A program made the translations under genes and the position numbers. DNA of 64,000 nucleotides from Anaerolineales bacterium (GTDB lineage Bacteria > Chloroflexota > Anaerolineae > Anaerolineales > DRMV01). The number at the start of each line of letters is the position of its first letter. The first letter of the stretch is position 1. The stretch lies in assembly GCA_026996855.1 (NCBI GenBank), contig JALWJZ010000004.1, forward strand, positions 4,334 through 68,333, in the 5' to 3' direction. Positions 1 to 64,000 of this stretch are shown here, one piece after another. The notes below the pieces were generated by a model that saw only the letters and a list, made by a program, of their open reading frames with translations, was not told the DNA's origin and did not search any database.

Positions 1-610
1 AGGTGGCCTGGTTCAGGTCGTGCAACACGGTGAGCACGGCCCGGCCGTCGTCGTGGGCCAGGCCGCGGGCCAGTTCCAGGATGTGCACCTGGTAATGCAG
101 GTCCAGGTGGGTGGTGGGTTCGTCGAAGAGCAACAGGGGCGTATCCTGGGCCAGGGCGCGGGCCACCAGCACCCGCTGTTGCTCGCCGCCGGAAAGGGTG
201 TGTACCGCCCGATGGGCCAGGTGGGTCAGGCCGGTGCGTTCCAGGGCCTGCTGTACCGCTTCGTGATCCTGGGCGCGGGCCTGGCCCAGCCAGTTCAAAT
301 ACGGCGTGCGGCCCAGGAGCACCGTTTGGTACACGGTGAAACCGGGTGGGAGGTTCTTGGCCTGGGGCACCACGGCCACGATGCGGCCCCGCTGCCGGGG
401 GGCGAGGTGGGTCAGGTCTTTCTCCGCCCAGGTCACCCGGCCCTGCCGCGGGCGTAGCACCCCCGTGATGACCCGAATCAACGTGGTCTTGCCTGAAGCG
501 TTGGGACCCACCAGGGTCACCATTTCGCCCGGAGCCACTTCCAGGTCGATTCCCCGCAAGACGTCTTCGTGGGGCCGGTATCCGGCCCATATCCGGTGAA
601 GTCGCAACAT
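1..610 (-). CDS. ABC transporter ATP-binding protein, FepC/BtuD-like (iron-chelate/cobalamin importer type); C-terminus runs off the window edge
   Basis: Not in the ORF track because it is open at the edge. My own minus-strand translation from the ATG at 610 gives MLRLHRIWAGYRPHEDVLRGIDLEVAPGEMVTLVGPNASGKTTL..., with Walker A GPNASGKT, signature LSGGEQQR and Walker B LLLFDEPT. Confidence 0.85.
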   Translation of the reverse strand, partial: MLRLHRIWAGYRPHEDVLRGIDLEVAPGEMVTLVGPNASGKTTLIRVITGVLRPRQGRVTWAEKDLTHLAPRQRGRIVAVVPQAKNLPPGFTVYQTVLLGRTPYLNWLGQARAQDHEAVQQALERTGLTHLAHRAVHTLSGGEQQRVLVARALAQDTPLLLFDEPTTHLDLHYQVHILELARGLAHDDGRAVLTVLHDLNQAT

Positions 611-749
611 GGGCTTTTACCTGGGAAAACTTCCAAAGCACCGTGCCGCCCTATTATACCCTTCGCGTCGGGCCGGGGAGGCATCCATCTTGTGATACAC
701 TTTTTTACGCATTCGGTCGAGCCTCGGTTTCGTGGAAAGGAGAGCGACC

Positions 750-3257
750 ATGCGTAAACGGTGGCTTGCAGGCTTCGCGACTTTTCTGGGGCTGGTGCTC
801 ATCGCCCTCGTGGGCGGTGGCTTTTTCGTTGTGCGTCGGCCCTGGCCTCGAGTGCGGGGTACCCTTCGGGTTCCGGGCTTGAAGGACCAGGTGACCGTGT
901 ACCGGGACCGATGGGGTGTGCCTACCATCGTGGCCTCCAACACCCACGACCTCTTTTTCGCCCAGGGATACGTGCACGCCCAGGACCGTTTCTGGCAGAT
1001 GGAATTCTGGCGGCGCATTGGGCACGGCCGGCTGTCGGAAATCTTCGGCGAGGCTACCTTAGGACAGGACCGGTTCATCCGCACCCTGGGTTGGCACCGC
1101 ACCGCGGCCCTGGAGTGGGACCGGCTGGACCCGGACACCCAGGCGGCCTTGCAGGCCTATGCGGAAGGCGTCAACGCCTACCTGGCCACCCATAAAGGTC
1201 CCCTGGCCCTGGAATACACCTTCCTGGGTTTGCAGGGCGAGGTGCCCGAACCCGAACCCTGGTCGCCGTTGGACACGCTGGTTTGGGCCAAGGTCATGGC
1301 CTGGGACCTGGGCGGGAACCGCCAGGACGAACTCAAGCGGGCCGCGCTCATGCAGCGCCTGGGCCGAGACCGGGTGCAGGACCTGTACCCGCCCTACCCC
1401 GAAGAGCATCCGGTGATTCTTCCCCCCTCGGCCCTTGAGGGAGCAGGAGGCGGGCCCGCGCCTCATCTTCCTTCGGAACTGGCCTTGCATCCTGGTGCCC
1501 TGGACGCGCTTCCTTGGGATGCCATGACCGCGCTGGACGCGATTTTCGGCCCCGCGGGCTGGGCGGGGAGCAACAACTGGGTGCTGGCACCGAGCCGTAC
1601 CACTACCGGCCGGCCCCTTCTCGCCAACGACCCGCATCTGGCCATCCAAATGCCGGCCATCTGGTACACCGTGAACCTGCAGTGCCAGCCCGTGGGTCCG
1701 CAGTGCCCCTACCGGGTGGCGGGCGTGTCTTTCCCCGGCTCGCCCGGTGTGGTCATCGGGCACAATGCGCACATCGCCTGGGGGGTGACCAACGCACCGG
1801 TGGACGTGCAGGATTTTTACATCCTGAAGACCAATCCCGAGAACCCCGACCAGTACTTGGTGGACGGCCAATGGGTGGACATGGACATCGTGTGGGAGGA
1901 AATTCGGGTGAAGGGCCGGGACGAACCCGTCATGGTGCGGGTGCGTTTGACCCGTTTCGGCCCCATCTTGAACGACATCGCAGGCGGCACCGAGGAAGCG
2001 TGGGCTTTCGGCTGGCAGCCCCTGGCCTTTCGCTGGACCGCGCTGGACCCCAGCAAGACGGTGCAGGCCGTGTTGAAACTGAACCGCGCCCGAAATTGGG
2101 ACGAATTCCTGGACGCGTTGCGGGACTGGGACGTGCCCAGCCAGAACGTGGTGTATGCCGACGTAGAGGGCAACATCGGCTACAAGGTGCCGGGCCGCAT
2201 CCCCATCCGTCACCCGGAGCACAGCGGTTTGGTCCCCGTGCCCGGCTGGGAAAGCAAGTACGCCTGGCAGGAGTACATCCCCTACGAGGAATTGCCCCAG
2301 GTGTTCAACCCCCCGGAGGGCTTCATTGCCACCGCGAACCAGGCCATCGTCCGAACCGAAGACTACCCTTATTACCTCACCCACGATTGGGATCGGGGCT
2401 ACCGGGCCAAACGCATCCACGACCTGCTCACCCAGAAGGAGCGCTTCAGCCCTGAGGATATCCAGACCATTCAGGTGGACGATTACCTCCTGCCCGCCGA
2501 TGCCCTTTTGCCCCATCTGGAGCCGTTGCAACCCCAGGACGAGCGCTTGCAACAGGCCCTGGAGATTTTGCGCACCTGGGACCGTCGTGCTTCGGTGGAT
2601 TCGGTGGGTGCCACTTTGTTCGAGACCTTTCGCATGTATTTGCTTTGGGAAATCTTCGCCGACGAATTGGGGTCCGACCTGGCCCAGCGCTATCTAAACG
2701 CCCGTTCCCTGCCCATGCTGGCCCTGGCCCGGGTGCTGGAAGACGAGCATTCCCCCTGGTACGACAACGTGTACACCCCTGACCGGGTCGAGACCAAAGA
2801 GGAGGTGCTGCTCCGGTCTTTGGAAAAGGCGGTGGACCATCTCACCCAGGCCCTGGGGGAGGACATGACCCAATGGCGCTGGGGCCGGGTGCACACCGCG
2901 ACCCTGGTGCATCAGACGTTGGGGAAATCGGGCGTGTCTTTGCTGGAGCGGGTGTTCAACCGGGGGCCGGTGCCCGTGCCGGGCAGTTGCATGGCCGTGA
3001 ACAACATGTGCTTTGGCTACAAGGACCCCTTCGCGGTGAGGGTCATCCCCTCCTATCGGCAGGTCTTCGACGTGGGCCGGTGGGACCAGGCCGCGTGGGT
3101 GATTCACAGCACCGGGCAGTCGGGGCATCCCTACCATCCCCATTACGTGGACCAGATGCCCTTGTGGCAGCAGGGCGAGTACATCCCCCTTCCCTGGGAG
3201 CCGTCTTCCGCGGAAGCCACGGCCCGAGATGTGTTGGTGTTGCAACCTCCACCATGA
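750..3257 (+). CDS. penicillin acylase family protein (Ntn hydrolase, peptidase S45)
   Basis: ORF 732..3257; ATG at 750 follows GGAGA. N-terminal TM/signal segment WLAGFATFLGLVLIALVGGGFFVV. Family hallmark around the autoprocessing site: GWAGSNNWVLAPSRTTTGRPLLANDPHL. Confidence 0.9.
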   Translation: MRKRWLAGFATFLGLVLIALVGGGFFVVRRPWPRVRGTLRVPGLKDQVTVYRDRWGVPTIVASNTHDLFFAQGYVHAQDRFWQMEFWRRIGHGRLSEIFGEATLGQDRFIRTLGWHRTAALEWDRLDPDTQAALQAYAEGVNAYLATHKGPLALEYTFLGLQGEVPEPEPWSPLDTLVWAKVMAWDLGGNRQDELKRAALMQRLGRDRVQDLYPPYPEEHPVILPPSALEGAGGGPAPHLPSELALHPGALDALPWDAMTALDAIFGPAGWAGSNNWVLAPSRTTTGRPLLANDPHLAIQMPAIWYTVNLQCQPVGPQCPYRVAGVSFPGSPGVVIGHNAHIAWGVTNAPVDVQDFYILKTNPENPDQYLVDGQWVDMDIVWEEIRVKGRDEPVMVRVRLTRFGPILNDIAGGTEEAWAFGWQPLAFRWTALDPSKTVQAVLKLNRARNWDEFLDALRDWDVPSQNVVYADVEGNIGYKVPGRIPIRHPEHSGLVPVPGWESKYAWQEYIPYEELPQVFNPPEGFIATANQAIVRTEDYPYYLTHDWDRGYRAKRIHDLLTQKERFSPEDIQTIQVDDYLLPADALLPHLEPLQPQDERLQQALEILRTWDRRASVDSVGATLFETFRMYLLWEIFADELGSDLAQRYLNARSLPMLALARVLEDEHSPWYDNVYTPDRVETKEEVLLRSLEKAVDHLTQALGEDMTQWRWGRVHTATLVHQTLGKSGVSLLERVFNRGPVPVPGSCMAVNNMCFGYKDPFAVRVIPSYRQVFDVGRWDQAAWVIHSTGQSGHPYHPHYVDQMPLWQQGEYIPLPWEPSSAEATARDVLVLQPPP

Positions 3258-3269
3258 GGGATGAGGTGT

Positions 3270-3902
3270 TTATCCATCCGGTGAAAGACGTTGGTGCACC
3301 ACCGGCCCCATGAGCGCGCAATAAGCCGAGGATTCCAGCCTTTCCAGGGCTTCGTAACCTGTGTCCAGGTCCTCGGCCAGGATGAAGATGCCGTGCCGCG
3401 GTGCCAGCACGGCCGCGGCGTAGCGACGCAGGATTTCGCGCTGGGCTTCCAGGGCTTGGGCAATCTGGTCGGCCAATGCCTGGGTGTGGGAGGGCGCGCC
3501 GGGAATGAGGGGCACGGTGCCGAACACGTCCGTGGCCTCCAGCATGGAAGGCAGGGGCACCCGGTGGGCACAGAAGACCAGGATGTTGCGGGGATGGGCA
3601 TGGACCACGGCTGCACCCTCGGGATAGAACTTCCGCAAGAGGGTGAAGTGGACCCGGGCTTCTCGCGAAACTTCGCCTTCACCGTCCAGCAAATTCCCCT
3701 CCAGGTCGAACACCAGGATTTGGCGCGGGTGCAACCGCCAGCGCCAGCGGCTCCCCGCGTAGCGCGGGGTCATGAGGATGAAATCGTCCAGGCGCACGCC
3801 TAAGTTGCCACCCGCGGCATCGGTCAGTTGTCGCTCGAACATCAGGCGCCCGATTTCCGTCATCAACTCGCGCGTTTCCTGGATGCGTGTGTACGAGATC
3901 AT
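3270..3902 (-). CDS. class II aldolase/adducin family protein
   Basis: ORF 3270..3941; ATG at 3902 with AGGAGG upstream. Motifs LTDAAGGNLGVR and VVHAHPRN (metal-binding His) are typical of the class II aldolase/adducin N-terminal domain. Confidence 0.75.
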   Translation of the reverse strand: MISYTRIQETRELMTEIGRLMFERQLTDAAGGNLGVRLDDFILMTPRYAGSRWRWRLHPRQILVFDLEGNLLDGEGEVSREARVHFTLLRKFYPEGAAVVHAHPRNILVFCAHRVPLPSMLEATDVFGTVPLIPGAPSHTQALADQIAQALEAQREILRRYAAAVLAPRHGIFILAEDLDTGYEALERLESSAYCALMGPVVHQRLSPDG

Positions 3903-4102
3903 GACCGCCTCCTTTGTATGGGTGCCCGTCTTCTGCAGCACCCTTTATTTGCTGGTGGGTGAATCCGCTCATCCGCGAACTCCCAGATTCGCCCATCGGC
4001 AATTGTATCCGAATCTGGATGGTGGCCTGGGCCTGGCCCGACCCTGGCTGTGATACACTTAGAACGTCCTGGTTGAAATCACCAAACCCGGAGGCGAGAC
4101 CC

Positions 4103-5812
4103 ATGCATGTCTGGCGGGTCCATACCGAAACGCAGGAATGGACGCGTGAACCTGTGCCGCCCGCGTGGGAGCGGCTGGGTGGACGCGGGCTGATTGCCCG
4201 GGTCCTGCTGGACCGGATGTCGCCTGTGGCCCACCCTTTGGGGCCGGGCAATTTGTTGATTCTGGCGCCGGGTCTCTTGGTGGGGCATCGGCTTTCCAGT
4301 TGTGACCGCATTTCCTTTGGGGGGAAAAGTCCTCTGACCGGGGGCGTGAAGGAGTCCAACGCGGGTGGCCGCACGGGGTGGGCCTTGACCGCCCTGGGCA
4401 TCAAGGTGCTGATTCTGGAAGGTCGGCCCAGGGAGGACCGGTGGTGGGTGCTCCACCTTTCGACCCAGGGCGTGCGCTTCGACCCCGCGGACGACCTGGT
4501 GGGCCTGGAGGCTCAGGCTACTGCGGACCGGCTCATGGCCCGCTACGGCGAACACATCGCGGCCGCGCTCATCGGCCCGGCGGGCGAGCGCCTGTGGCCC
4601 ACCGCGGGCATCCAGAACCTGGACAAGGACGGCGTGGCCTCCCGCATCGCGGCTCGGGGCGGCCTGGGTGCGGTCATGGGGAGCAAGCGCATCAAGGCCA
4701 TCGTCATTGACCCGGAGGGTGGCAATCCGCCCCCTATTGCCGACCCGGCGGGTTTTCGCCAGGCCCGGAAGACCTACACCCAGGCCCTCATGGCCCATCC
4801 GCAAACCCAAACCTATGCCGATTACGGCACCGCGGCCATGGTGCTTTTCTGCAATCAACTGGGGGGCCTGCCCACGCGGAACTTTTCCCAGGGCCGCTTC
4901 GAGGCCGCGGAGGCCATTTCTGGGGAGCGCTTGCGGGAGATGCTTTTGGCCCGACCCAATGCGCACACCACCCACGCGTGCATGGCCGGCTGTGCCATTC
5001 GCTGCTCCAACGTGGTCACCGACCCGCGTGGTTTCTTCGTGGTTTCACCCCTGGAGTACGAAACCATCGCCATGATGGGGTCCAACCTGGGCCTGGACGA
5101 CCTGGACGCCATCGCCCGGCTGAACCGGGTGGCCAACGAACTGGGGGTGGACACCATCGAGGTGGGTGTGGCCCTGGGGGTGGCCGCGGAAGGCGGTTTG
5201 TGGTCCTTTGGCGACGCCGTGGCTGCCCAGCGCCTGATGGAAGCCATGCGCACCAACACGCTGACGGGACGCCTCCTGGGCCAGGGTGCGGTGACCGTGG
5301 GCCGGGTGCTGGGGGTACGCCGGGTGCCCGCGGTCAAGGGGCAGGCCATGGCCGCGTACGACCCACGGGCCATTCAGGGCACGGGGGTGACCTATGCCAC
5401 CTCGCCCCAGGGCGCGGACCACACCGCGGGCAACACGGTGCGGGCGCAGCGGCATCGTCCCCCGGTGGAGGAGCAGGCCCGGCTTTCCCTCAAGGCCCAG
5501 ATAGCCATGGCCGCGTACGATACCCTGGGCGTGTGCGTGTTCGCGGGCTTTGGGTTTGCCAAAGTGCCCGAGACCATTCCGCAACTCCTGCGCGCCCGCT
5601 ACGGCTGGGAGGTCTCCGACGACGTTTTCCAGCAGTTGGGTCGGGAAACCCTGCGCCTGGAACGCGCCTTCAACCGGGCTGCCGGCTTCAGCCCGGCCCA
5701 CGACCGCCTGCCTGAGTGGATGCTGGAGGAACCCCTGCCGCCGACGGGCGCCCGCTTCCAGGTGCCGGAAGAACACATCCAGAACCTGTTTCGGGAATTG
5801 GAGGCCGCGTGA
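4103..5812 (+). CDS. aldehyde:ferredoxin oxidoreductase (AOR family, tungsto/molybdopterin enzyme)
   Basis: ORF 3914..5812; in-frame ATG at 4103 follows GGAGG. AOR N-terminal domain strings GGRGLIARVL, LILAPGLLVG and SFGGKSPLTGGVKESNAGG. Cys cluster HACMAGCAIRCS. Confidence 0.85.
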   Translation: MHVWRVHTETQEWTREPVPPAWERLGGRGLIARVLLDRMSPVAHPLGPGNLLILAPGLLVGHRLSSCDRISFGGKSPLTGGVKESNAGGRTGWALTALGIKVLILEGRPREDRWWVLHLSTQGVRFDPADDLVGLEAQATADRLMARYGEHIAAALIGPAGERLWPTAGIQNLDKDGVASRIAARGGLGAVMGSKRIKAIVIDPEGGNPPPIADPAGFRQARKTYTQALMAHPQTQTYADYGTAAMVLFCNQLGGLPTRNFSQGRFEAAEAISGERLREMLLARPNAHTTHACMAGCAIRCSNVVTDPRGFFVVSPLEYETIAMMGSNLGLDDLDAIARLNRVANELGVDTIEVGVALGVAAEGGLWSFGDAVAAQRLMEAMRTNTLTGRLLGQGAVTVGRVLGVRRVPAVKGQAMAAYDPRAIQGTGVTYATSPQGADHTAGNTVRAQRHRPPVEEQARLSLKAQIAMAAYDTLGVCVFAGFGFAKVPETIPQLLRARYGWEVSDDVFQQLGRETLRLERAFNRAAGFSPAHDRLPEWMLEEPLPPTGARFQVPEEHIQNLFRELEAA

Positions 5813-6201
5813 CGGAGAAAACCGGGCGCGTCGCGCGCCCTACCCGGAGGCGGCTGGCCCTCCTGGCCCTGGTGCAGATGGCCGTGGGGCTGCTGTTGCT
5901 GACCGGGTTGGTGATGTTCGTCTACCCCCATTTGTGGGCCCGGGCCTTGTTCTTCGTGGGGGTGGTCTGGCTGGGCTCCGGCGGAGCCTTGTTGGGCTTG
6001 CTCTTCTTGCACGCCTTGCGGCACCCCGAGGCAAGGGCGAACCTGGACCTGGGAAGTTTTCAGCGACAGGCGTTGGAAATCGGCGCGTTCGCGGCCTTCC
6101 TGGTGTGGCTGCAATGGGGGCGATTGCTCACCCTGCCCATGGTGCTGATGGCGGGCCTGCTGTTCATCGCGCTGGAGGGTCTTTGGCAGGCCTGGCGGTA
6201 G
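5809..6201 (+). CDS. hypothetical small integral membrane protein (about 4 TM)
   Basis: ORF 5716..6201. A GTG at 5809 overlaps the AOR stop (GTGA). Hydrophobic segments include LALLALVQMAVGLLLLTGLVMFVY, FFVGVVWLGSGGALLGLLFL and LTLPMVLMAGLLFIAL. The start is uncertain. Confidence 0.5.
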   Translation: MTEKTGRVARPTRRRLALLALVQMAVGLLLLTGLVMFVYPHLWARALFFVGVVWLGSGGALLGLLFLHALRHPEARANLDLGSFQRQALEIGAFAAFLVWLQWGRLLTLPMVLMAGLLFIALEGLWQAWR

Positions 6202-6212
6202 GGGAAGGGGAA

Positions 6213-6263
6213 GCGGTGAATCCGCGGATTTGCGAATCAACGAATCAGCGGAAGGGCGGATGG
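6213..6263 (+). repeat. short tandem octamer repeat, GCGRAWNN type
   Basis: Reads gcggtgaa tcc gcggattt gcgaatca acgaatca gcggaagg gcggatgg. It sits in the spacer between the small membrane protein stop (6201) and the mfd start (6426). Confidence 0.7.
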
Positions 6264-6425
6264 GGTGGCATTTTGGAATTTTGGTAGGGCACCGGAAATT
6301 TGGGGGCCTTTCCTCCAATGTTTCTGGTATTATAAGGGCGTCTTGCGTGTAGTCATTGTTCGGCCCGCAGCCATTCGGGGTTTGGAAAATTACGACGTTC
6401 CCTTAGCCCTTTGGGGCAGGGCATC

Positions 6426-9400
6426 ATGTCCGACCTGACGTTGCTTATCCGCCACATTCAAAGCCTTCCGGCCTTTCAAGATGTGGTCGAAGCCCTGGTG
6501 CAGGGCCGCCCCGTACCCGTGGTGGAGGACCCGGCGGTATGGGCGCCCAATCTGGCCCTGCCCCGGGCCGCGCGTGTTCCTGTGGCGCTGGCCCTCTACC
6601 GCGGCCTGGCGCGTCCCGTCCTGGTTCTGGTGGCCGACGAAGACCGGGCCTGGTTTTGGTCCCAGGAACTGGCCCGTTGGGCCGGCCAGGTGGAACCCTT
6701 TCCCGTGTGGGTAGGGGGTGTGGATGCTGAAGCCGAAGCGGCTCGCGCGCGCACGTTGGTCCGCCTCGCGGCCCGGGTTCTGGAGCGGAACGGCCCTCCG
6801 CCCCTGGTGGTGGCTTCGGCCGCGGGGCTGTGGAGGCCCACCTGGCCCCGGCACGCTTTTTTGCGGGGGATGAAGGTCCTGCGGTCCGGTTGGGAGGTTT
6901 CCCTGGTGGGGCTGGCCCGTCATCTGGAAGCCGTGGGCTACGAGCCAGTGACCACGGTGGTAGCCGTGGGCCAGTTCGCGCGGCGGGGCGGCCTGCTGGA
7001 CGTGTGGCCCCCCACTCTGCCGCATCCCGTGCGGGTGGATTTCTTCGGGGACGAGGTGGAGCGCCTGCGCCCCTTCGACCCCGAAACCCAGCGCACCCTG
7101 GCCCATGACCTGGAGCGGGTCTGGCTGCCGCCCTTGCGCTGGCAGGGCGCCCGGCCTTCCGGCTCCGTGCTGGAGATGCTTCCGCCCCAAACCCTGGTTT
7201 TGGTGGAAGACGCGGACGCGTTCCGCCGGCGCTGGGAGGTGCTGGAAGCCCAGGAGCCGGACGAGGAGGAGGCCCTGCTGGACTGGGCCTGGGAGGAGGT
7301 TCGGGAGCGGCTTTCCGGTCGGGTACTGGCCCTGGGGCCGATTCGTCAGGGCCCGGTGCCTTACGGGCTGGCCGGGCATTTCACGACGCTTCCCCGCTTT
7401 GGCGGCCAGTTGAAACGCTGGTTCCACTACGTGCAGGGTCTGGTGCGCACGGGCGCCCAGGTGTGGGTGGCTTCCCGTCAGAAGTCGCGGCTCAGGTCCT
7501 ACTGGCGGGAGCACGGCGGTCAGGGTCCGGTACATTTCGGGGACGTGGCCGTAGGAGAGGGTTTCGGACTGCTGGAACGCCCCGTTTCGGTTTCGGGGGA
7601 GGCCGAACCCCGGCCGCGCCATGTGCTCATCACCGACGCGGAGGTCTTCGGTTGGGCGCCGCCCCGCCCGGCGCGGGCGTATCGGCCCCCGGCCCGCACC
7701 CCGGAACACGGCTACGCGGATTTGCGCATCGGCGATTATGTGGTGCACGTGGACCACGGCATCGGTCGTTTCCGGGGGTTGGTGCGGCGTTCTTTGGAAG
7801 GGGTTCCCCAGGAATACTTGCTGGTGGAGTACGCGGAGGGGGACCAACTCTTCGTGCCCGTGGATCAGGCCGACCGTCTGACCCGTTACGTGGGGCCGGA
7901 AGGGTTCGAACCCACCCTCACCCGGCTGGGCACGGGGCAATGGCAGGTGGCCAAGGCCAAAGCCCGACGGGCCGCGCTGGAAGCCGCCCGGGATTTGCTG
8001 GAACTGTACGCGAAGCGCCAGACGGTGCAGGGCCACGCCTTTTCCCCCGATACCGAGTGGCAGCGGGAACTGGAAGCCCGTTTCCCCTTTGAACTCACCG
8101 AGGACCAGCGCCGGGCTTTGGAGGCAGTGAAAGCGGACATGGAAAAACCCCGGCCCATGGACCGGCTCATTTGCGGCGACGCGGGTTTCGGCAAGACCGA
8201 GGTGGCCCTGCGCGCAGCCTTCAAGGCGGTGATGGACGGCAAACAGGTGGCCATGCTGGTACCCACCACGGTGCTGGCGCAGCAGCACTACCGCACCTTT
8301 CGGGAGCGAATGGCTTCCTTTCCCGTGGAAGTGGCCATGCTTTCCCGGTTTCTCACGCCCCAGGAGCAGGCCCGGGTGCTGCGGGGCCTGGCCGAGGGAA
8401 CGGTGGATATCGTCATCGGGACCCATCGCTTGCTTTCCCCTGATGTGCAATTCAAGGACCTGGGCCTGGTCATCATCGACGAGGAGCATCGCTTTGGCGT
8501 GATGCAGAAGGAGCATTTCAAGCGCCTGCGCACCCAGGTGGATGTGCTCAGCCTGAGCGCCACGCCCATCCCCCGCACCCTGTACATGGCCCTGACGGGT
8601 GTGCGGGACGTTTCCATCATCCGCACGCCGCCCCGTTTCCGCAAGCCGGTGGTGACCCATGTGGGGCCGTACGAGCCGGAAGTGGTTCAGAAGGCCATCC
8701 GGCGGGAGTTGGGACGCGGTGGGCAGGTTTTCTATGTGCACAATCGGGTGGCCACCATCGAAACCGTGGCCCACAAGGTGAAACGACTGGTTCCCGAAGC
8801 CCGGGTGGCAGTGGCCCACGGCCAGATGCCTGAGGGGGAACTGGCCCGCATCATGGAGCGTTTCGTCGCGGGGGAATTCGACGTTTTGGTGTGTACCACC
8901 ATCATCGAATCGGGCCTGGACCTGCACCGGGTGAACACCCTCATCGTGGAGCAGGCCGAGCATTTCGGCCTGGCCCAACTGTACCAGTTGCGGGGTCGGG
9001 TGGGCCGCGGCCACCGACGGGGGTATGCGTATTTCTTCTGGTCCCCAGTGTACACCCCCTCGGAAGAGGCCCGGGAGCGTCTTCAATTGTTGGCCGAGCA
9101 CACGGAGTTGGGTTCCGGTTTTACCCTGGCCCTGCACGATCTGGAAATTCGCGGGGCCGGGGACCTGTTGGGCACCCGGCAGCACGGCCACATGGCCGCG
9201 GTGGGGTATCACCTGTACATGCAACTCCTCACCGAAGCGGTGCAACAACTCCGCCGGTCCTATGGGCTGGAGCCGGTTCAGGCGGCTTCCTGGACCCAGC
9301 GCTGGACCCGACCGCCGGTGCGCCTGGACCTGCCCCTGCCAGCCACCCTGCCCCCATCCTACGTTCCCGACGAGGCCCTCCGTCTGGCCCTGTATCGTCG

Positions 9401-9743
9401 CTTGGCCGCGACCAACTCCTTGGCAGAGGTGGACGCCCTGGCCCGGGAAATGGAGGACCGTTTCGGCCCTCTGCCCGAAGTGGTGCGTAATCTGTTGAAT
9501 TTGGTGCGCATCAAAGTGCTGGCCCATGCGGCAGGCGCGCTTTCCGTGGGCGCGACTTCGCGCGAGGTGGTGATTCGCTTCCCCGAAAACCGGTCCGTAC
9601 CCCTGCCCCCCATGCCCCGTCCCGTGGTCACGGGACGCCACACCTACCGCTTCCCCAAGGACCCGGAGGGCCATTGGGTGCGCCGGGTGATGGCGGTGCT
9701 GCAAGCCGTGGCCGAAAAAGAGGCGACCCTTCGCGATGAATGA
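6426..9743 (+). CDS. mfd: transcription-repair coupling factor Mfd
   Basis: ORF 6411..9743; ATG at 6426. CarD-like domain GDYVVHVDHGIGRFRGL. SF2 helicase motifs GDAGFGKTEVALRAAF, IIDEEHRFGV, SATPIPRTL and QLRGRVGRG, followed by a TRCF C-terminal domain. Confidence 0.95.
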   Translation: MSDLTLLIRHIQSLPAFQDVVEALVQGRPVPVVEDPAVWAPNLALPRAARVPVALALYRGLARPVLVLVADEDRAWFWSQELARWAGQVEPFPVWVGGVDAEAEAARARTLVRLAARVLERNGPPPLVVASAAGLWRPTWPRHAFLRGMKVLRSGWEVSLVGLARHLEAVGYEPVTTVVAVGQFARRGGLLDVWPPTLPHPVRVDFFGDEVERLRPFDPETQRTLAHDLERVWLPPLRWQGARPSGSVLEMLPPQTLVLVEDADAFRRRWEVLEAQEPDEEEALLDWAWEEVRERLSGRVLALGPIRQGPVPYGLAGHFTTLPRFGGQLKRWFHYVQGLVRTGAQVWVASRQKSRLRSYWREHGGQGPVHFGDVAVGEGFGLLERPVSVSGEAEPRPRHVLITDAEVFGWAPPRPARAYRPPARTPEHGYADLRIGDYVVHVDHGIGRFRGLVRRSLEGVPQEYLLVEYAEGDQLFVPVDQADRLTRYVGPEGFEPTLTRLGTGQWQVAKAKARRAALEAARDLLELYAKRQTVQGHAFSPDTEWQRELEARFPFELTEDQRRALEAVKADMEKPRPMDRLICGDAGFGKTEVALRAAFKAVMDGKQVAMLVPTTVLAQQHYRTFRERMASFPVEVAMLSRFLTPQEQARVLRGLAEGTVDIVIGTHRLLSPDVQFKDLGLVIIDEEHRFGVMQKEHFKRLRTQVDVLSLSATPIPRTLYMALTGVRDVSIIRTPPRFRKPVVTHVGPYEPEVVQKAIRRELGRGGQVFYVHNRVATIETVAHKVKRLVPEARVAVAHGQMPEGELARIMERFVAGEFDVLVCTTIIESGLDLHRVNTLIVEQAEHFGLAQLYQLRGRVGRGHRRGYAYFFWSPVYTPSEEARERLQLLAEHTELGSGFTLALHDLEIRGAGDLLGTRQHGHMAAVGYHLYMQLLTEAVQQLRRSYGLEPVQAASWTQRWTRPPVRLDLPLPATLPPSYVPDEALRLALYRRLAATNSLAEVDALAREMEDRFGPLPEVVRNLLNLVRIKVLAHAAGALSVGATSREVVIRFPENRSVPLPPMPRPVVTGRHTYRFPKDPEGHWVRRVMAVLQAVAEKEATLRDE

Positions 9744-9800
9744 AGAACGGGACCATTCAACCGTCTTCGCTGAGGCATCCCCACTTTCTTAGAGGGTGTT

Positions 9801-9830
9801 TGAAAACCTGAAGGTTTTTCAATAACTTTT
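9801..9830 (+). terminator. candidate intrinsic terminator downstream of mfd
   Basis: Hairpin tGAAAACC-tgaa-GGTTTTtc followed by the A/T-rich tail aataactttt, about 60 nt after the mfd stop. Confidence 0.4.
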
Positions 9831-9904
9831 ACATTACAGCAAGAAGCAGCCACCAGACAAACGTGCCAGTTTCGGCTAGGAAACGTATTTTTTGGATTCC
9901 CTCT

Positions 9905-9940
9905 TTTTGAGAAGTGCTTCGCACCTTCTCAAGCACCCTC
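9905..9940. repeat. hairpin repeat, copy 1 (ttttgagRaggtgc-loop-gcacctYctcMagcaccctc)
   Basis: ttttgagaagtgcttcgcaccttctcaagcaccctc: a stem of about 11 bp with one bulge. A near-identical element in the opposite flank orientation lies at 13790-13826. Confidence 0.7.
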
Positions 9941-10282
9941 TTACGCCTGGAATCTCGAAGGCTTTTGGTGTGTCACTACCTGGCGTACGCGAGGCTGGCG
10001 CAACACGGCGCGCAGGGCCTGACGCGCGAGTTGGGGTTGAGGGTCCTTCTTCAGAACCTGGCTCGGGTAGGCCATCCGAGGGGCGGATTTCCGGGTGAGC
10101 GGGCCCAGCAGGAATCAGGGGGCGACCAGGGTGGGGGCCAGCGCCGCGGCCCGCCGCGCCCAGGCCCGGGCCGCGGGGTAGCGGCCTTGACGCCAGGCCC
10201 GAAAGGCGCGTGCCAGGACCATCTGGGCCTGTTGGCGGGTGGTATCCTCGGGTCGGTGGGGCGTCGCCTTTTCCGCGAGGGC

Positions 10283-11050
10283 TTACGGCCTGTTGGGGGC
10301 CGGCGTGGTCGTGGGTTTGGGTAGAGGGAGCACGTTCCATCCCTGGGTGCGGGCGAAGCAAAGCACGCCCTGGGCGATGCCCCGGGCCGGGATTTCGGGA
10401 TGATGCACCAGCAGGTCGTAATCCCCCCGCAAGAAACCCACTTCGATGATGACCGCCGGGGTCTCGGGGTGGATTTCCTCGAAGGCGTGGTACTCGGTCA
10501 TGTCCGGCGTGACCGTATCCTCGTGAAAGAACAACCCCGTTTCGGCCTGGTACCAATCGGCCAAGCATTGTTTCAGCCGTGTGGCCCGCAAGAGACGCCG
10601 GGCCTCCCCGCTCCGGGCCAGAGCCGAGGAAACGGCCAGTTTGAAGCCCGATAGGTCTGGTGAAAGGGTACAGGAATCCGCGTGAATGGAGACCAGGGCC
10701 AGGGCGCGATACCCGTTGAGGCGGGGGTCGAATTCCTCCAGCACGTCCACGGTGAAGCCTTTGCCCTCCAGCAGGGTTTTTACGTGGCGGGCAACGGCCT
10801 GGTTCACCTGCACTTCGGTCACGCCGTCGGGGCACACGGCGCCGGGGTCGTTTCCACCGGCGTGTCCGGCCACGATGCCCACCCTTCGCGGCGGCAGGGT
10901 AGGCGTGGGCGGCATCAACGGCGTTGCTTCCCCGGCTTGTTGTTCGTAGAGGGTTTCTTGGGGCATTTCCCGAGGATGCACGAGGATGAAGAGCAGGCCA
11001 ATGCCCATTCCGGCCAAAAGGTTTTTCAACAACCAGCGCCCGAGGTGCAT
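10283..11050 (-). CDS. N-acetylmuramoyl-L-alanine amidase (Amidase_3 family) with N-terminal membrane anchor
   Basis: ORF 10283..11116; ATG at 11050. Anchor WLLKNLLAGMGIGLLFILV. Catalytic-domain strings VGIVAGHAGGNDPGAV and ALALVSIHADSC. Confidence 0.85.
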   Translation of the reverse strand: MHLGRWLLKNLLAGMGIGLLFILVHPREMPQETLYEQQAGEATPLMPPTPTLPPRRVGIVAGHAGGNDPGAVCPDGVTEVQVNQAVARHVKTLLEGKGFTVDVLEEFDPRLNGYRALALVSIHADSCTLSPDLSGFKLAVSSALARSGEARRLLRATRLKQCLADWYQAETGLFFHEDTVTPDMTEYHAFEEIHPETPAVIIEVGFLRGDYDLLVHHPEIPARGIAQGVLCFARTQGWNVLPLPKPTTTPAPNRP

Positions 11051-11146
11051 GGGGTGCGTCTCCAGGAGGGGAAATGGAGGAAAAAGGTCGGCGGCCCCCT
11101 TTTCAGAGCCTGTCATGGGGACCAGAAGGAAACGCGCGTCCCGGGT

Positions 11147-11512
11147 TCAGTCCATGGCATCGAAAGGAAGGTAAGGCGAGCCGCCGAAAAGCCGGTAGAG
11201 CACAGCGTACACCAGGCTCAGGAAACCGAACAACAAAAGGGCGATGACCAGGGTCATGACCAGATGCAGCAGGGTATAGGGCGGCACCCTGCCAATAAGG
11301 GGCAACGGTTCCCGAAGGAGAAGTTCCGGTGGAATGGCGAACCAGCGGTGTTCCGCGTTGAGGTTGAGAATCCACAGGGTGAGCAGATACGAAAGTATGG
11401 GAATCAAGAGGGCCAGCAGACAGCCCAGCCCGTACCAGATGGGATGTTCCCGGAGCCGTTCCGTTAGCGAGGGGACCTCCGGGTCGGGTTCACCGATGCG
11501 ATACATGCCCAT
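11147..11512 (-). CDS. hypothetical membrane protein (3 TM)
   Basis: ORF 11147..11512. Its start overlaps the 3' end of the upstream FAD/FeS gene by 23 nt. Hydrophobic helices GLGCLLALLIPILSYLLTLWIL and LLHLVMTLVIALLLFGFLSLVYAVL. No family recognised. Confidence 0.5.
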   Translation of the reverse strand: MGMYRIGEPDPEVPSLTERLREHPIWYGLGCLLALLIPILSYLLTLWILNLNAEHRWFAIPPELLLREPLPLIGRVPPYTLLHLVMTLVIALLLFGFLSLVYAVLYRLFGGSPYLPFDAMD

Positions 11513-12926
11513 GAGGGTGTTCTCCCGTCAACGCGGTGGTGACGGCCTCCACAATGCTGTAATAACCCGTGCAGCGACAAAGATTTCCGGTGAGGGCATA
11601 TCCCACGGTATCGGGGTCGGGATGGGGGATTTCGTCCAGCAGCCGGGCTGCAGCCACGATGAAACCCGGCGTGCAATAGCCGCACTGCACCGCGGCGGTG
11701 CGCACGAAAGCCTCTTGTACAGGGTGCAATTGCTCGTCTTGTTTCAGGCCTTCCACGGTCACGATGTTCGCGCCGTGGGCCGCGGGCGCGGGAATCAGGC
11801 AACTGTTCACGGCTACACCGTTGAAAAGCACGGTGCACGCGCCGCATTCCCCTTCCGCGCATCCCTCTTTTGGGCCGATGAGGCCGGCTTCGTCCCGAAG
11901 GAGATGGAGGAGCGTCTTGTGGTGGCCGCTGCGGAAGACGTAGCGTCGGCCGTTCACCCGGGCCACGATGGGTTGAGGCGGATGGCTCACCGTGGCCACC
12001 AGGGGTTGGGCATAGGGTTCGGCCTCGCCCCAAAGCAAAGGCGGCTGTTCCGGCACCGCCTGGGTCTCCCGACCTTCCAGGATTTCCTGCAAGGCCCGGC
12101 GGGTGAGGGTTTCCACCATGGCTTCCCGGTAGGTTGCGGTGCCGCGGATGTCGTCGATGGGACGGGCGGCTTCTCGGGCCAGGCGGGCCGCTTCCGCGAT
12201 GGTTTCTTCGGTGAAGGCCCGGCCCTGCAAGTAGGCTTCCGCGGCCTCGGCGTGGACGATGGTGGGTGCCACCGCGCCCAGGGTGATGGCCGCGCGCTGC
12301 ACCATGCCTCCCTCCAGGGCGACCACCACGGCCACGTTGACCACCGAGATGGCCTGCCCGCGGCGCAGGCCCAGTTTCAAGAAGTTGCCCCGTTGGTTCT
12401 CCGTCATGGCGGGGAAGGCAATGTCCACCAGCATCTCGTCGGGTTCCATGACGGTGCGACGCACTCCGGTGTAGAAATCCCGCAGAGCCACGGTCCGGCT
12501 CCCCCGCACCGAGCGCAGGGTGACCTGCGCATCCAGGGCCATGAGGGGCGGAATGGTGTCGTTGGCCGGGGAAGCGGTAATCAGGTTCCCGGCCACGGTA
12601 CCCCGATTGCGAATTTGGGGCGAACCCACTTCCCACGCGGCCCGCACCAGGGGGAAGGCGCGTTCCCGAAGCAGGCGGGAGGCCACCACATGGTTGTGGG
12701 TGACCAGCGGCCCCAGGTGGATGCGCCCCTCTTCGTCCAGGGTGATGTCCTTCAGCCCGGGGATGCGGGTGATGTCGATGAGTACCTGGTCCCGAGCGCG
12801 GCGGCCCTGGGTCAGTTCCACCACCACGTCGGTGCCGCCGGCAATGAACGCGGCCTGAGCGCCGAAGCGGGCCTTGAGTTCCAGGGCTTCGTCCAGGCTG
12901 GCTGGGGTGTAATAGGCGGACCACAT
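11490..12926 (-). CDS. fused FAD-binding (CoxM/XdhB-like) and [2Fe-2S] (CoxS/XdhC-like) subunit of a xanthine dehydrogenase/CO dehydrogenase family molybdoenzyme
   Basis: ATG at 12926 with AAGGAG upstream. The N-terminal part has FIAGGTDVVVEL and VGSPQIRNRGTVAGNL (FAD_binding_5 type). The C-terminal 160 aa has GCAEGECGACTV and CGYCTPGF..GNLCRCTGY (two 2Fe-2S motifs). Confidence 0.85.
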   Translation of the reverse strand: MWSAYYTPASLDEALELKARFGAQAAFIAGGTDVVVELTQGRRARDQVLIDITRIPGLKDITLDEEGRIHLGPLVTHNHVVASRLLRERAFPLVRAAWEVGSPQIRNRGTVAGNLITASPANDTIPPLMALDAQVTLRSVRGSRTVALRDFYTGVRRTVMEPDEMLVDIAFPAMTENQRGNFLKLGLRRGQAISVVNVAVVVALEGGMVQRAAITLGAVAPTIVHAEAAEAYLQGRAFTEETIAEAARLAREAARPIDDIRGTATYREAMVETLTRRALQEILEGRETQAVPEQPPLLWGEAEPYAQPLVATVSHPPQPIVARVNGRRYVFRSGHHKTLLHLLRDEAGLIGPKEGCAEGECGACTVLFNGVAVNSCLIPAPAAHGANIVTVEGLKQDEQLHPVQEAFVRTAAVQCGYCTPGFIVAAARLLDEIPHPDPDTVGYALTGNLCRCTGYYSIVEAVTTALTGEHPHGHVSHR

Positions 12927-13015
12927 GACGATGCTCCTTTTGGAAAGCGAATCTCAACGAGGCTTCAGCGAGCAGGGGTCGAGTGAGCGCGGTTTCCTGG
13001 TTCGTTCCCTGTAGG

Positions 13016-13699
13016 TCAGGCTGATGGAGCGGCCGATTTTTTCTCACGGCGGTGTTTCCAGGTTTCGTACAGAATGGGCAACACCGAAACCACAATGATG
13101 CCCACCACCGCGTAGTGGAAGTTTTCTTTGATGACCGGAATGTTACCGAAGAAATAGCCCAGGAAGAGGAAGATGCCTACCCAGAGAAAAGCACCTACTA
13201 CGTTGTACAGGGCAAATTTGCGATAGCTCATGGCGCCGATGCCGGCCACGAAGGGCACGAAGGTCCGCACGATGGGCACGAAGCGCCCCAGGATGACGGC
13301 TTTGCCTCCGTGTTTCTCGTAAAAAGCGTGGGTTTTGTCCAGGTATTCTTTTTTGAAGAAACGGCTATCGGCATGGAAGGCCCGAAGGCCCACACGATGG
13401 CCGATGTGATAATTCACGGCATCCCCCAGGATGGCCGCGGTCACCAAAAGGACGAAGGCCAGGCGCACGTCCATCAAACCCAATGCGGCAAAAGTGCCCA
13501 CGGCAAAGAGGAGCGAGTCGCCGGGGAGGAAGGGGGTGATGACCAGGCCCGTTTCCATGAATACGATGGCGAACAGAAGCAGATAAATCCACGGCCCCAG
13601 GAAATCGATGGCCGTGCCCAGATGCCTGTCCAGATGCAAGAACAAGTCCACGATCCAAAAGAAAATTTCGGTGAAGGTATTCAAGGCAAAGGGTTCCAT
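13016..13699 (-). CDS. DedA family membrane protein (VTT domain)
   Basis: ORF 13016..13699. Characteristic strings FMETGLVITPFLPGDSLLF and GGKAVILGRFVPIVRTFVPFVAG. Confidence 0.9.
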   Translation of the reverse strand: MEPFALNTFTEIFFWIVDLFLHLDRHLGTAIDFLGPWIYLLLFAIVFMETGLVITPFLPGDSLLFAVGTFAALGLMDVRLAFVLLVTAAILGDAVNYHIGHRVGLRAFHADSRFFKKEYLDKTHAFYEKHGGKAVILGRFVPIVRTFVPFVAGIGAMSYRKFALYNVVGAFLWVGIFLFLGYFFGNIPVIKENFHYAVVGIIVVSVLPILYETWKHRREKKSAAPSA

Positions 13700-13789
13700 G
13701 GCAAGATGCTCCCGTTGTAGTTTCGAATCTCATTATACCTGGAGATGGGCGTGTGCAAGGGCGAGGTCTTGGGGTGGGCACGACTTTTT

Positions 13790-13826
13790 CGAGGGTGCTG
13801 GAGGAGGTGCTTCGCACCTCCTCAAA
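13790..13826. repeat. hairpin repeat, copy 2
   Basis: gagggtgctgGAGGAGGTGCttcGCACCTCCTCaaaa: a perfect 10-bp stem with a 3-nt loop. It lies 15 nt downstream of the ATP-grasp gene stop on the minus strand, and its flanks match the copy at 9905-9940 in inverted orientation. Confidence 0.7.
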
Positions 13827-13840
13827 AGGAAGAATGCAAC

Positions 13841-15481
13841 TTAGAGAGGCTGGTCTTTGGTCCAGAGGGGCTGGAAGTGGGTGGGCGCGGTAGCCTCCTC
13901 CTGGGTGCGGGGCTGTTGTTCGCACTTGGTCTGGCCCTTGGCGGCCCGGGCCAGGGCCTGCAGCGCGCGGCGGTAGTACTGCTCCGCTTTTTCGCGGCTG
14001 CCGCCGATGCACACGGCGCCCAGTTTGCCGAATTCCGACAGTGCGCCGATGAGGTGGAAGACGATGCCCTCCTGGGTGGAGGCGTCGAAGTGCAGGCCTT
14101 CGCACAGGGAAATGTCCATCAAATCGTCGGGGGTGAGGCCGATGTAGGCATCGCTGTATAAGTTGTCGGTGGCGTAATAGTAACGCACCTGATTGGTGCC
14201 GGTGTAGTACAGGCCATCGTTGATGTTGTATCCGCCGCCTGTGAGGAAGCGCAGGGTGGCGTAGGGATGGGTGGTGCCCCCCTTGCGCAGGTTGATTTCC
14301 AGCGCGTACAGGTCCCACTTGCCCTGGTCGTTGCGCACCGCGACGAAGTCCACGGCAAACCGGCCGATGGCCCCTTCGCGGCTGAGGACCCAACCTACCC
14401 GCCGGCCGATGTCGTGCAATTGGTCGCGATAGGGTTTGTAGGCGGGAAACATCGCGCCCAGATAGACCTGTTTGGTGGGCCCGCCCAGGATTTGTTCGTG
14501 GGTGGAAACGATGGTGCCCTGGCCCAGGGGGTCGATGATGCCCTGAACCGAGGGGGAGCGTTTGTCCTGGCCTTCGATGAAAACCTCGACGATGCCCTGC
14601 ATTTCCGCGAATTTGCGCATGAAACGTTCGTAAGTTTCCACCGGGTTTTCGAAGCGCAATCGGCGGGGGAGTTCCCGTTGCACCCAGGTTTTCAGGCCGC
14701 TTTCGGGCGCTCCGCTCAGGTCGAAGAGCGCGTTGCCTTCCCCGGAGAAGCCTTCGTTGAGTTTCACCACCACCCGGCGCAAATCGGGATGCCGTTCTTT
14801 CAGCGCCACGATGGCTTCCACCAGGTCCTTTTCGTCCCGCAAGTCTTCGAAACCATCGGGATGGAGCACGCCGGCCTGTTTGAAGATTTTCCGATTCCAA
14901 CTCTTGTTCCCCAGGTGGATGAGGTCGGGGTCGCAGGCATAGAGGGGGATGCCCAGGGCCACGGCCAGTCGGCGTTCGTAAGGGGTGGCGTTGAACACTT
15001 CCAGATACGCGGCTTCGGGATGTTGGATGGCATCCCGAATGCGCTGGATGAGCCGGGGACGGTCCAGGATTTTCTCCGTAAGGGAACGGGGGGAAGCGTC
15101 CTGGCAGTGGAGCAGGGTCAGGCGTTTTTTGGCGTGGGAAACGGGCACACCGGGAAGCAGGCCCAGGAAGTAGTCCACGATGGCGGGATGAATTTGCTGG
15201 CTGGTGACGTAAATGACCTGGGTGCGGGGGAGTTGCAGAAGCATGAGGTGGTAAAGCATCCGCTCTTCGTAGAAGTGGATGCCCTTGATTTTGGCCAGCA
15301 CTTCCTGATCCAGCGTCAGGCTGGGCACTACGACCACGGTGCGGGGCGCGTGGCGGTAAGGGAGCACGGTGCGGTACAGATACGGAAGACGGGCTTTCAA
15401 CACTCGGAAGCGCCGCCGCACCTCATCTTCCGGCAGTTGGAGCAGGTCGTAGACGGATTCGGTGGACACACGTGCACTCAT
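13841..15481 (-). CDS. ATP-grasp family protein, PGM1-like peptide/carboxylate-amine ligase type
   Basis: ORF 13841..15481. The central region resembles an ATP-grasp fold (VVVKLNEGFSGEGNALF, FIEGQDKRSPSVQG, ALEINLRKGGTTHP). The family assignment comes from memory of PGM1-related annotations and has not been verified. Confidence 0.6.
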   Translation of the reverse strand: MSARVSTESVYDLLQLPEDEVRRRFRVLKARLPYLYRTVLPYRHAPRTVVVVPSLTLDQEVLAKIKGIHFYEERMLYHLMLLQLPRTQVIYVTSQQIHPAIVDYFLGLLPGVPVSHAKKRLTLLHCQDASPRSLTEKILDRPRLIQRIRDAIQHPEAAYLEVFNATPYERRLAVALGIPLYACDPDLIHLGNKSWNRKIFKQAGVLHPDGFEDLRDEKDLVEAIVALKERHPDLRRVVVKLNEGFSGEGNALFDLSGAPESGLKTWVQRELPRRLRFENPVETYERFMRKFAEMQGIVEVFIEGQDKRSPSVQGIIDPLGQGTIVSTHEQILGGPTKQVYLGAMFPAYKPYRDQLHDIGRRVGWVLSREGAIGRFAVDFVAVRNDQGKWDLYALEINLRKGGTTHPYATLRFLTGGGYNINDGLYYTGTNQVRYYYATDNLYSDAYIGLTPDDLMDISLCEGLHFDASTQEGIVFHLIGALSEFGKLGAVCIGGSREKAEQYYRRALQALARAAKGQTKCEQQPRTQEEATAPTHFQPLWTKDQPL

Positions 15482-15660
15482 GGGGCCTTCCCGTGGTCCT
15501 TCAAGTATACCGCAATTTTGCCAGGTTCACCGAAGCGATGTTTCGAGAAATCGTGAAAGGCGCCTGACGCCTTCTTTGCCCGATGCACGCGCGCATCCCT
15601 TGGGCCTTGGGTATACTCAAAAACTGACGTTTTGCGTGTACGTACGAGGAGGAGGATGCG

Positions 15661-17076
15661 GTGGAACTGCCCGATGCACATTGGACCTTTCGCCGCGGCG
15701 CGGTACGCTGGCGTTGGGTGGGCGCGCTGCTTTTCTTGAACTTGCTGGCATGGTGGATACTACACCAGGTATGGCGGGGGGATATCACGTATGACGACAT
15801 CTTTCCGCCCACGCCGACGCCCACCCGCAGTCCGGTTTCGTGGGCCATGGAGGCCCAGGCCCATTTTGAGGCGGGCAACCTGGAAGCCGCCATTCAGGCC
15901 TACCGGGAGGCGGTGAAGGTCGCGCCCAACGACGCAACGTTGTGGACGGAACTGGCGCGAGTGCAGGTGTATTCATCCGCCTTGCTCACCACGGACGCCG
16001 AGCGCCATGCCCGTCTGCAAGAAGCCGTAGAGGCCGCAACCCATGCGGTGGAATTGGCCGACGACTCGGCCATGGCCTATGCGGTGCGAGCCTTCGCCCT
16101 GGATTGGCTGGCCACCACCCCTTTGACCACCCGGGAAGAGCGAGCCGAATATTTACGGGAAGCGGAAACCTCGGCCTCCCGAGCGCTGCTGTTGGCCCCG
16201 GACCACGGCCTGGCCTTGGCCTATTACGCCGAGGTCCTGCTGGATTTGCAGCGCTGGCTCCAGGCCGAGGAGCACGCGGCCCGGGCCGTGCAGCGGGCGC
16301 CCAACGAAATGGATACCCATCGGGTGTACGCCTACGTGCTGGAATCCCTGGGTCGCTACCAGGAAGCCATCGAACAGTATCTGGAAGCCATTCGCATCGC
16401 CCCCAACCTGACCTTTTTGTATTTGCATGTAGGCTACAACTACCGCCATTTGGGCGGTACGGCTCAATCCAAACTGGCTCGCGACCGGTTCTACGAACTG
16501 GCCCTGGCTTACTTCGACCAGGCGGTGCAAATCAACGAGCGCTTGGGCATTCGGGACCCGGTACCCTATCTGGCCATTGCCAAAACCTACACCCAGCAGG
16601 GCGAATTCTTCGTGGCCGCCCGCAACGGCGAAAAGGCCCTGCTCCTGGACCCCACCGATGTGCAAACCTATGCTCAACTGGCCGTGATTTACGTCAAAGC
16701 CCGAAACTACGAGGGGTCCCTTCCCCTGTTCAAATGCGTGGTGGAAGGGTGCTCGCCCGCGGAAACCGAGGATATCCTGGACACCATCGCCTTCAAGTTC
16801 GGCCTGGACCCCGAGGAGGTCCAGGGAGTGGAGGTGAAACCTTTGCCCTTGACGAACCTCACCGTGGCCTATTATTATGTCCAGTATGGTTCGGTGTTGG
16901 CCGCTTTGGGGCATTGTGACCAGTCGGAACCTGTGTTGCGCTTGGTGGAAACTCGCTACGGCGGCGACCCGGTTCTGCGGGCCATCATTCAGGAAAGCCG
17001 GAACATCTGTCGCATTTTGCAGGCCAGGCCGACCCCGCGGTCGACGCCCACGCCTTATGCGACCCCCGCACCGTAA
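15661..17076 (+). CDS. TPR repeat protein with N-terminal membrane anchor and PT-rich linker
   Basis: GTG at 15661 follows GGAGGAGGA. Anchor WRWVGALLFLNLLAWWIL and linker PPTPTPTRSP. Repeated A-x-x-Y-x-x-A-hydrophobic TPR pattern (AIQAYREAVKVAPND, AIEQYLEAIRIAPN). Confidence 0.8.
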   Translation: MELPDAHWTFRRGAVRWRWVGALLFLNLLAWWILHQVWRGDITYDDIFPPTPTPTRSPVSWAMEAQAHFEAGNLEAAIQAYREAVKVAPNDATLWTELARVQVYSSALLTTDAERHARLQEAVEAATHAVELADDSAMAYAVRAFALDWLATTPLTTREERAEYLREAETSASRALLLAPDHGLALAYYAEVLLDLQRWLQAEEHAARAVQRAPNEMDTHRVYAYVLESLGRYQEAIEQYLEAIRIAPNLTFLYLHVGYNYRHLGGTAQSKLARDRFYELALAYFDQAVQINERLGIRDPVPYLAIAKTYTQQGEFFVAARNGEKALLLDPTDVQTYAQLAVIYVKARNYEGSLPLFKCVVEGCSPAETEDILDTIAFKFGLDPEEVQGVEVKPLPLTNLTVAYYYVQYGSVLAALGHCDQSEPVLRLVETRYGGDPVLRAIIQESRNICRILQARPTPRSTPTPYATPAP

Positions 17077-17203
17077 GCGGGTAGACCTGGAAAGTTGCTT
17101 TTTCCGGGATGGGCCGCTTGGGTGCTGTGGCTTTCCGTTGGGTGGCTTTCGTGGCTTTTGGGCTTTTCAGACCCATGCCTGCATCCCCCCATAGGAGGTT
17201 CCC

Positions 17204-17869
17204 ATGTTCGCCAAATGGAATCGCGAGGATAAGTTCATTGCCCTCACCCTGGTGGGGTCCCTGAGCGGTGTGACCATCGGCGCGTTGTTGCGCAATCCCG
17301 CGGTGTTCGGGATTTCCACCTTCGTGCTCATGACCGCGTTCGTGGCGGTGACCTTCTGGTGGCGCAGCCCTCGGTTGATGTGGCTCATGCTTTTTGGCGC
17401 GGTGGTGGGTTTTGGGGAACTCTGGTCCGATTGGTTGCACGTGGAAGTGTTGAGGTCCCTGGTGTATACGGATTACTTCGGTTTCCGCATCATGGCATCG
17501 CCTTCGTACATGCCCTTCGGGTGGTGGTTTACCGCGGTGCAGTTTGGTTACATTGCCCTGCGCCTGGCCGAGGTATGGGGGCCGCGTCGGGCCCTGGCCC
17601 TGGTGACCCTGTTGGGCATGAGCATTCCCCCCTGGTACGAGGAATTTGCCGCGCCGGCCCGGGCCTGGTATTACCCGCCCCATGGCCCCATGCTCTCCCA
17701 CACGCCGGTGTGGATTATCCTGACCTATGGCGGGTGCATGTTCAGCATTGGCACCATGGCCTGGGTGTGGTATCGAGAAGGCGCTTGGGGCCGGGCTATC
17801 GTGGCCGGGATTTTCGCCGCGGCGGGGATTGCATACTCGGCACTGGTCTTTTACCAAATCTTTCTGTGA
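17204..17869 (+). CDS. hypothetical polytopic membrane protein
   Basis: ATG at 17204 follows AGGAGG. About 6 hydrophobic helices, rich in Trp/Tyr. No family recognised with confidence. Confidence 0.6.
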   Translation: MFAKWNREDKFIALTLVGSLSGVTIGALLRNPAVFGISTFVLMTAFVAVTFWWRSPRLMWLMLFGAVVGFGELWSDWLHVEVLRSLVYTDYFGFRIMASPSYMPFGWWFTAVQFGYIALRLAEVWGPRRALALVTLLGMSIPPWYEEFAAPARAWYYPPHGPMLSHTPVWIILTYGGCMFSIGTMAWVWYREGAWGRAIVAGIFAAAGIAYSALVFYQIFL

Positions 17870-17914
17870 GCCAAAGGTGCTCCTGGGCGGTGTGTCGCCG
17901 TTGAGGCTTCTTGA

Positions 17915-18619
17915 ATGAAACGACCCTGGCCCAAAAGGCTCTGGTTTTGGGGAGGCGCCCTGGTCTTTGCCTTGATGGCGTATCGGGGCGGCACCTGGTC
18001 CCTCACCGGCCTTCGGGGATGGCGGCTTCGGGCTTTTCTGGCAGACCCCGACGGCCATCCGCATTGGATACGGCCGGCCCATGCCCAATGCCCGGGCGCA
18101 CCCTTTCGCTGGCCTTCGACGGGGTACCCCGGCTTTTTGCGGGGGGATTCCTGGGGCCTTTTCCACTGGCACACCGGGGTAGACATTTTCTCCGGCCAGG
18201 CGGTGGGGAAAACCCCGGTGTATGCCGCCTACGAAGGCCGTTTATACCGTCTGGCCCATTGGCGGGCCACGGTCGCCATCCGCCATCGCGACCCCCTGCA
18301 TCCGGAGCGTTTCATCTGGACCTACTATACCCACATGGCCGACCCTCAAGGGCGTTCCCGCATCGTGGAGGCCTTTCCGCCGGGTACACGGGGGGTATAC
18401 GTGGCTGCCGGAACGCTTTTGGGGTATCAGGGCAACTATTCAGGCCGTCCGGGGCGTCCGGTGGGGGTGCATCTCCATTTTTCCATCGTGAAAGACGCGG
18501 GTGGCCTGCCGGCCAACGAGTCTTTCCCCTGGAACACCCTGGATCCTTCCCCCTATTTGGGTATGCCGCTGACGGCCTGGCAGGTGGCCCCCTGGCGCAC
18601 GCCCGAATGTTGGGAATGA
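17915..18619 (+). CDS. M23 family metallopeptidase
   Basis: N-terminal signal/anchor WFWGGALVFALMAY. M23 motifs HTGVDIF (HxxxD) and GVHLHFS (HxH). Confidence 0.85.
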   Translation: MKRPWPKRLWFWGGALVFALMAYRGGTWSLTGLRGWRLRAFLADPDGHPHWIRPAHAQCPGAPFRWPSTGYPGFLRGDSWGLFHWHTGVDIFSGQAVGKTPVYAAYEGRLYRLAHWRATVAIRHRDPLHPERFIWTYYTHMADPQGRSRIVEAFPPGTRGVYVAAGTLLGYQGNYSGRPGRPVGVHLHFSIVKDAGGLPANESFPWNTLDPSPYLGMPLTAWQVAPWRTPECWE

Positions 18620-18677
18620 AAAAAGGGAAGGGTATACACCTACCCTTCCCTTCTTACCAGGAGGCTCGCCATACGCC

Positions 18678-19120
18678 CCTACCGGGCCGGTCTGTAAGCC
18701 GCATTCTGTACGCCTCCGAGAGGGGGCACCCTCGAAGGCGCGGTGGTCATCTATCTAAGCGGCCTACCCGGGGCTCCAGGGGTGCGGGCCACACCCCGGC
18801 GGGAGCGTGCCCGCCTTCGCCCCTGCTTGGCCTTGCTCCCGGCGGCGGTTGCCTGGACGCCCGCCGGTTACCCGGCGAGCCGGTGGGCTCTTACCCCACC
18901 TTTTCACCCTTGCCCGCACCCGCCCGCTCTGCTTTGCTCGCCGTGATGCCGTGGGCCCTTACGACCCACAAGCGGGCGGGCCGCTGGCGGTCTGTTTCTG
19001 TGGCCCTTGCGCGGGGTTGCCCCCGCCCGGGTTTCCCCGGCGCCGTGCCCTGTGGAGTGCGGACTTTCCTCCCCTCCGGCAGCACCGAAGGGGCGACCAC
19101 CCGACCGACCCGGCCGGTTC
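18678..19120 (-). ncRNA. rnpB: RNase P RNA, bacterial type A
   Basis: The minus strand contains the universally conserved blocks GGAGGAAAGTCCG, ACAGAAACAGACCGCC, AGGGTGAAAAGGTGGGGTAAGAGCCCACC, GGAGCAAGGCCAAGCAGGGG, CCCGGGTAGGCCGCTTAGA and ACAGAATGCGGCTTACAG, in the same order as E. coli rnpB. The ends are approximate, set from P1 pairing of accggccgggtc with gaccggcccggt. Confidence 0.92.
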
Positions 19121-19195
19121 TCCCTTGTCCCGTCCTTAAGTATAGCCATCCCAGGGCGTTTGACAATCAAGGATTTTCTTCATCTTGCAAGGGCT

Positions 19196-20287
19196 TCACA
19201 CTTCGTTGTCGCTTTCGCCCCGGATGAATTTTTCCACCATGTCCCGGGCTACGTGGTCGGGGAATTGTTTGGGCGGGCTTTTCATCAAGTAGGCCGAGGG
19301 GCCCAGAAGCGGTCCGGCGATGCCCCTATCCAGGGCCAGTTTGGCCAGCCGTACCGCATCGATGACCACGCCCGCGGAGTTGGGGGAATCCCATACTTCC
19401 AGTTTCACCTCGATGTTCAGGGGAACGTCGCCAAACGCGGTGCCTTCCAGCCGGATGTACGCCCATTTGCGGTCCGTGAGCCAGGGGACGTAATCGCTGG
19501 GGCCGACGTGAACGTTCTCCTCGTCCAGTTCATAAGGGAGAATGGACGTGACGGCCTGGGTTTTGGAAATCTTCTTGGACTCCAGGCGTTCCCGTTCCAG
19601 CATGTTCAAAAAGTCGGTGTTCCCGCCGAAGTTCAACTGGTAGGTGCGTTCCAGTTTCACCCCGCGGTCTACGAAGAGTTGGGCCAGCGCTCGGTGCAAA
19701 ATGGTGGCCCCCACCTGCGACTTGATGTCGTCGCCGATGACGGGCAGGCCCCGCTTGCGGAAGCGTTCGGACCAGTACTCCGACGAGGCGATGAACACAG
19801 GGATGGCGTTGACGAAGGCGCAGCCCGCATCCAGCACCTGTTCCACGTACCACTTGGTAGCCATTTCCGATCCCACGGGCAGGAAATTTACCACCACGTC
19901 GGTTTTGGTTTCCTTGAGCAGGGTTACGATGTCCGCGGTAGGGCCGGGGGCCTTTTTGACCTTGCCCGCCAGGTATTTGCCCAGTCCGTCGTGGGTCATG
20001 CCCCGTACCACGGGTACGTTCATGTAGGGCACGTCGGCGAATTTGATGGTGTTGTTGGGGTAGGCAAAGATGGCTTCGGAAAGGTCCTTGCCCACTTTGG
20101 TATCCACCACGTCGATGCCCAGGGTGAATTCGATGTCGCGAATGTGGTAGCCACCCAGGTTGACGTGCATGAGGCCGGGCACGAAGTCGTCGTCTTTGGC
20201 GTTTTGGTAGTAATACACGCCCTGCACCAGGGCCGAGGCGCAGTTCCCGACGCCGATGATGGCCACGCGTACTTTCTTTCGAGTCAT
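19196..20287 (-). CDS. ino1: myo-inositol-1-phosphate synthase
   Basis: ORF 19196..20353; ATG at 20287. [18 protein letters not shown] (NAD-binding), [17 protein letters not shown] and [12 protein letters not shown]-type strings (here [14 protein letters not shown]) are characteristic of bacterial/archaeal MIPS. Confidence 0.9.
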
Positions 20288-20507
20288 GGTTGGTCCTCCG
20301 TTTGCTCGAGGGTAATGAGGGTGCTCTTTAGGCCCGGCCCATTGTACCATCACTTGGCCTTTGCAACCCGGCTTGGATGGGTACTCGGGCGCGGCGCCGA
20401 TTTGGCCTTGCTTTCCCCACGACGTGATATACTTGCCTCAAGTCGTCCAGCCCCGATGGGCGAAAAGAGCCGAAGCCAGACGGCGGATTTTGGCAGGAGG
20501 GTACGTT

Positions 20508-22052
20508 ATGGCGCAGGTGGTGTTGGAAGCCCGAGGCATTACCAAGCGTTTTCCCGGCGTGGTGGCCAACGACCACGTGGACTTGCGTCTGTACCAGGGG
20601 GAAATCCTCGCCTTGTTGGGTGAGAACGGCGCGGGCAAGACCACGTTGATGAACATCATCTATGGCCTGTATCACCCCGACGAAGGGGAAATTTACGTTG
20701 ACGGTCGCAAGGTGCACATTCGCAGCCCCCATGATGCCATTCGTCTGGGCATCGGCATGGTGCATCAGCACTTCATGTTGGTGCCCGTGTTCACGGTCAT
20801 GGAGAACATCATTTTGGGTGCGGAGATCACCCGGGCCGGCCTGGTGCTGGACAAGGGAAGGGCCCGGCAAGAGGTGTTGCGTCTCTCCGAAGAGTACGGT
20901 TTGCAGGTGGACCCGGACGCCTACGTGGAAGACCTGCCTGTGGGCGTCCAGCAGCGGGTGGAAATCCTCAAAGCCCTTTACCGGGGTGCCCGCATCCTCA
21001 TTTTGGATGAACCAACGGCCGTGCTCACGCCTCAGGAGGTGGAAGACCTCTTTCGCATCATGCGTCAGTTGACCCGGCGGGGGGTTTCCATCGTCTTCAT
21101 CACCCACAAATTGCGGGAAGTGCTGGCCGTGGCCGACCGCATCCTGGTCATGCGGCGGGGCCGTGTGGTGGGCGAGACCACCCCGGATGCCACCAACGAG
21201 GCCGAACTGGCCAGCATGATGGTGGGACGAGAAGTGGTGTTGCAGGTGGAGAAATCCCCGGCACGACCCGGTCCCGTGGTGCTGGAAGTGGAAGACCTGG
21301 TGGTGGAGAGCCAGGGGGTGCCCGTGGTGAACGGCGTTACCTTGCAGGTGCGGGCCGGGGAAATTTTGGGCGTGGCCGGTGTGCAGGGCAACGGCCAGAC
21401 CGAACTGGCCGAGGCTCTGACCGGCTTGCGCAAGCCCACGCGCGGCGTGTTGCGCATCGGCGGTCACGAGGTGCCCTTTGGGTATGCCCGGCCTCTCATC
21501 GAGCAAGGGCTGGCGCACATCCCCGAGGACCGACAACGGCATGGTTTGGTCCTTCCTTTCTCCGTGGCCGACAACATGGTGCTTTGCACGTATTACCGGC
21601 CGCCTTTTGCCCGGGGTTTGCGTCGCAATTTCAAAGAGGTGGTGACCTACGCGGAAAAACTCATCCAGGAATACGATGTGCGCACGCCCGGACCCATGGT
21701 GCCGGTGGCCACCCTTTCCGGTGGGAACCAGCAGAAAGTCATCGTGGCCCGGGAGTTCAGCCGTCCGGTGAAGGTGCTCATCGCCAACCAGCCCACTCGC
21801 GGCCTGGACGTGGGATCCATCGAATACATCCACCGGCGCATCGTGGAATTGCGGGACCAGGGCGTGGGGGTGCTGTTGATTTCCGCCGAACTGGACGAGA
21901 TTCTGAGCCTTTCCGACCGCATTGCGGTGATGTACCAGGGCCGCATCGTGACCACGGTGGACGCGGCCGAAGCCGACCGGGCCACCCTGGGCCTTTGGAT
22001 GGCAGGCGCGCAACCGGAGGCCGCTCCGGCTGCCGGGGGCGCGGCGCCTTGA
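20508..22052 (+). CDS. ABC transporter ATP-binding protein with two ATPase domains (sugar/nucleoside CUT2/BMP uptake type)
   Basis: ORF 20361..22052; ATG at 20508 follows AGGAGGG. First domain has GENGAGKTT, signature-like LPVGVQQRVEI and ILILDEPT. Second domain has GVQGNGQTEL, LSGGNQQK and LIANQPTRGLD. No permease or binding protein is adjacent. Confidence 0.85.
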   Translation: MAQVVLEARGITKRFPGVVANDHVDLRLYQGEILALLGENGAGKTTLMNIIYGLYHPDEGEIYVDGRKVHIRSPHDAIRLGIGMVHQHFMLVPVFTVMENIILGAEITRAGLVLDKGRARQEVLRLSEEYGLQVDPDAYVEDLPVGVQQRVEILKALYRGARILILDEPTAVLTPQEVEDLFRIMRQLTRRGVSIVFITHKLREVLAVADRILVMRRGRVVGETTPDATNEAELASMMVGREVVLQVEKSPARPGPVVLEVEDLVVESQGVPVVNGVTLQVRAGEILGVAGVQGNGQTELAEALTGLRKPTRGVLRIGGHEVPFGYARPLIEQGLAHIPEDRQRHGLVLPFSVADNMVLCTYYRPPFARGLRRNFKEVVTYAEKLIQEYDVRTPGPMVPVATLSGGNQQKVIVAREFSRPVKVLIANQPTRGLDVGSIEYIHRRIVELRDQGVGVLLISAELDEILSLSDRIAVMYQGRIVTTVDAAEADRATLGLWMAGAQPEAAPAAGGAAP

Positions 22053-22135
22053 CCTGGAGCGGGGTTTGGTTCCCCAGCGCTGTGGTGCGAACCACCGGTG
22101 GGAGGGGTGCGGTTTCGACGGACGGAAAATTTAAG

Positions 22136-22169
22136 GAAACCCGCGGGGAATGGAAACCCCGCGGGTTTC
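22136..22169. terminator. strong GC hairpin, possibly a bidirectional terminator
   Basis: GAAACCCGCGGGG-aatggaaa-CCCCGCGGGTTTC: a perfect 13-bp stem, 84 nt after the ABC ATPase stop. The T-rich tail (ccttaaattttcc) lies on the minus-strand side. Confidence 0.5.
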
Positions 22170-22421
22170 ATCGTTCGGCCACGGTGGCTATGGGTTTCCA
22201 CCCCCCGCGGGTGGTGAGGAGACGCTCCTTCCTGCGCATGGCTCACCTCCCGCTTTCTGGGGTGGATTTCGTTCCACCGTGGTGGAACGTGCCGCTTGGT
22301 GCGGCGTCCGTTTATACACATAAGGGCCTTGGGTTAACCTTTTGTTTGCGCTGTGCAAGAATTTCGTTAACGCCTTTTTGGCCGGTACCCAACGCATGGG
22401 TTGCCCCGGAGGAGATTCCAC

Positions 22422-23792
22422 ATGACCCTGACCCAGGAACGCGTCGTCCACGAGACGCAGCAAGTGTTGGAGGCCCTGGAGGCCGGTCGCCTGGAAGAGG
22501 CGCTGCGCCTTTTGCGCCGGTTTCACCCCGCAGACCAGGCCGAAATCTTTCGGCATCTCCCTTCGCGGCATCAGGTTTTGTTGTTGCGCTCCATGGACGT
22601 GGAGGAAGCCGCCGAGTTGCTGGAAGAACTCCATGAAATGGAAGCCGCGGAGGTGGCCGACGACCTGGCCCCCGAGCATCTGGCCGACATTCTGGACGAA
22701 ATGGACCCCGAAGACGCGGCCGACCTGCTGGGCGACCTACCGGAGGACCTGAAGCAGGCCTTGCTCAAGGAAATGGAAGAAGCCGAGGACGTGGCCCCCC
22801 TGCTTCAATATCCCGACGACACCGCGGGCGGCTTGATGAGCACCGAGTACGTGGCCCTGCACCAGGAGGCCACGGTGGGGGAAACCCTGGCCGCGTTACG
22901 GGCCTTTGCCGCGGAGGAAATCGAAATTCCCTACTACCTGTTCGTGGTGGACGAGAAAAACCACCTGGTGGGTGTGGTGGACGTACGTCATCTCATCACC
23001 GCCATGCCCCATGTCTTGATTCGGGAAGTCATGGACCCCAACGTGATTTCCGTGCACGTGCTCACGGACCAGGAAGAAGTGGCCCACATCATGCAAAAGT
23101 ACGAACTTGCGGCCCTGCCCGTGGTGGACGACGAGAACCGTTTGGTGGGTGTCATCAGTTACGAGGACGTGCTGGATGTGCTTTCCGAAGAGGCTACGGA
23201 GGACATTTTGCACCTGGGTGGTGTGGAAAGCGGTCCTTTGCTGGAAAGGCCCTACTGGAAGCAGCGGCTGCTGGAAGTGGTTCGCTCCCGGTTTTTCTGG
23301 TTGCTTTTTCTGTTCGTTGCCGAAACCTTCACCGGAACGGTGTTGCGCCATTTCGACGAAGAACTGACCAAGGTCATTGCGCTGTCCTATTTCATTCCTC
23401 TGCTCATCGGCACCGGTGGCAATGCCGGGAGCCAGGTGGTGGCGACCATGATTCGAGCGCTGACGCTGCGCGAAGTCGGCCCGCGCGATGTGTTGCGCGT
23501 GATTTGGAAAGAACTGAAGGCCGGGATGATTCTGGGTCTGGCCATCGGTCTGGTGGCCTTTTTACGAGCCGAGTTGTGGGGAGTGGATTATCATGTGGGG
23601 TTGGTGGTGGCCATTTCGGTCATGCTCATCATCGTATGGGCCACTTTGGTGGGTGTGGTGGTTCCCTTGACGGCCGTGGCGTTGCGCATCGACCCCACGT
23701 TGGTCTCCGGCCCCTTCATGGCTACCTTCATTGACGGTACGGGCCTGTTGCTTTATTTTTTGGTGGCCCGAGCCATTTTGCCGCAGTTGTGA
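22422..23792 (+). CDS. mgtE: magnesium transporter MgtE
   Basis: ORF 22401..23792; ATG at 22422 follows GGAGGAG. It has an MgtE N-domain, two CBS domains (VVDEKNHLVGVVDVRHL, VVDDENRLVGVISYEDV) and a C-terminal 5-TM domain with IPLLIGTGGNAGSQ. Confidence 0.92.
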   Translation: MTLTQERVVHETQQVLEALEAGRLEEALRLLRRFHPADQAEIFRHLPSRHQVLLLRSMDVEEAAELLEELHEMEAAEVADDLAPEHLADILDEMDPEDAADLLGDLPEDLKQALLKEMEEAEDVAPLLQYPDDTAGGLMSTEYVALHQEATVGETLAALRAFAAEEIEIPYYLFVVDEKNHLVGVVDVRHLITAMPHVLIREVMDPNVISVHVLTDQEEVAHIMQKYELAALPVVDDENRLVGVISYEDVLDVLSEEATEDILHLGGVESGPLLERPYWKQRLLEVVRSRFFWLLFLFVAETFTGTVLRHFDEELTKVIALSYFIPLLIGTGGNAGSQVVATMIRALTLREVGPRDVLRVIWKELKAGMILGLAIGLVAFLRAELWGVDYHVGLVVAISVMLIIVWATLVGVVVPLTAVALRIDPTLVSGPFMATFIDGTGLLLYFLVARAILPQL

Positions 23793-25192
23793 AACGACCC
23801 TTTGGACGGTTCCCCATGGACGTCTTGCGCTTCCCCCTGATTGGCCGATGGCTGCGAGGCCGTTGGAGCCGGGCGGTTTTGCAAGGTGGGCTTCTGCTGG
23901 TGGCCTTGCTCATGGTGTACGACGGCTTCACCGGCCCGCCAGAGCCCCATCGCAACCTGGCCACGGTGCTGGCCTGGGTGCATTACCGGGGGCTGATTCT
24001 GCTCGCGCTGCTTTTCATGGGCAATGTGTTTTGCATGGTCTGCCCCTTCAGCCTGTTGCGTACGGTGGCTCCTGGTCTGGCCCGCCGGGGACCCCGATGG
24101 CCCCGGGTGCTGCGCACCAAGTGGGTGGCCGTGGCCTTCCTGTTCCTCATCTTCTTCCTCTACGAATGGCTGGACCTGTGGGCTTCCCCCCGGGCCACCG
24201 CGTGGGTCATCCTGGCCTACTTCGCCCTGGCCTTTTTGCTGGAGGCCCTATTCCAGGAGTCGCCCTTTTGCAAGTACGTGTGCCCGTTGGGGCATTTCAA
24301 CTATGTCTATGCCGCGGTGGCACCGGTGCAGATTCGCGCCCGGGACGCGCAGGTGTGCCGTGCCTGCCCCGGCAAGGAGTGCCTCAACGGCTCGGACGCG
24401 GTGCCCGGCTGCGGTACGCTGCTCTTCGTGCCCCAGGTGAAAAGCAACCTGGATTGCACCCTGTGCCTGGATTGCGCCCGGGCCTGCCCTTATGACAACG
24501 TACAGTTGGCCTTGCGTTCGCCCCTGGCCGAGTTGGAGAACCCCTCCACCTGGCCCCGGCGCCTGGATGTGGCCTTTCTCCCCTTTTTGATGCTGGCCGC
24601 GTCCCTTTCCAACGCCCTGGGCATGACCCCGCCCTTCTACGACCTGCTGGACGTACTGGCCCGTTGGGGCCTGGCCAGTGCAGGGGTGCGCATGTTCCTG
24701 GTGTTCGCCGCTTTGAACCTGGTGGTGCCGGGATTGATCATGGCCTTTTTGGGGTGGTGGCACCGGCGTTACCTGCCGGGGTACCGGGCCCGAACCGCCG
24801 TGGCCGTGCTGGCCCCTGCCTTGGTGCCCCTGAGTTTCGGCATTTGGGCCGCACATTATGGCTTCCACTTCTGGACCACGGCCTGGGTGTTGGTACCCGT
24901 GGTACAGGGTTTCGCTCGCGCCCATGGGCTGGATTTGGGCACCCCCCTCTGGCAGCCTCATTTCCTGGTCCCTCCCACGTGGTGGTATCCCGTGCAGGTG
25001 GCTTTGGTGCTGGTGGGCTTTGGGTTCACGTTGTGGATGTTGCACCGCCGAAGCCAACGGGCTTTTCCCCAGGTAGACCGGCAGGCTCTGGTCTTCCCTT
25101 GGGTGGTGGTGGCCATGCTGGCGGCCTGGGCCGCGGTGGCCCTCTTTGCCCTGCCCATGGAAATGCGCGGCAGCCCCGCGGTAAGCCATTGA
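23789..25192 (+). CDS. polytopic membrane protein with 4Fe-4S ferredoxin-type motifs (NapH/FesM-like)
   Basis: GTG at 23789 overlaps the mgtE stop; an alternative ATG is at 23816. Cys motifs FCMVCPF, FCKYVCPLGHF and CTLCLDCARACPYDN, with many TM helices on both sides. Confidence 0.7.
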   Translation: MKRPFGRFPMDVLRFPLIGRWLRGRWSRAVLQGGLLLVALLMVYDGFTGPPEPHRNLATVLAWVHYRGLILLALLFMGNVFCMVCPFSLLRTVAPGLARRGPRWPRVLRTKWVAVAFLFLIFFLYEWLDLWASPRATAWVILAYFALAFLLEALFQESPFCKYVCPLGHFNYVYAAVAPVQIRARDAQVCRACPGKECLNGSDAVPGCGTLLFVPQVKSNLDCTLCLDCARACPYDNVQLALRSPLAELENPSTWPRRLDVAFLPFLMLAASLSNALGMTPPFYDLLDVLARWGLASAGVRMFLVFAALNLVVPGLIMAFLGWWHRRYLPGYRARTAVAVLAPALVPLSFGIWAAHYGFHFWTTAWVLVPVVQGFARAHGLDLGTPLWQPHFLVPPTWWYPVQVALVLVGFGFTLWMLHRRSQRAFPQVDRQALVFPWVVVAMLAAWAAVALFALPMEMRGSPAVSH

Positions 25193-25327
25193 GACGGCAC
25201 GCCCTTTTCGCCCTGTGGGGAGGTTTCCCCAAGGTTTCCGGGTAAAATGGAAGTCACTCTCGGGCCACAATTTTGACCCCTGTCCGCCGACCACTCCGAA
25301 CGCACACTGCTTCCCAGGGAGGTCCCG

Positions 25328-26560
25328 ATGCCCCAAGTGGACGATTTGATGCAGGAAGCCCGCGTCGACGCGCTGGTGGTGCTGGGGGGGACCCAGGACA
25401 ACCCTCACATGCGGTACCTGCTCCCCCGCGGCCGGGTTTCCCATGCGGTGCTGGTGAAACTTCGTGGCCGTTCCCCGGAGGTGTGGGTTTCGGCCATGGA
25501 GCGGGAGGAGGCCGCGCAAAGCCCGGTCACGGTTCGGACGTGGTCCGAGGCCCGATGGGAAGCCTTTTTGCGGGAAACGGGAGGCAATCGGACGCAAGCC
25601 TGGGTGCGCACCCTGGCGTATGTGTTGGCGCAGTACGGTTTGGAGCAGGGTCGGGTGGCCTTTGTGGGCAAAGTGGAACTGGGCACCCACTGGACCTTGT
25701 TGCAGGAATTGCAGCAGCGTTTGCCCGGGATGACCATTCTGGGCCAGGAAGGGCACAATGTGTTGCTGGCGGCCCGCTCGGTGAAGCGCCCCGACGAGGT
25801 GGAGCGCATTGCCCGTATGGGCCGGGTGACCGTGGAAGTGGTGGGGAAATTGTGGGACTGGCTGGCCTCTCGTCGCCTGGAAAAGGGCGTTCTGATGGAC
25901 GGCGACCAGCCGGTGACCATTGGTCGGGTGAAGCGCCTGGTGCGCAGATGGTTGTTGGAACGGGGCGCGGTGACCCCCTTGGGCATCATCTTCGCCCAGG
26001 GGCGGGATGCCGGCATTCCCCACAGCATGGGGAGAGAAGAGGAGGCGCTGTATGCCGGTCGGCCCATCGTGTTCGACCTGTTTCCCCAGGAAGAGGGGGG
26101 CGGTTACTTCTTCGATTTCACCCGTACCTGGAGCCTGGGGTATGCCACCGACGAGGCCCTGACCCTGTACGAGCAGGTGCTGGAGGCTCACCATCGGGCC
26201 TTGAAACAGGTGCGGGCCGGTGTACCCGGCGAGGAGCCGTACTTGCAGGTGTGCGCTTACTTCGAGGAGCGGGGGCATCCTACCCTGCGCTCCCATCCCG
26301 GCACCCAGGAGGGTTTCGTGCACACCCTGGGCCATGGTCTGGGGCTGGACATCCACGAGATGCCCGGTTTGCGTTCTGGCATGAAACAACCCCTCCCGGC
26401 CGACGCGGTGGTCACCGTGGAGCCAGGCCTGTACTACCCCGAGCGGGGGATGGGTTTCCGGGTGGAAGACGTGGTGCACCTGCCCGCGCAGGGGCCGGCC
26501 CGGGTGCTGGCCGAGTTCCCCTACGATTTCGTGCTCCCGGTGCGGGGTTCGGCGGGGTGA
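25328..26560 (+). CDS. M24 family metallopeptidase (Xaa-Pro aminopeptidase type)
   Basis: ATG follows GGAGG. Creatinase-like N-domain. Metal-ligand region FDFTRTW, HTLGHGLGLDIHE, VVTVEPGLY and FRVEDVV. Confidence 0.85.
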   Translation: MPQVDDLMQEARVDALVVLGGTQDNPHMRYLLPRGRVSHAVLVKLRGRSPEVWVSAMEREEAAQSPVTVRTWSEARWEAFLRETGGNRTQAWVRTLAYVLAQYGLEQGRVAFVGKVELGTHWTLLQELQQRLPGMTILGQEGHNVLLAARSVKRPDEVERIARMGRVTVEVVGKLWDWLASRRLEKGVLMDGDQPVTIGRVKRLVRRWLLERGAVTPLGIIFAQGRDAGIPHSMGREEEALYAGRPIVFDLFPQEEGGGYFFDFTRTWSLGYATDEALTLYEQVLEAHHRALKQVRAGVPGEEPYLQVCAYFEERGHPTLRSHPGTQEGFVHTLGHGLGLDIHEMPGLRSGMKQPLPADAVVTVEPGLYYPERGMGFRVEDVVHLPAQGPARVLAEFPYDFVLPVRGSAG

Positions 26561-26666
26561 GCCCTTTTCGACCTTCCCTTTCCCCGGAAAAAGAGACAAC
26601 CGCCGCAGACGGCCTGGGGAAAGGGTGGGCGCGACCTCCCCAATTTGTACCCAGGAGTGAACACGC

Positions 26667-27218
26667 ATGACCGCGCTTCATTGGACCTCCTACGAAAGTT
26701 ACCCCAACATGGCTGCGGTGCTGACCGCGATGCACGGAGGCCGCAAGAACGCCATGGCCATGGCCTGGCACGCGCCCCTGTCCTTCGAGCCGCCCCTTTA
26801 CGGTGCCGTGGTCGCGCCGGAGCGCTTCACCCATGGCCTCATCGTGGCTTCGGGGGCCTTTGCGGTGAACTTTCTGCCCTGGGAGAAAGCCGACCTCATC
26901 GCCCGGGTGGGACGGGTGTCGGGCCATCGGGTGGACAAGTTTCGGGCCTTTGCCATCGCGGAGCGAGCGGTGCCCGATGCCCTGGCTCCCTTGCTGGCCG
27001 ATGCGTATGCCATTCTGGAGTGCCGGGTGGTGGACCGCCATCGAGTGGGCGACCACGACCTGTTTGTTGGGGAAATCGTGCGCATTCATCACCAGGAAGG
27101 GGCCTTCACCCCCCAGGGCTACCTGGACCTGAACCGGGTGCATCCCGCGTTGTATCTGGGCCGGGACTGGTACGTGACCACGGACCCCGCTTCGGCCCGT
27201 CGTCATTCAGGGCGTTAG
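26667..27218 (+). CDS. flavin reductase family protein (FMN-binding split barrel)
   Basis: Strings NAMAMAWHAPLSFEPPLYGAVV, FAVNFL and GDHDLFVGEIV are typical of the flavin reductase-like domain. Confidence 0.85.
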   Translation: MTALHWTSYESYPNMAAVLTAMHGGRKNAMAMAWHAPLSFEPPLYGAVVAPERFTHGLIVASGAFAVNFLPWEKADLIARVGRVSGHRVDKFRAFAIAERAVPDALAPLLADAYAILECRVVDRHRVGDHDLFVGEIVRIHHQEGAFTPQGYLDLNRVHPALYLGRDWYVTTDPASARRHSGR

Positions 27219-27288
27219 CCGTTCCCCTCTTGAGTTATTCGTGAGGTTTTCATAGGCGCCTTGAGGAAGGTCAAATCACCCCTTCAAT

Positions 27289-27365
27289 CGCCATCCGCTA
27301 TCTGCTATCTGCTATCTGCTATCTGCCATCCGCTATCTGCCATCTGCCATCCGCTATCTGCTATC
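27289..27365 (+). repeat. tandem heptamer repeat (GCYATCY) x11
   Basis: Reads gccatcc gctatct gctatct gctatct gctatct gccatcc gctatct gccatct gccatcc gctatct gctatcc. It lies between the flavin reductase stop (27218) and the methyltransferase start (27385). Confidence 0.9.
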
Positions 27366-27384
27366 CGCTCCCAGAAGGTGAGCC

Positions 27385-28107
27385 ATGACCCCGGAAGTGC
27401 TGCAACATCTCCTGGAACTGAACCGCCGCTTTTACCACGAATTCGGGCGGGCCTATGCGGAAAAGCGGGGTTTCCTCCAGCCCGGGGTGCAGCGTTTGCT
27501 GGCCCGCCTGCCCGCCCAGGCCCATGTGCTGGACGTGGGCTGTGGCCACGGTCGGGTGTTGGAGATTTTGCGTTCCCGAGGGGATTTTCAGGGACGGTAC
27601 ATCGGGGTGGACGCCAGCGCGCCCTTGCTGCACCAGGCCTGGGAGCGGGCCCAGGGCGTGGACTTTGCCGTGAGCCTGCTCCAGCGGGATGTGGCCGCGG
27701 AGGGCTGGCATAGGGACCTGCCTGCGGTGGACGTGGTGCTGTGCTTTGCCGTGCTCCACCACATCCCCGGAAAGGCGCTTCGCCTTCGTGTCGTCAGGGA
27801 TTTTTATCAGGTGCTTCGTCCCCGGGGGCAGGTGTGGCTTTCCGTGTGGAACCTGTTGCGCAGCCCCCGGCTCAAGGCCCGGGTGCAACCCTGGGAGCGG
27901 GTGGGTTTGCAGTGGAACCAAGTGGACCCCGGTGACCTGTTGGTGGATTGGCGACACGGCGGCTACGGCCTCCGCTACATTCATCAATTCACCCTGCCGG
28001 AATTGGCCGGCCTTTTGGAAGAGGCCGGTTTTCGTGTTCGGGAAATCTTCCTGTCCGATGGAGAAGGCGGTCGATTGGGCATCTATGCGGTGGCCGAGAA
28101 AGGATGA
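27385..28107 (+). CDS. class I SAM-dependent methyltransferase
   Basis: Motif I VLDVGCGHGRV, post-I GVDAS, and VLCFAVLHHI. Confidence 0.8.
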   Translation: MTPEVLQHLLELNRRFYHEFGRAYAEKRGFLQPGVQRLLARLPAQAHVLDVGCGHGRVLEILRSRGDFQGRYIGVDASAPLLHQAWERAQGVDFAVSLLQRDVAAEGWHRDLPAVDVVLCFAVLHHIPGKALRLRVVRDFYQVLRPRGQVWLSVWNLLRSPRLKARVQPWERVGLQWNQVDPGDLLVDWRHGGYGLRYIHQFTLPELAGLLEEAGFRVREIFLSDGEGGRLGIYAVAEKG

Positions 28108-28181
28108 CGGGACCTTCCGTTATAATCCATGCCGGCGTTTTCTTTTCTTCGTCAGACATTTCGTCTTTTGGAGGCTGCTGT

Positions 28182-29951
28182 ATGACCGCTCATGCATACC
28201 AGGTGGGCCCCTGGACCCTGGAAGACCTGTACCCCAGTCGGGAAGCCTGGGAAGCCGCCATGCGCCGGGTGGAGGAAGAAGTAGAACGGCTCGAAACCTG
28301 GCGCGAACGTTTACGCGAGGACATACCCGAGGAAGACTTTCGTCGCTTCTTGGAGCAAATGGAAGCCCTCTCCCGAGAGGCCCATAAAGTAGGTTCGTAC
28401 GCTTACTTGAAGTTTGCCGCGGATACGCAGGACCGAGAAGCCCAGGCCATGCTGGCCCGGGTGCGCCAATGGAGCGCGGAAATCCAGAACCGGCTGCTTT
28501 TCTTCGAACTCTGGTGGAAGAACCTGTCCGATGCGGCCGCGCAGCGGCTGCTGAAGGTGGCCGGAGACATGCGTTATTACCTGGAGAAATTGCGGCTTTT
28601 CCGCCCGTACACCCTTTCGGAGGCGGAAGAGCGCATCATCAACTACAAGGACGCGGCCGGCATTCGCACGCTGGTCTCCCTCTACAACACCATGACCTCG
28701 CGTTACACCTTCCCCCTGGAAGTGGACGGCGAGGTCAAAGAACTGACCCGGGCGGAACTCTCCACCTACTTCCGCCATCCCGACCCGGACCTGCGCGAGC
28801 AGGCCTATCGAAGCCTGTTCCAGGTGTACACCCGCGATACCGGCCTCATCGCACCCATTTATCAGGCCGTAACCCAGGATTGGTACAACGAACAGGTGCG
28901 GGTGCGGGGTTTCCCCCGGCCCATTTCGGCCCGCAATTTGACCAACCACCTCCCCGATGAGGTGGTGGATACCCTGCTCTCGGTATGCCGGGAGAACGCC
29001 ACGGTGTTCCAGCGTTTCTTCCGGGTGAAGGCCCGGGCGTTGGGCATGGACCGGCTCCGCCGCTACGACGTGTACGCGCCCGTGGGCCAGGCCGACCGCA
29101 CCTATGACTTTGCCACCGCGGTGGACATGATTCTGGAAGCCTTTCGGCGCTTCCATCCCCAATTGGCCGATTTGGCCCGACGGGTTTTCGACGAAGGTCA
29201 TCTGGACAGCGAAACCCGGCCCGGTAAGCGGGGCGGCGCGTTCTGTGCCAGCGTGGTACCCGGGCTTACCCCCTGGGTGCTGATGAGTTATCAGGGCAAA
29301 ATCAACGACGTGGCCACCCTGGCTCACGAACTGGGCCACGCCATCCACGGGATGCTGGCGCGGCATCATTCGGTGTACACTTTCCACGCGCCCCTGCCCC
29401 TGGCCGAAACGGCCTCCACCTTTGGTGAGATGCTTCTGGTGGAATACCTGCTGGAGAGGGAAACCGACCCCGAGGTGCGCAAGGCCATCCTGTTCCACCA
29501 ACTGGACGACAACTACGCTACCATCATGCGTCAGGCCTATTTCGCCCTCTTTGAAGTGCAGGCCCACGACCGTTTCCCCCAGGGCGCCTCGGCCGACCAG
29601 GTGGCCGAGGGGTACCTGGAACTCCTCAAGGAACAATTCGGCGATGCCGTGACGGTGAGCGACGAATTTGCCTGGGAGTGGCTGGCCATCCCCCACTTTT
29701 ACCAGGTGCCCTTTTACGTGTACGCCTACGCGTTTGGTCAGTTGCTGGTGCTGGCCCTGTACCGGCGGTACAAAGAAGAGGGCGAGGCCTTCAAGCCCAA
29801 ATATCTGGACCTGCTGGCCGCGGGCGGCAGTCGTGCGCCGATGGCCCTGCTGGCCGATTTGGGCATCGACCCCGGCGACCCGGCCTTCTGGCAGGGCGGC
29901 TTTGATGTGCTTAACGCCTGGGTGGACCAGGTGGCGGGCCTCATCGATTGA
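28182..29951 (+). CDS. pepF: M3B family oligoendopeptidase F
   Basis: ORF 27948..29951; ATG at 28182 follows GGAGG. Zinc motif HELGHAIHG with downstream E (AETASTFGE). Confidence 0.88.
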   Translation: MTAHAYQVGPWTLEDLYPSREAWEAAMRRVEEEVERLETWRERLREDIPEEDFRRFLEQMEALSREAHKVGSYAYLKFAADTQDREAQAMLARVRQWSAEIQNRLLFFELWWKNLSDAAAQRLLKVAGDMRYYLEKLRLFRPYTLSEAEERIINYKDAAGIRTLVSLYNTMTSRYTFPLEVDGEVKELTRAELSTYFRHPDPDLREQAYRSLFQVYTRDTGLIAPIYQAVTQDWYNEQVRVRGFPRPISARNLTNHLPDEVVDTLLSVCRENATVFQRFFRVKARALGMDRLRRYDVYAPVGQADRTYDFATAVDMILEAFRRFHPQLADLARRVFDEGHLDSETRPGKRGGAFCASVVPGLTPWVLMSYQGKINDVATLAHELGHAIHGMLARHHSVYTFHAPLPLAETASTFGEMLLVEYLLERETDPEVRKAILFHQLDDNYATIMRQAYFALFEVQAHDRFPQGASADQVAEGYLELLKEQFGDAVTVSDEFAWEWLAIPHFYQVPFYVYAYAFGQLLVLALYRRYKEEGEAFKPKYLDLLAAGGSRAPMALLADLGIDPGDPAFWQGGFDVLNAWVDQVAGLID

Positions 29952-29952
29952 A

Positions 29953-30010
29953 GCGGTAAGAGGCGGTAAGGCGATAAAGCGATAAGGCGATAAAGCGGTA
30001 AGGTGATTTG
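29953..30010 (+). repeat. short tandem octamer repeat, GCGRTAAR type
   Basis: Reads gcggtaag ag gcggtaag gcgataaa gcgataag gcgataaa gcggtaag gtgatttg. It begins 2 nt after the pepF stop, upstream of ilvE. Confidence 0.85.
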
Positions 30011-30097
30011 CGGGCGCTCTACGAATGGGTGAACGCGTCGGGGTGGGTATAATGAAACTGCACTTGTGCTGGATTCCCCACCGATAGGAGGTTGGCA

Positions 30098-31027
30098 ATG
30101 CCCACGCTCCCCAAGTTTGCCTTTTTCCAGGGCCGCATCGTGCCCTATGACGAGGCCAAAATCGGTTTGCTGACCCATGCGTTGCACTACGGCACTGCGG
30201 TTTTCGGCGGTTTGCGCGGGTATTGGAACGAGGAAGAGGGGCAGTTGTACATCTTCCGCCCTCGCGACCATTACAAGCGCCTTTTGAATTCGGCCAAGAT
30301 TCTTCGAATGCAGGTGGATTACACCGTCGAGGACCTCATTGGCTTTACCAAGGACCTGCTCCGGGCCGAGGGACACCGCACCGACGTGTACATTCGGCCC
30401 TTGCTGTACCTGTCCGACGAGGTCATCGGTGTGCGGTTGCACGGTCTGACGCCGGCGCTGGCCATCGTTTCCGTGCCTTTTGGCACCTATGTGGCCAACG
30501 ACACCAACGCCCACGTGACCTTCTCCAGTTGGCGCCGCCTGGACGACAACATGATTCCTCCTCGAGGCAAGATTTCCGGTGCGTATGTGGGCACCGCGCT
30601 CGTCAAATCCGACGCGGAACTGGCCGGTTTCGATGAGGCCCTGGTGCTCACCGAAGACGGGCACCTTTCCGAGGGCAGCGCGGAAAACGTGTTCATCGTG
30701 CGGGATGGGGTGCTGATTACGCCGCCCATCACGGACAACATCCTGGAGGGCATCACCCGCCGCACCATCATCCAACTGGCCCGGGAGGAACTGGGCCTGG
30801 AGGTGGTGGAGCGGCCCATCGACCGCACCGAGGTGTTCATTTGCGACGAACTTTTCCTCACCGGCACCGCCGCCCAAGTGACCGCGGTGACCCGCGTCGA
30901 CCACCGGCCCATCGGCGAGGGAAAGATGGGACCCATCACCGCGCAGTTGCGGGAACTCTTCCAGCAGGTGGTGCGGGGCAAACTGCCCAAGTACCACCAC
31001 TGGCTGGAACCGGTGTACGAAAAGTGA
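30098..31027 (+). CDS. ilvE: branched-chain amino acid aminotransferase (fold type IV)
   Basis: ATG at 30098 follows AGGAGG. Strings HALHYGTAVFGGLRGY, PRGKISGAYV and EGSAENVFIV..GVLITPP..ILEGITR. Confidence 0.9.
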   Translation: MPTLPKFAFFQGRIVPYDEAKIGLLTHALHYGTAVFGGLRGYWNEEEGQLYIFRPRDHYKRLLNSAKILRMQVDYTVEDLIGFTKDLLRAEGHRTDVYIRPLLYLSDEVIGVRLHGLTPALAIVSVPFGTYVANDTNAHVTFSSWRRLDDNMIPPRGKISGAYVGTALVKSDAELAGFDEALVLTEDGHLSEGSAENVFIVRDGVLITPPITDNILEGITRRTIIQLAREELGLEVVERPIDRTEVFICDELFLTGTAAQVTAVTRVDHRPIGEGKMGPITAQLRELFQQVVRGKLPKYHHWLEPVYEK

Positions 31028-31108
31028 ATTGCGGCCCGGCCCTGGGGGCCGAGCAGCCGAGCCGCTCCCAGGGCCGGGTTTCATCTTTTGCAAAGGGTGA
31101 GGTTGCTT

Positions 31109-31354
31109 ATGGCCGAACGATATACCGTTGTGGTGCATCTTCCCAACGAAGAACCCATGGTGGGCGAAATCGAAAAAATTCCCGACCCCAAGGACAACCT
31201 CATCGTGCTTTACAACCCCCGCCGCCGGGATGGGCGGGATGTGCACTATCTGGAAGACGACGTGGAAGCGGTGATTTTGCCCTTGAGCCGCACCACCCTC
31301 ATCGAACTCATGCCTTCGGAAGAGGAAGAAATCATCGGGTTCGTGCGAGAGTGA
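31109..31354 (+). CDS. hypothetical small protein (81 aa)
   Basis: ORF 31088..31354; ATG at 31109. Acidic, with no recognisable motif. Called from its position between ilvE and the response regulator and from its host-like codon pattern. Confidence 0.45.
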   Translation: MAERYTVVVHLPNEEPMVGEIEKIPDPKDNLIVLYNPRRRDGRDVHYLEDDVEAVILPLSRTTLIELMPSEEEEIIGFVRE

Positions 31355-31428
31355 AGGTGTCGGCGGGGAGTCGTGGTGTCCTTTCGCCTGAGGGAAGATA
31401 AGCCACAAGATGTGGTACACTTAGCACT

Positions 31429-32253
31429 ATGGAAACGAAAGAACGCGATCGGCGATATCGCATCCTTGTGGTAGACGATGAGCCGCGCATGGTGCGGTTC
31501 ATTCGTCTGAATCTGGAGCAGGATGGGTACGATACCCTGGCCGCGTACACGGGGAAGGACGCCCTGGACAAGGTTCGGGAACACCTCCCCGACCTGGTGC
31601 TCCTGGATGTCATGTTGCCGGACATGGACGGCTTCGAGGTGCTGCGCCTGCTGCGGAAGATAAGTGACGTGCCCGTCATCATGGTAACGGCCCGTTCCGA
31701 CGAAGAGGACATCATCCGGGGGTTGCGTTTGGGCGCCGACGATTACATCACCAAGCCCTTCAGCCCGCGCGTGCTCACTTCCCGCATCGAGGCGGTACTC
31801 AGGCGTTACCACGCGGTCATGCCCGACGAGGTCATTGAGGTGGACGACCGGCTCAAAATCGACCTGGGCCGGCGGGAAGTGTGGGTGGACGGCAAATTGG
31901 TGAAACTCCGTCCCACGGAGTTCCGTCTGCTGTACCATTTGGTGAAGAACGCAGGTTGGGTGCTTACGTATGAGCAGTTGCTTCACAAGGTATGGGGGCT
32001 GGAATACGAGAACGAGCACCATTATGTACGCCTGTACATCAACTACCTGCGCCAGAAACTGGAAGAGGACCCCTCCAACCCCAAGTACATTTTGACGGAG
32101 CGGGGCGTGGGGTATCGGTTTGTGGATTACCGTCGTCTGCGTCAACAGGGAAAGCAGGGAAGCGACCAGACCGACGACAAGGCGCAAGAGCAAGGCTCAC
32201 CCGCAAAGACCGGGCAGAAGGGGAAGCATCCCGACAAAGACGAAGGCCCTTGA
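31429..32253 (+). CDS. OmpR/PhoB-family response regulator with a Lys/Gln-rich C-terminal tail
   Basis: Receiver domain [22 protein letters not shown] and YITKPF. Winged helix [10 protein letters not shown]. About 40 extra low-complexity residues at the C-terminus. Confidence 0.9.
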
Positions 32254-32293
32254 GCGTTGCCCGGTCCTCTGCATCGCTCCTCTCGAGCAGGAG

Positions 32294-33175
32294 ATGGCTC
32301 GCATGGTCAGGTCCCCGGTGCGTCATCTCTGGTACTACCGGTTTTTACGCATCCTCAAGGTGGCTTTCACGTACGTGATTTTGGGCATCGGCGCGCTTCT
32401 GGCGTTGGGGCCTTTTGCCTGGATGGTTTCCACCTCTCTTATGACCTTGGGGGAAGCCATTTCTGGCCAGTGGTTGCCCTCTTCGCCCCAATTCCACAAC
32501 TACGTGGTGGCCTGGAAGGAAGCCCAATTCGCGGAATATTTCTTCAACACCGTGATCATCACCCTCATCACCCTGGCCGGTGAATTGACCTTCAGCGTGC
32601 TGGCCGCTTACGCCTTCGCCCGCATCGATTTCCCCGGCCGCAACCTGATTTTCTCCATCTTGCTCAGCACCATGATGATTCCCGCGATGGTCTTGATGAT
32701 TCCCAACTTCCTCACCGTCACCTGGCTGGGCCGGGTAGGACCCATCAAATGGGTGAACAACTGGCCGGCACTGACCATCCCTTTCATGGGAAGCGTGTTC
32801 AGCATCTTCTTGCTGCGCCAGTTCTTCGCCCAGATTCCCAACGATTTGTTCGATGCCGCGCAGATTGACGGCGCGGGGCATCTGCATTTCTTGTGGTACA
32901 TCGTGCTGCCCCTTTCCAAAGCGCCCCTTTTGGTCATCACCGTGCTTTCCTTCATCGGCACCTGGAACGCCCTGGCCTGGCCGTTGTTGGTGACCAATTC
33001 GCCCGAATGGCGGCCCATCGCCGTCGGGTTGTACCAGTTCGTGGACGAAGCCGGTTCGGAGATGCACTTGCAAATGGCCGGCGCGGTCATTGCCGTGGCC
33101 CCCATCCTGTTGCTCTATTTCCTCACCCAGCGCCAGTTCACCGAAAGCATCACCCGTAGCGGTTTGAAAGGTTAG
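32294..33175 (+). CDS. carbohydrate ABC transporter permease (MalG/CUT1 type)
   Basis: ORF 32120..33175; ATG at 32294 follows AGGAG. Has 6 TM helices and the EAA loop FDAAQIDGAGHLHFLWYIVLPLSKAP. No partner permease, binding protein or ATPase is adjacent. Confidence 0.85.
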   Translation: MARMVRSPVRHLWYYRFLRILKVAFTYVILGIGALLALGPFAWMVSTSLMTLGEAISGQWLPSSPQFHNYVVAWKEAQFAEYFFNTVIITLITLAGELTFSVLAAYAFARIDFPGRNLIFSILLSTMMIPAMVLMIPNFLTVTWLGRVGPIKWVNNWPALTIPFMGSVFSIFLLRQFFAQIPNDLFDAAQIDGAGHLHFLWYIVLPLSKAPLLVITVLSFIGTWNALAWPLLVTNSPEWRPIAVGLYQFVDEAGSEMHLQMAGAVIAVAPILLLYFLTQRQFTESITRSGLKG

Positions 33176-33181
33176 CCTTCC

Positions 33182-35263
33182 ATGAAGATTTTTGTCCGTA
33201 CATGGCTCCGCCGTATTCGTGCTACTTCGTGGCGGGATTGGATTCTTTGGGCGCACCTGACCCTGTGGGGGCTGTTCTGGGTGTGGGTGGCCCGGTCCTG
33301 GTTCCCTCGCATTCCCTCGTTTTTGTATTGGGGCATCACGGGTTTGTGGTTGCTGGCCGTGGCCCTGAGTTTCACGGCCCGTTGGCGTTGGCTGGCAGCA
33401 ACGGTAGGAACTGGGGTGGCCAACGCGCTCCCCCTTTTGATTTTTGCCTTCGACTTGGGAAGTATGGATTACGCCCTGCATTTGTGGGCTTTTACCCTAT
33501 CGTTTTTGGCGTTGTATGTGCCCTTTCCCTGGAACATTTTGGCTACAAGCGGTCAAATCGGGTTGATTTTGGGGTTGCTGGCCCTCTCGGGACACGGGAT
33601 GACCCTGCAGGGGTCTCTACTGGGTACGCTGGCCGGTATGGTGTTGTTGGCCGGCATTTTCATCACGCTGGAGTATTTGATAAGTCGCTATCGCTGGCTT
33701 TCGGGGCAACTCTCGGAGAGCCTGCGCTCTTTGGATGAACAGCGGCGCTTTTTGCAATCGGTCATCGATGCCATCGAAGCGCCTTTTTACGTCATCGACG
33801 TGAAGGATTACCGCATCGTTTTGGCCAACAAACGGGCGCGTGAATTGGGAATCCGCACCGAGGGTACCCAGGCGCCTACCACCTGTTATGCGCTGACCCA
33901 TCACCGTGACACACCCTGCAGTGGTGAGGAGCATCCCTGTCCTTTGCAAATGGTGCTGGAGCAGGGCCGGCCCGCGGAAGTGGAGCATGTGCACTATCGA
34001 GACGATGGTACGCCTTACGTGGCCGAAGTGCACGCTTACCCCGTTTTCGATGCCGAGGGCCGCATCCGTTACATCGTGGAGTATTCCATCGACATCACCG
34101 CCCGCAGGAAAGCCGAGGCCCGTTTGCGGCTGTTGGAAAAGGCCCTGGAGCACAGCGCCCACGGGGTGGTGATTACCGACAAGGACGGTGTCATCGAATA
34201 CGTCAACCCCGCTTTTACCCAAATGACGGGATATACGGCGGAAGAGGCCCTGGGCAAGACGCCGGCCATCTTGAAATCGGGCAAGCACGACCGGGCGTAT
34301 TACCAGCGCTTGTGGAACACCATTTTGTCCGGCAAGGTCTGGGAAGGCCGCATCATTAATCGCCGCAAGGACGGCTCGTTGTATTACGAGGACCAAACCA
34401 TCGCCCCGGTGCGTGATGAAAACGGGGATATCACCCATTTCGTGGCCGTGAAGCGGGATGTCACCCCTCGCATCGAGATGGAAGAGGCTTTGAAGCGCGC
34501 CCGCCTACAGGCCGAGAAGGCCAGCCAGTTCAAGTCCTACCTCATGGCCGCATTGGGGCACGATTTGCGTACGCCTTTGCAAAGCATCTTGGGGTATGCT
34601 GAGTTGTTGTTGATGTCCAAAAAGCGGCTTCCCAAAGATTTGGCGGATATGCTGGACGCCATTTATCGGGCTGCCTCGCAAATTCGCTTCTTCGCCGATG
34701 ATTTGCTCCACTATGGGCAGATGGAACAGACCGGTTTGCAATTGCATCCGCGGCCGATGAACATTCGGGCATTTCAGCGGGAGTTGCGGCGGATTTTTGA
34801 TCCCTTCGTCGAGGAAAAAAACCTGCGGTGTTCCTATGAAACCGCGCCGGATTTTCCCGAGGTCATCGAAGTGGATACCACCTGGTTCCCCCGGGCGGTG
34901 ATGAATTTGGTGAGCAACGCCATCAAGTTCACCCCCGAAGGCGGCGAAGTGCGGGTACGTTTCTGGAAGCCCGACGAGCACACCTGGGCCGTTGCCGTAG
35001 AAGACTCCGGCCCCGGCGTGCCCGAAGACCTGAAGGAGCGTATTTTCGAGCCCTTTGTTACCGGAGGAATTTCGACCCGGGGGGTGGGCCTGGGCCTTTC
35101 CATCGTGCGCTCCGTGGTCGAAGCCATGGGCGGCACCATTGAGGTGGAAAACCGGCCCGAAGGCGGCGCCCGTTTCGTCATGCGTTTTCCCCTGAACGAG
35201 AAGGCTGCGAAAAGCCAGGCCCCCGACTCGGCTGGGGGGCATCAAGCGAAAGCGGGACGCTGA
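33182..35263 (+). CDS. sensor histidine kinase (multi-TM N-terminus, two PAS domains, HisKA, HATPase_c)
   Basis: H box AALGHDLRTPLQSI, N box LVSNAIKFTPEGG, G1 VEDSGPGVP, G2 GVGLGLSIV. PAS regions lie around FYVIDVKDYRIVLAN and HGVVITDKDGVIEYVNPAF. Confidence 0.88.
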   Translation: MKIFVRTWLRRIRATSWRDWILWAHLTLWGLFWVWVARSWFPRIPSFLYWGITGLWLLAVALSFTARWRWLAATVGTGVANALPLLIFAFDLGSMDYALHLWAFTLSFLALYVPFPWNILATSGQIGLILGLLALSGHGMTLQGSLLGTLAGMVLLAGIFITLEYLISRYRWLSGQLSESLRSLDEQRRFLQSVIDAIEAPFYVIDVKDYRIVLANKRARELGIRTEGTQAPTTCYALTHHRDTPCSGEEHPCPLQMVLEQGRPAEVEHVHYRDDGTPYVAEVHAYPVFDAEGRIRYIVEYSIDITARRKAEARLRLLEKALEHSAHGVVITDKDGVIEYVNPAFTQMTGYTAEEALGKTPAILKSGKHDRAYYQRLWNTILSGKVWEGRIINRRKDGSLYYEDQTIAPVRDENGDITHFVAVKRDVTPRIEMEEALKRARLQAEKASQFKSYLMAALGHDLRTPLQSILGYAELLLMSKKRLPKDLADMLDAIYRAASQIRFFADDLLHYGQMEQTGLQLHPRPMNIRAFQRELRRIFDPFVEEKNLRCSYETAPDFPEVIEVDTTWFPRAVMNLVSNAIKFTPEGGEVRVRFWKPDEHTWAVAVEDSGPGVPEDLKERIFEPFVTGGISTRGVGLGLSIVRSVVEAMGGTIEVENRPEGGARFVMRFPLNEKAAKSQAPDSAGGHQAKAGR

Positions 35264-35314
35264 GCAGCGTCCCGCTTTTTTGCCTCTTGAGGGCAGGGGG
35301 CCTCCCGCCGCCAC

Positions 35315-36106
35315 TCAAATCAGGCCCTTGTACATGCCGCCGTCTACGGTGAAGAGCGCGCCGGTGATGTAGGAGGCCGCGGGTGAAAGCAGGAACACCG
35401 CGGCCCGGGCGAATTCTTCGGGTTCGGCCATGCGTCCCAGGGGGCTGGCCGCGGCTTGCTTGGCCATCTCCTCTTCTACCGTGGTGCCGTGGGCGCGCGC
35501 CCGATGCTCCAGCAGTTGCCACACCCGTTCGGTTTTGGTCCAGGCGGGCAGGATGGAGTTGAACCGAATGCCTTGCGGGCCGTATTCCAGGGCCAGGGAT
35601 TTGGTCAAGGCCGCGGTGGCGGCCCGGGTGGTGTTGGAAAGGATGAGGTTGGGGATGGGCTGTTTGACGCTGATGGACGTGATGGTGAGCACGCTGGCTG
35701 CATCGCTCTGCTTCAAGTAAGGCAGCGCAGCCCGGATGAGCCGCAAATGGCTGAGGAAGCACAGGTTCAGGGCCGCCTCCCAGGCCGCGTCGTCGAAATC
35801 CTCGAACCCGCCGGGGGGCGGGCCGCCGGTGTTGGTCACCAGCAAATCCAGGCCACCCATGCGTTGCGCGGCCTCTTGCACCACCTGCTCGGGCATGTTG
35901 GGCTGGGTCAGGTCGCCGGGGATGGTGTGCACCGTCGCGTCGGTGGCTTCTCGAATGCGCCGGGCCGCATCCTCCAGGTGTTTGGGGTTCCGGCTGTTGA
36001 TGCTCACCGTGCAACCTTCCTGGGCCAAAAGCCGGGCCACGGCATACCCCAGGCCCTTGCTGGCCCCGGTGACCAAAGCCCGTTTGCCTTGAAGTCCTAA
36101 ATCCAT
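35315..36106 (-). CDS. SDR family oxidoreductase (3-oxoacyl-ACP reductase-like)
   Basis: ALVTGASKGLGYA (TGxxxGxG), NTGG, a catalytic region with S..Y/K-type spacing, and a C-terminal ITGALFTVDGG. Confidence 0.88.
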   Translation of the reverse strand: MDLGLQGKRALVTGASKGLGYAVARLLAQEGCTVSINSRNPKHLEDAARRIREATDATVHTIPGDLTQPNMPEQVVQEAAQRMGGLDLLVTNTGGPPPGGFEDFDDAAWEAALNLCFLSHLRLIRAALPYLKQSDAASVLTITSISVKQPIPNLILSNTTRAATAALTKSLALEYGPQGIRFNSILPAWTKTERVWQLLEHRARAHGTTVEEEMAKQAAASPLGRMAEPEEFARAAVFLLSPAASYITGALFTVDGGMYKGLI

Positions 36107-36183
36107 GCGTCACCTCCTCCTATATTGGGTGTTTGTTCCTTGAAAGGGCGACCAGGCTGGCCAGGATGCATCGTGGGGAAAGG

Positions 36184-36642
36184 TCATTCCCGAGGAGCGC
36201 GGTCGGCGTCCATTTCCGCGAGCATAGCCAGGCAGGCGTCGTCTTCGGGGTTGGGTTGATATTCGGTTTCCAGAAAGGCTTTCAGGATTTCCTCCACCAG
36301 CACGTCCGAGGTCAGGCGCAGGGACATGCACAGCACGTTGGCGTCGTTCCACAGTCGCGCACCCCGAGCCGTTTCCGCGTCCACGCACAACGCAGCCCGG
36401 ATGCCCGGCACTTTGTTGGCTGCAATGCTCACCCCCGTACCCGTCCAGCAGAAGAGCACGCCGGTGTCGAAATCGCCCCGAGCCACGGCCTGGGCCACCC
36501 GACGGGCCACCTGGGGCCAGGGCACGGTGGTTTCGGCTTCCACCGGGCCGAAGTAGGTCACCTCATGCCCCCAGGAGCGGAGCCGCTCCAGGGCCACCTG
36601 CACCACATACCGCTTTTCGTCGCAACCCAGGGCAATGCGCAT
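36184..36642 (-). CDS. rpiB: ribose-5-phosphate isomerase B (RpiB/LacA/LacB family)
   Basis: MRIALGCDE, GVLFCWTGTGVSIAANKVPGIRAA and NDANVLCMS are characteristic RpiB strings. Confidence 0.85.
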   Translation of the reverse strand: MRIALGCDEKRYVVQVALERLRSWGHEVTYFGPVEAETTVPWPQVARRVAQAVARGDFDTGVLFCWTGTGVSIAANKVPGIRAALCVDAETARGARLWNDANVLCMSLRLTSDVLVEEILKAFLETEYQPNPEDDACLAMLAEMDADRAPRE

Positions 36643-36685
36643 CGGCTTCCTCCTGATGGTTTGGTAGGCCCCGGTCCGCGGGGCC

Positions 36686-37696
36686 TCAGCCTTTCGTTTC
36701 CTGGTCGGACCACATCTGCCGTAACAAGGTTTCCGCGGCCCGTTGCGGTGAGATTTCCCGCTTCAGGATGCGTTCCAGCAGTTGGGAGAGGCCCAGTTGT
36801 TTCGCCCGGGTTTCCCAGCGGCGCCAGAAAGTGAGCAGGACCCGTTCCCGGAGTTCGGATTCGAAGCGGCGGCGCTCCCGTTCCTGCCAGGCCCCCGTGC
36901 GTTTCAGGTGGGCCGCGTGTTCCTTCAGGCTCTGGGCTATCTGGGGAATGCCCTCTCCCTGGGTGGCGGTGACCAGCAGCACCGGGGGTATCCAGGGCGT
37001 ATTCGAGGCAGAGGCGGGGGAGGCATCGTCTGGGCCTTCGCCCTTGGGCGTGCGGCGGCCAAGCCAATTTTCCAGGGTGCGGGCCAGTTGCTGCGCGCCG
37101 GGCCGGTCCGCCTTGTTCACCACCAAAATGTCGGCGATTTCCAGGATGCCGGCCTTCAGGGCCTGGATTTCGTCCCCCAGGCCGGGAGCCTGGACCACCA
37201 CCACGGTGTGGGCCAGTCGGGCGATTTCCACCTCGGCCTGGCCCGCGCCCACGGTCTCGATGAAGACCAGGTCGAAGCCCGCGGCATCCAGCACCTGCGC
37301 GGCCGCGGCCGTGTTTCGGGCCAGGCCGCCCACCGCGCCCCGAGAGGCCATGGAGCGGATGAACACCCCCGGGTCGCCGGCCAGGTCCCGCATGCGGATG
37401 CGGTCGCCCAGGAGCGCGCCACCGGTGAAGGGGCTGGTGGGGTCCACGGCCAGAATGCCCACGGTGCGGGGGGATGGGGCTTCTCGGCGAAAGTAACGGG
37501 CCAGCCGGGCCACCAGGGTGGATTTGCCCACCCCGGGCGGGCCGGTGAAGCCCACCAGATGCGCCCGGCCGGTATGCGGAAAAAGGGCCTCCAGCAGGGC
37601 TTCGCCTTCGGGCGCGTCGTTTTCCACCAGGCTCAAGGCCCGGGCCAGGGCGCGACGCTCGCCCTGGAGCACCCGTTGGGCCAGGTCGCGGCTCAT
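36686..37696 (-). CDS. meaB: methylmalonyl-CoA mutase-associated GTPase MeaB/ArgK
   Basis: P-loop [18 protein letters not shown] and NKAD. The start overlaps the stop of the upstream B12-binding subunit gene. Confidence 0.88.
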
Positions 37697-38121
37697 GCCA
37701 TCGGCTCCGGTTGCGTCTGGCTTTCACCCAACACGGCCCGGCGGATGTCTTCCACGATTTGGCGGGTGGGTGTGCCCGGCCCGTACACTTTGTACACACC
37801 CATCTCCCGAAGTTTGGGGACGTCTTCGGGGGGAATGATGCCACCTACCAACACCAGCACGTGGTCCATGCCTGCTTCTCGCAGTTTTTCCAATACCTGG
37901 GGGACCAGGGTCATGTGCGCTCCGGAGAGGATGGAAAGCCCCACCACGTCCACGTCTTCCTGGAGCGCGGCCTCGGCAATCATTTCCGGCGTTTGTCGAA
38001 TGCCGGTGTAGATGACCTCCATGCCGGCATCCCGCAAGGCCCGTGCGACGATTTTGGCCCCGCGGTCGTGGCCGTCCAGGCCGGGTTTGGCAATGAGCAC
38101 CCGAATTTTGCGTTCCGTCAT
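37693..38121 (-). CDS. cobalamin-binding subunit of methylmalonyl-CoA mutase family (B12-binding domain only)
   Basis: ORF 37693..38523; ATG at 38121. The DxHxxG motif sits in [14 protein letters not shown], followed by SILSGAH and VLVGGIIP. Confidence 0.88.
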
Positions 38122-38231
38122 GGCCGGACCTCGGATGTGGGGATTGTTTTCATTATACCCAGCCGGGAAGGTGCGCTGGGTTTCGGAAAAGAAAAAACCG
38201 CAGGTGGTGGAACCCTGCGGTTTTTTCTTCC

Positions 38232-38319
38232 TGGTGCCGAAGGGGGGACTCGAACCCCCACGGGCGTAATGCCCACGGCGTCCTGAGCGCCGCGCGTCTG
38301 CCAATTCCGCCACTTCGGC
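38232..38319 (-). tRNA. tRNA-Leu (anticodon CAG), CCA encoded
   Basis: Minus strand reads GCCGAAGTGGCGGAATTGGCAGACGCGCGGCGCTCAGGACGCCGTGGGCATTACGCCCGTGGGGGTTCGAGTCCCCCTTCGGCACCA. Acceptor GCCGAAG/CTTCGGC, anticodon stem CGGCG/CGCCG with loop CTCAGGA, a long variable arm, and T arm GGGGG-TTCGAGT-CCCCC. Confidence 0.92.
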
Positions 38320-38371
38320 ACAGGCATCCTCTATTGTAAAAGGCGCCAACGGTTTGTCAAGTCGGGTGCGC

Positions 38372-38425
38372 GCTTTTCTCACGGGGACACAGAGCGCACA
38401 GAGAAAAACTTGATCTTTACCTCTG
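38372..38425 (+). repeat. CACRGAG-heptamer repeat element, partial copy
   Basis: Reads cttttctCACGGGGaCACAGAGcgCACAGAGaaaaact... and matches the left arm of the elements at 42089 and 57391. The right arm is degenerate. Confidence 0.6.
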
Positions 38426-38482
38426 GGTGGGTATGTGCGGAGGGCGAGGGATGAAAAGGCGGGCCGAAAAGCCCGCCTTGCC

Positions 38483-40843
38483 TCATCCTCCGCCCAACAA
38501 CCGCCACACCCCGGCCACCGCAAGGGTCACCACCACGCCGATGCCCAGGGGCAACAGGGCGCCCACCGCGGCCCACTTCTTGCTGCCGGTTTCCTTCCAG
38601 ATGGTGAGGATGGTGGTCGAACATGGGTTGTGCATGACGGTGAACAACATGAGGTTGACCGCGGTCAACAAAGTCCACCCGGCCTTTTCCAGGAACAAAC
38701 TCCGCAACGCCTGGATGCTGTCCAGTTCCACCAGAGTGCCCGCACCGCTGTAAATCATGATCATGGAAGGCACCACGATTTCGTTGGCCGGAATGGCGAT
38801 GATGTACGCCAGCAAAATGACGCCGTCCAGGCCCATGAGCCGCCCCAGGGGGTCCAAGAACCCGGCGATGTGCTGGGCCAGGGGGGCGCCGGCCACATGG
38901 ATGTTCCCCAAAAGCCAGATGACGCCCCCCGCGGGCGCGGCCATGACCACGGCCCGCTGGAGCACCATCAGGGTGCGTTCGATGAAGGAGGTGTACAGGA
39001 TGCGCTTGACGTCGGGACGGCGATAGGGAGGCAGTTCCAGGGTAAAAGCGCTGGGTTCCCCCCGCAGCAGGGTGCGGGAAAGCAGCCAGGAACTGACGAA
39101 GGTCATGACGATGCCCACCAGCACCGCAAAAAGCACCGAGCCCGCGGCAATGAACGCAGCCATCCCTGCGGGAAAGGCGGAAGCCACGAACACCGTGCCC
39201 AACATGATGAGGGTGGGCCAGCGCCCGTTGCAGGGCACGAAGTTGTTGGTCAAAATGGCGATGAGCCGCTCCCGGGGCGATTCGATGATGCGGGTGGACA
39301 CCACCGCGGCCGCGTTGCAGCCAAAACCCATGGCCATGGTCAGGGCCTGTTTGCCGTGCGCGCCCACCCGCTTGAAGAGCCAGTCCAGGTTGAAGGCCAC
39401 CCGGGGCAGGTAGCCCAGGTCTTCCAGGATGGTGAACAGGGGGAAGAAAATGGCCATGGGCGGGAACATCACGCTGACCACCCAGGCCAGGCCCCGGTAC
39501 ACGCCCTTCCACAAGAAACCCGTAAGCCACCAGGGCAGGCCCAGGGCCTCGAACAAGGCCACACCCCATTCTTCAATGGTGAACAGCACGGTGGCAATCA
39601 ACTCCGAAGGGTAGTTGGCCCCGACGATGGTGATCCAGAAAATCGTGGTCAGGCCCACCAGCATGATGAGCAGGCCCCAGAAGGGATGGGTCACGATGCG
39701 GTCGATGCGTTCCCCCCAATCCCGGGCCGGGGCCCCGCGTTCCCGCACCACCGCGGCTGCGATGCGGGCGGCTTCTTCGTAGATGCTCTGCACCAGTTGG
39801 TCCCGGAAGGTTTCCGAAAGGGTTTCCCGCAACGCCCGAGCCCGTTCCAGGATGGCTTCCCCTGGGGAAAAAACCTGGGCATCTGCCGCCCGGGATGCAC
39901 CGTTGGGCGGTGTCGTCCTCCTTTCCCCTTCCAAGGCCGACAACACCTGGGGCCCCATGCGAGGCTCCCGGGCCTGGGTTCCATCCAGCGCGCGGCGGAT
40001 GTGCTGGCTCAACGTCCCTGTGCGGATGGCTTCCTCCAAAGAGGGGTCGCCGTCCAGCAAACGCAGGGCCAACCACTCGGCGATGGGAGCCACTTCAGGA
40101 AAGGCTTCCCGAATCATGGGAGCCAGTTGGTCCACCGCGGCCTGCAGGGCCGGCTCCAGCGCGACCTTGCGGGGCCGGGGTCGCAAACGTCCGGTGGCGA
40201 TATCTTCCACCACCTGCATCAGATACCCGATGCCTTCGCCGGTGCGGGCCACGATGGGCACTACGGGCACCCCCAATTCCCGGGCCAGTTTTCGATGGTC
40301 CACATGAATGCCCTTGCGTCGGGCCTCGTCCACCAGGTTCAGGGCCACCACGACCCGTGGGGTCACCTGCAAAATTTGCAACACCAGGTTCAGGTTGCGT
40401 TCCAGCGCGGTGGCATCCACCACCACGATGACCACGTCGGGATTGGCGAAGAGGAGAAAGTCCCGGGCCACTTCCTCTTCCACCGAAGCGGTGAGGAGGG
40501 AATAAGTACCGGGCAGGTCCACCACTTTGTACACCCGACCGTTGAATTTGAACCGGCCTTCGGCCCGGGTCACCGTTTTGCCCGGCCAGTTGCCCACGTG
40601 CTGGCGCAATCCGGTCAGGCGGTTGAACAGGGTGCTTTTCCCCACGTTGGGGTTCCCGGCCAGGGCCACCAGTACGTCCCATTCCCCCGGCTGCACCCCC
40701 AACTGTTCCACGTACAGTGGGCAGGTGGCGCAGGCAGCGGTCGGCAGTCGGCGGCCAATCTGCGGTTGTGGGCTGAGGGCCGTCGGCCGTGGACGGTCCG
40801 TCGTGGTTTGGATGGTGTGCGGTTTACGTTCCGTCGTCGCCAT
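38483..40843 (-). CDS. feoB: ferrous iron transporter FeoB
   Basis: ORF 38483..41023; ATG at 40843 follows AGGAGGG. G domain [19 protein letters not shown] and NLVD, followed by the large polytopic FeoB membrane domain. Confidence 0.92.
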
Positions 40844-40853
40844 GGTTTCCCTC

Positions 40854-41930
40854 CTATGTTCCACTATCCGCTGTCTGCTGACGGTCGACTGCGGACTGCT
40901 GACCGCTGGCGGCCGTCGGCCGTTGGCTGTCCGCAGGTTCCACCCAGATGGCCGCTGCCTGCTCGCGACGCAACGCAATGGTGGTGCCCCGAATGCGGTA
41001 GGCCCGCGGGTCACCCCGGCCAAAGGCGCTTTCCATCACCGGCACCACCTCGGCCCCCGGTGTGAAGCCCAAATCCAGCAGGCGGCGACGCAACAGGCCC
41101 CGCAAGCGGGGGGAAAGGGCCACTACCCGTACCTTTTGCCCAAGGGGCACTTCGGCCAGGGTCCACCGCGGTTCGGGCGCGGGTTCGGCCCGGGACGGCG
41201 CCTCCACCACGTGGATGTTCCCGGCCACGATGGGGGCCAGCCACAACTCCCGCGCTTCGTCCAGTAAACGCAGATGCACACCCTGGGGCGTGGTTTCCAG
41301 CACTTCCACCGTGCTCCCGGGGAGCAAACCCTCGGCCAGGATTTGCTCGAAGACGCTCAACGGTTCGTCTTCCACATGCACGATGCGGGCAGGCTTGCCC
41401 GGAGGCCATTCGTTTAGGGGCGTCCCGGGCGCCTGGGGCGTTTCTTCCCCGTGGGGAATGGGGTCGCCGTGGGGGTCGTGTTGAGGGTGGCCCAGGGTGG
41501 CGGACAGCCGGCGCACGTCCTGAGGCGAAAGGCGATGCTCCATGCGGTCGGCTAGTGCGTGAATCCGCTCCAGGGAGAGGTCGGTGTAGTCCCGCAAGTA
41601 GCGCTCCCAGAGGCGATGCGCCCGCAAGATGTGCAGGGCCAGGGCACGACCTTCAGGGGTGAGTTCCAGGCGGTTTCCCCGCACCACCGCCAGGCCCTGC
41701 GCGGCCAGGTGACGAACCACCCGCATGGCCTGGGTCAAGGACAGCCCCAAACGGGCGGCCAGGGTTTCCGGGGTGCAGGCCGTTCCCCGTTCGCAGCAAT
41801 CCATGAGCACTTTGAGGGCGTCCTCCATCAAGACGCGACGCCGCAATCGGTAGGCATCCCACGCCCACCGGCCGATCCACCAGAGCAAAACGCCCAAGAA
41901 CAAACCCGCGAGCAGGGTCCATCCATTCAT
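40854..41930 (-). CDS. DtxR-family metal-dependent regulator with an N-terminal TM helix and two C-terminal FeoA/SH3-like domains
   Basis: TM helix WTLLAGLFLGVLLWWIGRWAW. DtxR core LTPEGRALALHILRAHRLWERYL..ADRMEHRL..GHPQHDPHGDPIP. Two FeoA-like modules (ARIVHVED...GSTVEVLE and VRVVALSP..LLDLGFTPGAEV). It ends 10 nt before feoB. Confidence 0.8.
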   Translation of the reverse strand: MNGWTLLAGLFLGVLLWWIGRWAWDAYRLRRRVLMEDALKVLMDCCERGTACTPETLAARLGLSLTQAMRVVRHLAAQGLAVVRGNRLELTPEGRALALHILRAHRLWERYLRDYTDLSLERIHALADRMEHRLSPQDVRRLSATLGHPQHDPHGDPIPHGEETPQAPGTPLNEWPPGKPARIVHVEDEPLSVFEQILAEGLLPGSTVEVLETTPQGVHLRLLDEARELWLAPIVAGNIHVVEAPSRAEPAPEPRWTLAEVPLGQKVRVVALSPRLRGLLRRRLLDLGFTPGAEVVPVMESAFGRGDPRAYRIRGTTIALRREQAAAIWVEPADSQRPTAASGQQSAVDRQQTADSGT

Positions 41931-42088
41931 CGTAAGCCCTTCCTAAGTGCACGCGCTTTTTGGAAAAGGTGTTCCCTTCTTTGCCGAGGGTTTTCGGCGG
42001 TCCCTCGGCCAGGCGGTTTTCGCGTATAGCACCCAATTTAGGTTACCCTAAATTTTCCCCCAAGGCAAGCGCAAATTTCGTTTTGGGT

Positions 42089-42330
42089 GCGTTTTTTCAA
42101 AATCCATCAAAAGCCATCGCATTTTCTCACGGAGACACAGAGAACACAGAGAAAATTCTGGCCTTCTCCAGCAAGTACTCCGTGCTCTCCGTGGCTCTGT
42201 GTGCGCATTTATTAGAACATGCAAAACGCCTGGCAACTTCTTTTCTCACACGGAGAAAAAATTTTGGTCTTCTCCGGTGGATGCTCCGCGCGCTCCGTGG
42301 CTCTGGGGGAGGATGTAGCAAAACGCCCGG
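42089..42330 (+). repeat. CACRGAG-heptamer repeat element: one full copy plus a degenerate tandem copy (MITE/REP-like)
   Basis: 42089-42233 reads gcgttttttcaaaatccatcaaaagccatcgcattttctCACGGAGaCACAGAGaaCACAGAGaaaattctggccttctccagcaagtaCTCCGTGctCTCCGTGgCTCTGTGtgcgcatttattagaacatgcaaaacgcctgg. 42240-42330 repeats the core in degenerate form. Confidence 0.85.
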
Positions 42331-42349
42331 GACGGGCCTTCTGGGGTTG

Positions 42350-44881
42350 CTATTCCTTTTCCCCGCCCCTGGGGGAGGCGCCCTGGTTGAAGAAGGCCGC
42401 GTAGCGTCGGCGCAATTCCTGCACGAAGGCGTCGCCCTTTTCCGGCAGCGCGGCCAGGTTGGTGTACACCTGCACGTACACCGTTTCCCCGTCCATCACC
42501 CGCAGGGGCATGTCCACCAGGAGGTCCCTGGGCAGGATGCCGTGGTCCTGCAGGGTCCAGATGGTGGTCACCCGGTCGCTCAGGTTGGGCCACTGGTCCT
42601 TGGACCAGCGATAGCGCTCCCGGCAGAACTGCCAGATGTCTTCGGGCAGGAAGCGATGCCGGTGCTGGCGGAATTCCCCCCAGATTTGGGCGAACTCGGT
42701 GCGGGGGAAGAGGAGCCGCAGCATGGCCTGTTGCACGATTTCGGCCGGCCGACCGGTTTCCACGTCCACCCAGTTCACGTAGTAATTGTTGATGAAGGTG
42801 AAGATGCCGAAGTGGGAATAGTACTCCACCGTGGTCGGCAGTTCTTCCAGACCCCGTTGATAGGCCCGGTTGTAGGCTTCCTCCATGAGCAGGTTGGGCT
42901 CTTCCAGGTGCTCTTCCTCCTCCACGCCCCAACCGCCTTTCTTCTTGAAGCCCGGGGGCAACACGGCAAAGTGGAGCAAATCGGGTTCGATGCGGTACTC
43001 CCGAGAGATCAGCCGACGGATGCGGTCGTACTCCACGTTGAACTTGCGCATGGCGCCGGTGGCGATGAGGTGCTCCAGCGCGTCGGCCAGGCCCCGCTGG
43101 CGGGCCTGGTCCAGGCCCCGCTCCAGGCCGCAGGTGTAGGTTTCCAGGCCTCGGGAAGCCAGCACCTTTTCCAGCAAGGCCCGGGTATCCTGCCGACGGA
43201 GGCCGCCGTTGGCCACGGCCCATTGAATCAGGGTAAGCAGGCCGCCAAAGAACACGATGGCCAGCAGCGCGTGGTACTTCATGATGACCAGCACGATGAG
43301 CATGGTGTAACTGGCCAGCATACCCCGCAGGCCGGCGAAGCGCAACGCCCGGGCCTGGGGTGAACCGGGTTCGATGCCCTTTTCCCGGAGCACCTCGTCC
43401 CGGGCCAGGAACACCGCGGTGCTGGTGATGACGAAGGCGCTGACGAAGCCGAAGGCGTAGTAGGCTTCCACCACGGTGACGTAGCGGATGATGGGAATGA
43501 AAATGGCGGAAATCAGCCAGATGGTCACGACGCCCAGGCGGTCGTCCAGGAAGGCCGCGGGCAGACGGCCCAATCGGGCGGCGTTGGCCGCCACCGCGGC
43601 GCCGCCCACGTACCCGCCGCCCTGGGCCAGCAGGAGGATGACGGCCAGGAGCAACCCGGCCACGGCCAGGAAGGCCACGCCCGGCGTCCCCATCAGCGCC
43701 TGGCCGATGAGGCGGGCCATGGCCACCGCGTAGGCGGTTTCCCGAATGTAGGTGTCCCGGTCCGGGGGTTCCTCCAGGCCACCAGGGCGCAAGCGGGCCA
43801 CGTGTTCCTCGTACAGTTCCTCCGCGGCCTGGATGTCCGCGGGGGTGACCTGAATCTGCTCGGCCTCCAGGCCCCGGCCCAGCCATTGCACAGCCATGAT
43901 TTCGTATTCGATGAGCAGGGTGCTGTAGCCCTCGGTGGCGGGGATGTTCCACTGGCGGGCGGTGTACAGTTGCATCACCCCGGTGCCGATGAGGAAAAGC
44001 GCGGCCAGGGTGAGCGCGGTGCGCACCACCATCCATTTGGGCCGGGCCGCGTGTTTGCCGCTGGCCGGGATGACCTCGTACCCCGAGAAGCCCAGCATGG
44101 CGCTGGACATGGAGCGGAAGAACAGGTAAAGCACCATGCCCGTGGCCAGCGTGCTCAGGTCCTGCCGAGCCCGTACCACGTGCTCGACGACGCCGGCCGC
44201 CTGCAGCCGGTGCACGATGCCCTCGGTGAGAAAGGCCCATTCGGGGTGCAGGCCCGCGGCCAGGGTGGTGACGCTCAGGGCCACCAGGGTGAAGATGGTG
44301 AACGCGCCGCCGCCCAGGAGGAACACGGGAACGGCCCGTTTCGGCCCCATGATTGCCAGCACGGCCATGATGAAGAAGGCGAAACTTTCGGCCAGGAACA
44401 GCCGATAGGGCGCGAGTTCGGGCAGCACCAGCATGAGCACGTCGGCCGCGGAAATGGCGCTGATGATGATGGTCAGAATGGCGTCCAGGAAGAACAGGCT
44501 GGTGCCCACCCAGGAAAGCCAGCGCAGTTTGGGCGGGCCGATGGATTCCACCAGCGGGCCGCTGCCGCCCGCGTTGGGACGGAGGAAACTCCCGGCCTGG
44601 TACGCGGGCACGATGCCGAAGTACAGCATGAGGGAAAGCACCGCGAAGGCGGCGATGGCAATGCCGTGGTACCCCTGCGCGCCGTAAATGGCCAGCAGGG
44701 TCTGATAGGCCGCCACGCTGAACGCGTCCGCGGCGATTTCGAAAATCAGGGCCAGCACGCCCAGGCCGGTGCCGCCCAGGGCCAGCCCCTCGAACAGCAG
44801 CCGGGGGAGTTTTTTGCGGGCGGCCTTCCATTCGTCCTTGGGTACGTAGTTGCGGAACAGCCATCGGAACATGGTGGACAT
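42350..44881 (-). CDS. APC-superfamily-like permease (about 12 TM) fused to a roughly 290-aa soluble C-terminal domain of unknown function
   Basis: ATG at 44881 follows AGGAGGG. The N-terminal roughly 550 aa are polytopic, with a central soluble insert (EAEQIQVTPADIQAAEELYEEHVARL). The C-terminal part is Trp/Tyr/Arg-rich (FGIFTFINNYYVNWVDVETGRP, WQFCRERYRWSKDQWPN). The superfamily call is tentative. Confidence 0.6.
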   Translation of the reverse strand: MSTMFRWLFRNYVPKDEWKAARKKLPRLLFEGLALGGTGLGVLALIFEIAADAFSVAAYQTLLAIYGAQGYHGIAIAAFAVLSLMLYFGIVPAYQAGSFLRPNAGGSGPLVESIGPPKLRWLSWVGTSLFFLDAILTIIISAISAADVLMLVLPELAPYRLFLAESFAFFIMAVLAIMGPKRAVPVFLLGGGAFTIFTLVALSVTTLAAGLHPEWAFLTEGIVHRLQAAGVVEHVVRARQDLSTLATGMVLYLFFRSMSSAMLGFSGYEVIPASGKHAARPKWMVVRTALTLAALFLIGTGVMQLYTARQWNIPATEGYSTLLIEYEIMAVQWLGRGLEAEQIQVTPADIQAAEELYEEHVARLRPGGLEEPPDRDTYIRETAYAVAMARLIGQALMGTPGVAFLAVAGLLLAVILLLAQGGGYVGGAAVAANAARLGRLPAAFLDDRLGVVTIWLISAIFIPIIRYVTVVEAYYAFGFVSAFVITSTAVFLARDEVLREKGIEPGSPQARALRFAGLRGMLASYTMLIVLVIMKYHALLAIVFFGGLLTLIQWAVANGGLRRQDTRALLEKVLASRGLETYTCGLERGLDQARQRGLADALEHLIATGAMRKFNVEYDRIRRLISREYRIEPDLLHFAVLPPGFKKKGGWGVEEEEHLEEPNLLMEEAYNRAYQRGLEELPTTVEYYSHFGIFTFINNYYVNWVDVETGRPAEIVQQAMLRLLFPRTEFAQIWGEFRQHRHRFLPEDIWQFCRERYRWSKDQWPNLSDRVTTIWTLQDHGILPRDLLVDMPLRVMDGETVYVQVYTNLAALPEKGDAFVQELRRRYAAFFNQGASPRGGEKE

Positions 44882-45092
44882 CCCTCCTGTGGCGAAGAAA
44901 ACTCAAGCCGTGCGGCCGAGGACCTTTTCGTGGATTTCTCGGGCTGCGACGGAGGCCGAACCGCCGCGTCACAAACACCCCGTCGCGAACCTCGAACCCC
45001 GGGCCGGACGGTGCCGAAGGTGTGCCCTGGAGCCGCGGTTTTGCACGGGAGATGCCAAAACGCCGCGCCGAAAACTCCCGCGAAAAGGCGTT

Positions 45093-46256
45093 TCACGCGG
45101 CCTGGGGTTCGTCCACGTACCGGTAGAGGGTATCCCGCTGGCGGGGGATGCGGCCCAAATCGCGAATCAAACGCCGGAAAGTTTCCACCGAAGTATACAC
45201 CCCCTGGGTCTTCCCGGCCGAGCGGGAGATGGTTTCCTCGAACAGGGTGCCGCCGAAATCGTTGGCCCCCGCGTTCAGGCACATTTGCGCCATTTTGTAG
45301 CCCAGTTTCACCCAGGAAACCTGCAGGTTGGGGATGTCCCGATTCAGCACGAGGCGGGCCACCGCGTGCATTTTCAAGTCCTCCATGCCCGTGGGGCCGG
45401 GCCGGGCGCCGTCTTCCAGGTAGAGTTTGGTGTTTTCGTGGATGAAACCCAGGGGGACGAACTCGGTGAAGCCGCCCGTCTCCCGCTGGATGCGGCGGAT
45501 GAGGTCCAGGTGCTCGGCCCAGTGGCGGGGTTCGTCGATGTGGCCGTACATGATGGTGGCGGTGCTGGGCAGGCCCACCTGGTGCGCGGTCTTGACGATG
45601 CGCACCCAGTCCTCCCGGGAAAGTTTGTTCCTGGTCAGGCGCTGGCGCACCTCGGGCACCAGGATTTCCGCCGCGGTGCCGGGGATGCTGCCCAGACCGG
45701 CGGCTTTCAGGCGTTCCAGGAACGCCCGCTCCGAAATGCCCAGGCGTCGGCTGCCCCACCAGATTTCAAAGGGCGAGAAGGCGTGGATGTGGATGTCCGG
45801 TACTTCGGCCTTGATGGCCCGCACCAGGTCCTCGTAAATGGTGGGGGGCTGATGGGGGTTCAGGCCGCCCTGCATGCACACCTCGGTAGCGCCCCAGGAC
45901 CGGGCCTCCTTGGCCCGTTGTACCACCTCTTCGATGGTCAGGGTGTACGCGTCGGGGTCCCGGGCGGGCTTGCCGAAGGCGCAGAACCGGCAGCCGATGT
46001 AGCACACGTTGGTGAAGTTGATGTTGCGGGTGACCACGTAAGTGACCACGTCGCCCACGGTGCGGCGGCGCAGTTCGTCGGCCACCATGACCAGGGCCAG
46101 CAGGTCCGTGCCGTGGGTGTGGAAGAGCCGCTCGGCCTCGTCCACGGTCAGGTCCCGGTCCTCCAGGGCGCGTTCCAAAATCCGGGCCACCTCGGGGGAG
46201 ACATGGCCCAGGAGCCTTTCCAGGGGGGAAGGAGGGGAAGCCACCAGATGAGTCAT
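45093..46256 (-). CDS. cofH: radical SAM enzyme of the CofH/MqnC/MqnE family; motifs best fit FO synthase subunit CofH
   Basis: ORF 45093..46970; ATG at 46256. VVTRNINFTNVCYIGCRFCAF (CxxxCxxC), GATEVCMQGGLNP and HIHAFSPFE. The upstream 237 aa of the tracked ORF are Pro/Gly/Arg junk overlapping recO. Confidence 0.65.
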   Translation of the reverse strand: MTHLVASPPSPLERLLGHVSPEVARILERALEDRDLTVDEAERLFHTHGTDLLALVMVADELRRRTVGDVVTYVVTRNINFTNVCYIGCRFCAFGKPARDPDAYTLTIEEVVQRAKEARSWGATEVCMQGGLNPHQPPTIYEDLVRAIKAEVPDIHIHAFSPFEIWWGSRRLGISERAFLERLKAAGLGSIPGTAAEILVPEVRQRLTRNKLSREDWVRIVKTAHQVGLPSTATIMYGHIDEPRHWAEHLDLIRRIQRETGGFTEFVPLGFIHENTKLYLEDGARPGPTGMEDLKMHAVARLVLNRDIPNLQVSWVKLGYKMAQMCLNAGANDFGGTLFEETISRSAGKTQGVYTSVETFRRLIRDLGRIPRQRDTLYRYVDEPQAA

Positions 46257-46294
46257 GGAACACCTACTCCTTTTGGTTGGGGATGGGCGGAGAA

Positions 46295-47035
46295 TTATAC
46301 TTCCCGCTGCACCTTCCAGGCCCGGGGCGGGGTTTCCAGCCAGGTTTGCACGTAGGCCCGGCCCAGGGCTTCCAGTTGGGGAAACAAATCCTCCTCGGGG
46401 GGATGCCGCAGCACCGCGTCCAGGGTGGCCCGGTCCCAGTGGCGCAACGCGGCCCAGGCCCGGTCGGGAAGGGGCAGGGACCTGGGGGTGCGGCAGGCGG
46501 GGCAGAGCACACCGCCCGCGGTCGGGTCGAAGAACTTGGGGCGGCCCAGGCGCATGGGCTGGGCGCAGCGCACGCACGCGTCCCATTGGGGGCGGTACCC
46601 GGCCAGGGCCAGGATTTTCCATTCGAAATAGCGGGGTACCCAGTGGCCCTGGGGGTGTCGGGCCACGGCCTCCAGAGCCTGGCTTAGCAAGGGGTACAAG
46701 CCGGGCAGACGCTCGCCCTCGGGCACCAGCCGCAGCACCAGTTCGGCCAGATACCCGGCCGCGGCGTAGCGGTCCAGGTGCTGCCGCAATTCGGGAAACC
46801 ACCGCTGGCTTTGGGCCTGGGTGAGAATCCACCAGGCCCGCCCCTGGGCCAGGGTCATGCGCACCTGCTGGAAGAGTTGCAGGTGGCCGCCTTTGCGGGA
46901 GCGGGCCTTGCGCGCGCCCCGGGCCAGCACCCGCACCCGGCCCAGGGTTTGGGCGTACACGTCCAGCCACAGGTCGGCCTCGCCGTACTCCTGCCGGCGC
47001 AAAATCCAGCCTTCGTCGGTGCGGGTGCGGTGCAT
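46295..47035 (-). CDS. recO: DNA repair protein RecO
   Basis: C-terminal 246 aa of ORF 46295..48442; ATG at 47035. OB-fold N-domain (EGWILRRQEYGEADLWLDVY) and zinc motif CVRC...CPAC. Confidence 0.85.
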   Translation of the reverse strand: MHRTRTDEGWILRRQEYGEADLWLDVYAQTLGRVRVLARGARKARSRKGGHLQLFQQVRMTLAQGRAWWILTQAQSQRWFPELRQHLDRYAAAGYLAELVLRLVPEGERLPGLYPLLSQALEAVARHPQGHWVPRYFEWKILALAGYRPQWDACVRCAQPMRLGRPKFFDPTAGGVLCPACRTPRSLPLPDRAWAALRHWDRATLDAVLRHPPEEDLFPQLEALGRAYVQTWLETPPRAWKVQREV

Positions 47036-47037
47036 GG

Positions 47038-48156
47038 TCAGGCCCCTCCTTTCCCGGGGGAAAGGGATGGCGTGCGTCTGCGCCAGGACGCCAGCCGCCG
47101 CCACAGGGCCAGGGCCCGGGGCCGCGTGACCTGGTACAGTCGGTAGCCCCAGGGGTGGGGTGTCCAGTCCCACGGTCCCAGAGTGCGCACCACCACGCCG
47201 CCGAAGCCTTTTTTGAACCGGTACACGCCCCACAGGGGGTCCTGGGGGGAGAATTGGGTGGGCGCGCCCCACATGTCGTAGCGGGTGCATCCGTGGGCCT
47301 TGGCCCATTGCATGGCGGCCCATTGGAGCGCGTGGTTGGGCATCTTGTTGCGGTGCCGGGAAAGGGACATGCCGTGCAGATACCACCCGGTGGGGCCGAA
47401 GTGCACCAGCACCAGCCCGGCCACGGGTTCGTCTTCCACCCGGGCCAGGAACGGGGTGAGCATCCCGGCCCGGTGCAGGGTATGCCACAAATGCAGGTAG
47501 TAGGCCCTGGGCCGGATGGGGAAGCCGTCCCGCCGGGCGGTGGCCGCGTACATGTCGTACAAGAGGGGGAACTGATCGGGCGGGAGCCGGTCCACGGTCA
47601 CGCCTTTGCGGCCGGCCAGGCGGATGTTGTAGCGGGTTTTCTGCTTCATGCGGGCCAGGATGCGGTCCTCGGGTGGGGTGAGGTCCACCCAGATGGTGTT
47701 GGGGAACTGGACCCATTCGGTAGAAGGGCGCCACCGATTTGCGTGTAGCCATTTCAACAAATCCTGGCCCGGCGGATGCAGACACTCCTCCTCCGAACCG
47801 GGTTCGCCGAAGGCCACGGGCACGGGCGCGTCCATTTTCAAGTAGAGCAGGCCCTGGTCCCGGGCCCAGGCGGCCAGGTCGTGGAGCACCTCTGACCACT
47901 CGTCGGGCCGGTCTTCGGGCACCACCGGCCCGTGGGGGGTGTAGCCCACCCGCAAGCCGGGGCCCACCCGGCGGGTCAGCACCAGGGCCGCGGCCCGGGG
48001 CCCGCCGCGGCGGTACCACACCAGGAAGTGAGGCCGCCACCCCACCTGTTCCTGCTTGATGCGCGCCCAGGTGGCCGTTTGCAGGAACGGGGGGTGGGGG
48101 ACCAGATGAAGCAACAATTCGTCCCAGGCTTTTTCGCTCTGGGTAAACACGCGCAT
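47038..48156 (-). CDS. FemAB-family peptidoglycan interpeptide-bridge aminoacyltransferase
   Basis: ORF 47038..48261; probable ATG at 48156 (MRVFTQSEKAWDELL). Strings FLQTATWARIK, TRYNIRLAGRKGV and MPNHALQWAAMQWAKAHGCTRYDMWG match the FemX/FemAB pattern. Confidence 0.8.
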   Translation of the reverse strand: MRVFTQSEKAWDELLLHLVPHPPFLQTATWARIKQEQVGWRPHFLVWYRRGGPRAAALVLTRRVGPGLRVGYTPHGPVVPEDRPDEWSEVLHDLAAWARDQGLLYLKMDAPVPVAFGEPGSEEECLHPPGQDLLKWLHANRWRPSTEWVQFPNTIWVDLTPPEDRILARMKQKTRYNIRLAGRKGVTVDRLPPDQFPLLYDMYAATARRDGFPIRPRAYYLHLWHTLHRAGMLTPFLARVEDEPVAGLVLVHFGPTGWYLHGMSLSRHRNKMPNHALQWAAMQWAKAHGCTRYDMWGAPTQFSPQDPLWGVYRFKKGFGGVVVRTLGPWDWTPHPWGYRLYQVTRPRALALWRRLASWRRRTPSLSPGKGGA

Positions 48157-48233
48157 GGGCGGCCTCAGAAGGTGGGTTCCATGGGTGCGTCTCCAGGCAT
48201 GGTACCATGCCGTTGGGGGAAGACCTTGGCGCA

Positions 48234-48935
48234 TCACCCGGCGTATAAAATGCGACCGCACTGGGCGCAGTAGGTGAGCACGTCCAGATTGGCGGCTTCC
48301 TGGAGCCGTCGGGCGCTGAGCACGGCGCCGCAGGCGGAGCAGGCATGGTCTTCCACCGGGGCCACGGCCAGGCCGGCCTTCTGCCGGCGCAGGTTCTGGT
48401 AAACGGCGTACACCTCTTGGGGCAGGTGGGCCACCAGCGCATCCCGGCGGGCCTGCAGGGTTTCCCCTCGGCGTCGGAGCCGTTCCGCCTCCTGGTTCCA
48501 GACTGCTTCCTGCTCCTGGCGCCGGGCGCGCACGGCTTCCAGATGGCGGGCCGCGGCCTCTTCTTCGGCCTGGGCCTCTTCCAGGGCCAGGAGCGCGGCG
48601 ATGGCGGCTTCTTCGGCCTCGTCCAACTTCCGCCGCAGGTATTCCAGTTCTTGTTGGAGCACCAGCACCTGCCGGGGGTTGCGCACGGTGCCTCCGGCCA
48701 GGCGCCTTTCGATGTCCTGGATTTTTTGCCGGTATTGCGCGGTGCGGGCTTCGGCTTCCTGGAAGGCCCGCTGTCGTTCCCGGGCGCGCCGCCTGGCGGC
48801 TTCCAGCCCTTCCCGGGCGGCCTCCACTTCCGCGGCGAAGGCCAGCAGCGCGCGGATTTCCTCTAAACGCCGCTGCAAGGCGTCCAGTTCCGTATCCAGT
48901 CGTTGTAGTTCGTACAGGTGATGCACCAGCGCCAT
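48234..48935 (-). CDS. coiled-coil protein with C-terminal C4 zinc ribbon (COG1579-type)
   Basis: A long Glu/Arg/Ala-rich coiled coil followed by CSACGAVL...CAQCGRIL. Confidence 0.75.
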   Translation of the reverse strand: MALVHHLYELQRLDTELDALQRRLEEIRALLAFAAEVEAAREGLEAARRRARERQRAFQEAEARTAQYRQKIQDIERRLAGGTVRNPRQVLVLQQELEYLRRKLDEAEEAAIAALLALEEAQAEEEAAARHLEAVRARRQEQEAVWNQEAERLRRRGETLQARRDALVAHLPQEVYAVYQNLRRQKAGLAVAPVEDHACSACGAVLSARRLQEAANLDVLTYCAQCGRILYAG

Positions 48936-48960
48936 GACCTGCCTTCCTTCAATTCGTTCC

Positions 48961-48995
48961 GCTCATCCGCCCATCCGCTCATTCGCCCATTCGCC
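48961..48995 (-). repeat. short tandem octamer repeat, GCGRATGR type on the gene strand
   Basis: Plus strand reads gctcatcc gcccatcc gctcattc gcccattc gcc; minus strand reads gcgaatgg gcgaatga gcggatgg gcggatga. It starts immediately after the WD40 gene stop (48996), upstream of the zinc-ribbon gene. Confidence 0.85.
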
Positions 48996-51065
48996 TTATG
49001 GCAACAATTGGGCCATCTCCCACACCAGCACGCTGCCGTCGTCCAGCACGGTAAGGGCCTTGGTCTGATCCGGGGTCAGGTCGATGTACCGGATGGCCTG
49101 GCCGAAAGTATCGGGGAAGGCGTGGAAGGCGCCCGTATTGGGGTCGAGCACGCCCCAGCCCTGGCCCGTAAGGAGCACCCGGTCGTCCTGCAGAAAGCGG
49201 GCTTCCCGGGCCACGATGGGGCTGGGTAGGGTTTTCTCGGGCTGCGGTCCCTGGCGCCAGAAGAGCACGTGGGCCTCGGTCAGGCCCACCAGGGTCTGGC
49301 CCGCGGCGTCGTAATCCAATGCGCGAATGGGTCGGCCGTTGCCCTGCCAGGTCTGGAAGAAGGATTCGTCCTGCGGGTTCCAGAAAACCACGGTGCTTTC
49401 ATCGGTGCTGATGGCGATGTGCGCCCCCTGGGGATGCATGGCCATGCCGTGGAGCAGGGCCAGTTCCGGTGGGGTGTACACCCGGGTGGTGTGTTTTTCC
49501 ATGTCCCACACATACAGGTTGGTCCAGCCCACGCCGACCAGGTAGGTCAAATCCGGGGCAAAGTCGAAGTCTTCAATGGGGAAGAGGCCGGGACCGTAGA
49601 ACTTGTAGTACACGGCCACCCAGCGTTGGGTGTCCCATATCACCGCACGGCCGGTCGCGTCCAGCGAAGCCAGGTACGTGCCATCCGGGGAGAAGCGAAG
49701 CCCGGTGATGGCATCGGTGTGGAGTTTCAGGGTGTTGACCACGGTTTGGGTGTCGGGGTCCCAGAGCAAGATGTCGCCGACGTCGGTGCCGATGGCCACC
49801 AGGTCACCTTGGGGGGAAAGGGCCGCGGCCTGCACGGGACGTCCGAAGGTGTCGTCACTGTATTCCGGGGCGCGCCAACTCAAATTGTACACCGTCAGCA
49901 CACCCCCTTCGCCCACCACCAGGGTGCGCACGTCGCCGTTCCGAATGTCCACCCGGTGGATGGCGCCTTTCCCGGCCACGGCTTCGGCCCGCTGGCCCAG
50001 CACACCGGTGTTGGGGTCCCAAAGCAGGAGGTCGCCATTTTCCGCGCCGCCCACCAGCAGGTCGCCCAAGAAGGTGGCTTCCAGTTGGGTTATGGGAAAT
50101 CCCGCGGTGAACAGGGTCACCTCTTTTTTCCCGGTCACCAGGTCCCAGGCGTACAGGATTTTCTCCGCGCCGGAGGAGACCACCCGGGCTTTGGGGAAAG
50201 CCACGAAGGTCACGGCCAGCACCGCGCCCGTATGGGCTTCCAGGCGATGCAAGGGTTGGGCGGGGTTTTGCAGGTCCCACACCATCAGCAGGCCGGTTTC
50301 GTACCCCACGGCCAGGAAGCGGCCCGAAGGTGAAAAGGCCAGCGCGGTGACTTTGGTTTCCACGGTTTGGGGCAGGGTGGAAATCTGGCGTTGGGCATCC
50401 ACCAGAAGCACGCGACCGTCTTCCAGCCCTACGGCCAGGGTGGCCGTTTGCGGGGCGGCATCCAACCCCGTGGGCCGCGCCGTGGTTTCCCCAAGGGGAA
50501 GGGTTTCGGCGGCTGCTTCTTGTTCCAGGTTCCAGAAGACCAGGGTCGGAGCGTCGCCCAGGCCCACCAGAGTTTGGTCGTTCAAAAAGGCCAGGCGGGT
50601 AACGGGGAGGGGCGTTGAGAACATGGTCTGAAGGCGGTGCTGCATGTCGTACAGGGAGACCCCCAGGCTGGTGACCACGGCATACCGGGGTTGGGTCGGT
50701 GCCCAGACGGCGTCCAGGAGCCGACCTTTCCCGTAGCGGGCGACGGCCCCTTTGGGAAGGGGGCCGGCTTCGGTGAACACGATGTGGGGCGTGGGGCTGG
50801 GCAAAGGCGTGGGCGTCGCGGGTAAAGGCGTGGGGCTGGGGATGGGGGTCGCCGTGGGCGGCTCCAAGGTCGGCGATGGTGCAAGGGTCGGGGTCTGCGG
50901 TGCAGGGGATACCGTCGGTGCAGGCGTGGCGGACGTGCACCCCATCGCGCCGATGAGCAGGGCAAACAAGGTCAACAAAACGGCCACTGAGCGGTGCATG
51001 ACGGACATCTCCTTGAGGCTTGGTTGGGGTTTCGGAGAAGGGGGTTCTCCAATGTTTTGGGTCAC
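48996..51065 (-). CDS. secreted/lipoprotein-type beta-propeller (WD40/PQQ-like repeat) protein with PT-rich linker
   Basis: Signal and possible lipobox AVLLTLFALLIGAMGC. Long linker TPAPTVSPAPQTPTLAPSPTLEPPTATPIPSPTPLP. Repeated motifs of the type G.V.LWD....... (LLWDPNTG, ILLWDPDTQ, VIWDTQRW, LMVWDLQNP). The start could be an internal Met (MSVMHRS). Confidence 0.75.
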   Translation of the reverse strand: MTQNIGEPPSPKPQPSLKEMSVMHRSVAVLLTLFALLIGAMGCTSATPAPTVSPAPQTPTLAPSPTLEPPTATPIPSPTPLPATPTPLPSPTPHIVFTEAGPLPKGAVARYGKGRLLDAVWAPTQPRYAVVTSLGVSLYDMQHRLQTMFSTPLPVTRLAFLNDQTLVGLGDAPTLVFWNLEQEAAAETLPLGETTARPTGLDAAPQTATLAVGLEDGRVLLVDAQRQISTLPQTVETKVTALAFSPSGRFLAVGYETGLLMVWDLQNPAQPLHRLEAHTGAVLAVTFVAFPKARVVSSGAEKILYAWDLVTGKKEVTLFTAGFPITQLEATFLGDLLVGGAENGDLLLWDPNTGVLGQRAEAVAGKGAIHRVDIRNGDVRTLVVGEGGVLTVYNLSWRAPEYSDDTFGRPVQAAALSPQGDLVAIGTDVGDILLWDPDTQTVVNTLKLHTDAITGLRFSPDGTYLASLDATGRAVIWDTQRWVAVYYKFYGPGLFPIEDFDFAPDLTYLVGVGWTNLYVWDMEKHTTRVYTPPELALLHGMAMHPQGAHIAISTDESTVVFWNPQDESFFQTWQGNGRPIRALDYDAAGQTLVGLTEAHVLFWRQGPQPEKTLPSPIVAREARFLQDDRVLLTGQGWGVLDPNTGAFHAFPDTFGQAIRYIDLTPDQTKALTVLDDGSVLVWEMAQLLP

Positions 51066-51083
51066 GTGCGGGTTTCTCGTCCT

Positions 51084-51368
51084 CTATTCTGCAACCAAAT
51101 CGGTGAGGTCTTTCTCACGCAGGATGCTGTATTTCCAGCGGTTGTAAACCGGAATGACGTAAGGGAGCAGGCGCAAGGTGTAATACGGGGGCAAAACGGG
51201 CAGGCCAATCATATCACCAAAGACGATGAGCATGAACAGTTGCTCCAGTTGGCCCCGTTCCTTGCGCAGGGCGAGTTCGAAATCGTACAGCAACATACCG
51301 TACAGGAAGCCCCGGAGCCATGCCAGGGCGCGTTTCCAGCGGGGCTGTTTTGACGTGGACCGGCTCAT
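51084..51368 (-). CDS. hypothetical small protein (94 aa)
   Basis: ORF 51084..51368, with one hydrophobic stretch (LFMLIVFGDMIGLPVLPPYY). No family recognised. Confidence 0.5.
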   Translation of the reverse strand: MSRSTSKQPRWKRALAWLRGFLYGMLLYDFELALRKERGQLEQLFMLIVFGDMIGLPVLPPYYTLRLLPYVIPVYNRWKYSILREKDLTDLVAE

Positions 51369-51430
51369 GGACTACACTCTTTCTCAAGCAGCGGCTTTTG
51401 GGTTGGCCACCCTTGGCTACGGAGGCAACG

Positions 51431-52069
51431 ATGTTCTCCGACCCGATATGGTGGATTGCTTTGCTGAGCGGCATCCTGGCCCTGGGTTTTCTGGGCGGTT
51501 TGATGGTCAATCGCCGACTTGGACGCCAATTATACCGCACTTTGCGCCAGGCTTTGGAGGCCTACGGCACCGTGGCCCAGGCTCGCTGGCTGGGCGGTGC
51601 AACCAGCGGGGTGTACCTGTCGCTTCACGAGGCCCGGCCTCCGTTGCGGCGCCTGGAAGCCGTGGTGCTGTTGGAGCCTCGGGAATTCCTGCCGGTGTGG
51701 CTGGTGGCCCGGTGGGTGCGAGGCCAGCGGGATGCCCTCATCTTGCGGGTGGTTTTCCGTCGGACGCCGCATACGGAATGGGAATGGCGGACCCAGGGCC
51801 GATTGGGATTGCGGGGCTTTTCTCCGCCCGGCCCGGACGAAGGTTTCGAGTCGGTTACGGCGCCGGGTTTTCGGGGTTGGGTGCGCCCCCGACAGGAGCC
51901 GGAAGCGGTGACTTCCTGGCATGAGTTCCTGGGAAAGTATGGAGGTCGGTTGTTGGCCCTTTCTTTGCGGAAACGCAAGCCGCACTTGATTCTGGCCGTG
52001 AAGGTGCGGGGCCTGGATGTGGCTACGTTTCTGGAGGACCTGCTGGTAGCGGTGGAACCCTGGTTGTAA
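51431..52069 (+). CDS. hypothetical membrane-anchored protein
   Basis: ORF 51320..52069; ATG at 51431 follows GGAGG. N-terminal TM helix IWWIALLSGILALGFLGGLMV. The remainder is soluble and Arg-rich. Confidence 0.5.
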   Translation: MFSDPIWWIALLSGILALGFLGGLMVNRRLGRQLYRTLRQALEAYGTVAQARWLGGATSGVYLSLHEARPPLRRLEAVVLLEPREFLPVWLVARWVRGQRDALILRVVFRRTPHTEWEWRTQGRLGLRGFSPPGPDEGFESVTAPGFRGWVRPRQEPEAVTSWHEFLGKYGGRLLALSLRKRKPHLILAVKVRGLDVATFLEDLLVAVEPWL

Positions 52070-52075
52070 ACGGCC

Positions 52076-53344
52076 ATGACTTCGTCCCCTGCAACGGCTT
52101 CCAGGCAAAACCCCCCCTCGTTTTCCAGGGCTTTCTGGCGTTTCTGGGCGGGGCACACCCTGGCCCTGTTCGGCGACGTGCTCTTCAGCGCGGGGATGAT
52201 GTGGTTCGTGTATCGAACCACGGGTTCGGCGCTGGCCACCTCCGGCGTGGCGCTGATGGAGACCGGGGCGCGGGTGTTGGGGAGCCTGCTGGCGGGGCCC
52301 CTGGCCGACCGACGGGTGCGCTCCCGCTGGATGGCGCAAATTCACGGTTTCAAAATGGCTCTGGTGCTGGCCGTGGCCCTGGCCCTTGCCCGTGGCGGGC
52401 TGACCCCCTGGCTGGTTTATGCGGTGGCCTTTGCTTTGAATTTGTTCAACGCTTTTTACGAACCCGTTTACGGTGCCCTGGTGCCGGATTTGGTCGCCAC
52501 CGCGGTGCTCACCCGGGCCAATGCCTTCGTTCAGGTAAGCCGTACCCTGGCGTATGGTGTGAGTTGGGGGTTGAGCGGGCTTTCTTTGGAAGCCCTGGGA
52601 CCCATGCCCGTGGCCTGGGCCAACGTGCTGGTCTTCGGCCTGGCCATGACCTTGTTCCTTTCGTTGCCTCGAGGGAGCCCGGTGCTGGGTAGCAGAAAGG
52701 GGACCTCGCTTACCCCCGCGGTTTTCTGGCGGGATGTGCGCGAAGGCCTGGCCTTGTACCGGCAGAAGAAGGTGCTGCAGGGTTTGCTGGTCGTTTCCTT
52801 CCCTGGGTGGCTCACGGTCGGCTTGTGGGGGCCTTTGCTGTTGGTGTACTTGAATCGCGTTTTGGGGGTAGGACCGGCGGGTTGGGGATGGAATCAGGCG
52901 GTGTTCTTCCTTTCGGGGCTGGTCGGCTCGGTGCTGGCGGCCTCGGTTCTGGGCGTTCTTTCCTGGCCCGAAGGCCGATGGGTGGCGGGGGTTGCGTGGT
53001 TTCATGGGATGCTAACCCTGGCTTTTGCCCTGGCCCCTTCGTATTGGTGGGCTTTGGTTACGGTGGCTCTGGCTGGCATCACCGACCCCTTTCTGCAGGC
53101 GGCCCGCATGGCTTTGCTGCAACACGCAGTCTCCGAGCGGCTTCGGGGCCGGGTGCTGGCCGTGTGGCAGGCCCTCATGTATCTGACGTTGATTGGGTCC
53201 TACACGGCGTTGGGTCTCTTGGGCGAGGCGGTGCCTTTACGAGGTCTGTACGCGAGTAGCGGCGTGTTCGTCATGGGTACGGTCCTGATTGCGGCTTTGG
53301 GGTTTGGCTTGGCACGGGTTCGGGTGCAGGGGGAGAGGACGTGA
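52076..53344 (+). CDS. MFS transporter
   Basis: About 12 TM helices. MFS-type loop LAGPLADRRVRSRWM between TM2 and TM3. Confidence 0.85.
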   Translation: MTSSPATASRQNPPSFSRAFWRFWAGHTLALFGDVLFSAGMMWFVYRTTGSALATSGVALMETGARVLGSLLAGPLADRRVRSRWMAQIHGFKMALVLAVALALARGGLTPWLVYAVAFALNLFNAFYEPVYGALVPDLVATAVLTRANAFVQVSRTLAYGVSWGLSGLSLEALGPMPVAWANVLVFGLAMTLFLSLPRGSPVLGSRKGTSLTPAVFWRDVREGLALYRQKKVLQGLLVVSFPGWLTVGLWGPLLLVYLNRVLGVGPAGWGWNQAVFFLSGLVGSVLAASVLGVLSWPEGRWVAGVAWFHGMLTLAFALAPSYWWALVTVALAGITDPFLQAARMALLQHAVSERLRGRVLAVWQALMYLTLIGSYTALGLLGEAVPLRGLYASSGVFVMGTVLIAALGFGLARVRVQGERT

Positions 53345-53451
53345 CGGCGGCGTGCAAGATGACATCGTATTTCCCACGTTCCGGGCCGGGGGATTGTCCT
53401 GTTTTCCCCAGACCTATTCCTTGGCGGAGGGGCCTTTGGAGCAGATCGCAT

Positions 53452-53523
53452 TTCCTCTGTGTTCTCTATGCCTCCATGAGGACATGCGATGGCTTTTGCT
53501 TCTATTGGATTTTGAAAAACACG
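53452..53523 (-). repeat. CACRGAG-heptamer repeat element, partial copy in inverted orientation
   Basis: The reverse complement reads gtgtttttcaaaatccaatagaagcaaaagccatcgcatgtcctCATGGAGgCATAGAGaaCACAGAGgaaatg. It matches the left half of the 42089 and 57391 copies. A further fragment (cacaaaggacacagaaattc) lies at about 53595-53615. Confidence 0.7.
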
Positions 53524-53622
53524 TGTGGCTGCGTCAGGCTTGAATATGGAAAGGCGCATGGGCAATGGCCCTCTAACAACGCGTTTGCCTGGTATTGAGC
53601 CGTACACAAAGGACACAGAAAT

Positions 53623-54126
53623 TCAGGGCTCGGCGTCCAGGGCTTCGATCAGGTGGCGGTAACGGCGCACGAACCAATGGGCGAGCAAGGGGCGATATTC
53701 CCGCTGGATTGCTTTGGGCAGGGCGAAGAAATCGCCGAAAATGACCCCGTGACAGCGCTCGGCGCCGCAGTTGCAGGGGATGGGGGTTCCTCCGGTGAGG
53801 TTGATGTTGTAGTCGAAGGTGATTTCTTCCCCCGGGGCGATGTCGCGACGGGCCACGATATAAATGTCGGAGCCCTCGTGCCATTCGTACGCGTTCGGAT
53901 CACAACTGTGATTCACATAGCGGTCCGGGAACCCCCACAGGAGCACCTTTCCATCGGGGAAACTGCAGTGCTCGATGCGTTCGCCGAGGTCTTCGCGCAG
54001 GGGTGCGTCCTCGGTGATTTCCCGCACGATGTTCACCCGGCGAATGCGTTCCCCGGCCCGAAAAGGGCGCGTGGCAAAGAGCCCCAGCCCCTCAATCGGC
54101 GACGGCTTGACCTCTACGCCATTCAT
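53623..54126 (-). CDS. SET domain protein (putative protein-lysine methyltransferase)
   Basis: GLGLFATRPFRAGERI, RYVNHSCDPNA, GEEITFDY, and post-SET-like Cys residues CNCGAERC. Confidence 0.85.
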   Translation of the reverse strand: MNGVEVKPSPIEGLGLFATRPFRAGERIRRVNIVREITEDAPLREDLGERIEHCSFPDGKVLLWGFPDRYVNHSCDPNAYEWHEGSDIYIVARRDIAPGEEITFDYNINLTGGTPIPCNCGAERCHGVIFGDFFALPKAIQREYRPLLAHWFVRRYRHLIEALDAEP

Positions 54127-54189
54127 GAGAACTTCCTTCCAGAAAATCGGCTATCCTTGCAGGAAACGCGTCTACGATCGGCAACCTAC

Positions 54190-54310
54190 CGCTAACGGCA
54201 CCAGTGTGAGGTCGCCGTCCAATGGCCTTTGCTGGCGCATAACCTTGGCCCGAATTTCCCACCCACGTTCGCGCGCGGCGCAGCCGCGTCCGCTGCACGC
54301 GGGGTTAGCC
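54190..54310 (-). other. attC-like structured repeat, copy A (the more degenerate copy)
   Basis: The minus strand starts with GGCTAAC and ends with GTTAGCG, so the termini GCTAAC/GTTAGC are exact reverse complements. It is a direct repeat of 56300-56425 (shared block ttggcc.gaaat..ccc.cc.acgttcgcgcg.ggcgc.gccgcgtccgctg.acgc). It begins 2 nt after the stop of the 489-aa gene. Confidence 0.5.
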
Positions 54311-54312
54311 CG

Positions 54313-55782
54313 CTAATTTTTCTCCTTATCCTCTTTAGAAAGCCTACCCTTTAACAGGGGCTCAAATAAATCGGCCAAATTCATTCCCAATTGTTCCTCT
54401 GCAAGTCCTTCAGGGATTTTAACCCCTTCAATAAATTTTTCTCCCACTTCTCGTGTCAATGCTACACCTACAAAGCCCAGGCGTTTGCTCCTAGTCTGCT
54501 CTGATTTTAGAGGCGGGAGAGCGATGAGTGTACTTGCGCCTGTCATCGCCGCCCCTATAGCTTGGTGTAAACGCTGACGAAGAAGGGCACGGACTGCCAT
54601 TCGCGGAAAACGAGCTATGCCCGTTGAGGCGCGCTTGACAGGATCTGAGGCACTATCCACCGTTCGTAAGAATTCATCAATGAAATATCGTGCACGTCGC
54701 CACATGTAAGAGCGGAAAGGAACATTTGTCAAGAAGATATCGGTGGATGCCGGGTCGAACCAAACCTCATCATAGGGGACACGCGTCTCTTCGCTCTGCA
54801 CTTTGTCCAGATACTCTCGATCCAGGTCTTCCAGCATCAACCCTGATGTCCAGCCATAATAACTTCCTTCCACAAGAAGAATGCGTTTGGGCTTTTGCTC
54901 TAAACCATGCAAAGCCTCCTCAAAAATCTCTCTCACGGACGCGATGACTTGCTCGTGACGCGCGTGAATATACTTTAACAACAGAGAGGCTTGCTCCCTC
55001 AAGTAAGGAATATCATTTGCCTTGTCCTTGAATACCTCAATGAAACCTTTCTGCCGACTCAACCCTATAATATCCTCCGGGGTGCTGTCCAGACGCACAT
55101 TGTCTATAAAACTGATTCCTGTTCCTGCATCTTTGAGTAACAAATTCCACGGATTGGGAAAGGTTCTAAAATTTCTAAGCAACCCCGGGGCATGGGTCTC
55201 AAACCATTCTTCGCAACTGGGACAGAAACAGGTCAGTTCAAGTCTACCGTTTTTTGCTCCCATTGGGAAAAGATTTACCACATCTAACACAACTCCCACC
55301 AATTTCCCTGGCGTATCTTTCGTAGCCATTCTGGCTATATCTATGCCAGTGCCAAGGATGGCCCCCACAATAGCACGGCTCATAGGGTTGCCAACGCATA
55401 CGGCATGGGAACTGTCGCCGGAAATGTCAACAATATGTAATGGTGCAGCGCGGATGAATTCTAGGGTGGGGTTAATAAGCAGGTAAATGTCGAGCCCTTT
55501 CTGCGCAAATGCATGTACTACATCTGAGAATTCCTTCAATCTATCTGACACTCGAGCATAGGGCGATATTGGCTCATCTAATCCACTCACCTTAAATACT
55601 AATCCTTCAGGATGGGAGACGGGTAAAACCACACCTTGAGGCTCTACTCCCCACATCTCTTTAAACTGTTTTATCACCTCATCGGGCTTCACGTACCGTA
55701 AGAATCCAAGGTGAGGGATATCTACCACATTGCTACCAGAATTCCCAGCCAGTATCTTTTGAATTTTGAATTGCCGAGTCAT
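54313..55782 (-). CDS. hypothetical protein, 489 aa, with a CxCxxC knuckle; function unknown (cassette gene 2)
   Basis: Clean ORF in AT-rich DNA. Its ATG overlaps the stop of the upstream gene (ATGA at 55779-55782). CFCPSC is at aa 185-190 (nt 55213-55230). An alternating strand/helix-like pattern (DIYLLINP, GVVLDVVNLFPMG, ILLVEGSYYGW) suggests an alpha/beta barrel. No family recognised with confidence. Confidence 0.8.
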   Translation of the reverse strand: MTRQFKIQKILAGNSGSNVVDIPHLGFLRYVKPDEVIKQFKEMWGVEPQGVVLPVSHPEGLVFKVSGLDEPISPYARVSDRLKEFSDVVHAFAQKGLDIYLLINPTLEFIRAAPLHIVDISGDSSHAVCVGNPMSRAIVGAILGTGIDIARMATKDTPGKLVGVVLDVVNLFPMGAKNGRLELTCFCPSCEEWFETHAPGLLRNFRTFPNPWNLLLKDAGTGISFIDNVRLDSTPEDIIGLSRQKGFIEVFKDKANDIPYLREQASLLLKYIHARHEQVIASVREIFEEALHGLEQKPKRILLVEGSYYGWTSGLMLEDLDREYLDKVQSEETRVPYDEVWFDPASTDIFLTNVPFRSYMWRRARYFIDEFLRTVDSASDPVKRASTGIARFPRMAVRALLRQRLHQAIGAAMTGASTLIALPPLKSEQTRSKRLGFVGVALTREVGEKFIEGVKIPEGLAEEQLGMNLADLFEPLLKGRLSKEDKEKN

Positions 55783-56276
55783 CTGCTGCCTCCCGATATA
55801 AATTTTTGTTTGGCGGTCCTGGTAAGCTCATACCTACCTGGTGATGCTTCTATTAGATACCCTTTTGATATCAGAGTGTCTAATACAAATTCGCCCAAAG
55901 CGGCATTGTTTTGCAGTGCTGGCGAGATACTCTGGATCAATTCTTCTCTTGTAGCTCTTTCGCTTTTACTGCTCCGCAGATAATGGTGGATATTTTGTAT
56001 AGCTCGAGTAACGAATTTCTTGGTGGTTTCGCTTTCCTCTAGATAATGGCCCGTAATCTTCTCAACAGCTTTCTCTACGGCTTCCTTTGTTTCTTTTGAA
56101 CTTCTAGATATTTCGGATTTAATTTTTTCGGTTTCCGCTCTCAACTTCTCAGCCTCTGCCCGCAGTTTTTCAACTTCAGCTGAACTTTTTTTTCTTGTAA
56201 ACAAATGGTTTGCAATAGCAACAAGGAGACCACCGATTACAGAAGTGATTAGCGCAGCTACTATTTCTTCAGACAT
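55779..56276 (-). CDS. hypothetical membrane-anchored coiled-coil protein with a winged-helix-like C-terminus, 165 aa (cassette gene 1)
   Basis: ORF 55779..56459; ATG at 56276 follows GGAGG. TM helix IVAALITSVIGGLLVAIANHLF. Repeated EKLRAEAEKLRAETEKIKSEI coiled coil. The C-terminal LISKGYLIEASPGRYELT resembles a wHTH wing. Confidence 0.75.
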   Translation of the reverse strand: MSEEIVAALITSVIGGLLVAIANHLFTRKKSSAEVEKLRAEAEKLRAETEKIKSEISRSSKETKEAVEKAVEKITGHYLEESETTKKFVTRAIQNIHHYLRSSKSERATREELIQSISPALQNNAALGEFVLDTLISKGYLIEASPGRYELTRTAKQKFISGGSR

Positions 56277-56299
56277 TTTACCTCCAAAGACCTCCAGCG

Positions 56300-56425
56300 G
56301 CCTAACGCCAGCGTCAGCGGCGCGGCTCCGTCGTCCAACGGTCTTTATAGCCGCATGATTTTTGGCCGAAATCCCGCCGACGTTCGCGCGTGGCGCGGCC
56401 GCGTCCGCTGAACGCTCGGTTGGGG
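56300..56425 (-). other. attC-like structured repeat, copy B (well-formed imperfect hairpin)
   Basis: Minus strand: CCCCAAC cg AGCGT t CAGCGG a CGCGGC [71 nt] GCCGCG CCGCTG ACGCT ggc GTTAGGC. The 3' box matches GTTRRRY perfectly. Stems pair 56301-06/56419-24, 56310-14/56412-16, 56315-20/56405-10 and 56321-26/56398-403. Unpaired bases A56411 and T56404 are both on one arm. Confidence 0.6.
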
Positions 56426-56455
56426 CGGGATGCCCTATAACCCTCAAAACACTGC

Positions 56456-56677
56456 TCACTCCTTTTCTCTGCCGCTATCCCTCTCTCGCTTTATCTCATC
56501 CACGATTTCCGCTAAACTCTTCTCGCCAAACAAGGCCTCGCGCTCTTCAGCGTACTCCCCAAACCCCGTAGTAAACTGCCGCAAAAAGCGCACAGCGTTT
56601 ACCACTCCTAATTCCCGATAAAGCGCCCAAAAGGCCTTGCGATTGACTTCGACTAACGGCTCAGCATACACGCTCAT
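56456..56677 (-). CDS. small protein co-transcribed with the PIN gene, putative antitoxin (73 aa)
   Basis: The ATG overlaps the PIN gene stop (ATGA at 56674-56677). Acidic C-terminus. No DNA-binding fold recognised; the call rests on context. Confidence 0.55.
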   Translation of the reverse strand: MSVYAEPLVEVNRKAFWALYRELGVVNAVRFLRQFTTGFGEYAEEREALFGEKSLAEIVDEIKRERDSGREKE

Positions 56678-57114
56678 CTTTCCAACTCCTCCGCCAATTC
56701 CACCGGCGTCACGACCTTTACCGCCAAATGCCCTAAACGCTTTGCTCTTTTCAGAAGTTTGTCATCGCTCGTGCAAAAATAATCCACCTTCCCTTTCTCT
56801 GCCAATGCCAAATGCAAAGCATCAAGGGGTTTGAAGCCCTCTTCCACCAAATGGTTTGCCCGTTCTTCTACCTCTTTCGTGATGACCAGGTGCTCTTTAG
56901 CCAACTCCAACACAGCCAGGGCATACTCCCGACGAACAGGGTGTGGATTGCGCCTCACCTCATAAACCAAGGCGTCTGATGAGACAATCTCCACTTGGCC
57001 ACGCTCACATAGCGCAAGGATGCCCAGAATCGCCTCGGCCTCAATGGCAATGCGCAAATGACTCGGCGTATCCAACGGCCTTTGAATCGCACCCACATCC
57101 AGATAGATCTTCAT
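56674..57114 (-). CDS. PIN domain ribonuclease (VapC-like toxin)
   Basis: The acidic quartet fits a PIN fold: D6 (IYLDVG), E in EAEAIL, D in PLDALHLALA, and D in FCTSDDKLL. Length is 146 aa. Confidence 0.8.
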   Translation of the reverse strand: MKIYLDVGAIQRPLDTPSHLRIAIEAEAILGILALCERGQVEIVSSDALVYEVRRNPHPVRREYALAVLELAKEHLVITKEVEERANHLVEEGFKPLDALHLALAEKGKVDYFCTSDDKLLKRAKRLGHLAVKVVTPVELAEELER

Positions 57115-57390
57115 GACTTCATTTTAGCATACCCTGGATGAAAGATCCCCCGCCCGCCTGACTATCAATTCTCCCGCTCTTTCGTCGCGAAACCGGCACA
57201 AACGCGGCGGATTTGTGTATACTATACCAAAATTTGCGCTTTATGCGGCGTGCATGCCAAAATCTTGCGGGTTTTGCGACGATTTTGTCGGATAATCCCG
57301 CGCTCGGGCGGTTTTCGCGACATCTTCTCTTTCGTACATCGCGCGCGACCACGCGCGCACGTTCCTTATCCGGTTTTCACGGGGGCACAC

Positions 57391-57547
57391 GCGTTTTTCA
57401 AAATCCAACAAAAGCGGCAAAACAAAAGCCATCGCATGTTCTCACGGAGGCACAGAGAACACTGAGAAAGTTTTGGCCTTTCCCAGCCATACTCCGTGTT
57501 CTCCGTGGCTCTGTGTGAGTATTTGTTCAAACATGAAAAACGCCTGG
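57391..57547 (+). repeat. CACRGAG-heptamer repeat element, full copy (MITE/REP-like)
   Basis: Reads gcgtttttcaaaatccaacaaaagcggcaaaacaaaagccatcgcatgttctCACGGAGgCACAGAGaaCACTGAGaaagttttggcctttcccagccataCTCCGTGttCTCCGTGgCTCTGTGtgagtatttgttcaaacatgaaaaacgcctgg. It is collinear with 42089-42233. Confidence 0.85.
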
Positions 57548-57639
57548 GGATAGGGCCATTTATCTTGATGGAAAACGGACGGTGTGGGATAAATCAAAAC
57601 CCGGCCCCTCGTGGGGCCGGGTTTTGCCGGGAGCGCTGC

Positions 57640-60600
57640 TTATCGCCCCGAGCCGTTGCCGCCGTCCTTGGGTGGGGTGAAGTGCTGGGCCAGGGCCTGG
57701 TACATGGCCCAGCGGCGCTTCACGTCTTCTTCCAGCAGGCTCAGCAGGTGCTCGGCCTCCTCCGGCCGCATGCGCACCAGTTGGCTGAAGCGGCGCTCGT
57801 TCAGCACGTATTTCTCCAGGGGTTCCTTGATCTTGGAGTCGATTTGCAGCGGGTTCTTGCCCTGGAGGAGGCGCCGCGGGTCGAACCGGATGAGGGGCCA
57901 GTAGCCGCTGAGCACCGCCAGTTTCTGCTGTTCCGCGCCGTAGCGCAGGTCGTAGCCGTGGGCGATGCACGGCGAGTGGGCAATGATGAGGCTGGGGCCG
58001 GGGTAGGATTCCGCCTCCAGGAAGGCCTTGACCGTGTGGGTGTCGTTGGCGCCCATGGCCACCGTGGCCACGTACACGTGTCCGTAATTCATGGCCATCC
58101 AGGCCAGGTCCTTCTTGGGCGTGGGCTTGCCGGCCACGGAGAACTTGGCCATGGCCGCGCGCGGGGTGGCCTTGGAGGTCTGGCCGCCGGTGTTGGAGTA
58201 CACCTCGGTGTCCAGCACCAGGATGTTCACGTCGTAGGGCAGGGAGAGCACGTGGTCCAGGCCGCCGTAGCCGATGTCGTAGGCCCAGCCATCGCCGCCC
58301 ACCAGCCACACCGTCTTGCGGACCAGGTAGTCCGCGATTTGCAGCAGGTCCAGCACTTCGGGGGTGGGCTCCATCTCTTGCAGGCGCTGGCGCAGCGCGG
58401 TCACCCGCTCCCGCTGCTTGCGGATGCCCTCTTCGGTGGATTGGTCCGCGTGGAGGATTTCGTCGGCCAGTTCCTGGCCCACTTCCGCGGCCAGGCGCTT
58501 GAGCAGGGTGCGGGCGTATTCCGTCAGTTTGTCCACCGCCAGGCGGATGCCCAGGCCGAACTCCGCGTTGTCCTCGAAGAGGGAGTTGTTCCACGCGGGG
58601 CCGCGACCATCCCGTCCGTAGGCCCAGGGCGTGGTGGGATGGTTGCCGCCGTAAATGGAGGAGCAGCCCGTGGCGTTGGCCACGATGAGCCGGTCGCCGA
58701 AGAGGCGGGTCAGCAGGCCCAGGTAGGGCGTTTCGCCGCAACCCGCGCACGCGCCGGAAAATTCAAAGAGCGGCGTGAGCAATTGGTTGTCCTTGACCGA
58801 AGACACCTTGATTTGCTCGCGCGGGGGTTCGGGCAGTTGGTTGAAGAAGAACTCCCAGTTGCGGCTTTCCCGCTCCCGGATGGGGGCCAGCGGACGCATG
58901 TTGATGGCCTTTCGGCTGGGGTCTTGCTTGTCCACCGCGGGGCAGAATTCCACGCACAGGCTGCAACCCGTGCAGTCCTCCGCGGAGACCTGGATGGTAT
59001 AGGCCATGCCCTTGAACTGGCGCCATTTGGCCTCGGTGTGTTTGAACCCTTCGGGTGCGTTTTCCAGGTATTTGGGGTCGTACACCTTGGCCCGGATGAC
59101 CTGGTGCGGGCAGATGATGACGCACTTGCCGCACTGGATGCACAGGTCCGGCTCCCACACGGGGATTTCCAGCGCGATGGCCCGTTTCTCGTAGCGGGTG
59201 GTGCCGCTGGGGTAAGTGCCGTCCGCGGGCAGTTTGCTCACGGGCAGCAGGTCGCCCTCGCCGGCAATCATCTTGGCGATGACCTCTTTGACGAAGGGCG
59301 GCGGGTCGTCCACCACGGGCGGGCGCAGGTCGAAGGTGGAGGTCACCCGACCGGGCACGGGCACTTCGTGCAGGTGGTCCAGCGCGGCGTCCACCGCGGC
59401 GAAGTTCTTCTGCACCACGTCTTCGCCCTTGATGCCATAGGTCTTGCGGATGGCCTCTTTGATTTTGGCAATGGCCTCGTCTTTCGGCAAAATGCCGCTG
59501 ATGGCGAAGAAGCAGGTTTGCAAAATGGTGTTGATGCGTCGCCCCAGGCCCACTTCCCGGGCCACTTTGTAGGCGTCCACCACGTAGAAGCGAATCTTCT
59601 TGCGGATGATTTCTTCCTGGATGGTCTTGGGCAGGTAATCCCACACCTCCTCGGGGCCGTAAGGGCTGTTCAAAAGGAAGACCGCACCCTCTTCCGCGTG
59701 CTTGAGCACGTTCATGCGCTCCAGGAAGTGGAACTGGTGGCAGGCCACGAAATTGGCCTTTTGGATGAGGTACGGGGCCTTGATGGGCCGCGGCCCGAAG
59801 CGCAGGTGGGAAACCGTCACCGTGCCCGCTTTCTTCGAGTCGTACACGAAGTACCCCTGGGCCCAGTTGGCCGTTTCCTCGCCGATGATTTTGATGCTGT
59901 TCTTGTTGGCGCTCACCGTGCCGTCCTGGCCCAGGCCGTAGAACAGCCCCCGGAAGCGGTCGGGGTCGTGGAAGCGCTCCACTTCCATGGTGAAGTCGGG
60001 GTCGTACTTCAGGTAATCCAGGCTGGTGTGGGTCACGTCGTCGATGATGCCGATGGTGAAATGGTTCTTGGGCCGCTCCTTGGCCAGTTCGTCGAAAATG
60101 GCCTTGACCATGCCGGGGGTGAATTCCTTGGAGGAAAGGCCATAGCGCCCGCCGATGACGATGGGGCGTTGCTCGAAGGGCGCCTCGCCCCGGGCGAAGG
60201 CTTCGTCGATGGAGGCCACCACGTCCAGGTACAGGGGTTCGGCCAGGCTGCCGGGTTCCTTGGTGCGGTCCAGCACCGCGATGGCCTTGACCGTAGGCGG
60301 CAGGGCCTGGATGAAATGCTCCAGGGACCAGGGCCGGTACAGCCGTACCCGCACCAGGCCCACCTTTTCCCCCTGGGCCACCAGGTATTCCACGGTTTCG
60401 GAAACGGTTTCGGACCCGGCGCCCATGATGACGATGACCTGCTCGGCATCGGGCGCGCCTTCGTATTCGAAGAGGTGGTATTGGCGCCCCGTCAACTGGG
60501 CGAACTTGTCCATGTACTTCTGCACGATGAGGGGTGTGGCCAGGTAATAGGGGTTCACCGTCTCCCGGGCCTGGAAGTACACATCCGGGTTCTGGGAGGT

Positions 60601-61290
60601 GCCCCGGATGAAGGGGTGCTCGGGGTTCAAAGCCCGCTCCCGATGCTGGCGCACCAGGTCGGAGTCGATCATGGCCCGGATTTCCTCTTCCGAGACCTGG
60701 ACGATTTTGCTCACCTCGTGGCTCACCCGGAAGCCGTCCAGCACGTGGAGGAAGGGAACCCGGGCCTCCAGGGTGGCCGCGTGGGCGATGAGGGCCAGGT
60801 CCTGGGCGCTTTGCACCGAGGAGGAAAAGAGCATGGCAAAGCCCGTGGGCCGCACGGCCATCACGTCTTGATGGTCGCCGAAGATGGACAGGGCCTGCGC
60901 GGCGATGGAGCGGGATGCGATGTGGAACACCGTGGGCGTGAGTTCGCCGGCAATCTTGTACATGTTGGGCATCATGAGGAGCAGGCCCTGGGATGCGGTG
61001 AAGGTGGTGCTCAGCGCGCCGCCTTGCAGGGAACCGTGTACCGCGCCCGCGGCGCCGGCCTCGCTCTGCATTTCGATGACCCTGGGCACCGCGCCCCAAA
61101 TGTTCTTCCGGCCGTCCGCAGCCCATTGGTCCGCCAGTTCGCCCATGGGCGATGCGGGCGTAATGGGGTAAATGGCTATGACCTCGGAGACCTGATACGC
61201 CACGTTGGTGGTGGCTTCGTTGCCGTCCACCGTTACGTAACGGGTTTTGACCTGCGTTTTGGTAGGTTGTTCGATTGCTTGTAAGGCCAT
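57640..61290 (-). CDS. nifJ: pyruvate:ferredoxin (flavodoxin) oxidoreductase, single-polypeptide type
   Basis: ORF 57640..61317; ATG at 61290 follows GGAGG. Strings IAIYPITPASPMGE, ferredoxin domain CIQCGKCVIICPHQ and CTGCSLCVEFCPA, TPP region GACAGCGETPY and GGDGWAYDIG. Confidence 0.95.
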   Translation of the reverse strand: MALQAIEQPTKTQVKTRYVTVDGNEATTNVAYQVSEVIAIYPITPASPMGELADQWAADGRKNIWGAVPRVIEMQSEAGAAGAVHGSLQGGALSTTFTASQGLLLMMPNMYKIAGELTPTVFHIASRSIAAQALSIFGDHQDVMAVRPTGFAMLFSSSVQSAQDLALIAHAATLEARVPFLHVLDGFRVSHEVSKIVQVSEEEIRAMIDSDLVRQHRERALNPEHPFIRGTSQNPDVYFQARETVNPYYLATPLIVQKYMDKFAQLTGRQYHLFEYEGAPDAEQVIVIMGAGSETVSETVEYLVAQGEKVGLVRVRLYRPWSLEHFIQALPPTVKAIAVLDRTKEPGSLAEPLYLDVVASIDEAFARGEAPFEQRPIVIGGRYGLSSKEFTPGMVKAIFDELAKERPKNHFTIGIIDDVTHTSLDYLKYDPDFTMEVERFHDPDRFRGLFYGLGQDGTVSANKNSIKIIGEETANWAQGYFVYDSKKAGTVTVSHLRFGPRPIKAPYLIQKANFVACHQFHFLERMNVLKHAEEGAVFLLNSPYGPEEVWDYLPKTIQEEIIRKKIRFYVVDAYKVAREVGLGRRINTILQTCFFAISGILPKDEAIAKIKEAIRKTYGIKGEDVVQKNFAAVDAALDHLHEVPVPGRVTSTFDLRPPVVDDPPPFVKEVIAKMIAGEGDLLPVSKLPADGTYPSGTTRYEKRAIALEIPVWEPDLCIQCGKCVIICPHQVIRAKVYDPKYLENAPEGFKHTEAKWRQFKGMAYTIQVSAEDCTGCSLCVEFCPAVDKQDPSRKAINMRPLAPIRERESRNWEFFFNQLPEPPREQIKVSSVKDNQLLTPLFEFSGACAGCGETPYLGLLTRLFGDRLIVANATGCSSIYGGNHPTTPWAYGRDGRGPAWNNSLFEDNAEFGLGIRLAVDKLTEYARTLLKRLAAEVGQELADEILHADQSTEEGIRKQRERVTALRQRLQEMEPTPEVLDLLQIADYLVRKTVWLVGGDGWAYDIGYGGLDHVLSLPYDVNILVLDTEVYSNTGGQTSKATPRAAMAKFSVAGKPTPKKDLAWMAMNYGHVYVATVAMGANDTHTVKAFLEAESYPGPSLIIAHSPCIAHGYDLRYGAEQQKLAVLSGYWPLIRFDPRRLLQGKNPLQIDSKIKEPLEKYVLNERRFSQLVRMRPEEAEHLLSLLEEDVKRRWAMYQALAQHFTPPKDGGNGSGR

Positions 61291-61434
61291 TGGTGCCTCC
61301 TTGGTGGGGAACTGCACAGGGAATCCGGGAATTTCGCAAATCCTCTTTGTTCAATCATAGTCCAAAGGGGAGCCCAGTACAAGACTTGGGTGCGCGATTT
61401 TGGCCGAGTGGCATAAGCCTTTGTTCGATAAGAA

Positions 61435-61480
61435 AAATCCGGAGCGGTGTCCAAGCCATCGCCCCGGATTTCTTCGACCA
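61435..61480 (-). terminator. candidate intrinsic terminator of folD
   Basis: Minus strand reads AAATCCGG-(21 nt)-CCGGATTT followed by ttcttatcg, about 30 nt after the folD stop. The large loop makes this only moderately convincing. Confidence 0.4.
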
Positions 61481-61511
61481 AGCCTTTCCCTGGGATGTGG
61501 AGACCCAGGGA

Positions 61512-62405
61512 CTACAGAGCAATGCGTTCCATGTCGGCCAGTTCCGCGGCCCGCAGGGTGTTTTTGAGCAGCATGGCAATGGTCATGGGGCCCACGCCGC
61601 CCGGCACCGGGGTGATGACCCCAGCCACCTCCTTCACCTCGTCGAAGGCCACGTCGCCCACCAGGCGGTAGCCCTTGGGTGCGTTGGGGTCGTCCACCCG
61701 GTTCACGCCCACGTCGATGACCACCGCGCCGGGCTTGACCCAATCGGCCTTGACCATTTCCGGCCGTCCCACCGCAGCGATGAGCACGTCGGCCTGGCGG
61801 GTTTCTTCGGGCAGGTTCCGGGTGCGGGAATGGCACACCGTTACCGTTGCGTTGGCCCGGATGAGGAGCAGGGCCACGGGCATCCCCACGATGTTGGAAC
61901 GGCCCAGCACCACGGCTTTGGCCCCTTCCAGGTTCACACCGGCCTCTTCCAGCAGGACCATGATGCCCGCGGGGGTGCAGGGCACGAAGAGGGGTTCCCG
62001 TCCCTTTTGGGCCAGTCGTCCGATGTTCACCGGGTGGAAGCCGTCTACGTCCTTCCGAATGTCAATCAAACCCAGGATGCGCTCTTCGTCCAGGTGCTTG
62101 GGGAGGGGAAGTTGCACCAGAATGCCGTGCACTTCTGGGTTCTGGTTCAGGTCCATGATGAGGTCTTCCACCTCTTCCTGCGACGCGGTGGCCGGGAGTT
62201 CATGGGGGAAGGACTGAATGCCCACCTCGGCGCAAGCTTTGCGCTTCATGCGCACGTACACGTGGGAGGCCGGGTCGTCGCCCACCAGCACGGTGGCCAG
62301 GCCGGGGCGGGGAAGCCCGGATTTCACCCGTTCCTCCACACGGCGACGAATGTCTTCGCGAATGCGAGCGGCGATGGCTTTTCCATCCAAGATGCGTGCG
62401 GTCAT
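61512..62405 (-). CDS. folD: bifunctional methylenetetrahydrofolate dehydrogenase/cyclohydrolase
   Basis: ATG at 62405 follows AGGAGG. Strings ILDGKAIA, LATVLVGDDPAS.VYV, GILVQLPLP, VVLGRSNIVG.P and PVPGGVGPMT. Confidence 0.93.
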   Translation of the reverse strand: MTARILDGKAIAARIREDIRRRVEERVKSGLPRPGLATVLVGDDPASHVYVRMKRKACAEVGIQSFPHELPATASQEEVEDLIMDLNQNPEVHGILVQLPLPKHLDEERILGLIDIRKDVDGFHPVNIGRLAQKGREPLFVPCTPAGIMVLLEEAGVNLEGAKAVVLGRSNIVGMPVALLLIRANATVTVCHSRTRNLPEETRQADVLIAAVGRPEMVKADWVKPGAVVIDVGVNRVDDPNAPKGYRLVGDVAFDEVKEVAGVITPVPGGVGPMTIAMLLKNTLRAAELADMERIAL

Positions 62406-62585
62406 GAGCAATACCTCCTGGCGTGGGAGTGGTCAGTGAGTAGTGGTCAGTGGGCGGTGCGTCGTCCCTGGGGGAAGTATACCTTGTGTTTGGGTCCCTG
62501 GTGGTGTCGTGGCGGTTCCGGTGAACCGGAAACGTGAAGGGTGTCATGCGGAGCGTCGGCCCTGGCAGGCGGTCTCGAGGTGTTT

Positions 62586-63356
62586 TCAAGCCTCCGTGCC
62601 TTTCACGGCATCGCGCAGGGCGCGCCACACTTCCAGCAGGTCGGGAATGCTCAGGATGAGGCCCACCAGGGTGCTCACCCCGCCCAGCAAACGCACCCAA
62701 AAGGCGCTGAGGCCCAGGAAGTTGACCACCTGGATTTCCAGGTGGTGGGTAGCCAGAGGGTGGCGGGAGATGTCGTTGCTTTCCCGGGGCATGAGGAGCA
62801 GGTCCACCTGCAGGATGCCCCGATACGTGCCCATGTCGTCGGCCCGGAGGGTCCAGTACATGTCCACGGGCTGGCCGGGGAACAGGCGCTTCATCACGGG
62901 CTCCGCGGGGGAAACGTGCAGGCCCGCGATTTGCAGCACGGCTTCCACCGAGAGGATGTGGGTTTCGTACAGGTTGGGGATGTGAATGGGCTGCCCCCCG
63001 ATGACGTGCCCGCCCGCGCTCACCGTGGGGGTGATGCGTCCGGTTTCGTCGGCCTCGATGTAGAGGCGCACCCAATCGCCGTCGCCCTGCCGCATTTTTC
63101 GGGGCCACTCCACGGTGAGCAACCGTCGTTCGTACAGGGAGCCGGGCGGCTTGGGCATGACCATCGCGATGGAAGGCCTGGGGGTGACGGTGGCCTGGGT
63201 TTCTTCGGTGGCTCCAGGCGGCGTTTGAATCTGGGCTGGAGACGCGAAGGTAGGGGTGGGGGTTGTCACGACCACCGGTGTTGGCTGTCTTTGACACCCC
63301 GCGAACAACAGAACCAGGACAATACCCCACCACGAAAAGGCCAGCAGGCGTCGCAT
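62586..63356 (-). CDS. hypothetical lipoprotein with C-terminal TM helix
   Basis: ORF 62586..63419; ATG at 63356 follows AGGAGGG. Signal and lipobox LLAFSWWGIVLVLLFAGC, a PT-rich linker, and a C-terminal helix GLSAFWVRLLGGVSTLVGLILSI. Confidence 0.55.
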   Translation of the reverse strand: MRRLLAFSWWGIVLVLLFAGCQRQPTPVVVTTPTPTFASPAQIQTPPGATEETQATVTPRPSIAMVMPKPPGSLYERRLLTVEWPRKMRQGDGDWVRLYIEADETGRITPTVSAGGHVIGGQPIHIPNLYETHILSVEAVLQIAGLHVSPAEPVMKRLFPGQPVDMYWTLRADDMGTYRGILQVDLLLMPRESNDISRHPLATHHLEIQVVNFLGLSAFWVRLLGGVSTLVGLILSIPDLLEVWRALRDAVKGTEA

Positions 63357-63492
63357 GGTGCCCTCCTGCGGGGAATACTGGGCGGTGGCCCTTCCCCGAT
63401 GTGCGAAAGTCCCTTCCATGTCCCCGGGTCGGGTTATGATGCCTCCCGGCCCGCATCACCGGGGCAGGCTGGATGCGGTTCCTCCTCCCCGG

Positions 63493-63624
63493 TTACGGCA
63501 GGGGGAGGACGACGGGCAGCAGAGTATGCACCGTGGCGCGGGCCAGGGGCCAGTAGGCCCACAGCAGCATACCCAGGCCCACCAGCACCAAGAAGAGGCC
63601 GAAGAGTCGTGTCCAGCGTTTCAT
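63493..63624 (-). CDS. possible 43-aa single-TM micropeptide
   Basis: Below the ORF-track cutoff. My translation is MKRWTRLFGLFLVLVGLGMLLWAYWPLARATVHTLLPVVLPLP, starting 19 nt after the secA stop. No clear RBS was seen. Confidence 0.3.
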   Translation of the reverse strand: MKRWTRLFGLFLVLVGLGMLLWAYWPLARATVHTLLPVVLPLP

Positions 63625-63642
63625 GTTCCTTGCCCTGCCTGT

Positions 63643-64000
63643 TCACCGTTTGCGCTTGCGTTTCTTCCGCTTTTTGCGTTTTTTGCTTTTGCCTTGCTTG
63701 GCCGATGCCGGCTCGGGTTTCCCTTCGGCGCCCACCGCCACGGCCGTGGCCTCCGGTTGGGGCCTTTCGTCCGCGGCCTCGAGGGCTTGGTCCAGGGGTT
63801 CGGCTTGGGCGGCTTCGGCCTGTTCCTGGGCCATCTTGAGAACCCGGGCCATGCCGGCCAGGCGCACCATGCTCTCGGCCACGTGATAGCGGAACATGTT
63901 GTAGATGACCTGGGCGCGGATGTCCCGAAGCAGTTGCTGGTAAAGTTCGAAGGCTTTGCGCTTGTACTCCACCAGGGGGTCCCGCTGGCCATAGGCTTCC
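63643..64000 (-). CDS. secA: preprotein translocase SecA, C-terminal fragment (5' part beyond the window)
   Basis: The frame continues to the window edge: ..EAYGQRDPLVEYKRKAFELYQQLLRDIRAQVIYNMF matches the conserved SecA C-terminal helical region. It ends in a Lys/Arg run, KSKKRKKRKKRKRKR. Confidence 0.85.
   Translation of the reverse strand, partial: EAYGQRDPLVEYKRKAFELYQQLLRDIRAQVIYNMFRYHVAESMVRLAGMARVLKMAQEQAEAAQAEPLDQALEAADERPQPEATAVAVGAEGKPEPASAKQGKSKKRKKRKKRKRKR

Follow-up and report, generated by a model that had tools for sequence, protein, structure and literature searches.

Copies of a triple-heptamer hairpin repeat in an Anaerolineales genome and a possible tie to GxxExxY putative nuclease genes

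Copies of the repeat in the window

The window (the whole 64-kb stretch of DNA that was analysed) was searched with an nhmmer profile made from its two full copies of the repeat. Exactly five copies were found, with no further match below E=1. The first full copy, c42, is located at about 42089-42236 on the plus strand (E 1.4e-51). It consists of a left flank (42089-42125), a left arm of three heptamers (42128-42151, CACGGAG A CACAGAG AA CACAGAG), a loop (42152-42177), a right arm (42178-42201, CTCCGTG CT CTCCGTG G CTCTGTG) and a right flank (42202-42236). A degenerate, truncated tandem copy follows on the same strand at 42248-42330 (E 1.4e-10, model positions 55-159). One unit of its left arm is left (CACGGAG at 42249), and its right arm (42284-42307) reads CTCCGCG CG CTCCGTG G CTCTGGG before running into the right flank. 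The second full copy, c57 (57391-57547, plus strand, E 3e-56), has its left arm at 57443-57466, its right arm at 57492-57515 and an outer 10-bp inverted repeat, GCGTTTTTCA / TGAAAAACGC. It lies between the stop codon of the minus-strand PFOR gene (57640) and the start of an antitoxin/PIN pair (57352). c42 and c57 have loops and flanks in common. The inverted partner arm is present in both, at a distance of 26 nt in c42 and 25 nt in c57, and both fold into long hairpins (-39 kcal/mol with z -2.1 for c42; -57 kcal/mol with z about -6.0 (-5.99) for c57).

The remaining two copies are incomplete. The half copy c53 (53442-53520, minus strand, E 1.5e-16, model positions 3-91) is situated between the convergent MFS (52076-53344, plus) and SET (53623-54126, minus) genes. 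It was correctly predicted to be an inverted left half. Only the left flank and left arm are present, the arm at 53455-53478 (minus strand, CATGGAGGCATAGAGAACACAGAG), and its truncation falls in the loop. The copy c38 (38374-38421, plus strand, E 4.7e-07) had been called partial and is better described as a decayed hairpin, with a left arm (38380-38403, CACGGGGACACAGAGCGCACAGAG), a loop and right-arm remnants, from which the outer flanks are absent. It is found between the feoB stop (38483, minus) and the 5' end of tRNA-Leu(CAG) (38232-38319, minus), 55-60 nt from the tRNA gene that it had been noticed to abut.

The repeat loci were also recovered by their arms. The left-arm 29-mer CTCACGGAGNCACAGAGAACACAGAGAAA, with up to 3 mismatches, matched at 38378, 42126, 53452 (minus) and 57441, where none was expected from 100 shuffles, and the right-arm 24-mer matched at 42178, 42284 and 57492, against an expectation of 0. 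The window has 25 CACRGAG heptamers, and 16 of them fall inside the four repeat loci. The four intergenic CACRGAG loci of the original prediction are real, and its picture of a dispersed, intergenic, hairpin-forming family with triple-heptamer arms is supported. The spurious ORF strings TENTEK and SVLSVALC are directly readable from 42136-42201. In agreement with that prediction, no transposase was detected when 20 ORFs from 36.5-61.3 kb were scanned against Pfam. Plain heptamer/octamer arrays also occur in the window, at 27289-27369, 29955-30007 and 48958-48995.

Between c53 and c57 lies a low-GC mosaic (54200-57352, minus strand), which is context and not part of the repeat. It contains two genes (489 aa and 226 aa, GC 0.40-0.50) that form a module between direct repeats of about 110 bp (54200-54313 and 56315-56425, 83% identical), and then a 73-aa ORF, PIN (56674-57114) and a 77-aa ORF. 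Low GC (0.40-0.53) begins near 54.2 kb, and the SET gene has a GC of about 0.60, near the genome's 0.64; thus c53 is not at the compositional edge of this island.

The heptamer core in other bacteria and in phages

The core of the window copies belongs to a family that many bacterial phyla and tailed phages share. It is a near-perfect palindrome of three CRCNGAG units separated by a 1-nt and then a 2-nt spacer, a variable loop and the complement, with a stem of 24-30 bp. A pattern scan of GTDB genomes gave at least 120 core loci in at least 13 phyla (Planctomycetota, Acidobacteriota, Verrucomicrobiota, Chloroflexota, Gemmatimonadota, Cyanobacteria, Myxococcota, Pseudomonadota, Bacteroidota, Desulfobacterota, Spirochaetota, SAR324 and Calditrichota). 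The same scan of IMG/VR viral contigs gave at least 120 core loci, adjoining structural genes of tailed phages. Among the matches listed, 133 pairs of arms were placed so as to form a hairpin, with loop lengths of 2-140 nt.

Six window arms matched a profile compiled from 388 arms of other organisms at E 3e-08 to 2e-04, the two arms of c42 at 3e-08 and 6e-06. This profile has a conserved TTCAC prefix (GTGAA suffix) and purine spacers, beyond what the search pattern demanded. The window spacers are purines (A, AA / G, AA), and the prefix is TTTCT or GTTCT instead of TTCAC; a non-TTCAC prefix is also found in a minority of other family members (e.g. loci L093 and L013). The spacer columns covary (A-T, G-C, C-G, T-A). 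The c42 arm is identical over 24/24 positions to arms in L054, L070 and L110, and over 21/21 to the arm of a GxxExxY cassette in L317.

The 150-bp unit is made of two layers, genome-specific outer flanks around the widely distributed core. The outer flanks of the window copies were found in this genome only, and conservation in the family fades outwards from the core with no peak at the element tips. The outer flanks and the loop are particular to each genome, and it is the local version that is amplified, which here yields the 150-bp unit. Copies with common loops and flanks on the same contig were also seen in L155, L128, L131, L184 and L242. Since such loops and flanks are arbitrary, their sharing within a genome points to copying and not to independent selection. 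At orthologous phage sites (flanks 71-95% identical), the heptamers have been retained, with varying spacers and a different loop. A 24-nt motif whose range takes in Cyanobacteria, Planctomycetota, gut Bacteroides and their phages calls either for a conserved protein that recognises it or for a vehicle that actively carries it between lineages, and either would be new biology.

GxxExxY genes between the arms

The original prediction missed that the heptamer core, besides being cross-phylum and phage-borne, forms inverted repeats round GxxExxY genes (TIGR04256 and PF13366, the Pfam PDDEXK_3 family). Triple-heptamer arms bracketed 52 of 74 metagenomic GxxExxY genes (~70%), a sample skewed to relatives of one protein (51-74% identity), compared with 0 of 94 shifted control windows. 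The median arm-to-gene distances were 20 and 10 nt, and arm density was 3.4 per kb near these genes versus 0.3 per kb elsewhere. Among the matches listed for the first 120 core loci, all five GxxExxY genes were flanked by unit arms. In RefSeq, Bacteroides finegoldii and Bernardetia have clean arm-GxxExxY-arm cassettes wedged between housekeeping genes. GxxExxY was the only recurrent gene enclosed by arms, and it is not a known transposase. The product is a putative nuclease by assignment to the PD-(D/E)XK superfamily; its predicted structure model was poor. This family has been listed as 'unknown, multiple transfers' (PMC3424549), and no description of its link to the hairpins was found in the literature. 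It is very large, with at least 8000 candidates in a homology search, and the placement of most sampled members inside one conserved inverted-repeat architecture provides a testable substrate and role for it. GxxExxY-type and four-helix-bundle ORFs are associated with 23S rRNA intervening sequences. The repeat itself was rejected as such a sequence, the conserved 23S motif being absent from all 326 loci and from the window.

No GxxExxY gene was found in the 64-kb window, and across the family these genes are rare relative to hairpins, roughly 2 in 115. Viral contigs gave four GxxExxY loci, and none of the 120 hairpin-bearing viral loci among the matches listed contained one. Because hairpins are common in these contigs and the gene is rare, phage copies persist without a phage-encoded nuclease. 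A search of gene-less loops for GxxExxY remnants found none (best E 0.026), so the gene-less copies are not deletion derivatives. GxxExxY protein sequence tracked heptamer class weakly (62.6 vs 60.0% identity), and proteins 73-82% identical were found between both CAC-type and CGC-type arms. A search for a pair of empty and filled sites found none.

Explanations for the repeat

In our view the five window copies, none of which contains a gene, belong to a REP-like family of palindromic repeats that acts at the DNA level and is tied to the GxxExxY putative nuclease, and they are not a classical MITE; we put the probability of this reading at about one half. The element would act at the DNA level as a selfish palindrome, and its spread or upkeep would probably be tied in trans to a GxxExxY-type putative nuclease, by analogy with REP and RAYT. 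Either the nuclease would copy the hairpins, or the nuclease gene would home into hairpin loops with the arms serving as homology. The loop would behave as an exchangeable slot. The window copies would occupy insertion-tolerant places, namely short spacers at gene ends. Sense-strand mismatches comprised 61 G-U and 75 A-C, the arm profile has GTGAA and not a U-tract after the stem, and a search for Rfam covariance-model matches gave only sub-threshold microRNA-precursor look-alikes. The lack of a G-U excess, of a U-tract and of an Rfam family indicates the DNA level rather than the RNA level. None of the terminators listed in a terminator scan matched the full stem of the element. We suggest, tentatively, that the CRCNGAG hairpin and GxxExxY may form an undescribed cross-phylum, phage-carried selfish cassette system. 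In it, the arms would be fixed sites for docking or recognition and the loop an exchangeable cargo slot (from 2 nt to a 0.4-kb gene). Copying or homing would be driven by the nuclease and would leave the target unduplicated, which would make the system a REP-RAYT analogue on a different enzyme fold.

Alternatively, the repeat could be a functional cis-element of host and phage, and GxxExxY genes would merely land in the hairpin or be expressed within it; we regard this as possible but rather doubtful. Such an element could work as RNA, through a hairpin that serves as a bidirectional terminator, a 3'-end stabiliser or an RNase III site, or as DNA, through an array of sites to which a conserved protein binds. 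Many copies are found 5-20 nt past a stop codon, copies are placed between phage structural genes, the heptamers outlast their loops at orthologous phage sites, an arm of three identical units suggests that a protein makes repeated contacts, and GxxExxY is scarce relative to hairpins. Divergent spacers were depleted of copies in a genome sample (11/91), but this depletion was gone in a larger one (18/89). The absence of G-U over A-C asymmetry and of an adjacent U-tract, the arbitrary loops and flanks common to copies within one genome, and the decayed and truncated copies in the window also count against a cis-element. The original prediction's label was MITE/REP-like. A classical MITE would derive by deletion from an insertion sequence with a DDE transposase, would be non-autonomous and would move by cut-and-paste, duplicating its target site. 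In favour of it are the terminal inverted repeats (the outer 10-bp pair and the inner arms), the size of ~150 bp, the intergenic, multi-copy occurrence and the reasoning of the original prediction. Inspection of the c42 and c57 junctions, however, revealed no target-site duplication, and among 113 hairpins of the family two-nt flanking repeats were observed 9 times against 9.2 expected after shuffling. The ends are fuzzy, with conservation decaying outwards rather than peaking at the tips, none of the arm pairs 1-6 kb apart encloses a transposase, and GxxExxY is the recurrent enclosed gene. The classical MITE reading is thus largely refuted, and we consider it very improbable.

For the island alone, homologous recombination between c53 and c57 could have brought in the SET / low-GC / PIN segment or inverted it. 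In favour of this, the segment lies between these two copies, which are inverted and 88% complementary over 50 nt; its composition is foreign between 54.2 and 57.4 kb; and the break in c53 falls in the loop. Against it, the case is a single one, all five copies falling within 20 kb, and the low-GC module has direct repeats of its own. The segment had been described as bracketed exactly; inverted copies do stand on both sides, but the left one lies ~700 nt outside the low-GC DNA, next to a SET gene of near-native GC. Arm polarity toward the island is the opposite of that around GxxExxY genes. Relatives with 91, 87 and 81% identical PFOR showed no synteny on either side, and the sole other assembly of the locus is identical. 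The island claim is only partly supported and, as an account of the segment, improbable; under the REP-like reading, any link to the island would be secondary, through homologous recombination between copies.

The repeat resembles the REP/REPIN-RAYT system in its short intergenic palindromes, its many copies per genome without target duplication, its alternating-orientation clusters (L274 and L298 resemble BIMEs) and a small nuclease-type gene flanked by inverted repeats. The partner here is a protein assigned to the PD-(D/E)XK superfamily and not a HUH Y1 enzyme (RAYT, TnpA_REP), the arms are three tandem heptamers and the partner gene is multi-copy. REPs are species-specific, while the heptamer core is common to phyla and phages. 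In PMC3733652, a REP is a 20-40 nt palindrome with a GTAG or CGTC tag at one end. The repeat lacks this tag: the ends in the arm profile are TTCAC-CACAGAG, and neither GTAG nor CGTC is present. Correia/NEMIS elements of Neisseria and MITEs share with it a 100-160 bp unit with inverted-repeat ends, a long hairpin and an intergenic position close to gene ends; Correia likewise has no known transposase, but it duplicates TA and is confined to one genus, whereas the present family has no duplication, fuzzy ends and a cross-phylum range. Cyanobacterial STRR are heptamer arrays. Intergenic direct repeats of the heptamer TAACTGA occur in Beggiatoaceae, Cyanobacteria and Bacteroidetes (PMC4679880). 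Like the present family, these repeats have a specific heptamer, repeated 2-6 times between genes in distant phyla, with suspected horizontal spread by no known mechanism. They differ in being direct repeats, most of them a short way before start codons, whereas the present units are set in two inverted arms, at fixed distances of 1 nt and 2 nt, and are associated with a family of genes. Integron attC sites and the T4-type PeSL 'mobile regulatory cassettes' are conserved imperfect palindromes bounding exchangeable small genes. Hairpin-gene-hairpin arrays were seen here too (L056, L264, L329), but with arms inverted on both cargo sides instead of one site per cassette, and without an integrase, R/L box, GTTRRRY core or promoter motif. 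An integron attC identity was rejected on the arms, which have no GTTRRRY core, and on the 20 ORFs scanned, which include no integrase. Hairpins of this family give rise to spurious ORFs, cause breaks in assemblies and lodge within operons (e.g. between fabD and fabG), and annotators would gain from a model of triple-heptamer hairpins.

The hairpin repeat and its distribution

A profile built from the two full copies of the repeat, c57 (57391-57547) and c42 (42089-42235), recovered five copies in the whole window and no other match at E<1. The remaining three are a half copy on the minus strand at 53442-53520 (c53), which holds only the left flank and left arm and is broken in the loop, a tandem copy at 42248-42330 whose left arm is down to one unit, and a decayed copy at 38374-38421 (c38) lacking the outer flanks. 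The left-arm 29-mer occurred four times in the window with up to three mismatches and never in 100 shuffles, the right-arm 24-mer three times and never in shuffles, and the four repeat loci contain 16 of the 25 CACRGAG heptamers of the window. Full copies folded as long hairpins at -57 kcal/mol (z -6.0) and -39 kcal/mol (z -2.1). The original prediction of four loci sharing one hairpin repeat was borne out by locus inspection, a repeat finder, k-mer scans against shuffles and the profile.

Every one of the five copies is intergenic. The feoB stop and tRNA-Leu flank c38; c42 lies between an 843-aa gene and a feoA/dtxR-like gene, c53 between the convergent MFS and SET genes, and c57 between the PFOR stop and the putative PIN toxin pair. 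A promoter scan found no sigma-70-like promoter in the element. An independent assembly of the MFS locus (L122, Logan SRR13622958, a contig of 2814 nt) stops ~150 nt beyond the c53 half copy, which is compatible with short-read assembly being disrupted by the repeat. Between genes, tandem arrays with 8-nt units were observed at 29955-30007 (GCGGTAAG/GCGATAAA, six times) and 48958-48995 (TCCGCTCA/TCCGCCCA, five times), and 11 tandem heptamers (GCTATCT/GCCATCC) at 27289-27369, the last one 17 nt upstream of an ATG. The genome seems to be rich in intergenic short-unit arrays.

The outer flanks of the window element, GCGTTTTTCAAAATCC...CATCGCAT (left) and ATTT..AACATG.AAAACGCCTGG (right), had no match among 330 fetched comparison loci (L-numbers) beyond a second assembly of this locus; in JGI metagenomes, a scan for the exact pattern gave zero matches. 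The core, searched as CACRGAG-N-CACRGAG-NN-CACNGAG, was present at at least 120 loci in GTDB contigs (one genome per species) and at least 120 loci in viral contigs (IMG/VR). According to record titles, core matches came from Planctomycetota, Acidobacteriota, Verrucomicrobiota, Chloroflexota, Gemmatimonadota, Cyanobacteria (Nostoc, Lyngbya), Myxococcota (Sorangium), several proteobacterial classes, Bacteroidota, Desulfobacterota, Spirochaetota, SAR324 and Calditrichota. By a rough estimate (~38 bits, ~1.2e12 positions) only a handful of chance matches are expected. The 240 listed loci contained 133 pairs of a CAC..GAG arm and, across a loop, a CTC..GTG arm, the loops spreading continuously from 2 to 140 nt; such an inverted partner arm, too, is not produced by chance.

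In 51 hairpins the heptamer columns paired almost without exception and the three spacer columns covaried (A-T, G-C, C-G, T-A), indicating that the stem is a near-perfect palindrome of 24-30 bp. A profile of 388 distinct arms, built with the window left out, gave matches to six arms of the window (E 3e-08 to 2e-04). Three of its features were not dictated by the search pattern: TTCAC as a prefix (T.60, T.60, C.53, A.81, C.89), spacers made of purines and an inner end rich in A. Rfam gave no match to the repeat. If the hairpin were extruded as a cruciform, the consensus outer flanks TTCAC...GTGAA would yield TTCACGTGAA, the same as the 10 bp at the centre of the parS consensus TGTTTCACGTGAAACA; the likeness is probably coincidental, because the next positions outward mismatch.

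GxxExxY genes between the arms

Among the first 120 loci listed, L092 has a small gene exactly between the arms and L056 has one between two hairpins. Both genes encode GxxExxY proteins (TIGR04256, E 2e-41; Pfam PF13366, PDDEXK_3), small members of the PD-(D/E)XK superfamily. All five GxxExxY genes in these loci were flanked by tandem-unit arms, the unit being CACGAAG in L038 and of the GCAGCGAA type in L013. PDDEXK_3 is a family of unknown function for which 'multiple transfers' have been described (PMC3424549).

A gene-first sample was drawn with the repeat disregarded, consisting of 80 metagenomic loci that best matched a 5-sequence alignment (51-74% identical to L092). Arms were sought by local alignment of the upstream flank to the reverse complement of the downstream flank, within 150 nt. 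In this sample, which is skewed to one GxxExxY subfamily, heptamer-unit inverted arms were present at 52 of the 74 genes with adequate flanks, while none of 94 control windows shifted by 800 nt contained them. The bracketing arms had a median length of 33 nt and median gaps to the gene of 20 and 10 nt, and the TTCAC ends pointed outwards at 45 of the 52 bracketed genes. Arms numbered 87 in the 25.7 kb beside GxxExxY genes, 50 in 167 kb elsewhere and 1 in 193 kb of shuffled sequence. Bracketing units were CACnGAG (25), CGCnGAG (21) or CACGAAG, CATGAAG or similar (6), and the units within one element match each other and the opposite arm. Dense alternating arms (arm', short spacer, arm, gene, arm', spacer, arm) surround the gene in L264, L274, L298, L056 and L329 and look like BIME-style clusters or cassette arrays.

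RefSeq isolates were also found with such loci. In Bacteroides finegoldii, whose GxxExxY protein is WP_032839887, the order is radA, TTCACCACAGAGgaCGCAGAGgaCACGGAG, GxxExxY, CTCTGTGacCTCTGTGtcCTCTGTGGTGAA and a gene for an FAD-dependent protein. The layout in Bernardetia is identical, and Gemmatirosa has one hairpin on either side of the gene. In Sphingomonas parapaucimobilis (L328, NZ_CP155749, 482837-483265) the gene lies between fabD and fabG, 3 nt from the fabG start, and appears to be a selfish insertion tolerated within an essential fatty-acid synthesis operon. No repeat or mobile-element annotation was present at these four isolate loci.

The two most distant plasmid-borne copies (Treponema, Prevotella; 37-38% identity) had no more than a short inverted repeat or arrays of direct units. 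Protein similarity tracked unit class weakly (62.6 vs 60.0%, permutation p<0.0005), and proteins 73-82% identical occur between differing unit classes. The gene was scarce in viral contigs (4 loci), absent from the 120 hairpin-bearing viral loci listed and absent from the window. GxxExxY had no PDB relative by sequence, its AlphaFold model from a shallow alignment (pLDDT 69) was uninformative, with no Foldseek match below E 0.2, and it is not listed among PADLOC defence proteins. The idea that loops are remnants of the gene was rejected because gene-less loops held no trace of it. An origin from 23S rRNA intervening sequences was unsupported in the sampled loci, and a loose variable-spacing arm pattern for other cargo genes was dropped as too permissive.

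Behaviour of the family and its possible origin

Copies on the same contig had loops and outer flanks in common (four copies in L155, five in L128, three in L131, and those in L184 and L242), and c42 and c57 are related in the same way. Loops frequently enclose other hairpins of different 7-9-nt units (CACAGAT in L117, CACGAAA in L139, TGCAAAT in L010); complete hairpins of other tandem units, including GCAGAGT and ACAGGAT, lie in the CACRGAG loops of L117, L139, L010, L040 and L064, which points to nested insertion and to a broader super-family of palindromes with unit arms. At two orthologous intergenic phage sites (flanks 71-95% identical) the heptamers were kept, the spacers differed and the loop was wholly replaced. 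Phage hairpins neighbour portal, tape-measure, tail, head-closure and minor-head genes (PHROGs), often at a distance of 0-20 nt, and all-against-all BLASTP of neighbouring genes revealed no recurrence besides phage structural genes and GxxExxY. Outside the heptamers pairing tapers off, with no fixed tip. Hairpins were under-represented in divergent spacers in genome loci (11/91) but not in a larger de-duplicated set (18/89).

The repeat is a palindromic DNA family with strongly constrained heptamers, within-genome amplification, an exchangeable loop, no target duplication and a tight association with a PD-(D/E)XK-superfamily gene. The original prediction of a MITE failed the target-duplication test: direct repeats of 2 nt at palindrome ends numbered 9 (9.2 in shuffled sequence) and those of 3 nt numbered 2 (2.8 shuffled). 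No transposase was found in the window, nor was one enclosed by long arm pairs, whose enclosed genes were ordinary, and a classical MITE is very unlikely. We give a probability of about 0.5 to a selfish element of REP-like kind that works at the DNA level and is biologically coupled to the GxxExxY protein. In one version of this coupling, the triple heptamers of extruded or single-stranded hairpins would be recognised by the protein, and hairpin copying would be promoted as in RAYT and REP. In the other, the gene would be a parasite of the homing type: it cuts empty hairpins, and the 30-bp arms provide the homology for copying it in. Either direction of the coupling is conceivable, and the evidence does not separate them; we lean towards homing because gene-less hairpins are far commoner, phage copies occur without the gene and protein sequence is weakly coupled to unit class.

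The main rival to a selfish element is a hairpin that functions in cis, as an array bound by protein or, in RNA, as an end or a site of processing, and conservation of the heptamers at the orthologous phage sites favours it. For many hairpins the distance to a stop codon is 5-20 nt, and for equally many the distance to the next start is 5-40 nt. We regard a cis-element as rather unlikely, given that arbitrary loops and flanks are copied, that the stem has no U-tract and that sense-strand mismatches in 56 hairpins between co-oriented genes were symmetric (61 G-U vs 75 A-C), which gives no indication that an RNA helix is under selection.

REP/REPIN-RAYT is the closest system in working, both being palindrome families with a flanked nuclease gene and no duplication, but the element is not a member because it lacks both an HUH enzyme and any GTAG or CGTC tag. 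Correia elements are alike in size and folding, whereas their TA duplication and host range are not matched. The nearest published parallel found is the TAACTGA direct-repeat system, in which a specific heptamer is common to several phyla (PMC4679880); its arrangement differs and it has no linked gene. Its start-codon-proximal repeats are resembled by the window array at 27289-27369. In the literature searched, with curated database notes and subscription literature outside the scope, no paper contained the heptamer dimers, heptamer strings, GxxExxY, PDDEXK_3 and IVS led to no description, and the arm-gene architecture was not found described. We rate the repeat as one of the nuclease-associated palindromic repeats, a known kind; a distinct, undescribed cassette system seems somewhat doubtful.

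The island between c53 and c57

c53 and c57 are mutually inverted and 88% complementary over 50 nt. The proposal that inverted copies bracket the island holds in that they lie on either side of 53.5-57.4 kb; c57 adjoins the island edge, but c53 is ~700 nt outside the low-GC DNA. The CAC ends of both arms face the island, a polarity opposite to that of the arms around GxxExxY genes. At fine scale the GC content is a mosaic: SET has 0.60, near the genome value of 0.64, a module of two genes (489 aa and 226 aa, neither with a Pfam family above threshold) 0.40-0.50, and the 73-aa ORF, PIN and 77-aa ORF 0.51-0.54. Direct repeats of ~110 bp at 54200-54313 and 56315-56425 (83% identical), each containing an imperfect GC-rich palindrome, bound the module, which resembles a cassette delimited by sites of its own. 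An attC-bounded cassette had been predicted; boundary repeats were found, but the GTTRRRY core was not seen.

By PFOR similarity alone, the organism is Anaerolineae-like. Relatives with 91, 87 and 81% identical PFOR had other neighbours on both sides, no synteny and no CACRGAG arms. The 87% relative (L244) carries at 8900-9030, just past the canonical PFOR terminator, a hairpin of different heptamers (GAGTGGT/CAGTGGT five times, then ACGACCA four times) pairing at only 5 of 7 positions; its architecture class and kind of site are those of the window element. The second assembly of the window locus was identical and was the sole match of exact-protein look-ups. Recombination between repeat copies at the island is possible, from this single case. 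At 56674-57352, a PIN-domain gene (weak PADLOC match to PDC-M11A, E 7e-09) and the 77-aa ORF upstream of it are likely a toxin-antitoxin pair, located where the low-GC DNA ends on the right. A marginal match to PbeC (E 3.5e-04) was obtained for the 226-aa ORF.

Follow-up and report, generated by a model that had tools for sequence, protein, structure and literature searches.

Two repeats that are very probably the integron attC sites of a degraded chromosomal cassette array

Two direct repeats in the window, the whole 64-kb stretch of DNA that was analysed, are very probably the attC sites of integron cassettes, and the locus that they mark would be a CALIN with two sites, a degraded part of a chromosomal array. 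The assignment to a CALIN was made because no intI is present in the window, one arm of the first repeat (copy A) has decayed, and the cassette that carries a PIN-domain gene has no upstream junction. A complete integron has intI and attI by its first cassette, and the window contains no such arrangement. The preliminary description of this DNA, in which the attC architecture was recognised by eye from the sequence, had proposed that the repeats are attC sites, either of a CALIN or of a chromosomal integron whose distal part this would be. That proposal is supported by arrays of the same repeat in other contigs, by linkage of the repeat to intI, by conserved structure, and by the performance on class 1 attC sites of R1, a covariance model built solely from this repeat family. 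The locus is a new example of a well-known system and not a new kind.

The two repeats and their cassettes

Copy A (54190..54310) and copy B (56300..56425) are direct repeats of about 125 nt each, both on the + strand. Two direct repeats of about 120 bp had been reported at these coordinates and are indeed there, with a mean column identity of 81% in a pairwise alignment that includes the flanks. The 64 kb contain exactly two occurrences of their 31-nt core, ACGTTCGCGCGYGGCGCRGCCGCGTCCGCTG, where 0 are expected by chance, and nhmmer and cmsearch placed the attC sites at 54182-54312 and 56297-56425, both on the + strand. The family covariance model gave copy B 98.1 bits (E = 4e-24) on the + strand versus 26.9 bits on the - strand, and gave copy A 68.5 bits; no further site in the 64-kb window scored better than E = 0.3. 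The full model, run with filters off, showed no third attC either past the SET gene or ahead of the PIN gene. Rfam at gathering thresholds contained no family for the repeats and matched only RNase P and a tRNA.

Copy B is structurally intact, as judged from its score, its DNA fold, and the structure and covariation of its family, and is the attC of the PIN/orf73 cassette. Its R' box is GCCTAAC (56300-06), with a predicted crossover at A56305|C56306, and its R'' box is GTTGGGG (56419-25); 56301-06 pairs with 56419-24 in an R stem of 6 bp including one G-T. An unpaired spacer of 3/2 nt on its two arms (56307-09 on the first) leads to the L stem (56310-26 paired with 56398-416), in which 56310-14 pairs with 56412-16, 56315-20 with 56405-10 and 56321-26 with 56398-403, leaving A56411 and T56404 extrahelical and enclosing a variable centre of 71 nt. 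The DNA fold has a dG of -40.2 kcal/mol and a z of -2.2, and all of the pairings originally listed for this copy were borne out both by direct reading and by this fold. Copy A is the decayed attC of the orf165-orf489 cassette. Its R' box is CGCTAAC (54190-96; predicted crossover A54195|C54196), and its R'' box GTTAGCC (54304-10) is intact, as is the 3' arm, but in the model alignment about 11 pairs are broken or non-standard and these are concentrated in the 5' arm. The L stem is unable to form because the 5' L arm carries mutations and its length is reduced by about 6 nt, and the DNA fold is not stable (z about 0), in line with the earlier remark that this copy folds less well and has lost part of one arm. 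The R-box ends were correctly recognised at both copies, although the CCCCAAC offered as a match to RYYYAAC departs from it at the first base. By layout, the + strand of the window is the recombinogenic bottom strand for both sites.

The sites lie in an island (54300-57500) of 43-52% GC against 62-68% around it, which agrees with the AT-rich segment first noticed between the repeats. Cassette 1 (56306..57131, - strand) is 5'-truncated and consists of a PIN-domain gene (57114-56674, - strand; Pfam PIN, E = 3.6e-7), an overlapping ORF of 73 aa, orf73 (56677-56456, - strand), and attC copy B. The PIN gene and orf73 are a toxin-antitoxin-like pair. The CCCCAAC of copy B begins 30 nt past the orf73 stop codon, and only 23 nt, containing GGAGGT, separate the end of copy B from the ATG at 56276. 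This ATG opens cassette 2 (54196..56305, - strand), made up of orf165 (56276-55779, - strand), which encodes a transmembrane segment and a coiled coil, orf489 (55782-54313, - strand), which matches no known family, and its own attC, copy A, whose GGCTAAC begins 2 nt past the TAG at 54313-15. The distances to stop codons and to the next ATG given previously agree with these ORF coordinates. Sequence searches of PADLOC, NCBIfam, Pfam and PDB returned no function for orf489, orf165 or orf73, and a fold search with orf489 found only weak similarity to TIM-barrel glycosidases (TM 0.35-0.39). Exact-protein look-ups with the window genes found only identical sequence in two metagenomes.

The distal end of the array adjoins a SET-domain gene (53623..54126, - strand; Pfam SET, E = 1.4e-19). 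This gene probably belongs to the resident chromosome, or else is a very old cassette: it has 94.9% nucleotide identity in strain L212, like the flanking host genes, and a distant homologue (33% identity) sits between attC copies in L032. A separate REP-like family in the host happens to flank the island.

The repeat family, its integrase and its structure

A metagenome scan using the right-arm motif yielded at least 120 contigs, and an nhmmer profile placed at least 297 copies of the repeat on 124 public contigs, at ORF 3' ends. At least two copies were found on 89 contigs, none of which mixes strands, and tandem arrays reach up to 9 copies around unrelated genes. Across 140 inter-site segments the median spacing is 964 nt, with a 5-95% range of 747-2802. 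ORFs that fill at least 70% of a cassette lie on the predicted top strand in 37 cases versus 1, and those that fill at least 80% in 32 versus 0; the ratio is only 93 versus 44 without a coverage filter. Cassette content is very diverse, with the 140 cassettes falling into 117 protein clusters, and includes toxin-antitoxin pairs, Schlafen/AlbA_2 proteins and a widespread uncharacterised 490-aa family. The check first suggested, whether further copies punctuate other ORFs, came out in favour of attC sites: the copies form co-oriented arrays with cassette-like spacing and show no REP/MITE scatter. A scan of a genome collection with the central motif gave mostly chance matches in coding sequence (an AFARGAAA peptide, and an IS in Dehalococcoidia), which were rejected, and true copies only in L032, L049 and L062. 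One housekeeping gene of the window has 67% nucleotide similarity to L167. Three MAGs with the family are labelled Anaerolineae, and from these labels and the similarity to L167 the chromosome is probably of a high-GC, Anaerolineae type.

Two contigs encode full-length matches to the NCBIfam 'integron integrase' TIGR02249 (cut-off 265), namely L118 at 2668-3672 (460 bits) and L167 at 1742-2713 (458 bits), and the L118 IntI is 54.7% identical to IntI1 from public plasmids. In both contigs intI adjoins the array, upstream of and divergent from the cassette ORFs, so that bona fide intI genes do occur beside such repeats on the expected side and strand. In L124, an internally deleted intI pseudogene lies beside attC. 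The window extends beyond the array by 7 kb on the upstream side and 54 kb on the downstream side, and no intI lies within it. Searches of the 64 kb by tblastn with IntI1 and the L118 IntI returned nothing below E = 0.8, neither intI nor a remnant, which confirms the original observation that IntI is missing from the window; an intI pseudogene sought in 57115-57640 and in the whole window was likewise not found.

The family consensus is GCCTAAC ... GTTAGGC, which fits the RYYYAAC/GTTRRRY form of the R box, and the AAC and GTT columns are 96-99% conserved. The spacer measures 3-4 nt per arm (GAT+N and N+GG), with columns 17/136 unpaired in 99 of 142 sequences, whereas canonical attC spacers usually have 5-6 nt on each arm, with no conserved sequence (PMC5027507). 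Extrahelical bases occur at column 131 (A, C or G) and column 124 (T, >90% conserved), on the 3' arm of the strand with a 5' AAC and opposite the AAC, and a 6-bp stem, CAGCGG/CCGCTG, separates the two. The placement of these bases, the 6-bp stem and the distal T match the published description of attC (PMC5027507). The order of R box, spacer, L box and extrahelical bases on one arm, first described for copy B, is conserved in the family and backed by covariation. RNAalifold independently predicted the bulged L stem, and 90.6% of cells are paired in the named structure versus 29-47% when the partners are slid. Double changes at 12 pairs were seen in 118 cells versus 60 in shuffles, and 0 of 500 shuffles reached the observed value. 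Compensatory examples include CGCGGC/GCCGCG, CGGGGC/GCCCCG, CACGGC/GCCGTG and CCCGCC/GGCGGG; columns 30/120 are CG in 94 sequences versus GC in 38 (Fisher p = 1e-26), and columns 29/121 are GC in 121, AU in 10 and CG in 3. No linkage was seen between the variable R-box positions at 10/142 or at 8/144 (p about 0.1), as is expected if cassettes repeatedly exchange their R' halves through crossover at AA|C.

In attC sites of mobile integrons the bottom strand folds more stably, owing to a purine and G:T bias (PMC5027507), though this is a statistical tendency and not a strict requirement. No bottom-strand stability bias was detected in the family, since mean dG was -35.2 kcal/mol for the bottom and -35.3 kcal/mol for the top strand and the bottom strand was the more stable in 112 of 242 family sites. 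G:T pairs averaged 1.69 (bottom) versus 1.76 (top), and the GC skew was about 0. When R1 was applied to a class 1 integron locus, the four attC sites were its top four matches, all on the correct strand (oxa2 26.5 bits, aadA1 25.1, aacA4 14.1 and GIM-1 11.3). R1 also detects two sites upstream of a cyanobacterial plasmid intI, on the right strand.

Cassette exchange and alternative explanations

The proposed mechanism follows what is established for integrons (Nivina et al. 2016, PMC5027507; Cury et al. 2016, PMC4889954). An attC would fold through its bottom strand, here the + strand of the window, into an imperfect hairpin, and IntI would bind the R and L boxes of the folded site (PMC5027507, PMC4889954). 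IntI would then cut between the A and C of AAC and exchange strands with attI or another attC, and promoterless units of ORF plus attC could thereby be inserted, excised and reshuffled. We infer that the window cassettes were brought in by recombination of this kind, mediated by IntI. Expression of the cassettes, if any, would come from internal promoters, which is plausible for the toxin-antitoxin-like pair.

Comparison with other contigs showed both movement and decay. L134 and L097 also contain the PIN/orf73 cassette, at 91% and 85% DNA identity respectively, with other neighbours on its downstream side, and in both it carries the counterpart of copy B as its own 3' site. In L134 an attC is also present upstream of this cassette. 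Homology between the window and L134 runs 17 nt beyond the PIN start codon (57114) on the upstream side and stops at 57131, and the next attC of L134 lies about 25 nt beyond that point; the first visible cassette of the window therefore has no upstream junction. The orf165-orf489 module adjoins rsgA in L203; there the attC upstream of it is decayed, and at its stop codon nothing but the R'' box survives. A strain comparison was obtained via MFS homologues: in L212, which is 94% identical in the flanks, the same MFS-SET locus has an attC at 99.6 bits with a different cassette, and homology to the window breaks at 54032, within the 5' end of the SET gene. The presence of different cassettes at this locus in two strains implies turnover since their divergence. 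A comparison with an empty site was sought via close PFOR homologues, in which synteny was not conserved. Neither cassette of the window has two good sites, since copy A has no L stem and the PIN cassette has no 5' junction, and no intI is in the window. For these reasons the array in the window strain now appears largely fossil.

The strain comparison also bears on the possibility that the locus is the distal end of a complete sedentary chromosomal integron, with intI and attI elsewhere and serving in trans, or recently separated by a rearrangement. The different cassettes in strains 94% identical in the flanks, the intact copy B, the existence of complete integrons with this attC family, and the report that about half of CALINs are in IntI-encoding replicons (Cury et al., PMC4889954) are all consistent with this. 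However, the array breaks off at 57131, beyond which, on the far side of the PIN cassette, lie a REP-like element and a PFOR gene; copy A is decayed, and intI is missing from the 7 kb upstream and 54 kb downstream, and this explanation is rather unlikely. It is quite doubtful that the MFS-SET array still trades cassettes in trans with an IntI elsewhere, as part of a large sedentary integron system of high-GC Anaerolineae that is not known to have been described specifically. If such exchange did occur, attC would work with a short spacer, a free first extrahelical base and no bottom-strand stability bias, and strand choice would come from the position of the extrahelical bases alone.

The sites follow directly after stop codons and fold strongly and equally on both strands, as would hairpins that act as RNA (a terminator, stabiliser or riboregulator at mRNA 3' ends), with the arrays being operon punctuation. 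However, no T tract follows the stem on the gene strand, Rfam has no match, and the model gives 98 bits on the non-transcribed versus 27 on the transcribed strand. Unlinked R-box halves and neighbour-swapped cassettes also show DNA exchange at the site, and sites of the family adjoin IntI, so a role as RNA instead of attC is very unlikely, though attC hairpins may have an accessory terminator effect. There is even less to suggest that the repeats are a host REP- or MITE-type intergenic repeat unrelated to cassette recombination. They are GC-rich, palindromic and intergenic, and the host does have its REP-like family beside the island, but the two copies in 64 kb are both inside the AT-rich island, those on the 124 contigs are strictly co-oriented and one ORF apart, and the repeats are linked to intI and yield a model that recognises class 1 attC. 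Finally, an AT-rich segment between two direct repeats could recall attL and attR from one 2.1-kb island inserted by a phage- or ICE-type integrase, but this is extremely improbable given repeats of 125 nt only about 75-80% identical, an island with no integrase, tandem arrays of the repeat around unrelated genes, and a PIN cassette outside the bracket for which, in other contigs, copy B serves as the 3' site.

Comparison with known integron systems

CALINs are common. The term, defined for IntegronFinder, denotes a cluster of attC sites lacking an integron-integrase (Cury et al. 2016, PMC4889954), and integrons in Chloroflexi were already noted in the same study (PMC4889954). A literature search found no paper specifically describing Chloroflexi integrons, though they are noted in passing. 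The family documented here comprises attC sites of about 130 nt in at least 297 copies, with more than 100 distinct cassette gene families and its own IntI, a cassette pool in which defence or adaptive functions could be sought. For annotation, 54.2-57.1 kb of the window should be regarded as horizontally acquired, strain-variable cassette DNA.

Like other CALINs, the locus has a minimum of two attC sites, which share a strand and are separated by 2.1 kb (less than the 4-kb clustering distance), with no intI nearby, and its cassettes carry functionally uncharacterised genes and no resistance genes and include a toxin-antitoxin-like one. It differs in that it was identified by a home-made family model and comparison, not by IntegronFinder, and in that one site is decayed. 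The family resembles VCR-type attC sites (VCR2 of the Vibrio cholerae superintegron, 133 bp, PMC5027507) in being long (about 125-135 nt) with a large variable centre, homogeneous within a lineage, and arranged in long, co-oriented, strain-variable arrays of mostly unknown genes. However, the host phylum is apparently Chloroflexota/Anaerolineae with high GC, the family has two and not three extrahelical bases and a spacer of 3-4 nt, and it shows no bottom-strand stability bias. With class 1 attC sites (aadA1, blaOXA-2, aacA4 and blaGIM-1) the family shares the AAC/GTT R box, the L stem, the distal extrahelical T and the 6-bp stem between extrahelical bases; R1 aligns to them with the bulges in register, and the family-associated IntI (L118) is 54.7% identical to IntI1. 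Class 1 sites differ in their smaller size (57-80 nt) and very small centre, and they belong to resistance-gene cassettes carried by plasmids and transposons. Their first extrahelical base, like that of canonical attC generally, is in most cases G, but in the family described here it is A, C or G.

The cassette island and its two repeats

The island at 54.3-57.5 kb has a GC content of 43-52%, against 62-68% in the surrounding genome, so the segment enclosed by the repeats is AT-rich relative to the host as the preliminary description had it. The minus strand carries every island gene. Transcription runs from a PIN-domain gene (57114-56674, -) through an overlapping 73-aa ORF (orf73; 56677-56456, -), past copy B (56300-56425), to the transmembrane/coiled-coil orf165 (165 aa; 56276-55779, -) and the overlapping orf489 (489 aa; 55782-54313, -), which belongs to no known family; copy A (54190-54310) separates orf489 from the last gene, a SET-domain gene (54126-53623, -). 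No sigma-70-like promoter signal exceeding chance was found in the island.

Copies A and B were claimed to be direct repeats, and direct reading of 53.4-57.8 kb confirms this, with a mean column identity of 81% in a pairwise alignment that counts the flanks. The window contains two occurrences of the 31-nt core they share, where none would be expected by chance. The gaps between the repeats and the neighboring codons were given correctly (2 and 30 nt from stop codons, 23 nt from a start codon), as was the base-by-base pairing of copy B, for which a DNA fold returns the same scheme (dG -40.2 kcal/mol, z = -2.2). Copy A was said to fold poorly, and a DNA fold indeed finds no such structure in it.

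The PIN gene and orf73 look like a toxin-antitoxin pair in reversed gene order. The orf489 family (about 480-500 aa, patchy distribution, no Pfam model) has at least 108 homologues across several phyla, with members in Planctomycetota, Acidobacteriota, Streptomyces, Ca. Kentrum, and others, and residues C129, C185, F186, C187, and C190 do not vary. AlphaFold gives orf489 a confident model (pLDDT 88), which bears only a weak likeness to GH35/GH14 TIM-barrel glycosidases (TM 0.35-0.39).

The window also contains a second host repeat family, unrelated to attC, which is palindromic and REP/MITE-like with the core CTCACGGAGRCACAGAGAACACAGAG ... CTCCGTGYTCTCCGTGGCTCTGTGTG. Copies lie at 38360-38424, 42093-42233, and 42254-42324, and two more (53452-53551, -; 57362-57560, +) lie on either side of the cassette island in inverted orientation. 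This family had no Rfam match and is not present in the attC-family contigs. At 27276-27373 a 7-nt unit (GCTATCT/GCCATCC) is repeated in tandem about 14 times. A class A bacterial RNase P RNA (18679-19112, -; 177.5 bits) and a tRNA-Leu(CAG) (38232-38319, -) are ordinary host genes.

Identity and behavior of the repeat family

An alignment of 142 distinct family copies, oriented as the window + strand, was used to examine the fold. In the structure named for the sites, the outermost element is a 7-bp R box (GCCTAAC/GTTAGGC). A spacer of 3-4 nt separates it from three successive stems of 4, 6, and 6 bp, with a bulge between the first and second and a bulged T between the second and third. RNAalifold independently predicted the bulged stem from this alignment. 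On the named structure 90.6% of cells are paired, compared with 29-47% when the partners are slid, and the observed covariation exceeds that of all 500 shuffles (Fisher p = 1e-26 for columns 30/120), with compensatory variants such as CGCGGC/GCCGCG, CGGGGC/GCCCCG, CACGGC/GCCGTG, and CCCGCC/GGCGGG. The two extrahelical bases sit across from AAC with exactly 6 bp between them, and T is conserved at the distal one. Nivina et al. 2016 (PMC5027507) describe attC bottom strands in this way, so the window + strand is the bottom strand. This assignment is consistent with two independent markers of orientation, the direction of the ORFs and the position of intI. No statistical linkage is seen between the variable columns of the R box (10/142 and 8/144; p about 0.1). 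Repeated AA|C crossover predicts this, the outer R' half being part of the adjacent cassette.

A covariance model built from this alignment alone, a home-made model distinct from the attC model of IntegronFinder, was then run on real integrons from a plasmid collection. On a class 1 integron (blaGIM-1, aacA4, aadA1, blaOXA-2) its top four hits were the four attC sites (26.5, 25.1, 14.1, and 11.3 bits), on the expected strand and with the bulges aligned, and it found two further sites among genes upstream of a cyanobacterial intI. On the window, with filters off, copy B scored 98.1 bits on the + strand and 26.9 on the - strand, copy A scored 68.5 bits with about 11 broken pairs, and nothing beyond these two copies was better than E = 0.3. 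The proposal that the repeats are attC sites is thus upheld by the recovery of class 1 attC sites and by the covariation that supports the fold.

When species-representative genomes were scanned once for the central motif, there were 77 matches. Most were due to chance in coding sequence, and three were full-length homologues (L032, L049, and L062), in MAGs labelled Anaerolineae or Anaerolineales. In L062 a lone 289-aa AT-rich ORF lies between two sites, one beginning right after its stop codon and the other ending 14 nt before its start codon. In L032 a site precedes a gene of nucleotidyltransferase antitoxin type and a SET gene; another copy of the repeat, decayed, comes next, and host genes follow. 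In metagenomes, the conserved right-arm sequence GCCGCGTCCGCTGNAYGCNNGGTTRG matched at least 120 contigs, and the repeat profile counts at least 297 copies on 124 contigs. Eighty-nine contigs carry two or more copies, none of them on mixed strands, and the densest array has up to 9 copies within 10 kb. Between sites there are 140 segments. Their spacing has a median of 964 nt (5-95%: 747-2802), their median GC content is 46% where the sites have 69%, and they fall into 117 unrelated protein clusters; of the segments at least 70% filled by a single ORF, 37 have it on the predicted coding (top) strand and 1 on the other. This is the behavior of a cassette array. The alternative that the repeats are scattered in the manner of REP/MITE elements is contradicted by the single-strand arrays and the one-ORF spacing.

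Integrases and the present state of the array

Neither intI nor an intI fragment was detected in the window, in line with the preliminary description; intI-type recombinases with such arrays are found on related contigs. A tblastn search that took IntI1 as query and served as a lead only pointed to three contigs. The ORFs L118 2668-3672 (460 bits) and L167 1742-2713 (458 bits) align over their full length with NCBIfam TIGR02249 'integron integrase' (cut-off 265 bits). The L118 protein shares 54.7% identity with authentic IntI1 from public plasmids and 60% with a protein annotated as integron integrase on a cyanobacterial plasmid. On both contigs the cassette ORFs point away from intI, which is on the opposite strand, as in a complete integron. 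Contig L124 (77 kb, 65-70% GC) has an intI pseudogene at 3676-4017, with an internal deletion that leaves only residues about 95-167 and 285-329, adjoining an AT-rich cassette and an attC, and is an example of integron decay in the lineage.

Two cassettes, one in each array adjoining intI, encode Schlafen/AlbA_2-domain proteins (L118 141-857, -; L167 4291-5517, +), which hints at a defence-type cassette pool. Separately, window 47168-48042 is 67% nucleotide-identical to L167 779-1653, a 346-aa gene next to intI in L167. The window homologue lies about 6 kb from the island in a different arrangement, and by its sequence may be a sign that the hosts are related. Together with the labels of the three MAGs above, this similarity points to a host that is probably a member of Anaerolineae.

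The PIN/orf73 cassette recurs in L134 (91% nucleotide identity) and L097 (85%), where other cassettes follow it downstream. Homology between L134 and the window ends at 57131, and the next attC of L134 starts about 25 nt past that point, so the first cassette of the window has lost its 5' junction and everything upstream. The attC sites of these three cassettes have the right arm in common and differ in the variable center (window 56307-56397, L134 3818-3897, L097 1940-2030). It seems that sites have swapped centers, perhaps through homologous recombination of their conserved arms. The orf165-orf489 module recurs beside rsgA in another genome (76% protein identity for orf489), with a decayed attC upstream and only the R'' box left at its stop codon.

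L212 (GCA_027053115.1), whose flanking host genes are 94% identical to those of the window strain, carries an intact attC (99.6 bits) at this MFS-SET locus, where the cassette beside SET is a different one of 135 aa. Homology between the two breaks at window 54032. The break falls within the 5' part of the SET gene (window 54033-54126 vs L212 4587-4592), and the window SET protein has 167 aa versus 134 aa in L212, with about 31 extra N-terminal residues. This suggests a rearrangement junction at the distal end of the array. Between MFS and SET, L212 2551-4086 (1.5 kb) stands in place of window 53438-53526 (89 nt, which include the half REP-like copy) and encodes an alpha/beta-hydrolase of 343 aa as well as an ORF of 181 aa; no attC was detectable in this stretch.

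Because cassettes occur with swapped neighbors, L212 differs at the same locus, and the window has no intI, the locus is a two-site CALIN (a cluster of attC sites lacking an integron-integrase), the remnant of a strain-variable cassette array. The CALIN-type cluster proposed earlier therefore stands. Copy B is good and copy A decayed, and two competent sites are no longer present for either of the visible cassettes.

Comparison with known integrons

Full-text searches of the collection used here found no literature specifically on Anaerolineae integrons, and Chloroflexi are already among the integron-carrying phyla in Cury et al. 2016 (PMC4889954). That study defined a CALIN as two or more attC sites with no intI close by and found 279 of them, and the window locus fits this definition. 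The sites show some differences from the textbook attC: the spacer is shorter, the first bulged base is A, C, or G, and there is no bias in stability of the bottom over the top strand. The finding is a correct identification and another case of the known integron/CALIN system.

Follow-up and report, generated by a model that had tools for sequence, protein, structure and literature searches.

The two overlapping genes described here probably constitute a mobile two-component conflict module, an anti-phage system of the abortive-infection type that is packaged in one gene cassette of an integron. Gene 2 (54313–55782, minus strand) encodes a 489-residue protein predicted to be a soluble Cys4 TIM-barrel protein, the conserved core of the candidate system, and gene 1 (55779–56276, minus strand) encodes a predicted effector or anchor protein of 165 residues when read from the ATG at 56276. 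Both lie in a 64-kb window, by which we mean the whole stretch of DNA analyzed. The stop codon of gene 1 and the start codon of gene 2 share an ATGA (55779–55782, minus strand) that is read directly from the sequence and is exact, and the pair is flanked by two attC-like repeats, just as an earlier note on this DNA had described; the repeats are 80% identical over ∼140 nt. A GGAGG (SD) motif at 56285–56281 stands 4 nt 5′ of the gene 1 ATG. The mechanical ORF extends to a GTG at 56459 and crosses the repeat; this extension is missing from relatives.

The pair has a G+C content of ∼46% versus 64% for the genome, and within the window G+C is 0.45–0.53 at 54–57 kb compared with ∼0.64 elsewhere, which bears out the foreign base composition noticed at first reading. 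The adjoining cassette-like unit (56456–57114, minus strand) consists of a PIN-domain gene (56674–57114; Pfam PIN E 3.6e-7, in line with the earlier assignment) and an overlapping 73-aa ORF (56456–56677) that has no Pfam family and terminates at the upstream attC-like site. Scanning the region for promoters and terminators gave nothing above chance, and an Rfam search of the region returned no matches. A pair of ∼110-nt inverted repeats (53452–53551 and 57362–57469) was considered as transposon ends and rejected, because a third copy at 42108–42136 marks the sequence as a dispersed intergenic repeat.

The attC-like site upstream of gene 1 (56300–56425, minus strand) is part of the preceding PIN cassette, with R″ CCCCAAC at 56425–56419 and R′ GTTAGGC at 56306–56300. 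When folded as single-stranded DNA it forms a long, imperfect hairpin in which two bulges of one base each are separated by 6 bp (dG −39.1, z −2.8), and it scores 28 in an attC scan, above the 99th percentile of background windows; the scan is home-made and is distinct from the IntegronFinder covariance model. The site belonging to the two-gene cassette (54190–54310, minus strand) is decayed. Its R″ GGCTAAC (54310–54304) begins 2 nt past the gene 2 stop codon and GTTAGCG is present at 54196–54190, with an unpaired 3′ arm, a z of −0.7 and a scan score of 13. The 31-nt core of the repeat occurs exactly twice in the 64 kb, where no copies are expected. The organization that defines attC, in which an R″ of the form RYYYAAC and an R′ of the form GTTRRRY enclose an imperfect hairpin that has extrahelical bases, was found. 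A tblastn search of the 64 kb gave no IntI-like sequence (best E 0.26); at most, the locus is a cluster of attC sites that lacks an integrase. Because its own attC is decayed and the integrase is absent, the window copy of the pair may no longer be mobile.

Relatives of the pair reside in true integrons. At locus L051 an integron integrase (TIGR02249, 499 bits versus a cut-off of 265) lies 1.8 kb from the pair, and IntI homologues adjoin the pair at three further loci (L027, L015 and L038). Canonical two-bulge attC hairpins are located 3′ of gene 2 in L025 and L027, and GGCTAAC recurs at or just past the gene 2 stop codon in five relatives from the clade of the window copy and 64 nt downstream in L035. 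One and the same cassette occurs in different flanks and is bounded at the core-site G|TT: the similarity of L026/L003 to L027 sets in precisely at GTTAGCC, ∼45 nt 5′ of the ATG of gene 1. In L028, two diverged copies of the pair stand in tandem with one attC between them. The pair has a lower G+C content than both of its flanks at 16 of 18 loci, and the neighborhoods of the homologues are rich in transposases and toxin–antitoxin genes.

The earlier note had proposed a translationally coupled cassette that is a candidate for a novel defense or accessory system. The comparative data agree with this proposal, since the pair is conserved across phyla with death-effector domains that are exchanged and has the integron-borne relatives described above. 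At ∼29 of 33 distinct loci, drawn from many phyla, the gene 2 homologue is immediately preceded by a gene on the same strand, and in most of these the partner gene abuts or overlaps gene 2. When 14 loci were checked (L003, L009, L010, L013, L015, L017–L019, L025–L027 and L045–L047), the partner either overlaps gene 2 or stops ≤54 nt before its start. A C-terminal winged-helix module of ∼70 residues was recovered by HMM or jackhmmer in the partners at 19 of the ∼29 loci, and it is the sole part of the partner that is conserved family-wide (alignment A5, HMM and jackhmmer); the N-termini are unrelated. When the winged-helix alignment was searched against a 5.8-billion-protein set, nothing matched at E up to 0.01, a consequence of the shortness of the domain relative to so large a database.

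The exchanged N-terminal domains include TIR_2 (Pfam E 1.8e-25 and 7e-11), the purine-nucleosidase-like PNP_UDP_1 (E 2e-33 to 2.5e-18), the caspase domain Peptidase_C14 (E 7e-21 and 4.5e-14), Trypsin_2 (E 6e-12), Patatin (E 1e-8) and TauD (E 1e-14). TIR versions occur in Zoogloea and Acidobacteria, and a purine-nucleosidase version in Streptomyces. Other partners begin with a transmembrane segment, a coiled coil, or a transmembrane segment combined with a sub-threshold CarboxypepD_reg-like match. Among the partners, several have matches to PADLOC models for CBASS purine-nucleosidase effectors, CBASS phospholipase effectors or a caspase. The pair is conserved as a unit in which the effector domain is swapped.

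In the window, the partner is composed of a transmembrane helix, a coiled coil and a C-terminal winged helix (AF2 model mc8fe8befde25). The single N-terminal transmembrane helix recognized in the earlier note (aa 4–26; 56199–56267, minus strand) coincides with AF2 helix 3–26 and has a maximum 19-residue Kyte–Doolittle value of 2.28 at aa 4–22; it is followed by TRKK, and the C-terminus is therefore predicted to be cytoplasmic. Residues 32–79 (56040–56183, minus strand) form charged, coiled-coil-like helices (AF2 helices 32–58 and 61–79, low pLDDT) that include the EKLRAEAEKLRAETEK repeat, and the coiled-coil-type matches to this region in Pfam and PADLOC are all sub-threshold. Close homologues (P0246–P0256) are 165–176 residues long, and in P0257–P0271 the transmembrane and coiled-coil module is joined to unrelated C-terminal domains. 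The transmembrane and coiled-coil module is a putative effector, and AF2 confidence is low in this part of the model.

The winged-helix module (aa 83–160; 55797–56030, minus strand) is modeled at a pLDDT of ∼90 with the topology H-H-H-b-b-H. Its elements (H83–102, H110–121, H125–137, E141–145 and E148–151) place three helices before a beta-hairpin wing, the arrangement characteristic of winged helix-turn-helix domains, and the top Foldseek matches are winged-helix domains at E 5e-3 and weaker, so the resemblance suggested by the earlier note was well founded. The matched folds are protein-docking or DNA-binding winged helices, including AspA, IdeR and MarR. Because winged-helix modules of the family are basic (pI ∼9–10), the module could bind DNA rather than dock a protein.

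Gene 2 is found in no family that could be named, either on first reading or by database search. It matched no model in Pfam, NCBIfam, PADLOC or PHROGs. None of 38 family members matched Pfam at E up to 10 or PADLOC-DB v2.0 at E up to 0.01, and the family profile had no match among PDB sequences at E up to 10. An exhaustive profile search of 1.84 billion proteins returned 158 representatives, consisting of the family alone with no outgroup, and a separate search gave 108 clusters. The family is closed, rare and stand-alone. Its distribution is patchy. Gene 2 lacks a recognizable partner in three lineages, two of Thermoguttaceae and one of Bryobacterales. By tblastn it was not found in 72,556 plasmids or 50,697 phages, nor was it found in an IMG/VR scan; with PADLOC v2, plasmids, phages and IMG/VR all negative, the usual guilt-by-association with characterized systems is not available. 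Literature searches for a prior description found none. Judged by these searches, the TIM-barrel family appears to be previously undescribed, and it is in none of the libraries searched.

The AF2 model of gene 2 (pLDDT 90.6, pTM 0.89) is a TIM barrel, as the earlier note had guessed, with the (β/α)8 architecture of GH42 and clan GH-A. Foldseek matches are to glycosidase-type barrels (GH14 β-amylase, GH35/GH42 β-galactosidases, GH31 and GH20) and are weak (E 1e-4 to 4e-3, TM 0.22–0.39, ∼10% identity), and no HMM in the libraries searched gave a confident match of the 489-residue protein to a housekeeping family. The maximum 19-residue Kyte–Doolittle value is only 1.24, and the protein is therefore predicted to be soluble. 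The CFCPSC knuckle (C185, C187 and C190; 55213–55230, minus strand) pointed out in the earlier note occupies aa 185–190, after strand 161–167 and a beta hairpin. Its cysteines and C129, whose codon (55396–55398, minus strand) is just past barrel strand 124–128, are each present in 177 of 178 family members (99%), and C129 is invariant in family alignment A1. C129 is the fourth ligand of a predicted Cys4 metal site that is probably a structural zinc; the histidine that the earlier note placed after the knuckle, H197, is not conserved across the family. Gene 2 also has a conserved amphipathic helix at its C-terminus.

Conservation over the 178 members is 93–100% for the Cys4 residues together with a small polar and aromatic set; E339, W341, R275, R363, Y366 and Y271 are fully conserved. 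We read these six residues as a putative ligand-binding or single-acid catalytic pocket. The motifs quoted in the earlier note (EKLRAEAEKLRAETEK, LISKGYLIEASPGRYELT, CFCPSC, GVVLDVVNLFPMG and ILLVEGSYYGW) were all found in the translations, including the acidic segments at strand ends, and it is only a strictly conserved catalytic pair that did not emerge. The acidic candidates reach 62% (E182), 84% (D167) and 78% (E305), no strictly conserved GH42-type glutamate pair was found in the 178 members, and a canonical GH42 active site was rejected on the values for E182 and E305.

The model that we favor, an abortive-infection module, would operate as follows. Gene 2 would be the invariant, cytoplasmic core that detects an infection cue, either as a bound ligand or as a substrate. 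Gene 1 would be the effector, with the winged helix serving family-wide as the adaptor by which any given effector is linked to gene 2 and the N-terminal part serving as an interchangeable killing module. Acting through the winged helix, gene 2 would alter the oligomeric state of the effector. In the window version, the single-pass membrane helix and coiled coil may multimerize upon gene 2 activation and damage the membrane, and the effector would thereby halt growth of the infected cell. A more specific form of this model is possible but doubtful: the glycosidase-like Cys4 TIM barrel would be a new prokaryotic immune sensor or signal enzyme that responds to an infection-linked glycosidic compound (such as phage DNA modified with sugar, or a messenger derived from a nucleotide or sugar) and switches on winged-helix-tethered effectors, and integrons would have spread the module in cassette form over at least eight phylum- or class-level groups.

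A different division of labor, in which gene 2 makes or cleaves a small molecule during infection and the winged helix of the partner is its receptor, by analogy with CBASS, Pycsar and Thoeris, seems unlikely to us. The effector repertoire of the partners is the same as that of the signal-activated CBASS effectors, gene 2 has an enzyme-type fold with one invariant acid (E339), and its conserved Arg, Tyr and Trp residues are typical of nucleotide or sugar pockets. To our knowledge, however, winged helices do not act as small-molecule receptors in CBASS-, Pycsar- or Thoeris-like systems, and the nearest folds of this module dock proteins or bind DNA. Gene 2 also has no similarity to known signal synthases in Pfam, NCBIfam, PADLOC or PDB sequences, and the canonical glycosidase glutamate pair (E305 and E182) is not conserved.

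We consider it decidedly unlikely that the pair is a toxin–antitoxin or addiction module in which gene 1 is the toxin, gene 2 neutralizes it and the main role is to stabilize the cassette array or host element rather than to sense phage. The overlap of the two genes, the adjoining PIN module and the frequency of toxin–antitoxin genes beside homologues are what such a module would show, and chromosomal integrons hold many toxin–antitoxin cassettes. A conserved barrel of 450–500 residues with a metal site and a putative pocket is atypical of an antitoxin, however, the range of partner effector classes resembles that of sensor–effector immune systems, and orphan copies of gene 2 persist without a partner. 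The toxin–antitoxin and abortive-infection readings overlap because many toxin–antitoxin modules act as abortive-infection systems.

It is improbable that the module is directed at DNA, with gene 2 a glycosidase-like enzyme or reader of phage DNA that carries sugar or other modifications and the basic winged helix bringing the effector to DNA. The glycosidase type of the barrel, several conserved arginines in gene 2, the pI of 9–10 of the winged helices and the DNA-bound AspA, IdeR and MarR among their fold matches are consistent with this idea. Against it, the helix of the window protein that would be the recognition helix (EFVLDTLISKGYL) contains just one basic residue, this partner is predicted to be tethered to the membrane, no DNA-enzyme family in Pfam, NCBIfam, PADLOC or PDB sequences matches gene 2, and the fold matches of gene 2 are weak, at a TM of ∼0.35–0.39 and ∼10% identity.

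A housekeeping or accessory carbohydrate enzyme, such as a GH42-like glycosidase with a membrane regulator and no connection to conflict, is highly improbable. Although the barrel weakly matches β-amylase, GH35, GH42, GH31 and GH20 and has the GH42-like C...CxCxxC pattern, it matches no GH family in Pfam or among PDB sequences and lacks a conserved catalytic glutamate pair, its rare and patchy distribution, foreign G+C and integron carriage speak against such a role, and TIR, caspase, patatin and nucleosidase partners make no sense for sugar metabolism. A TGT/DpdA-type transglycosylase, a comparison that the earlier note itself flagged as speculative, is barely conceivable: gene 2 has a TIM barrel and a CxCxxC knuckle, but the 50 best fold matches listed from the PDB include no such enzyme, none of the 38 members has a Pfam or NCBIfam TGT match, and the site is a Cys4 site with C129, not a downstream histidine, as the fourth ligand.

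If the abortive-infection module that we favor does protect against phages, it would represent a new defense family whose core has no relative among characterized immune proteins, and a glycosidase-like TIM-barrel protein would join the known infection sensors or signal enzymes. The winged-helix module may serve as a transferable adaptor between effector and sensor. The range of partners that occur in nature, from TIR and purine nucleosidase to caspase, trypsin, patatin and membrane forms, offers assays such as NAD or ATP depletion by which activation can be measured directly. The pair shows multigene defense candidates to be present in environmental integrons beyond Vibrio and clinical plasmids, here in arrays of Chloroflexi type, Acidobacteriota and Zoogloea, and so extends the finding that integrons act as banks of defense genes.

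Among the closest parallels to gene 2 are the GH42 β-galactosidases of clan GH-A, whose (β/α)8-type fold it weakly matches (5e9a and others). The structural zinc site of the GH42 enzyme Gal42 is formed by Cys113/153/155/158 (PMC8573354), and both GH42 and gene 2 (C129/185/187/190) place one cysteine past one strand and CxCxxC past the next. Unlike GH42, gene 2 gives no match at the sequence level, including to GH42 sequence models, has no strictly conserved counterparts of the acid/base NE motif that precedes CxCxxC on strand 4 or of the nucleophile glutamate on strand 7, and is a single-domain protein of ∼450–500 residues in which the GH42 trimerization and C-terminal domains are not seen. 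Metal-binding TIM barrels do occur in defense. RdrB, an adenosine deaminase, is the metal-binding TIM-barrel component of RADAR, and QatD (TatD) plays the corresponding part in the QatABCD phage defense operon (PMC13434339). Gene 2 resembles both as a conserved operon component with a metal-binding barrel, its metal being predicted, but it has no sequence match to TatD/amidohydrolase barrels and no fold match to them among the matches listed, its site is Cys4 rather than His/Asp, and its partners differ.

Integron cassettes were recently shown to carry phage defense systems (bioRxiv 10.1101/2024.07.02.601719; Kieffer et al. 2025, Darracq et al. 2025 and Getz et al. 2025, cited in 10.64898/2026.03.17.712381). 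The pair shares with them a promoterless organization, an attC end with inverse core sites and a bulged hairpin, a GTTRRRY boundary, foreign G+C, an adjoining toxin–antitoxin cassette and, in its relatives, a nearby intI. The cassette-borne systems described so far are mainly from Vibrio and clinical class 1 integrons, whereas the pair comes from environmental arrays of Chloroflexi type, Acidobacteriota and Zoogloea. With two genes and ∼2.1 kb it is long for an integron cassette, and the window copy differs further in its decayed attC and absent integrase. The terms 'TIM barrel', 'glycoside hydrolase', 'winged' and 'two-gene' are all absent from the one cassette-screen preprint searched (10.64898/2026.03.17.712381).

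In its overall design, the pair is most like CBASS, Pycsar, Thoeris and the effector-associated-domain conflict systems (Kaur et al. 2020, PMC7159879), which also set a core gene beside a gene with a swappable killing domain. In these systems, as in the pair, a small coupling domain is held constant while the killing domain is exchanged, the genes are compact and overlapping, and the taxonomic distribution is patchy. The pair is not itself a CBASS system, which combines a CD-NTase with a nucleotide-sensing effector: although partner N-terminal domains match CBASS effector HMMs, none of the genes called at the loci for which gene lists were precomputed belongs to a CD-NTase Pfam family. Where the known systems use a nucleotidyltransferase, cyclase, TIR or STAND NTPase core coupled through SAVED, STING, CARF, CNB or a death-like EAD, the pair has a Cys4 TIM barrel as its core and a winged helix as its coupling domain.

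Gene 2, the 489-aa core gene, occupies 54313-55782 on the minus strand, and gene 1, its 165-aa partner, runs on the same strand from an ATG at 56276 to a TGA at 55779-55781. The ATGA at 55779-55782 is at once the gene 1 stop and the gene 2 start, as an earlier note made from the sequence alone had read it, and the two genes are translationally coupled. The preferred gene 1 start is preceded by GGAGG 4 nt ahead of the ATG. A longer mechanical ORF from a GTG at 56459 was rejected because it crosses the upstream repeat and its extension is missing in close homologues of 165-176 aa. The foreign composition claimed in the earlier note is borne out by a G+C content of 45-53% in the pair region versus ∼64% in the remaining window, and every peptide motif quoted there was found in the two products. 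The repeats described on both sides of the pair are direct copies with 80% identity across an alignment of ∼140 nt, and their 31-nt core was found at these two sites and nowhere else in the window, against an expectation of no occurrence at all.

Gene 2 had no match among the models of Pfam, NCBIfam, PADLOC-DB v2 and PHROGs. A word-indexed search gave 108 clusters of relatives (∼450-500 aa, without Pfam domains) from Thermoguttaceae, Acidobacteriota, Streptomyces, Nonomuraea, Beggiatoa, Kentrum, Magnetococcales and others, all unnamed or annotated as 'hypothetical' or 'uncharacterized'. The nearest relatives with a named source come from Anaerolineae/Chloroflexi MAGs (58-66% identity) and Thermoguttaceae MAGs (about 60%). 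Among 38 family members, no Pfam family matched consistently and no PADLOC model matched at all, and the family profile found no PDB sequence even at E = 10. An exhaustive profile search of 1.84 billion representatives returned only 158 family proteins at E <= 1e-3 and no outgroup, so the family is rare, closed and stand-alone. With the family alignment as input, AlphaFold2 gave a confident gene 2 model (pLDDT 90.6, pTM 0.89) in which strands and helices alternate. We compared this model with the PDB and BFVD by Foldseek. The PDB matches listed are TIM-barrel glycosidases only (GH14 beta-amylase, GH35/GH42 beta-galactosidases, GH31 alpha-glucosidases and GH20), with E-values of 1e-4 to 4e-3, identities of ∼10% and TM-scores of 0.22-0.39; among viral models, phage tail proteins ranked top and a TIM-barrel annotation appeared only on the weaker third match. 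The TIM-barrel class suspected earlier is clear from the predicted structure, with no specific family relationship established. The protein lacks a hydrophobic segment by hydropathy and is predicted to be cytoplasmic. Its tail (aa about 460-489; 54313-54400, minus strand) is a conserved amphipathic helix that follows a variable, low-confidence linker and is also present in the family alignment, with examples such as NLADLFEPLLKG, DLLEMLLKS and MLEQLFKQMM; its role could be docking or autoinhibition.

In the gene 1 protein, hydropathy and AlphaFold place a single N-terminal TM helix at aa 3-26, with TRKK after it; aa 32-79 form long charged helices modeled with low confidence, and a C-terminal domain of three helices and a beta hairpin spans aa 83-160 (pLDDT ∼90). 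The top structural matches of this domain are winged helices (E 5e-3 and weaker), including the O-methyltransferase dimerisation WH, AspA, MCM8 WH, cullin WHB, IdeR and MarR, and they therefore support the earlier guess of a winged-helix C-terminus. In metagenomic relatives of gene 1 aa 1-60 (P0257-P0271), the common part, a TM helix and EKLRAEAEK coiled coil, is joined to C-terminal domains that are unrelated and roughly 60-170 aa long. The TM and coiled-coil module is itself mobile, and may serve independently as a portable effector or anchor at the membrane.

We compared loci that carry gene 2 homologues, 19 of them from genomes and 20 from metagenomes, together with further contigs. About 29 of 33 distinct loci have a same-strand gene directly upstream, which abuts or overlaps gene 2 in most, so that gene 2 homologues do co-occur with an equivalent of gene 1, which answers the refuting case set in the earlier note (homologues never found with gene 1); gene 2 stands alone, with no partner, in two Thermoguttaceae lineages and one Bryobacterales lineage. 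The partners are alike in their C-terminal ∼70 aa only. An HMM built from ten partners and a jackhmmer search begun with the window sequence both find this module in partners outside the training set, from Streptomyces, Nonomuraea and others, including caspase-, coiled-coil-, trypsin- and nucleosidase-bearing proteins. The winged-helix module was detected at 19 loci, with the other ten similar by eye and below threshold, and pairing through it is family-wide.

The effectors ahead of this module are swapped. Partner N-termini carry TIR_2 (L012, L015, L033), PNP_UDP_1 (L016, L019/L051, L022, L048), Peptidase_C14, a caspase (L013, L045), Trypsin_2 (L046), Patatin (L018) or TauD (L036); others have TM helices with a sub-threshold CarboxypepD_reg-like domain (L009 and L017, and L031 by sequence similarity only), TM segments only (L010, L011, L040, L043) or, in the window clade, TM and coiled coil. 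Several of these domains match the PADLOC CBASS purine-nucleosidase and phospholipase effector models and the caspase model. Prokaryotic immune and conflict systems, such as CBASS, Pycsar and the systems in PMC7159879, have as their signature a conserved core gene whose neighbor keeps its coupling domain constant and exchanges its killing domain. Two loci carry an ORF with a TIR-like or DUF4062-like N-terminus by eye, in L037 (2588-3517) an extra gene of 309 aa upstream of the TauD partner and in L038 (1590-2705) a gene of 371 aa that is itself the one directly upstream of gene 2, so some versions of the system may have three genes.

The pair is mobile in integrons. As ssDNA, the upstream attC-like site (56300-56425), which has CCCCAAC and GTTAGGC as inverse core sites, forms a long hairpin (dG -39.1 kcal/mol, z -2.8); its pairing is imperfect, two single-base bulges are spaced 6 bp apart, and it lies above the 99th percentile of background windows in a crude attC scan; these calls come from folding and a home-made scan rather than the IntegronFinder model. 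The downstream site (54190-54310) begins with GGCTAAC 2 nt past the gene 2 stop and ends in GTTAGCG, with its 3' arm now unpaired (z -0.7). The comparative evidence is stronger. In L025 and L027, gene 2 is followed by compact hairpins of ∼70 nt that share this two-bulge geometry and have GTTAGCG or GTTAAGC at the end; GGCTAAC lies at or just past the gene 2 stop in five window-clade relatives (L025-L028, L032) and 64 nt downstream in L035; and the upstream sequence common to L026/L003 and L027 begins only at GTTAGCC. The single array of L028 (1-2232) holds a gene 2 with 78% identity to the window protein, then an attC (GGCTAAC...GTTAGCC), then a gene 1-like ORF with 47% identity and another gene 2 with 72%; these two diverged tandem copies with one attC between them suggest that the module diversifies within integrons. 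A bona fide integron integrase lies 1.8 kb from the pair in L051 (TIGR02249, 499 bits, cut-off 265), and IntI homologues adjoin the pair in L027, L015 and L038. No integrase was found in the window, and what it holds is therefore a remnant that lacks an integrase and has one of its sites decayed. The G+C content of the pair is below that of both flanks at 16 of 18 loci, and many transposases, group II intron genes and TA genes occur among its neighbors. No promoter stood out, as would be expected of a promoterless cassette, although this is no proof of one. Phage defence systems have recently been shown in integron cassettes, according to bioRxiv 10.1101/2024.07.02.601719 and references 4-6 in 10.64898/2026.03.17.712381.

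Two further contigs bear on this context. In an Acidobacteriota MAG (L051 1272-16617), intI is followed by short cassette-like genes, namely T5orf172, a nucleosidase partner and gene 2, a RelA_SpoT-like gene, two DinB genes and a DUF433/PIN_10 pair; the array has the appearance of a complete integron in a chromosome, and the attC-like sites inspected in it were the two that flank the spacer after gene 2. A Logan contig (L002, 2274 nt) is an independent assembly of the window pair that starts 128 nt before the upstream repeat and stops after 33 nt of the downstream repeat; breaks of assembly at the repeat would be expected if that community holds multiple copies of the attC-like sequence.

The PIN neighbor pointed out earlier is a 146-aa PIN-domain gene (56674-57114, minus strand), with a 73-aa ORF of no family downstream (56456-56677, minus strand; ATGA overlap). 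The toxin gene comes first in this unit (56456-57114), an order unusual among VapBC-type modules, and the unit looks like a separate cassette because it ends at the intact attC-like site. A SET-domain protein gene (53623-54126, minus strand; Pfam E 1.4e-19) comes directly after the decayed site and before a dispersed repeat, and might be a third cassette; such methyltransferases are uncommon in bacteria. The repeat, of about 80-110 nt with core GCCTCCGTGAGAACATGCGATGGCTTTTG...TTGGATTTTGAAAAAC, occurs at 53452-53551 (+), 57362-57469 (-) and 42108-42136 (-). Two inverted copies enclose the low-G+C island, which consists of the SET gene, the two-gene cassette and the PIN module, and the third is 11 kb away. 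The repeat matched no Rfam family up to the gathering score and resembles intergenic elements of the REP or MITE type. A bacterial class A RNase P RNA (18679-19112, minus strand, 177.5 bits) and a tRNA gene (38235-38319, minus strand), both ordinary chromosomal markers, show that the window is chromosomal.

We propose that gene 2 would be the sensing or regulatory core and would act via the winged helix, by direct contact in the preferred model. Activation would be a change in effector oligomerisation, proposed because it is the sole mechanism able to serve TIR, caspase, patatin, nucleosidase and a membrane helix alike; in the window version, the TM and coiled-coil protein would damage the membrane. 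Alternatively, gene 2 might make or cleave a small signal bound by the winged helix. The system might also act on DNA, in line with the basic character of the winged-helix modules (pI about 9-10). A further alternative is that the pair is mainly an addiction module.

Residue conservation over 178 gene 2 family members bears on enzymatic readings of the core. C129, C185, C187 and C190 are each 99% conserved, W341 100%, Y366 98%, E339, R275 and R363 each 96%, and Y271 93%. The His after CFCPSC that the earlier note pointed out is not conserved, so the metal site is Cys4, with one Cys after a strand and CxCxxC after the next. The structural zinc site of GH42 beta-galactosidases has the same pattern (in Gal42, Cys113/153/155/158, the catalytic residues being Glu148 and Glu305; PMC8573354). 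At the gene 2 positions that correspond to the catalytic glutamates of GH42, conservation is not strict (E182 62%, E305 78%, D167 84%), and we therefore neither class gene 2 as GH42 nor assume glycosidase chemistry. A housekeeping sugar enzyme is disfavored. The speculative comparison with TGT or DpdA enzymes is likewise disfavored, and neither is among the fold matches listed. A more novel reading, in which gene 2 brings glycosidase-like sensing or signaling chemistry to immunity, has a fairly low probability.

PADLOC v2 has no model for the system, and no prior description of the pair was found in the literature searched or by a term search of one cassette-screen preprint. The pair has the same working logic as CBASS-, Pycsar-, Thoeris- and EAD-type systems but belongs to none of them, as its core is a TIM barrel without family assignment and its coupling domain a winged helix. 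The sensor-plus-modular-effector scheme is familiar, and we rate the putative sensor family and its adaptor as what is new here.
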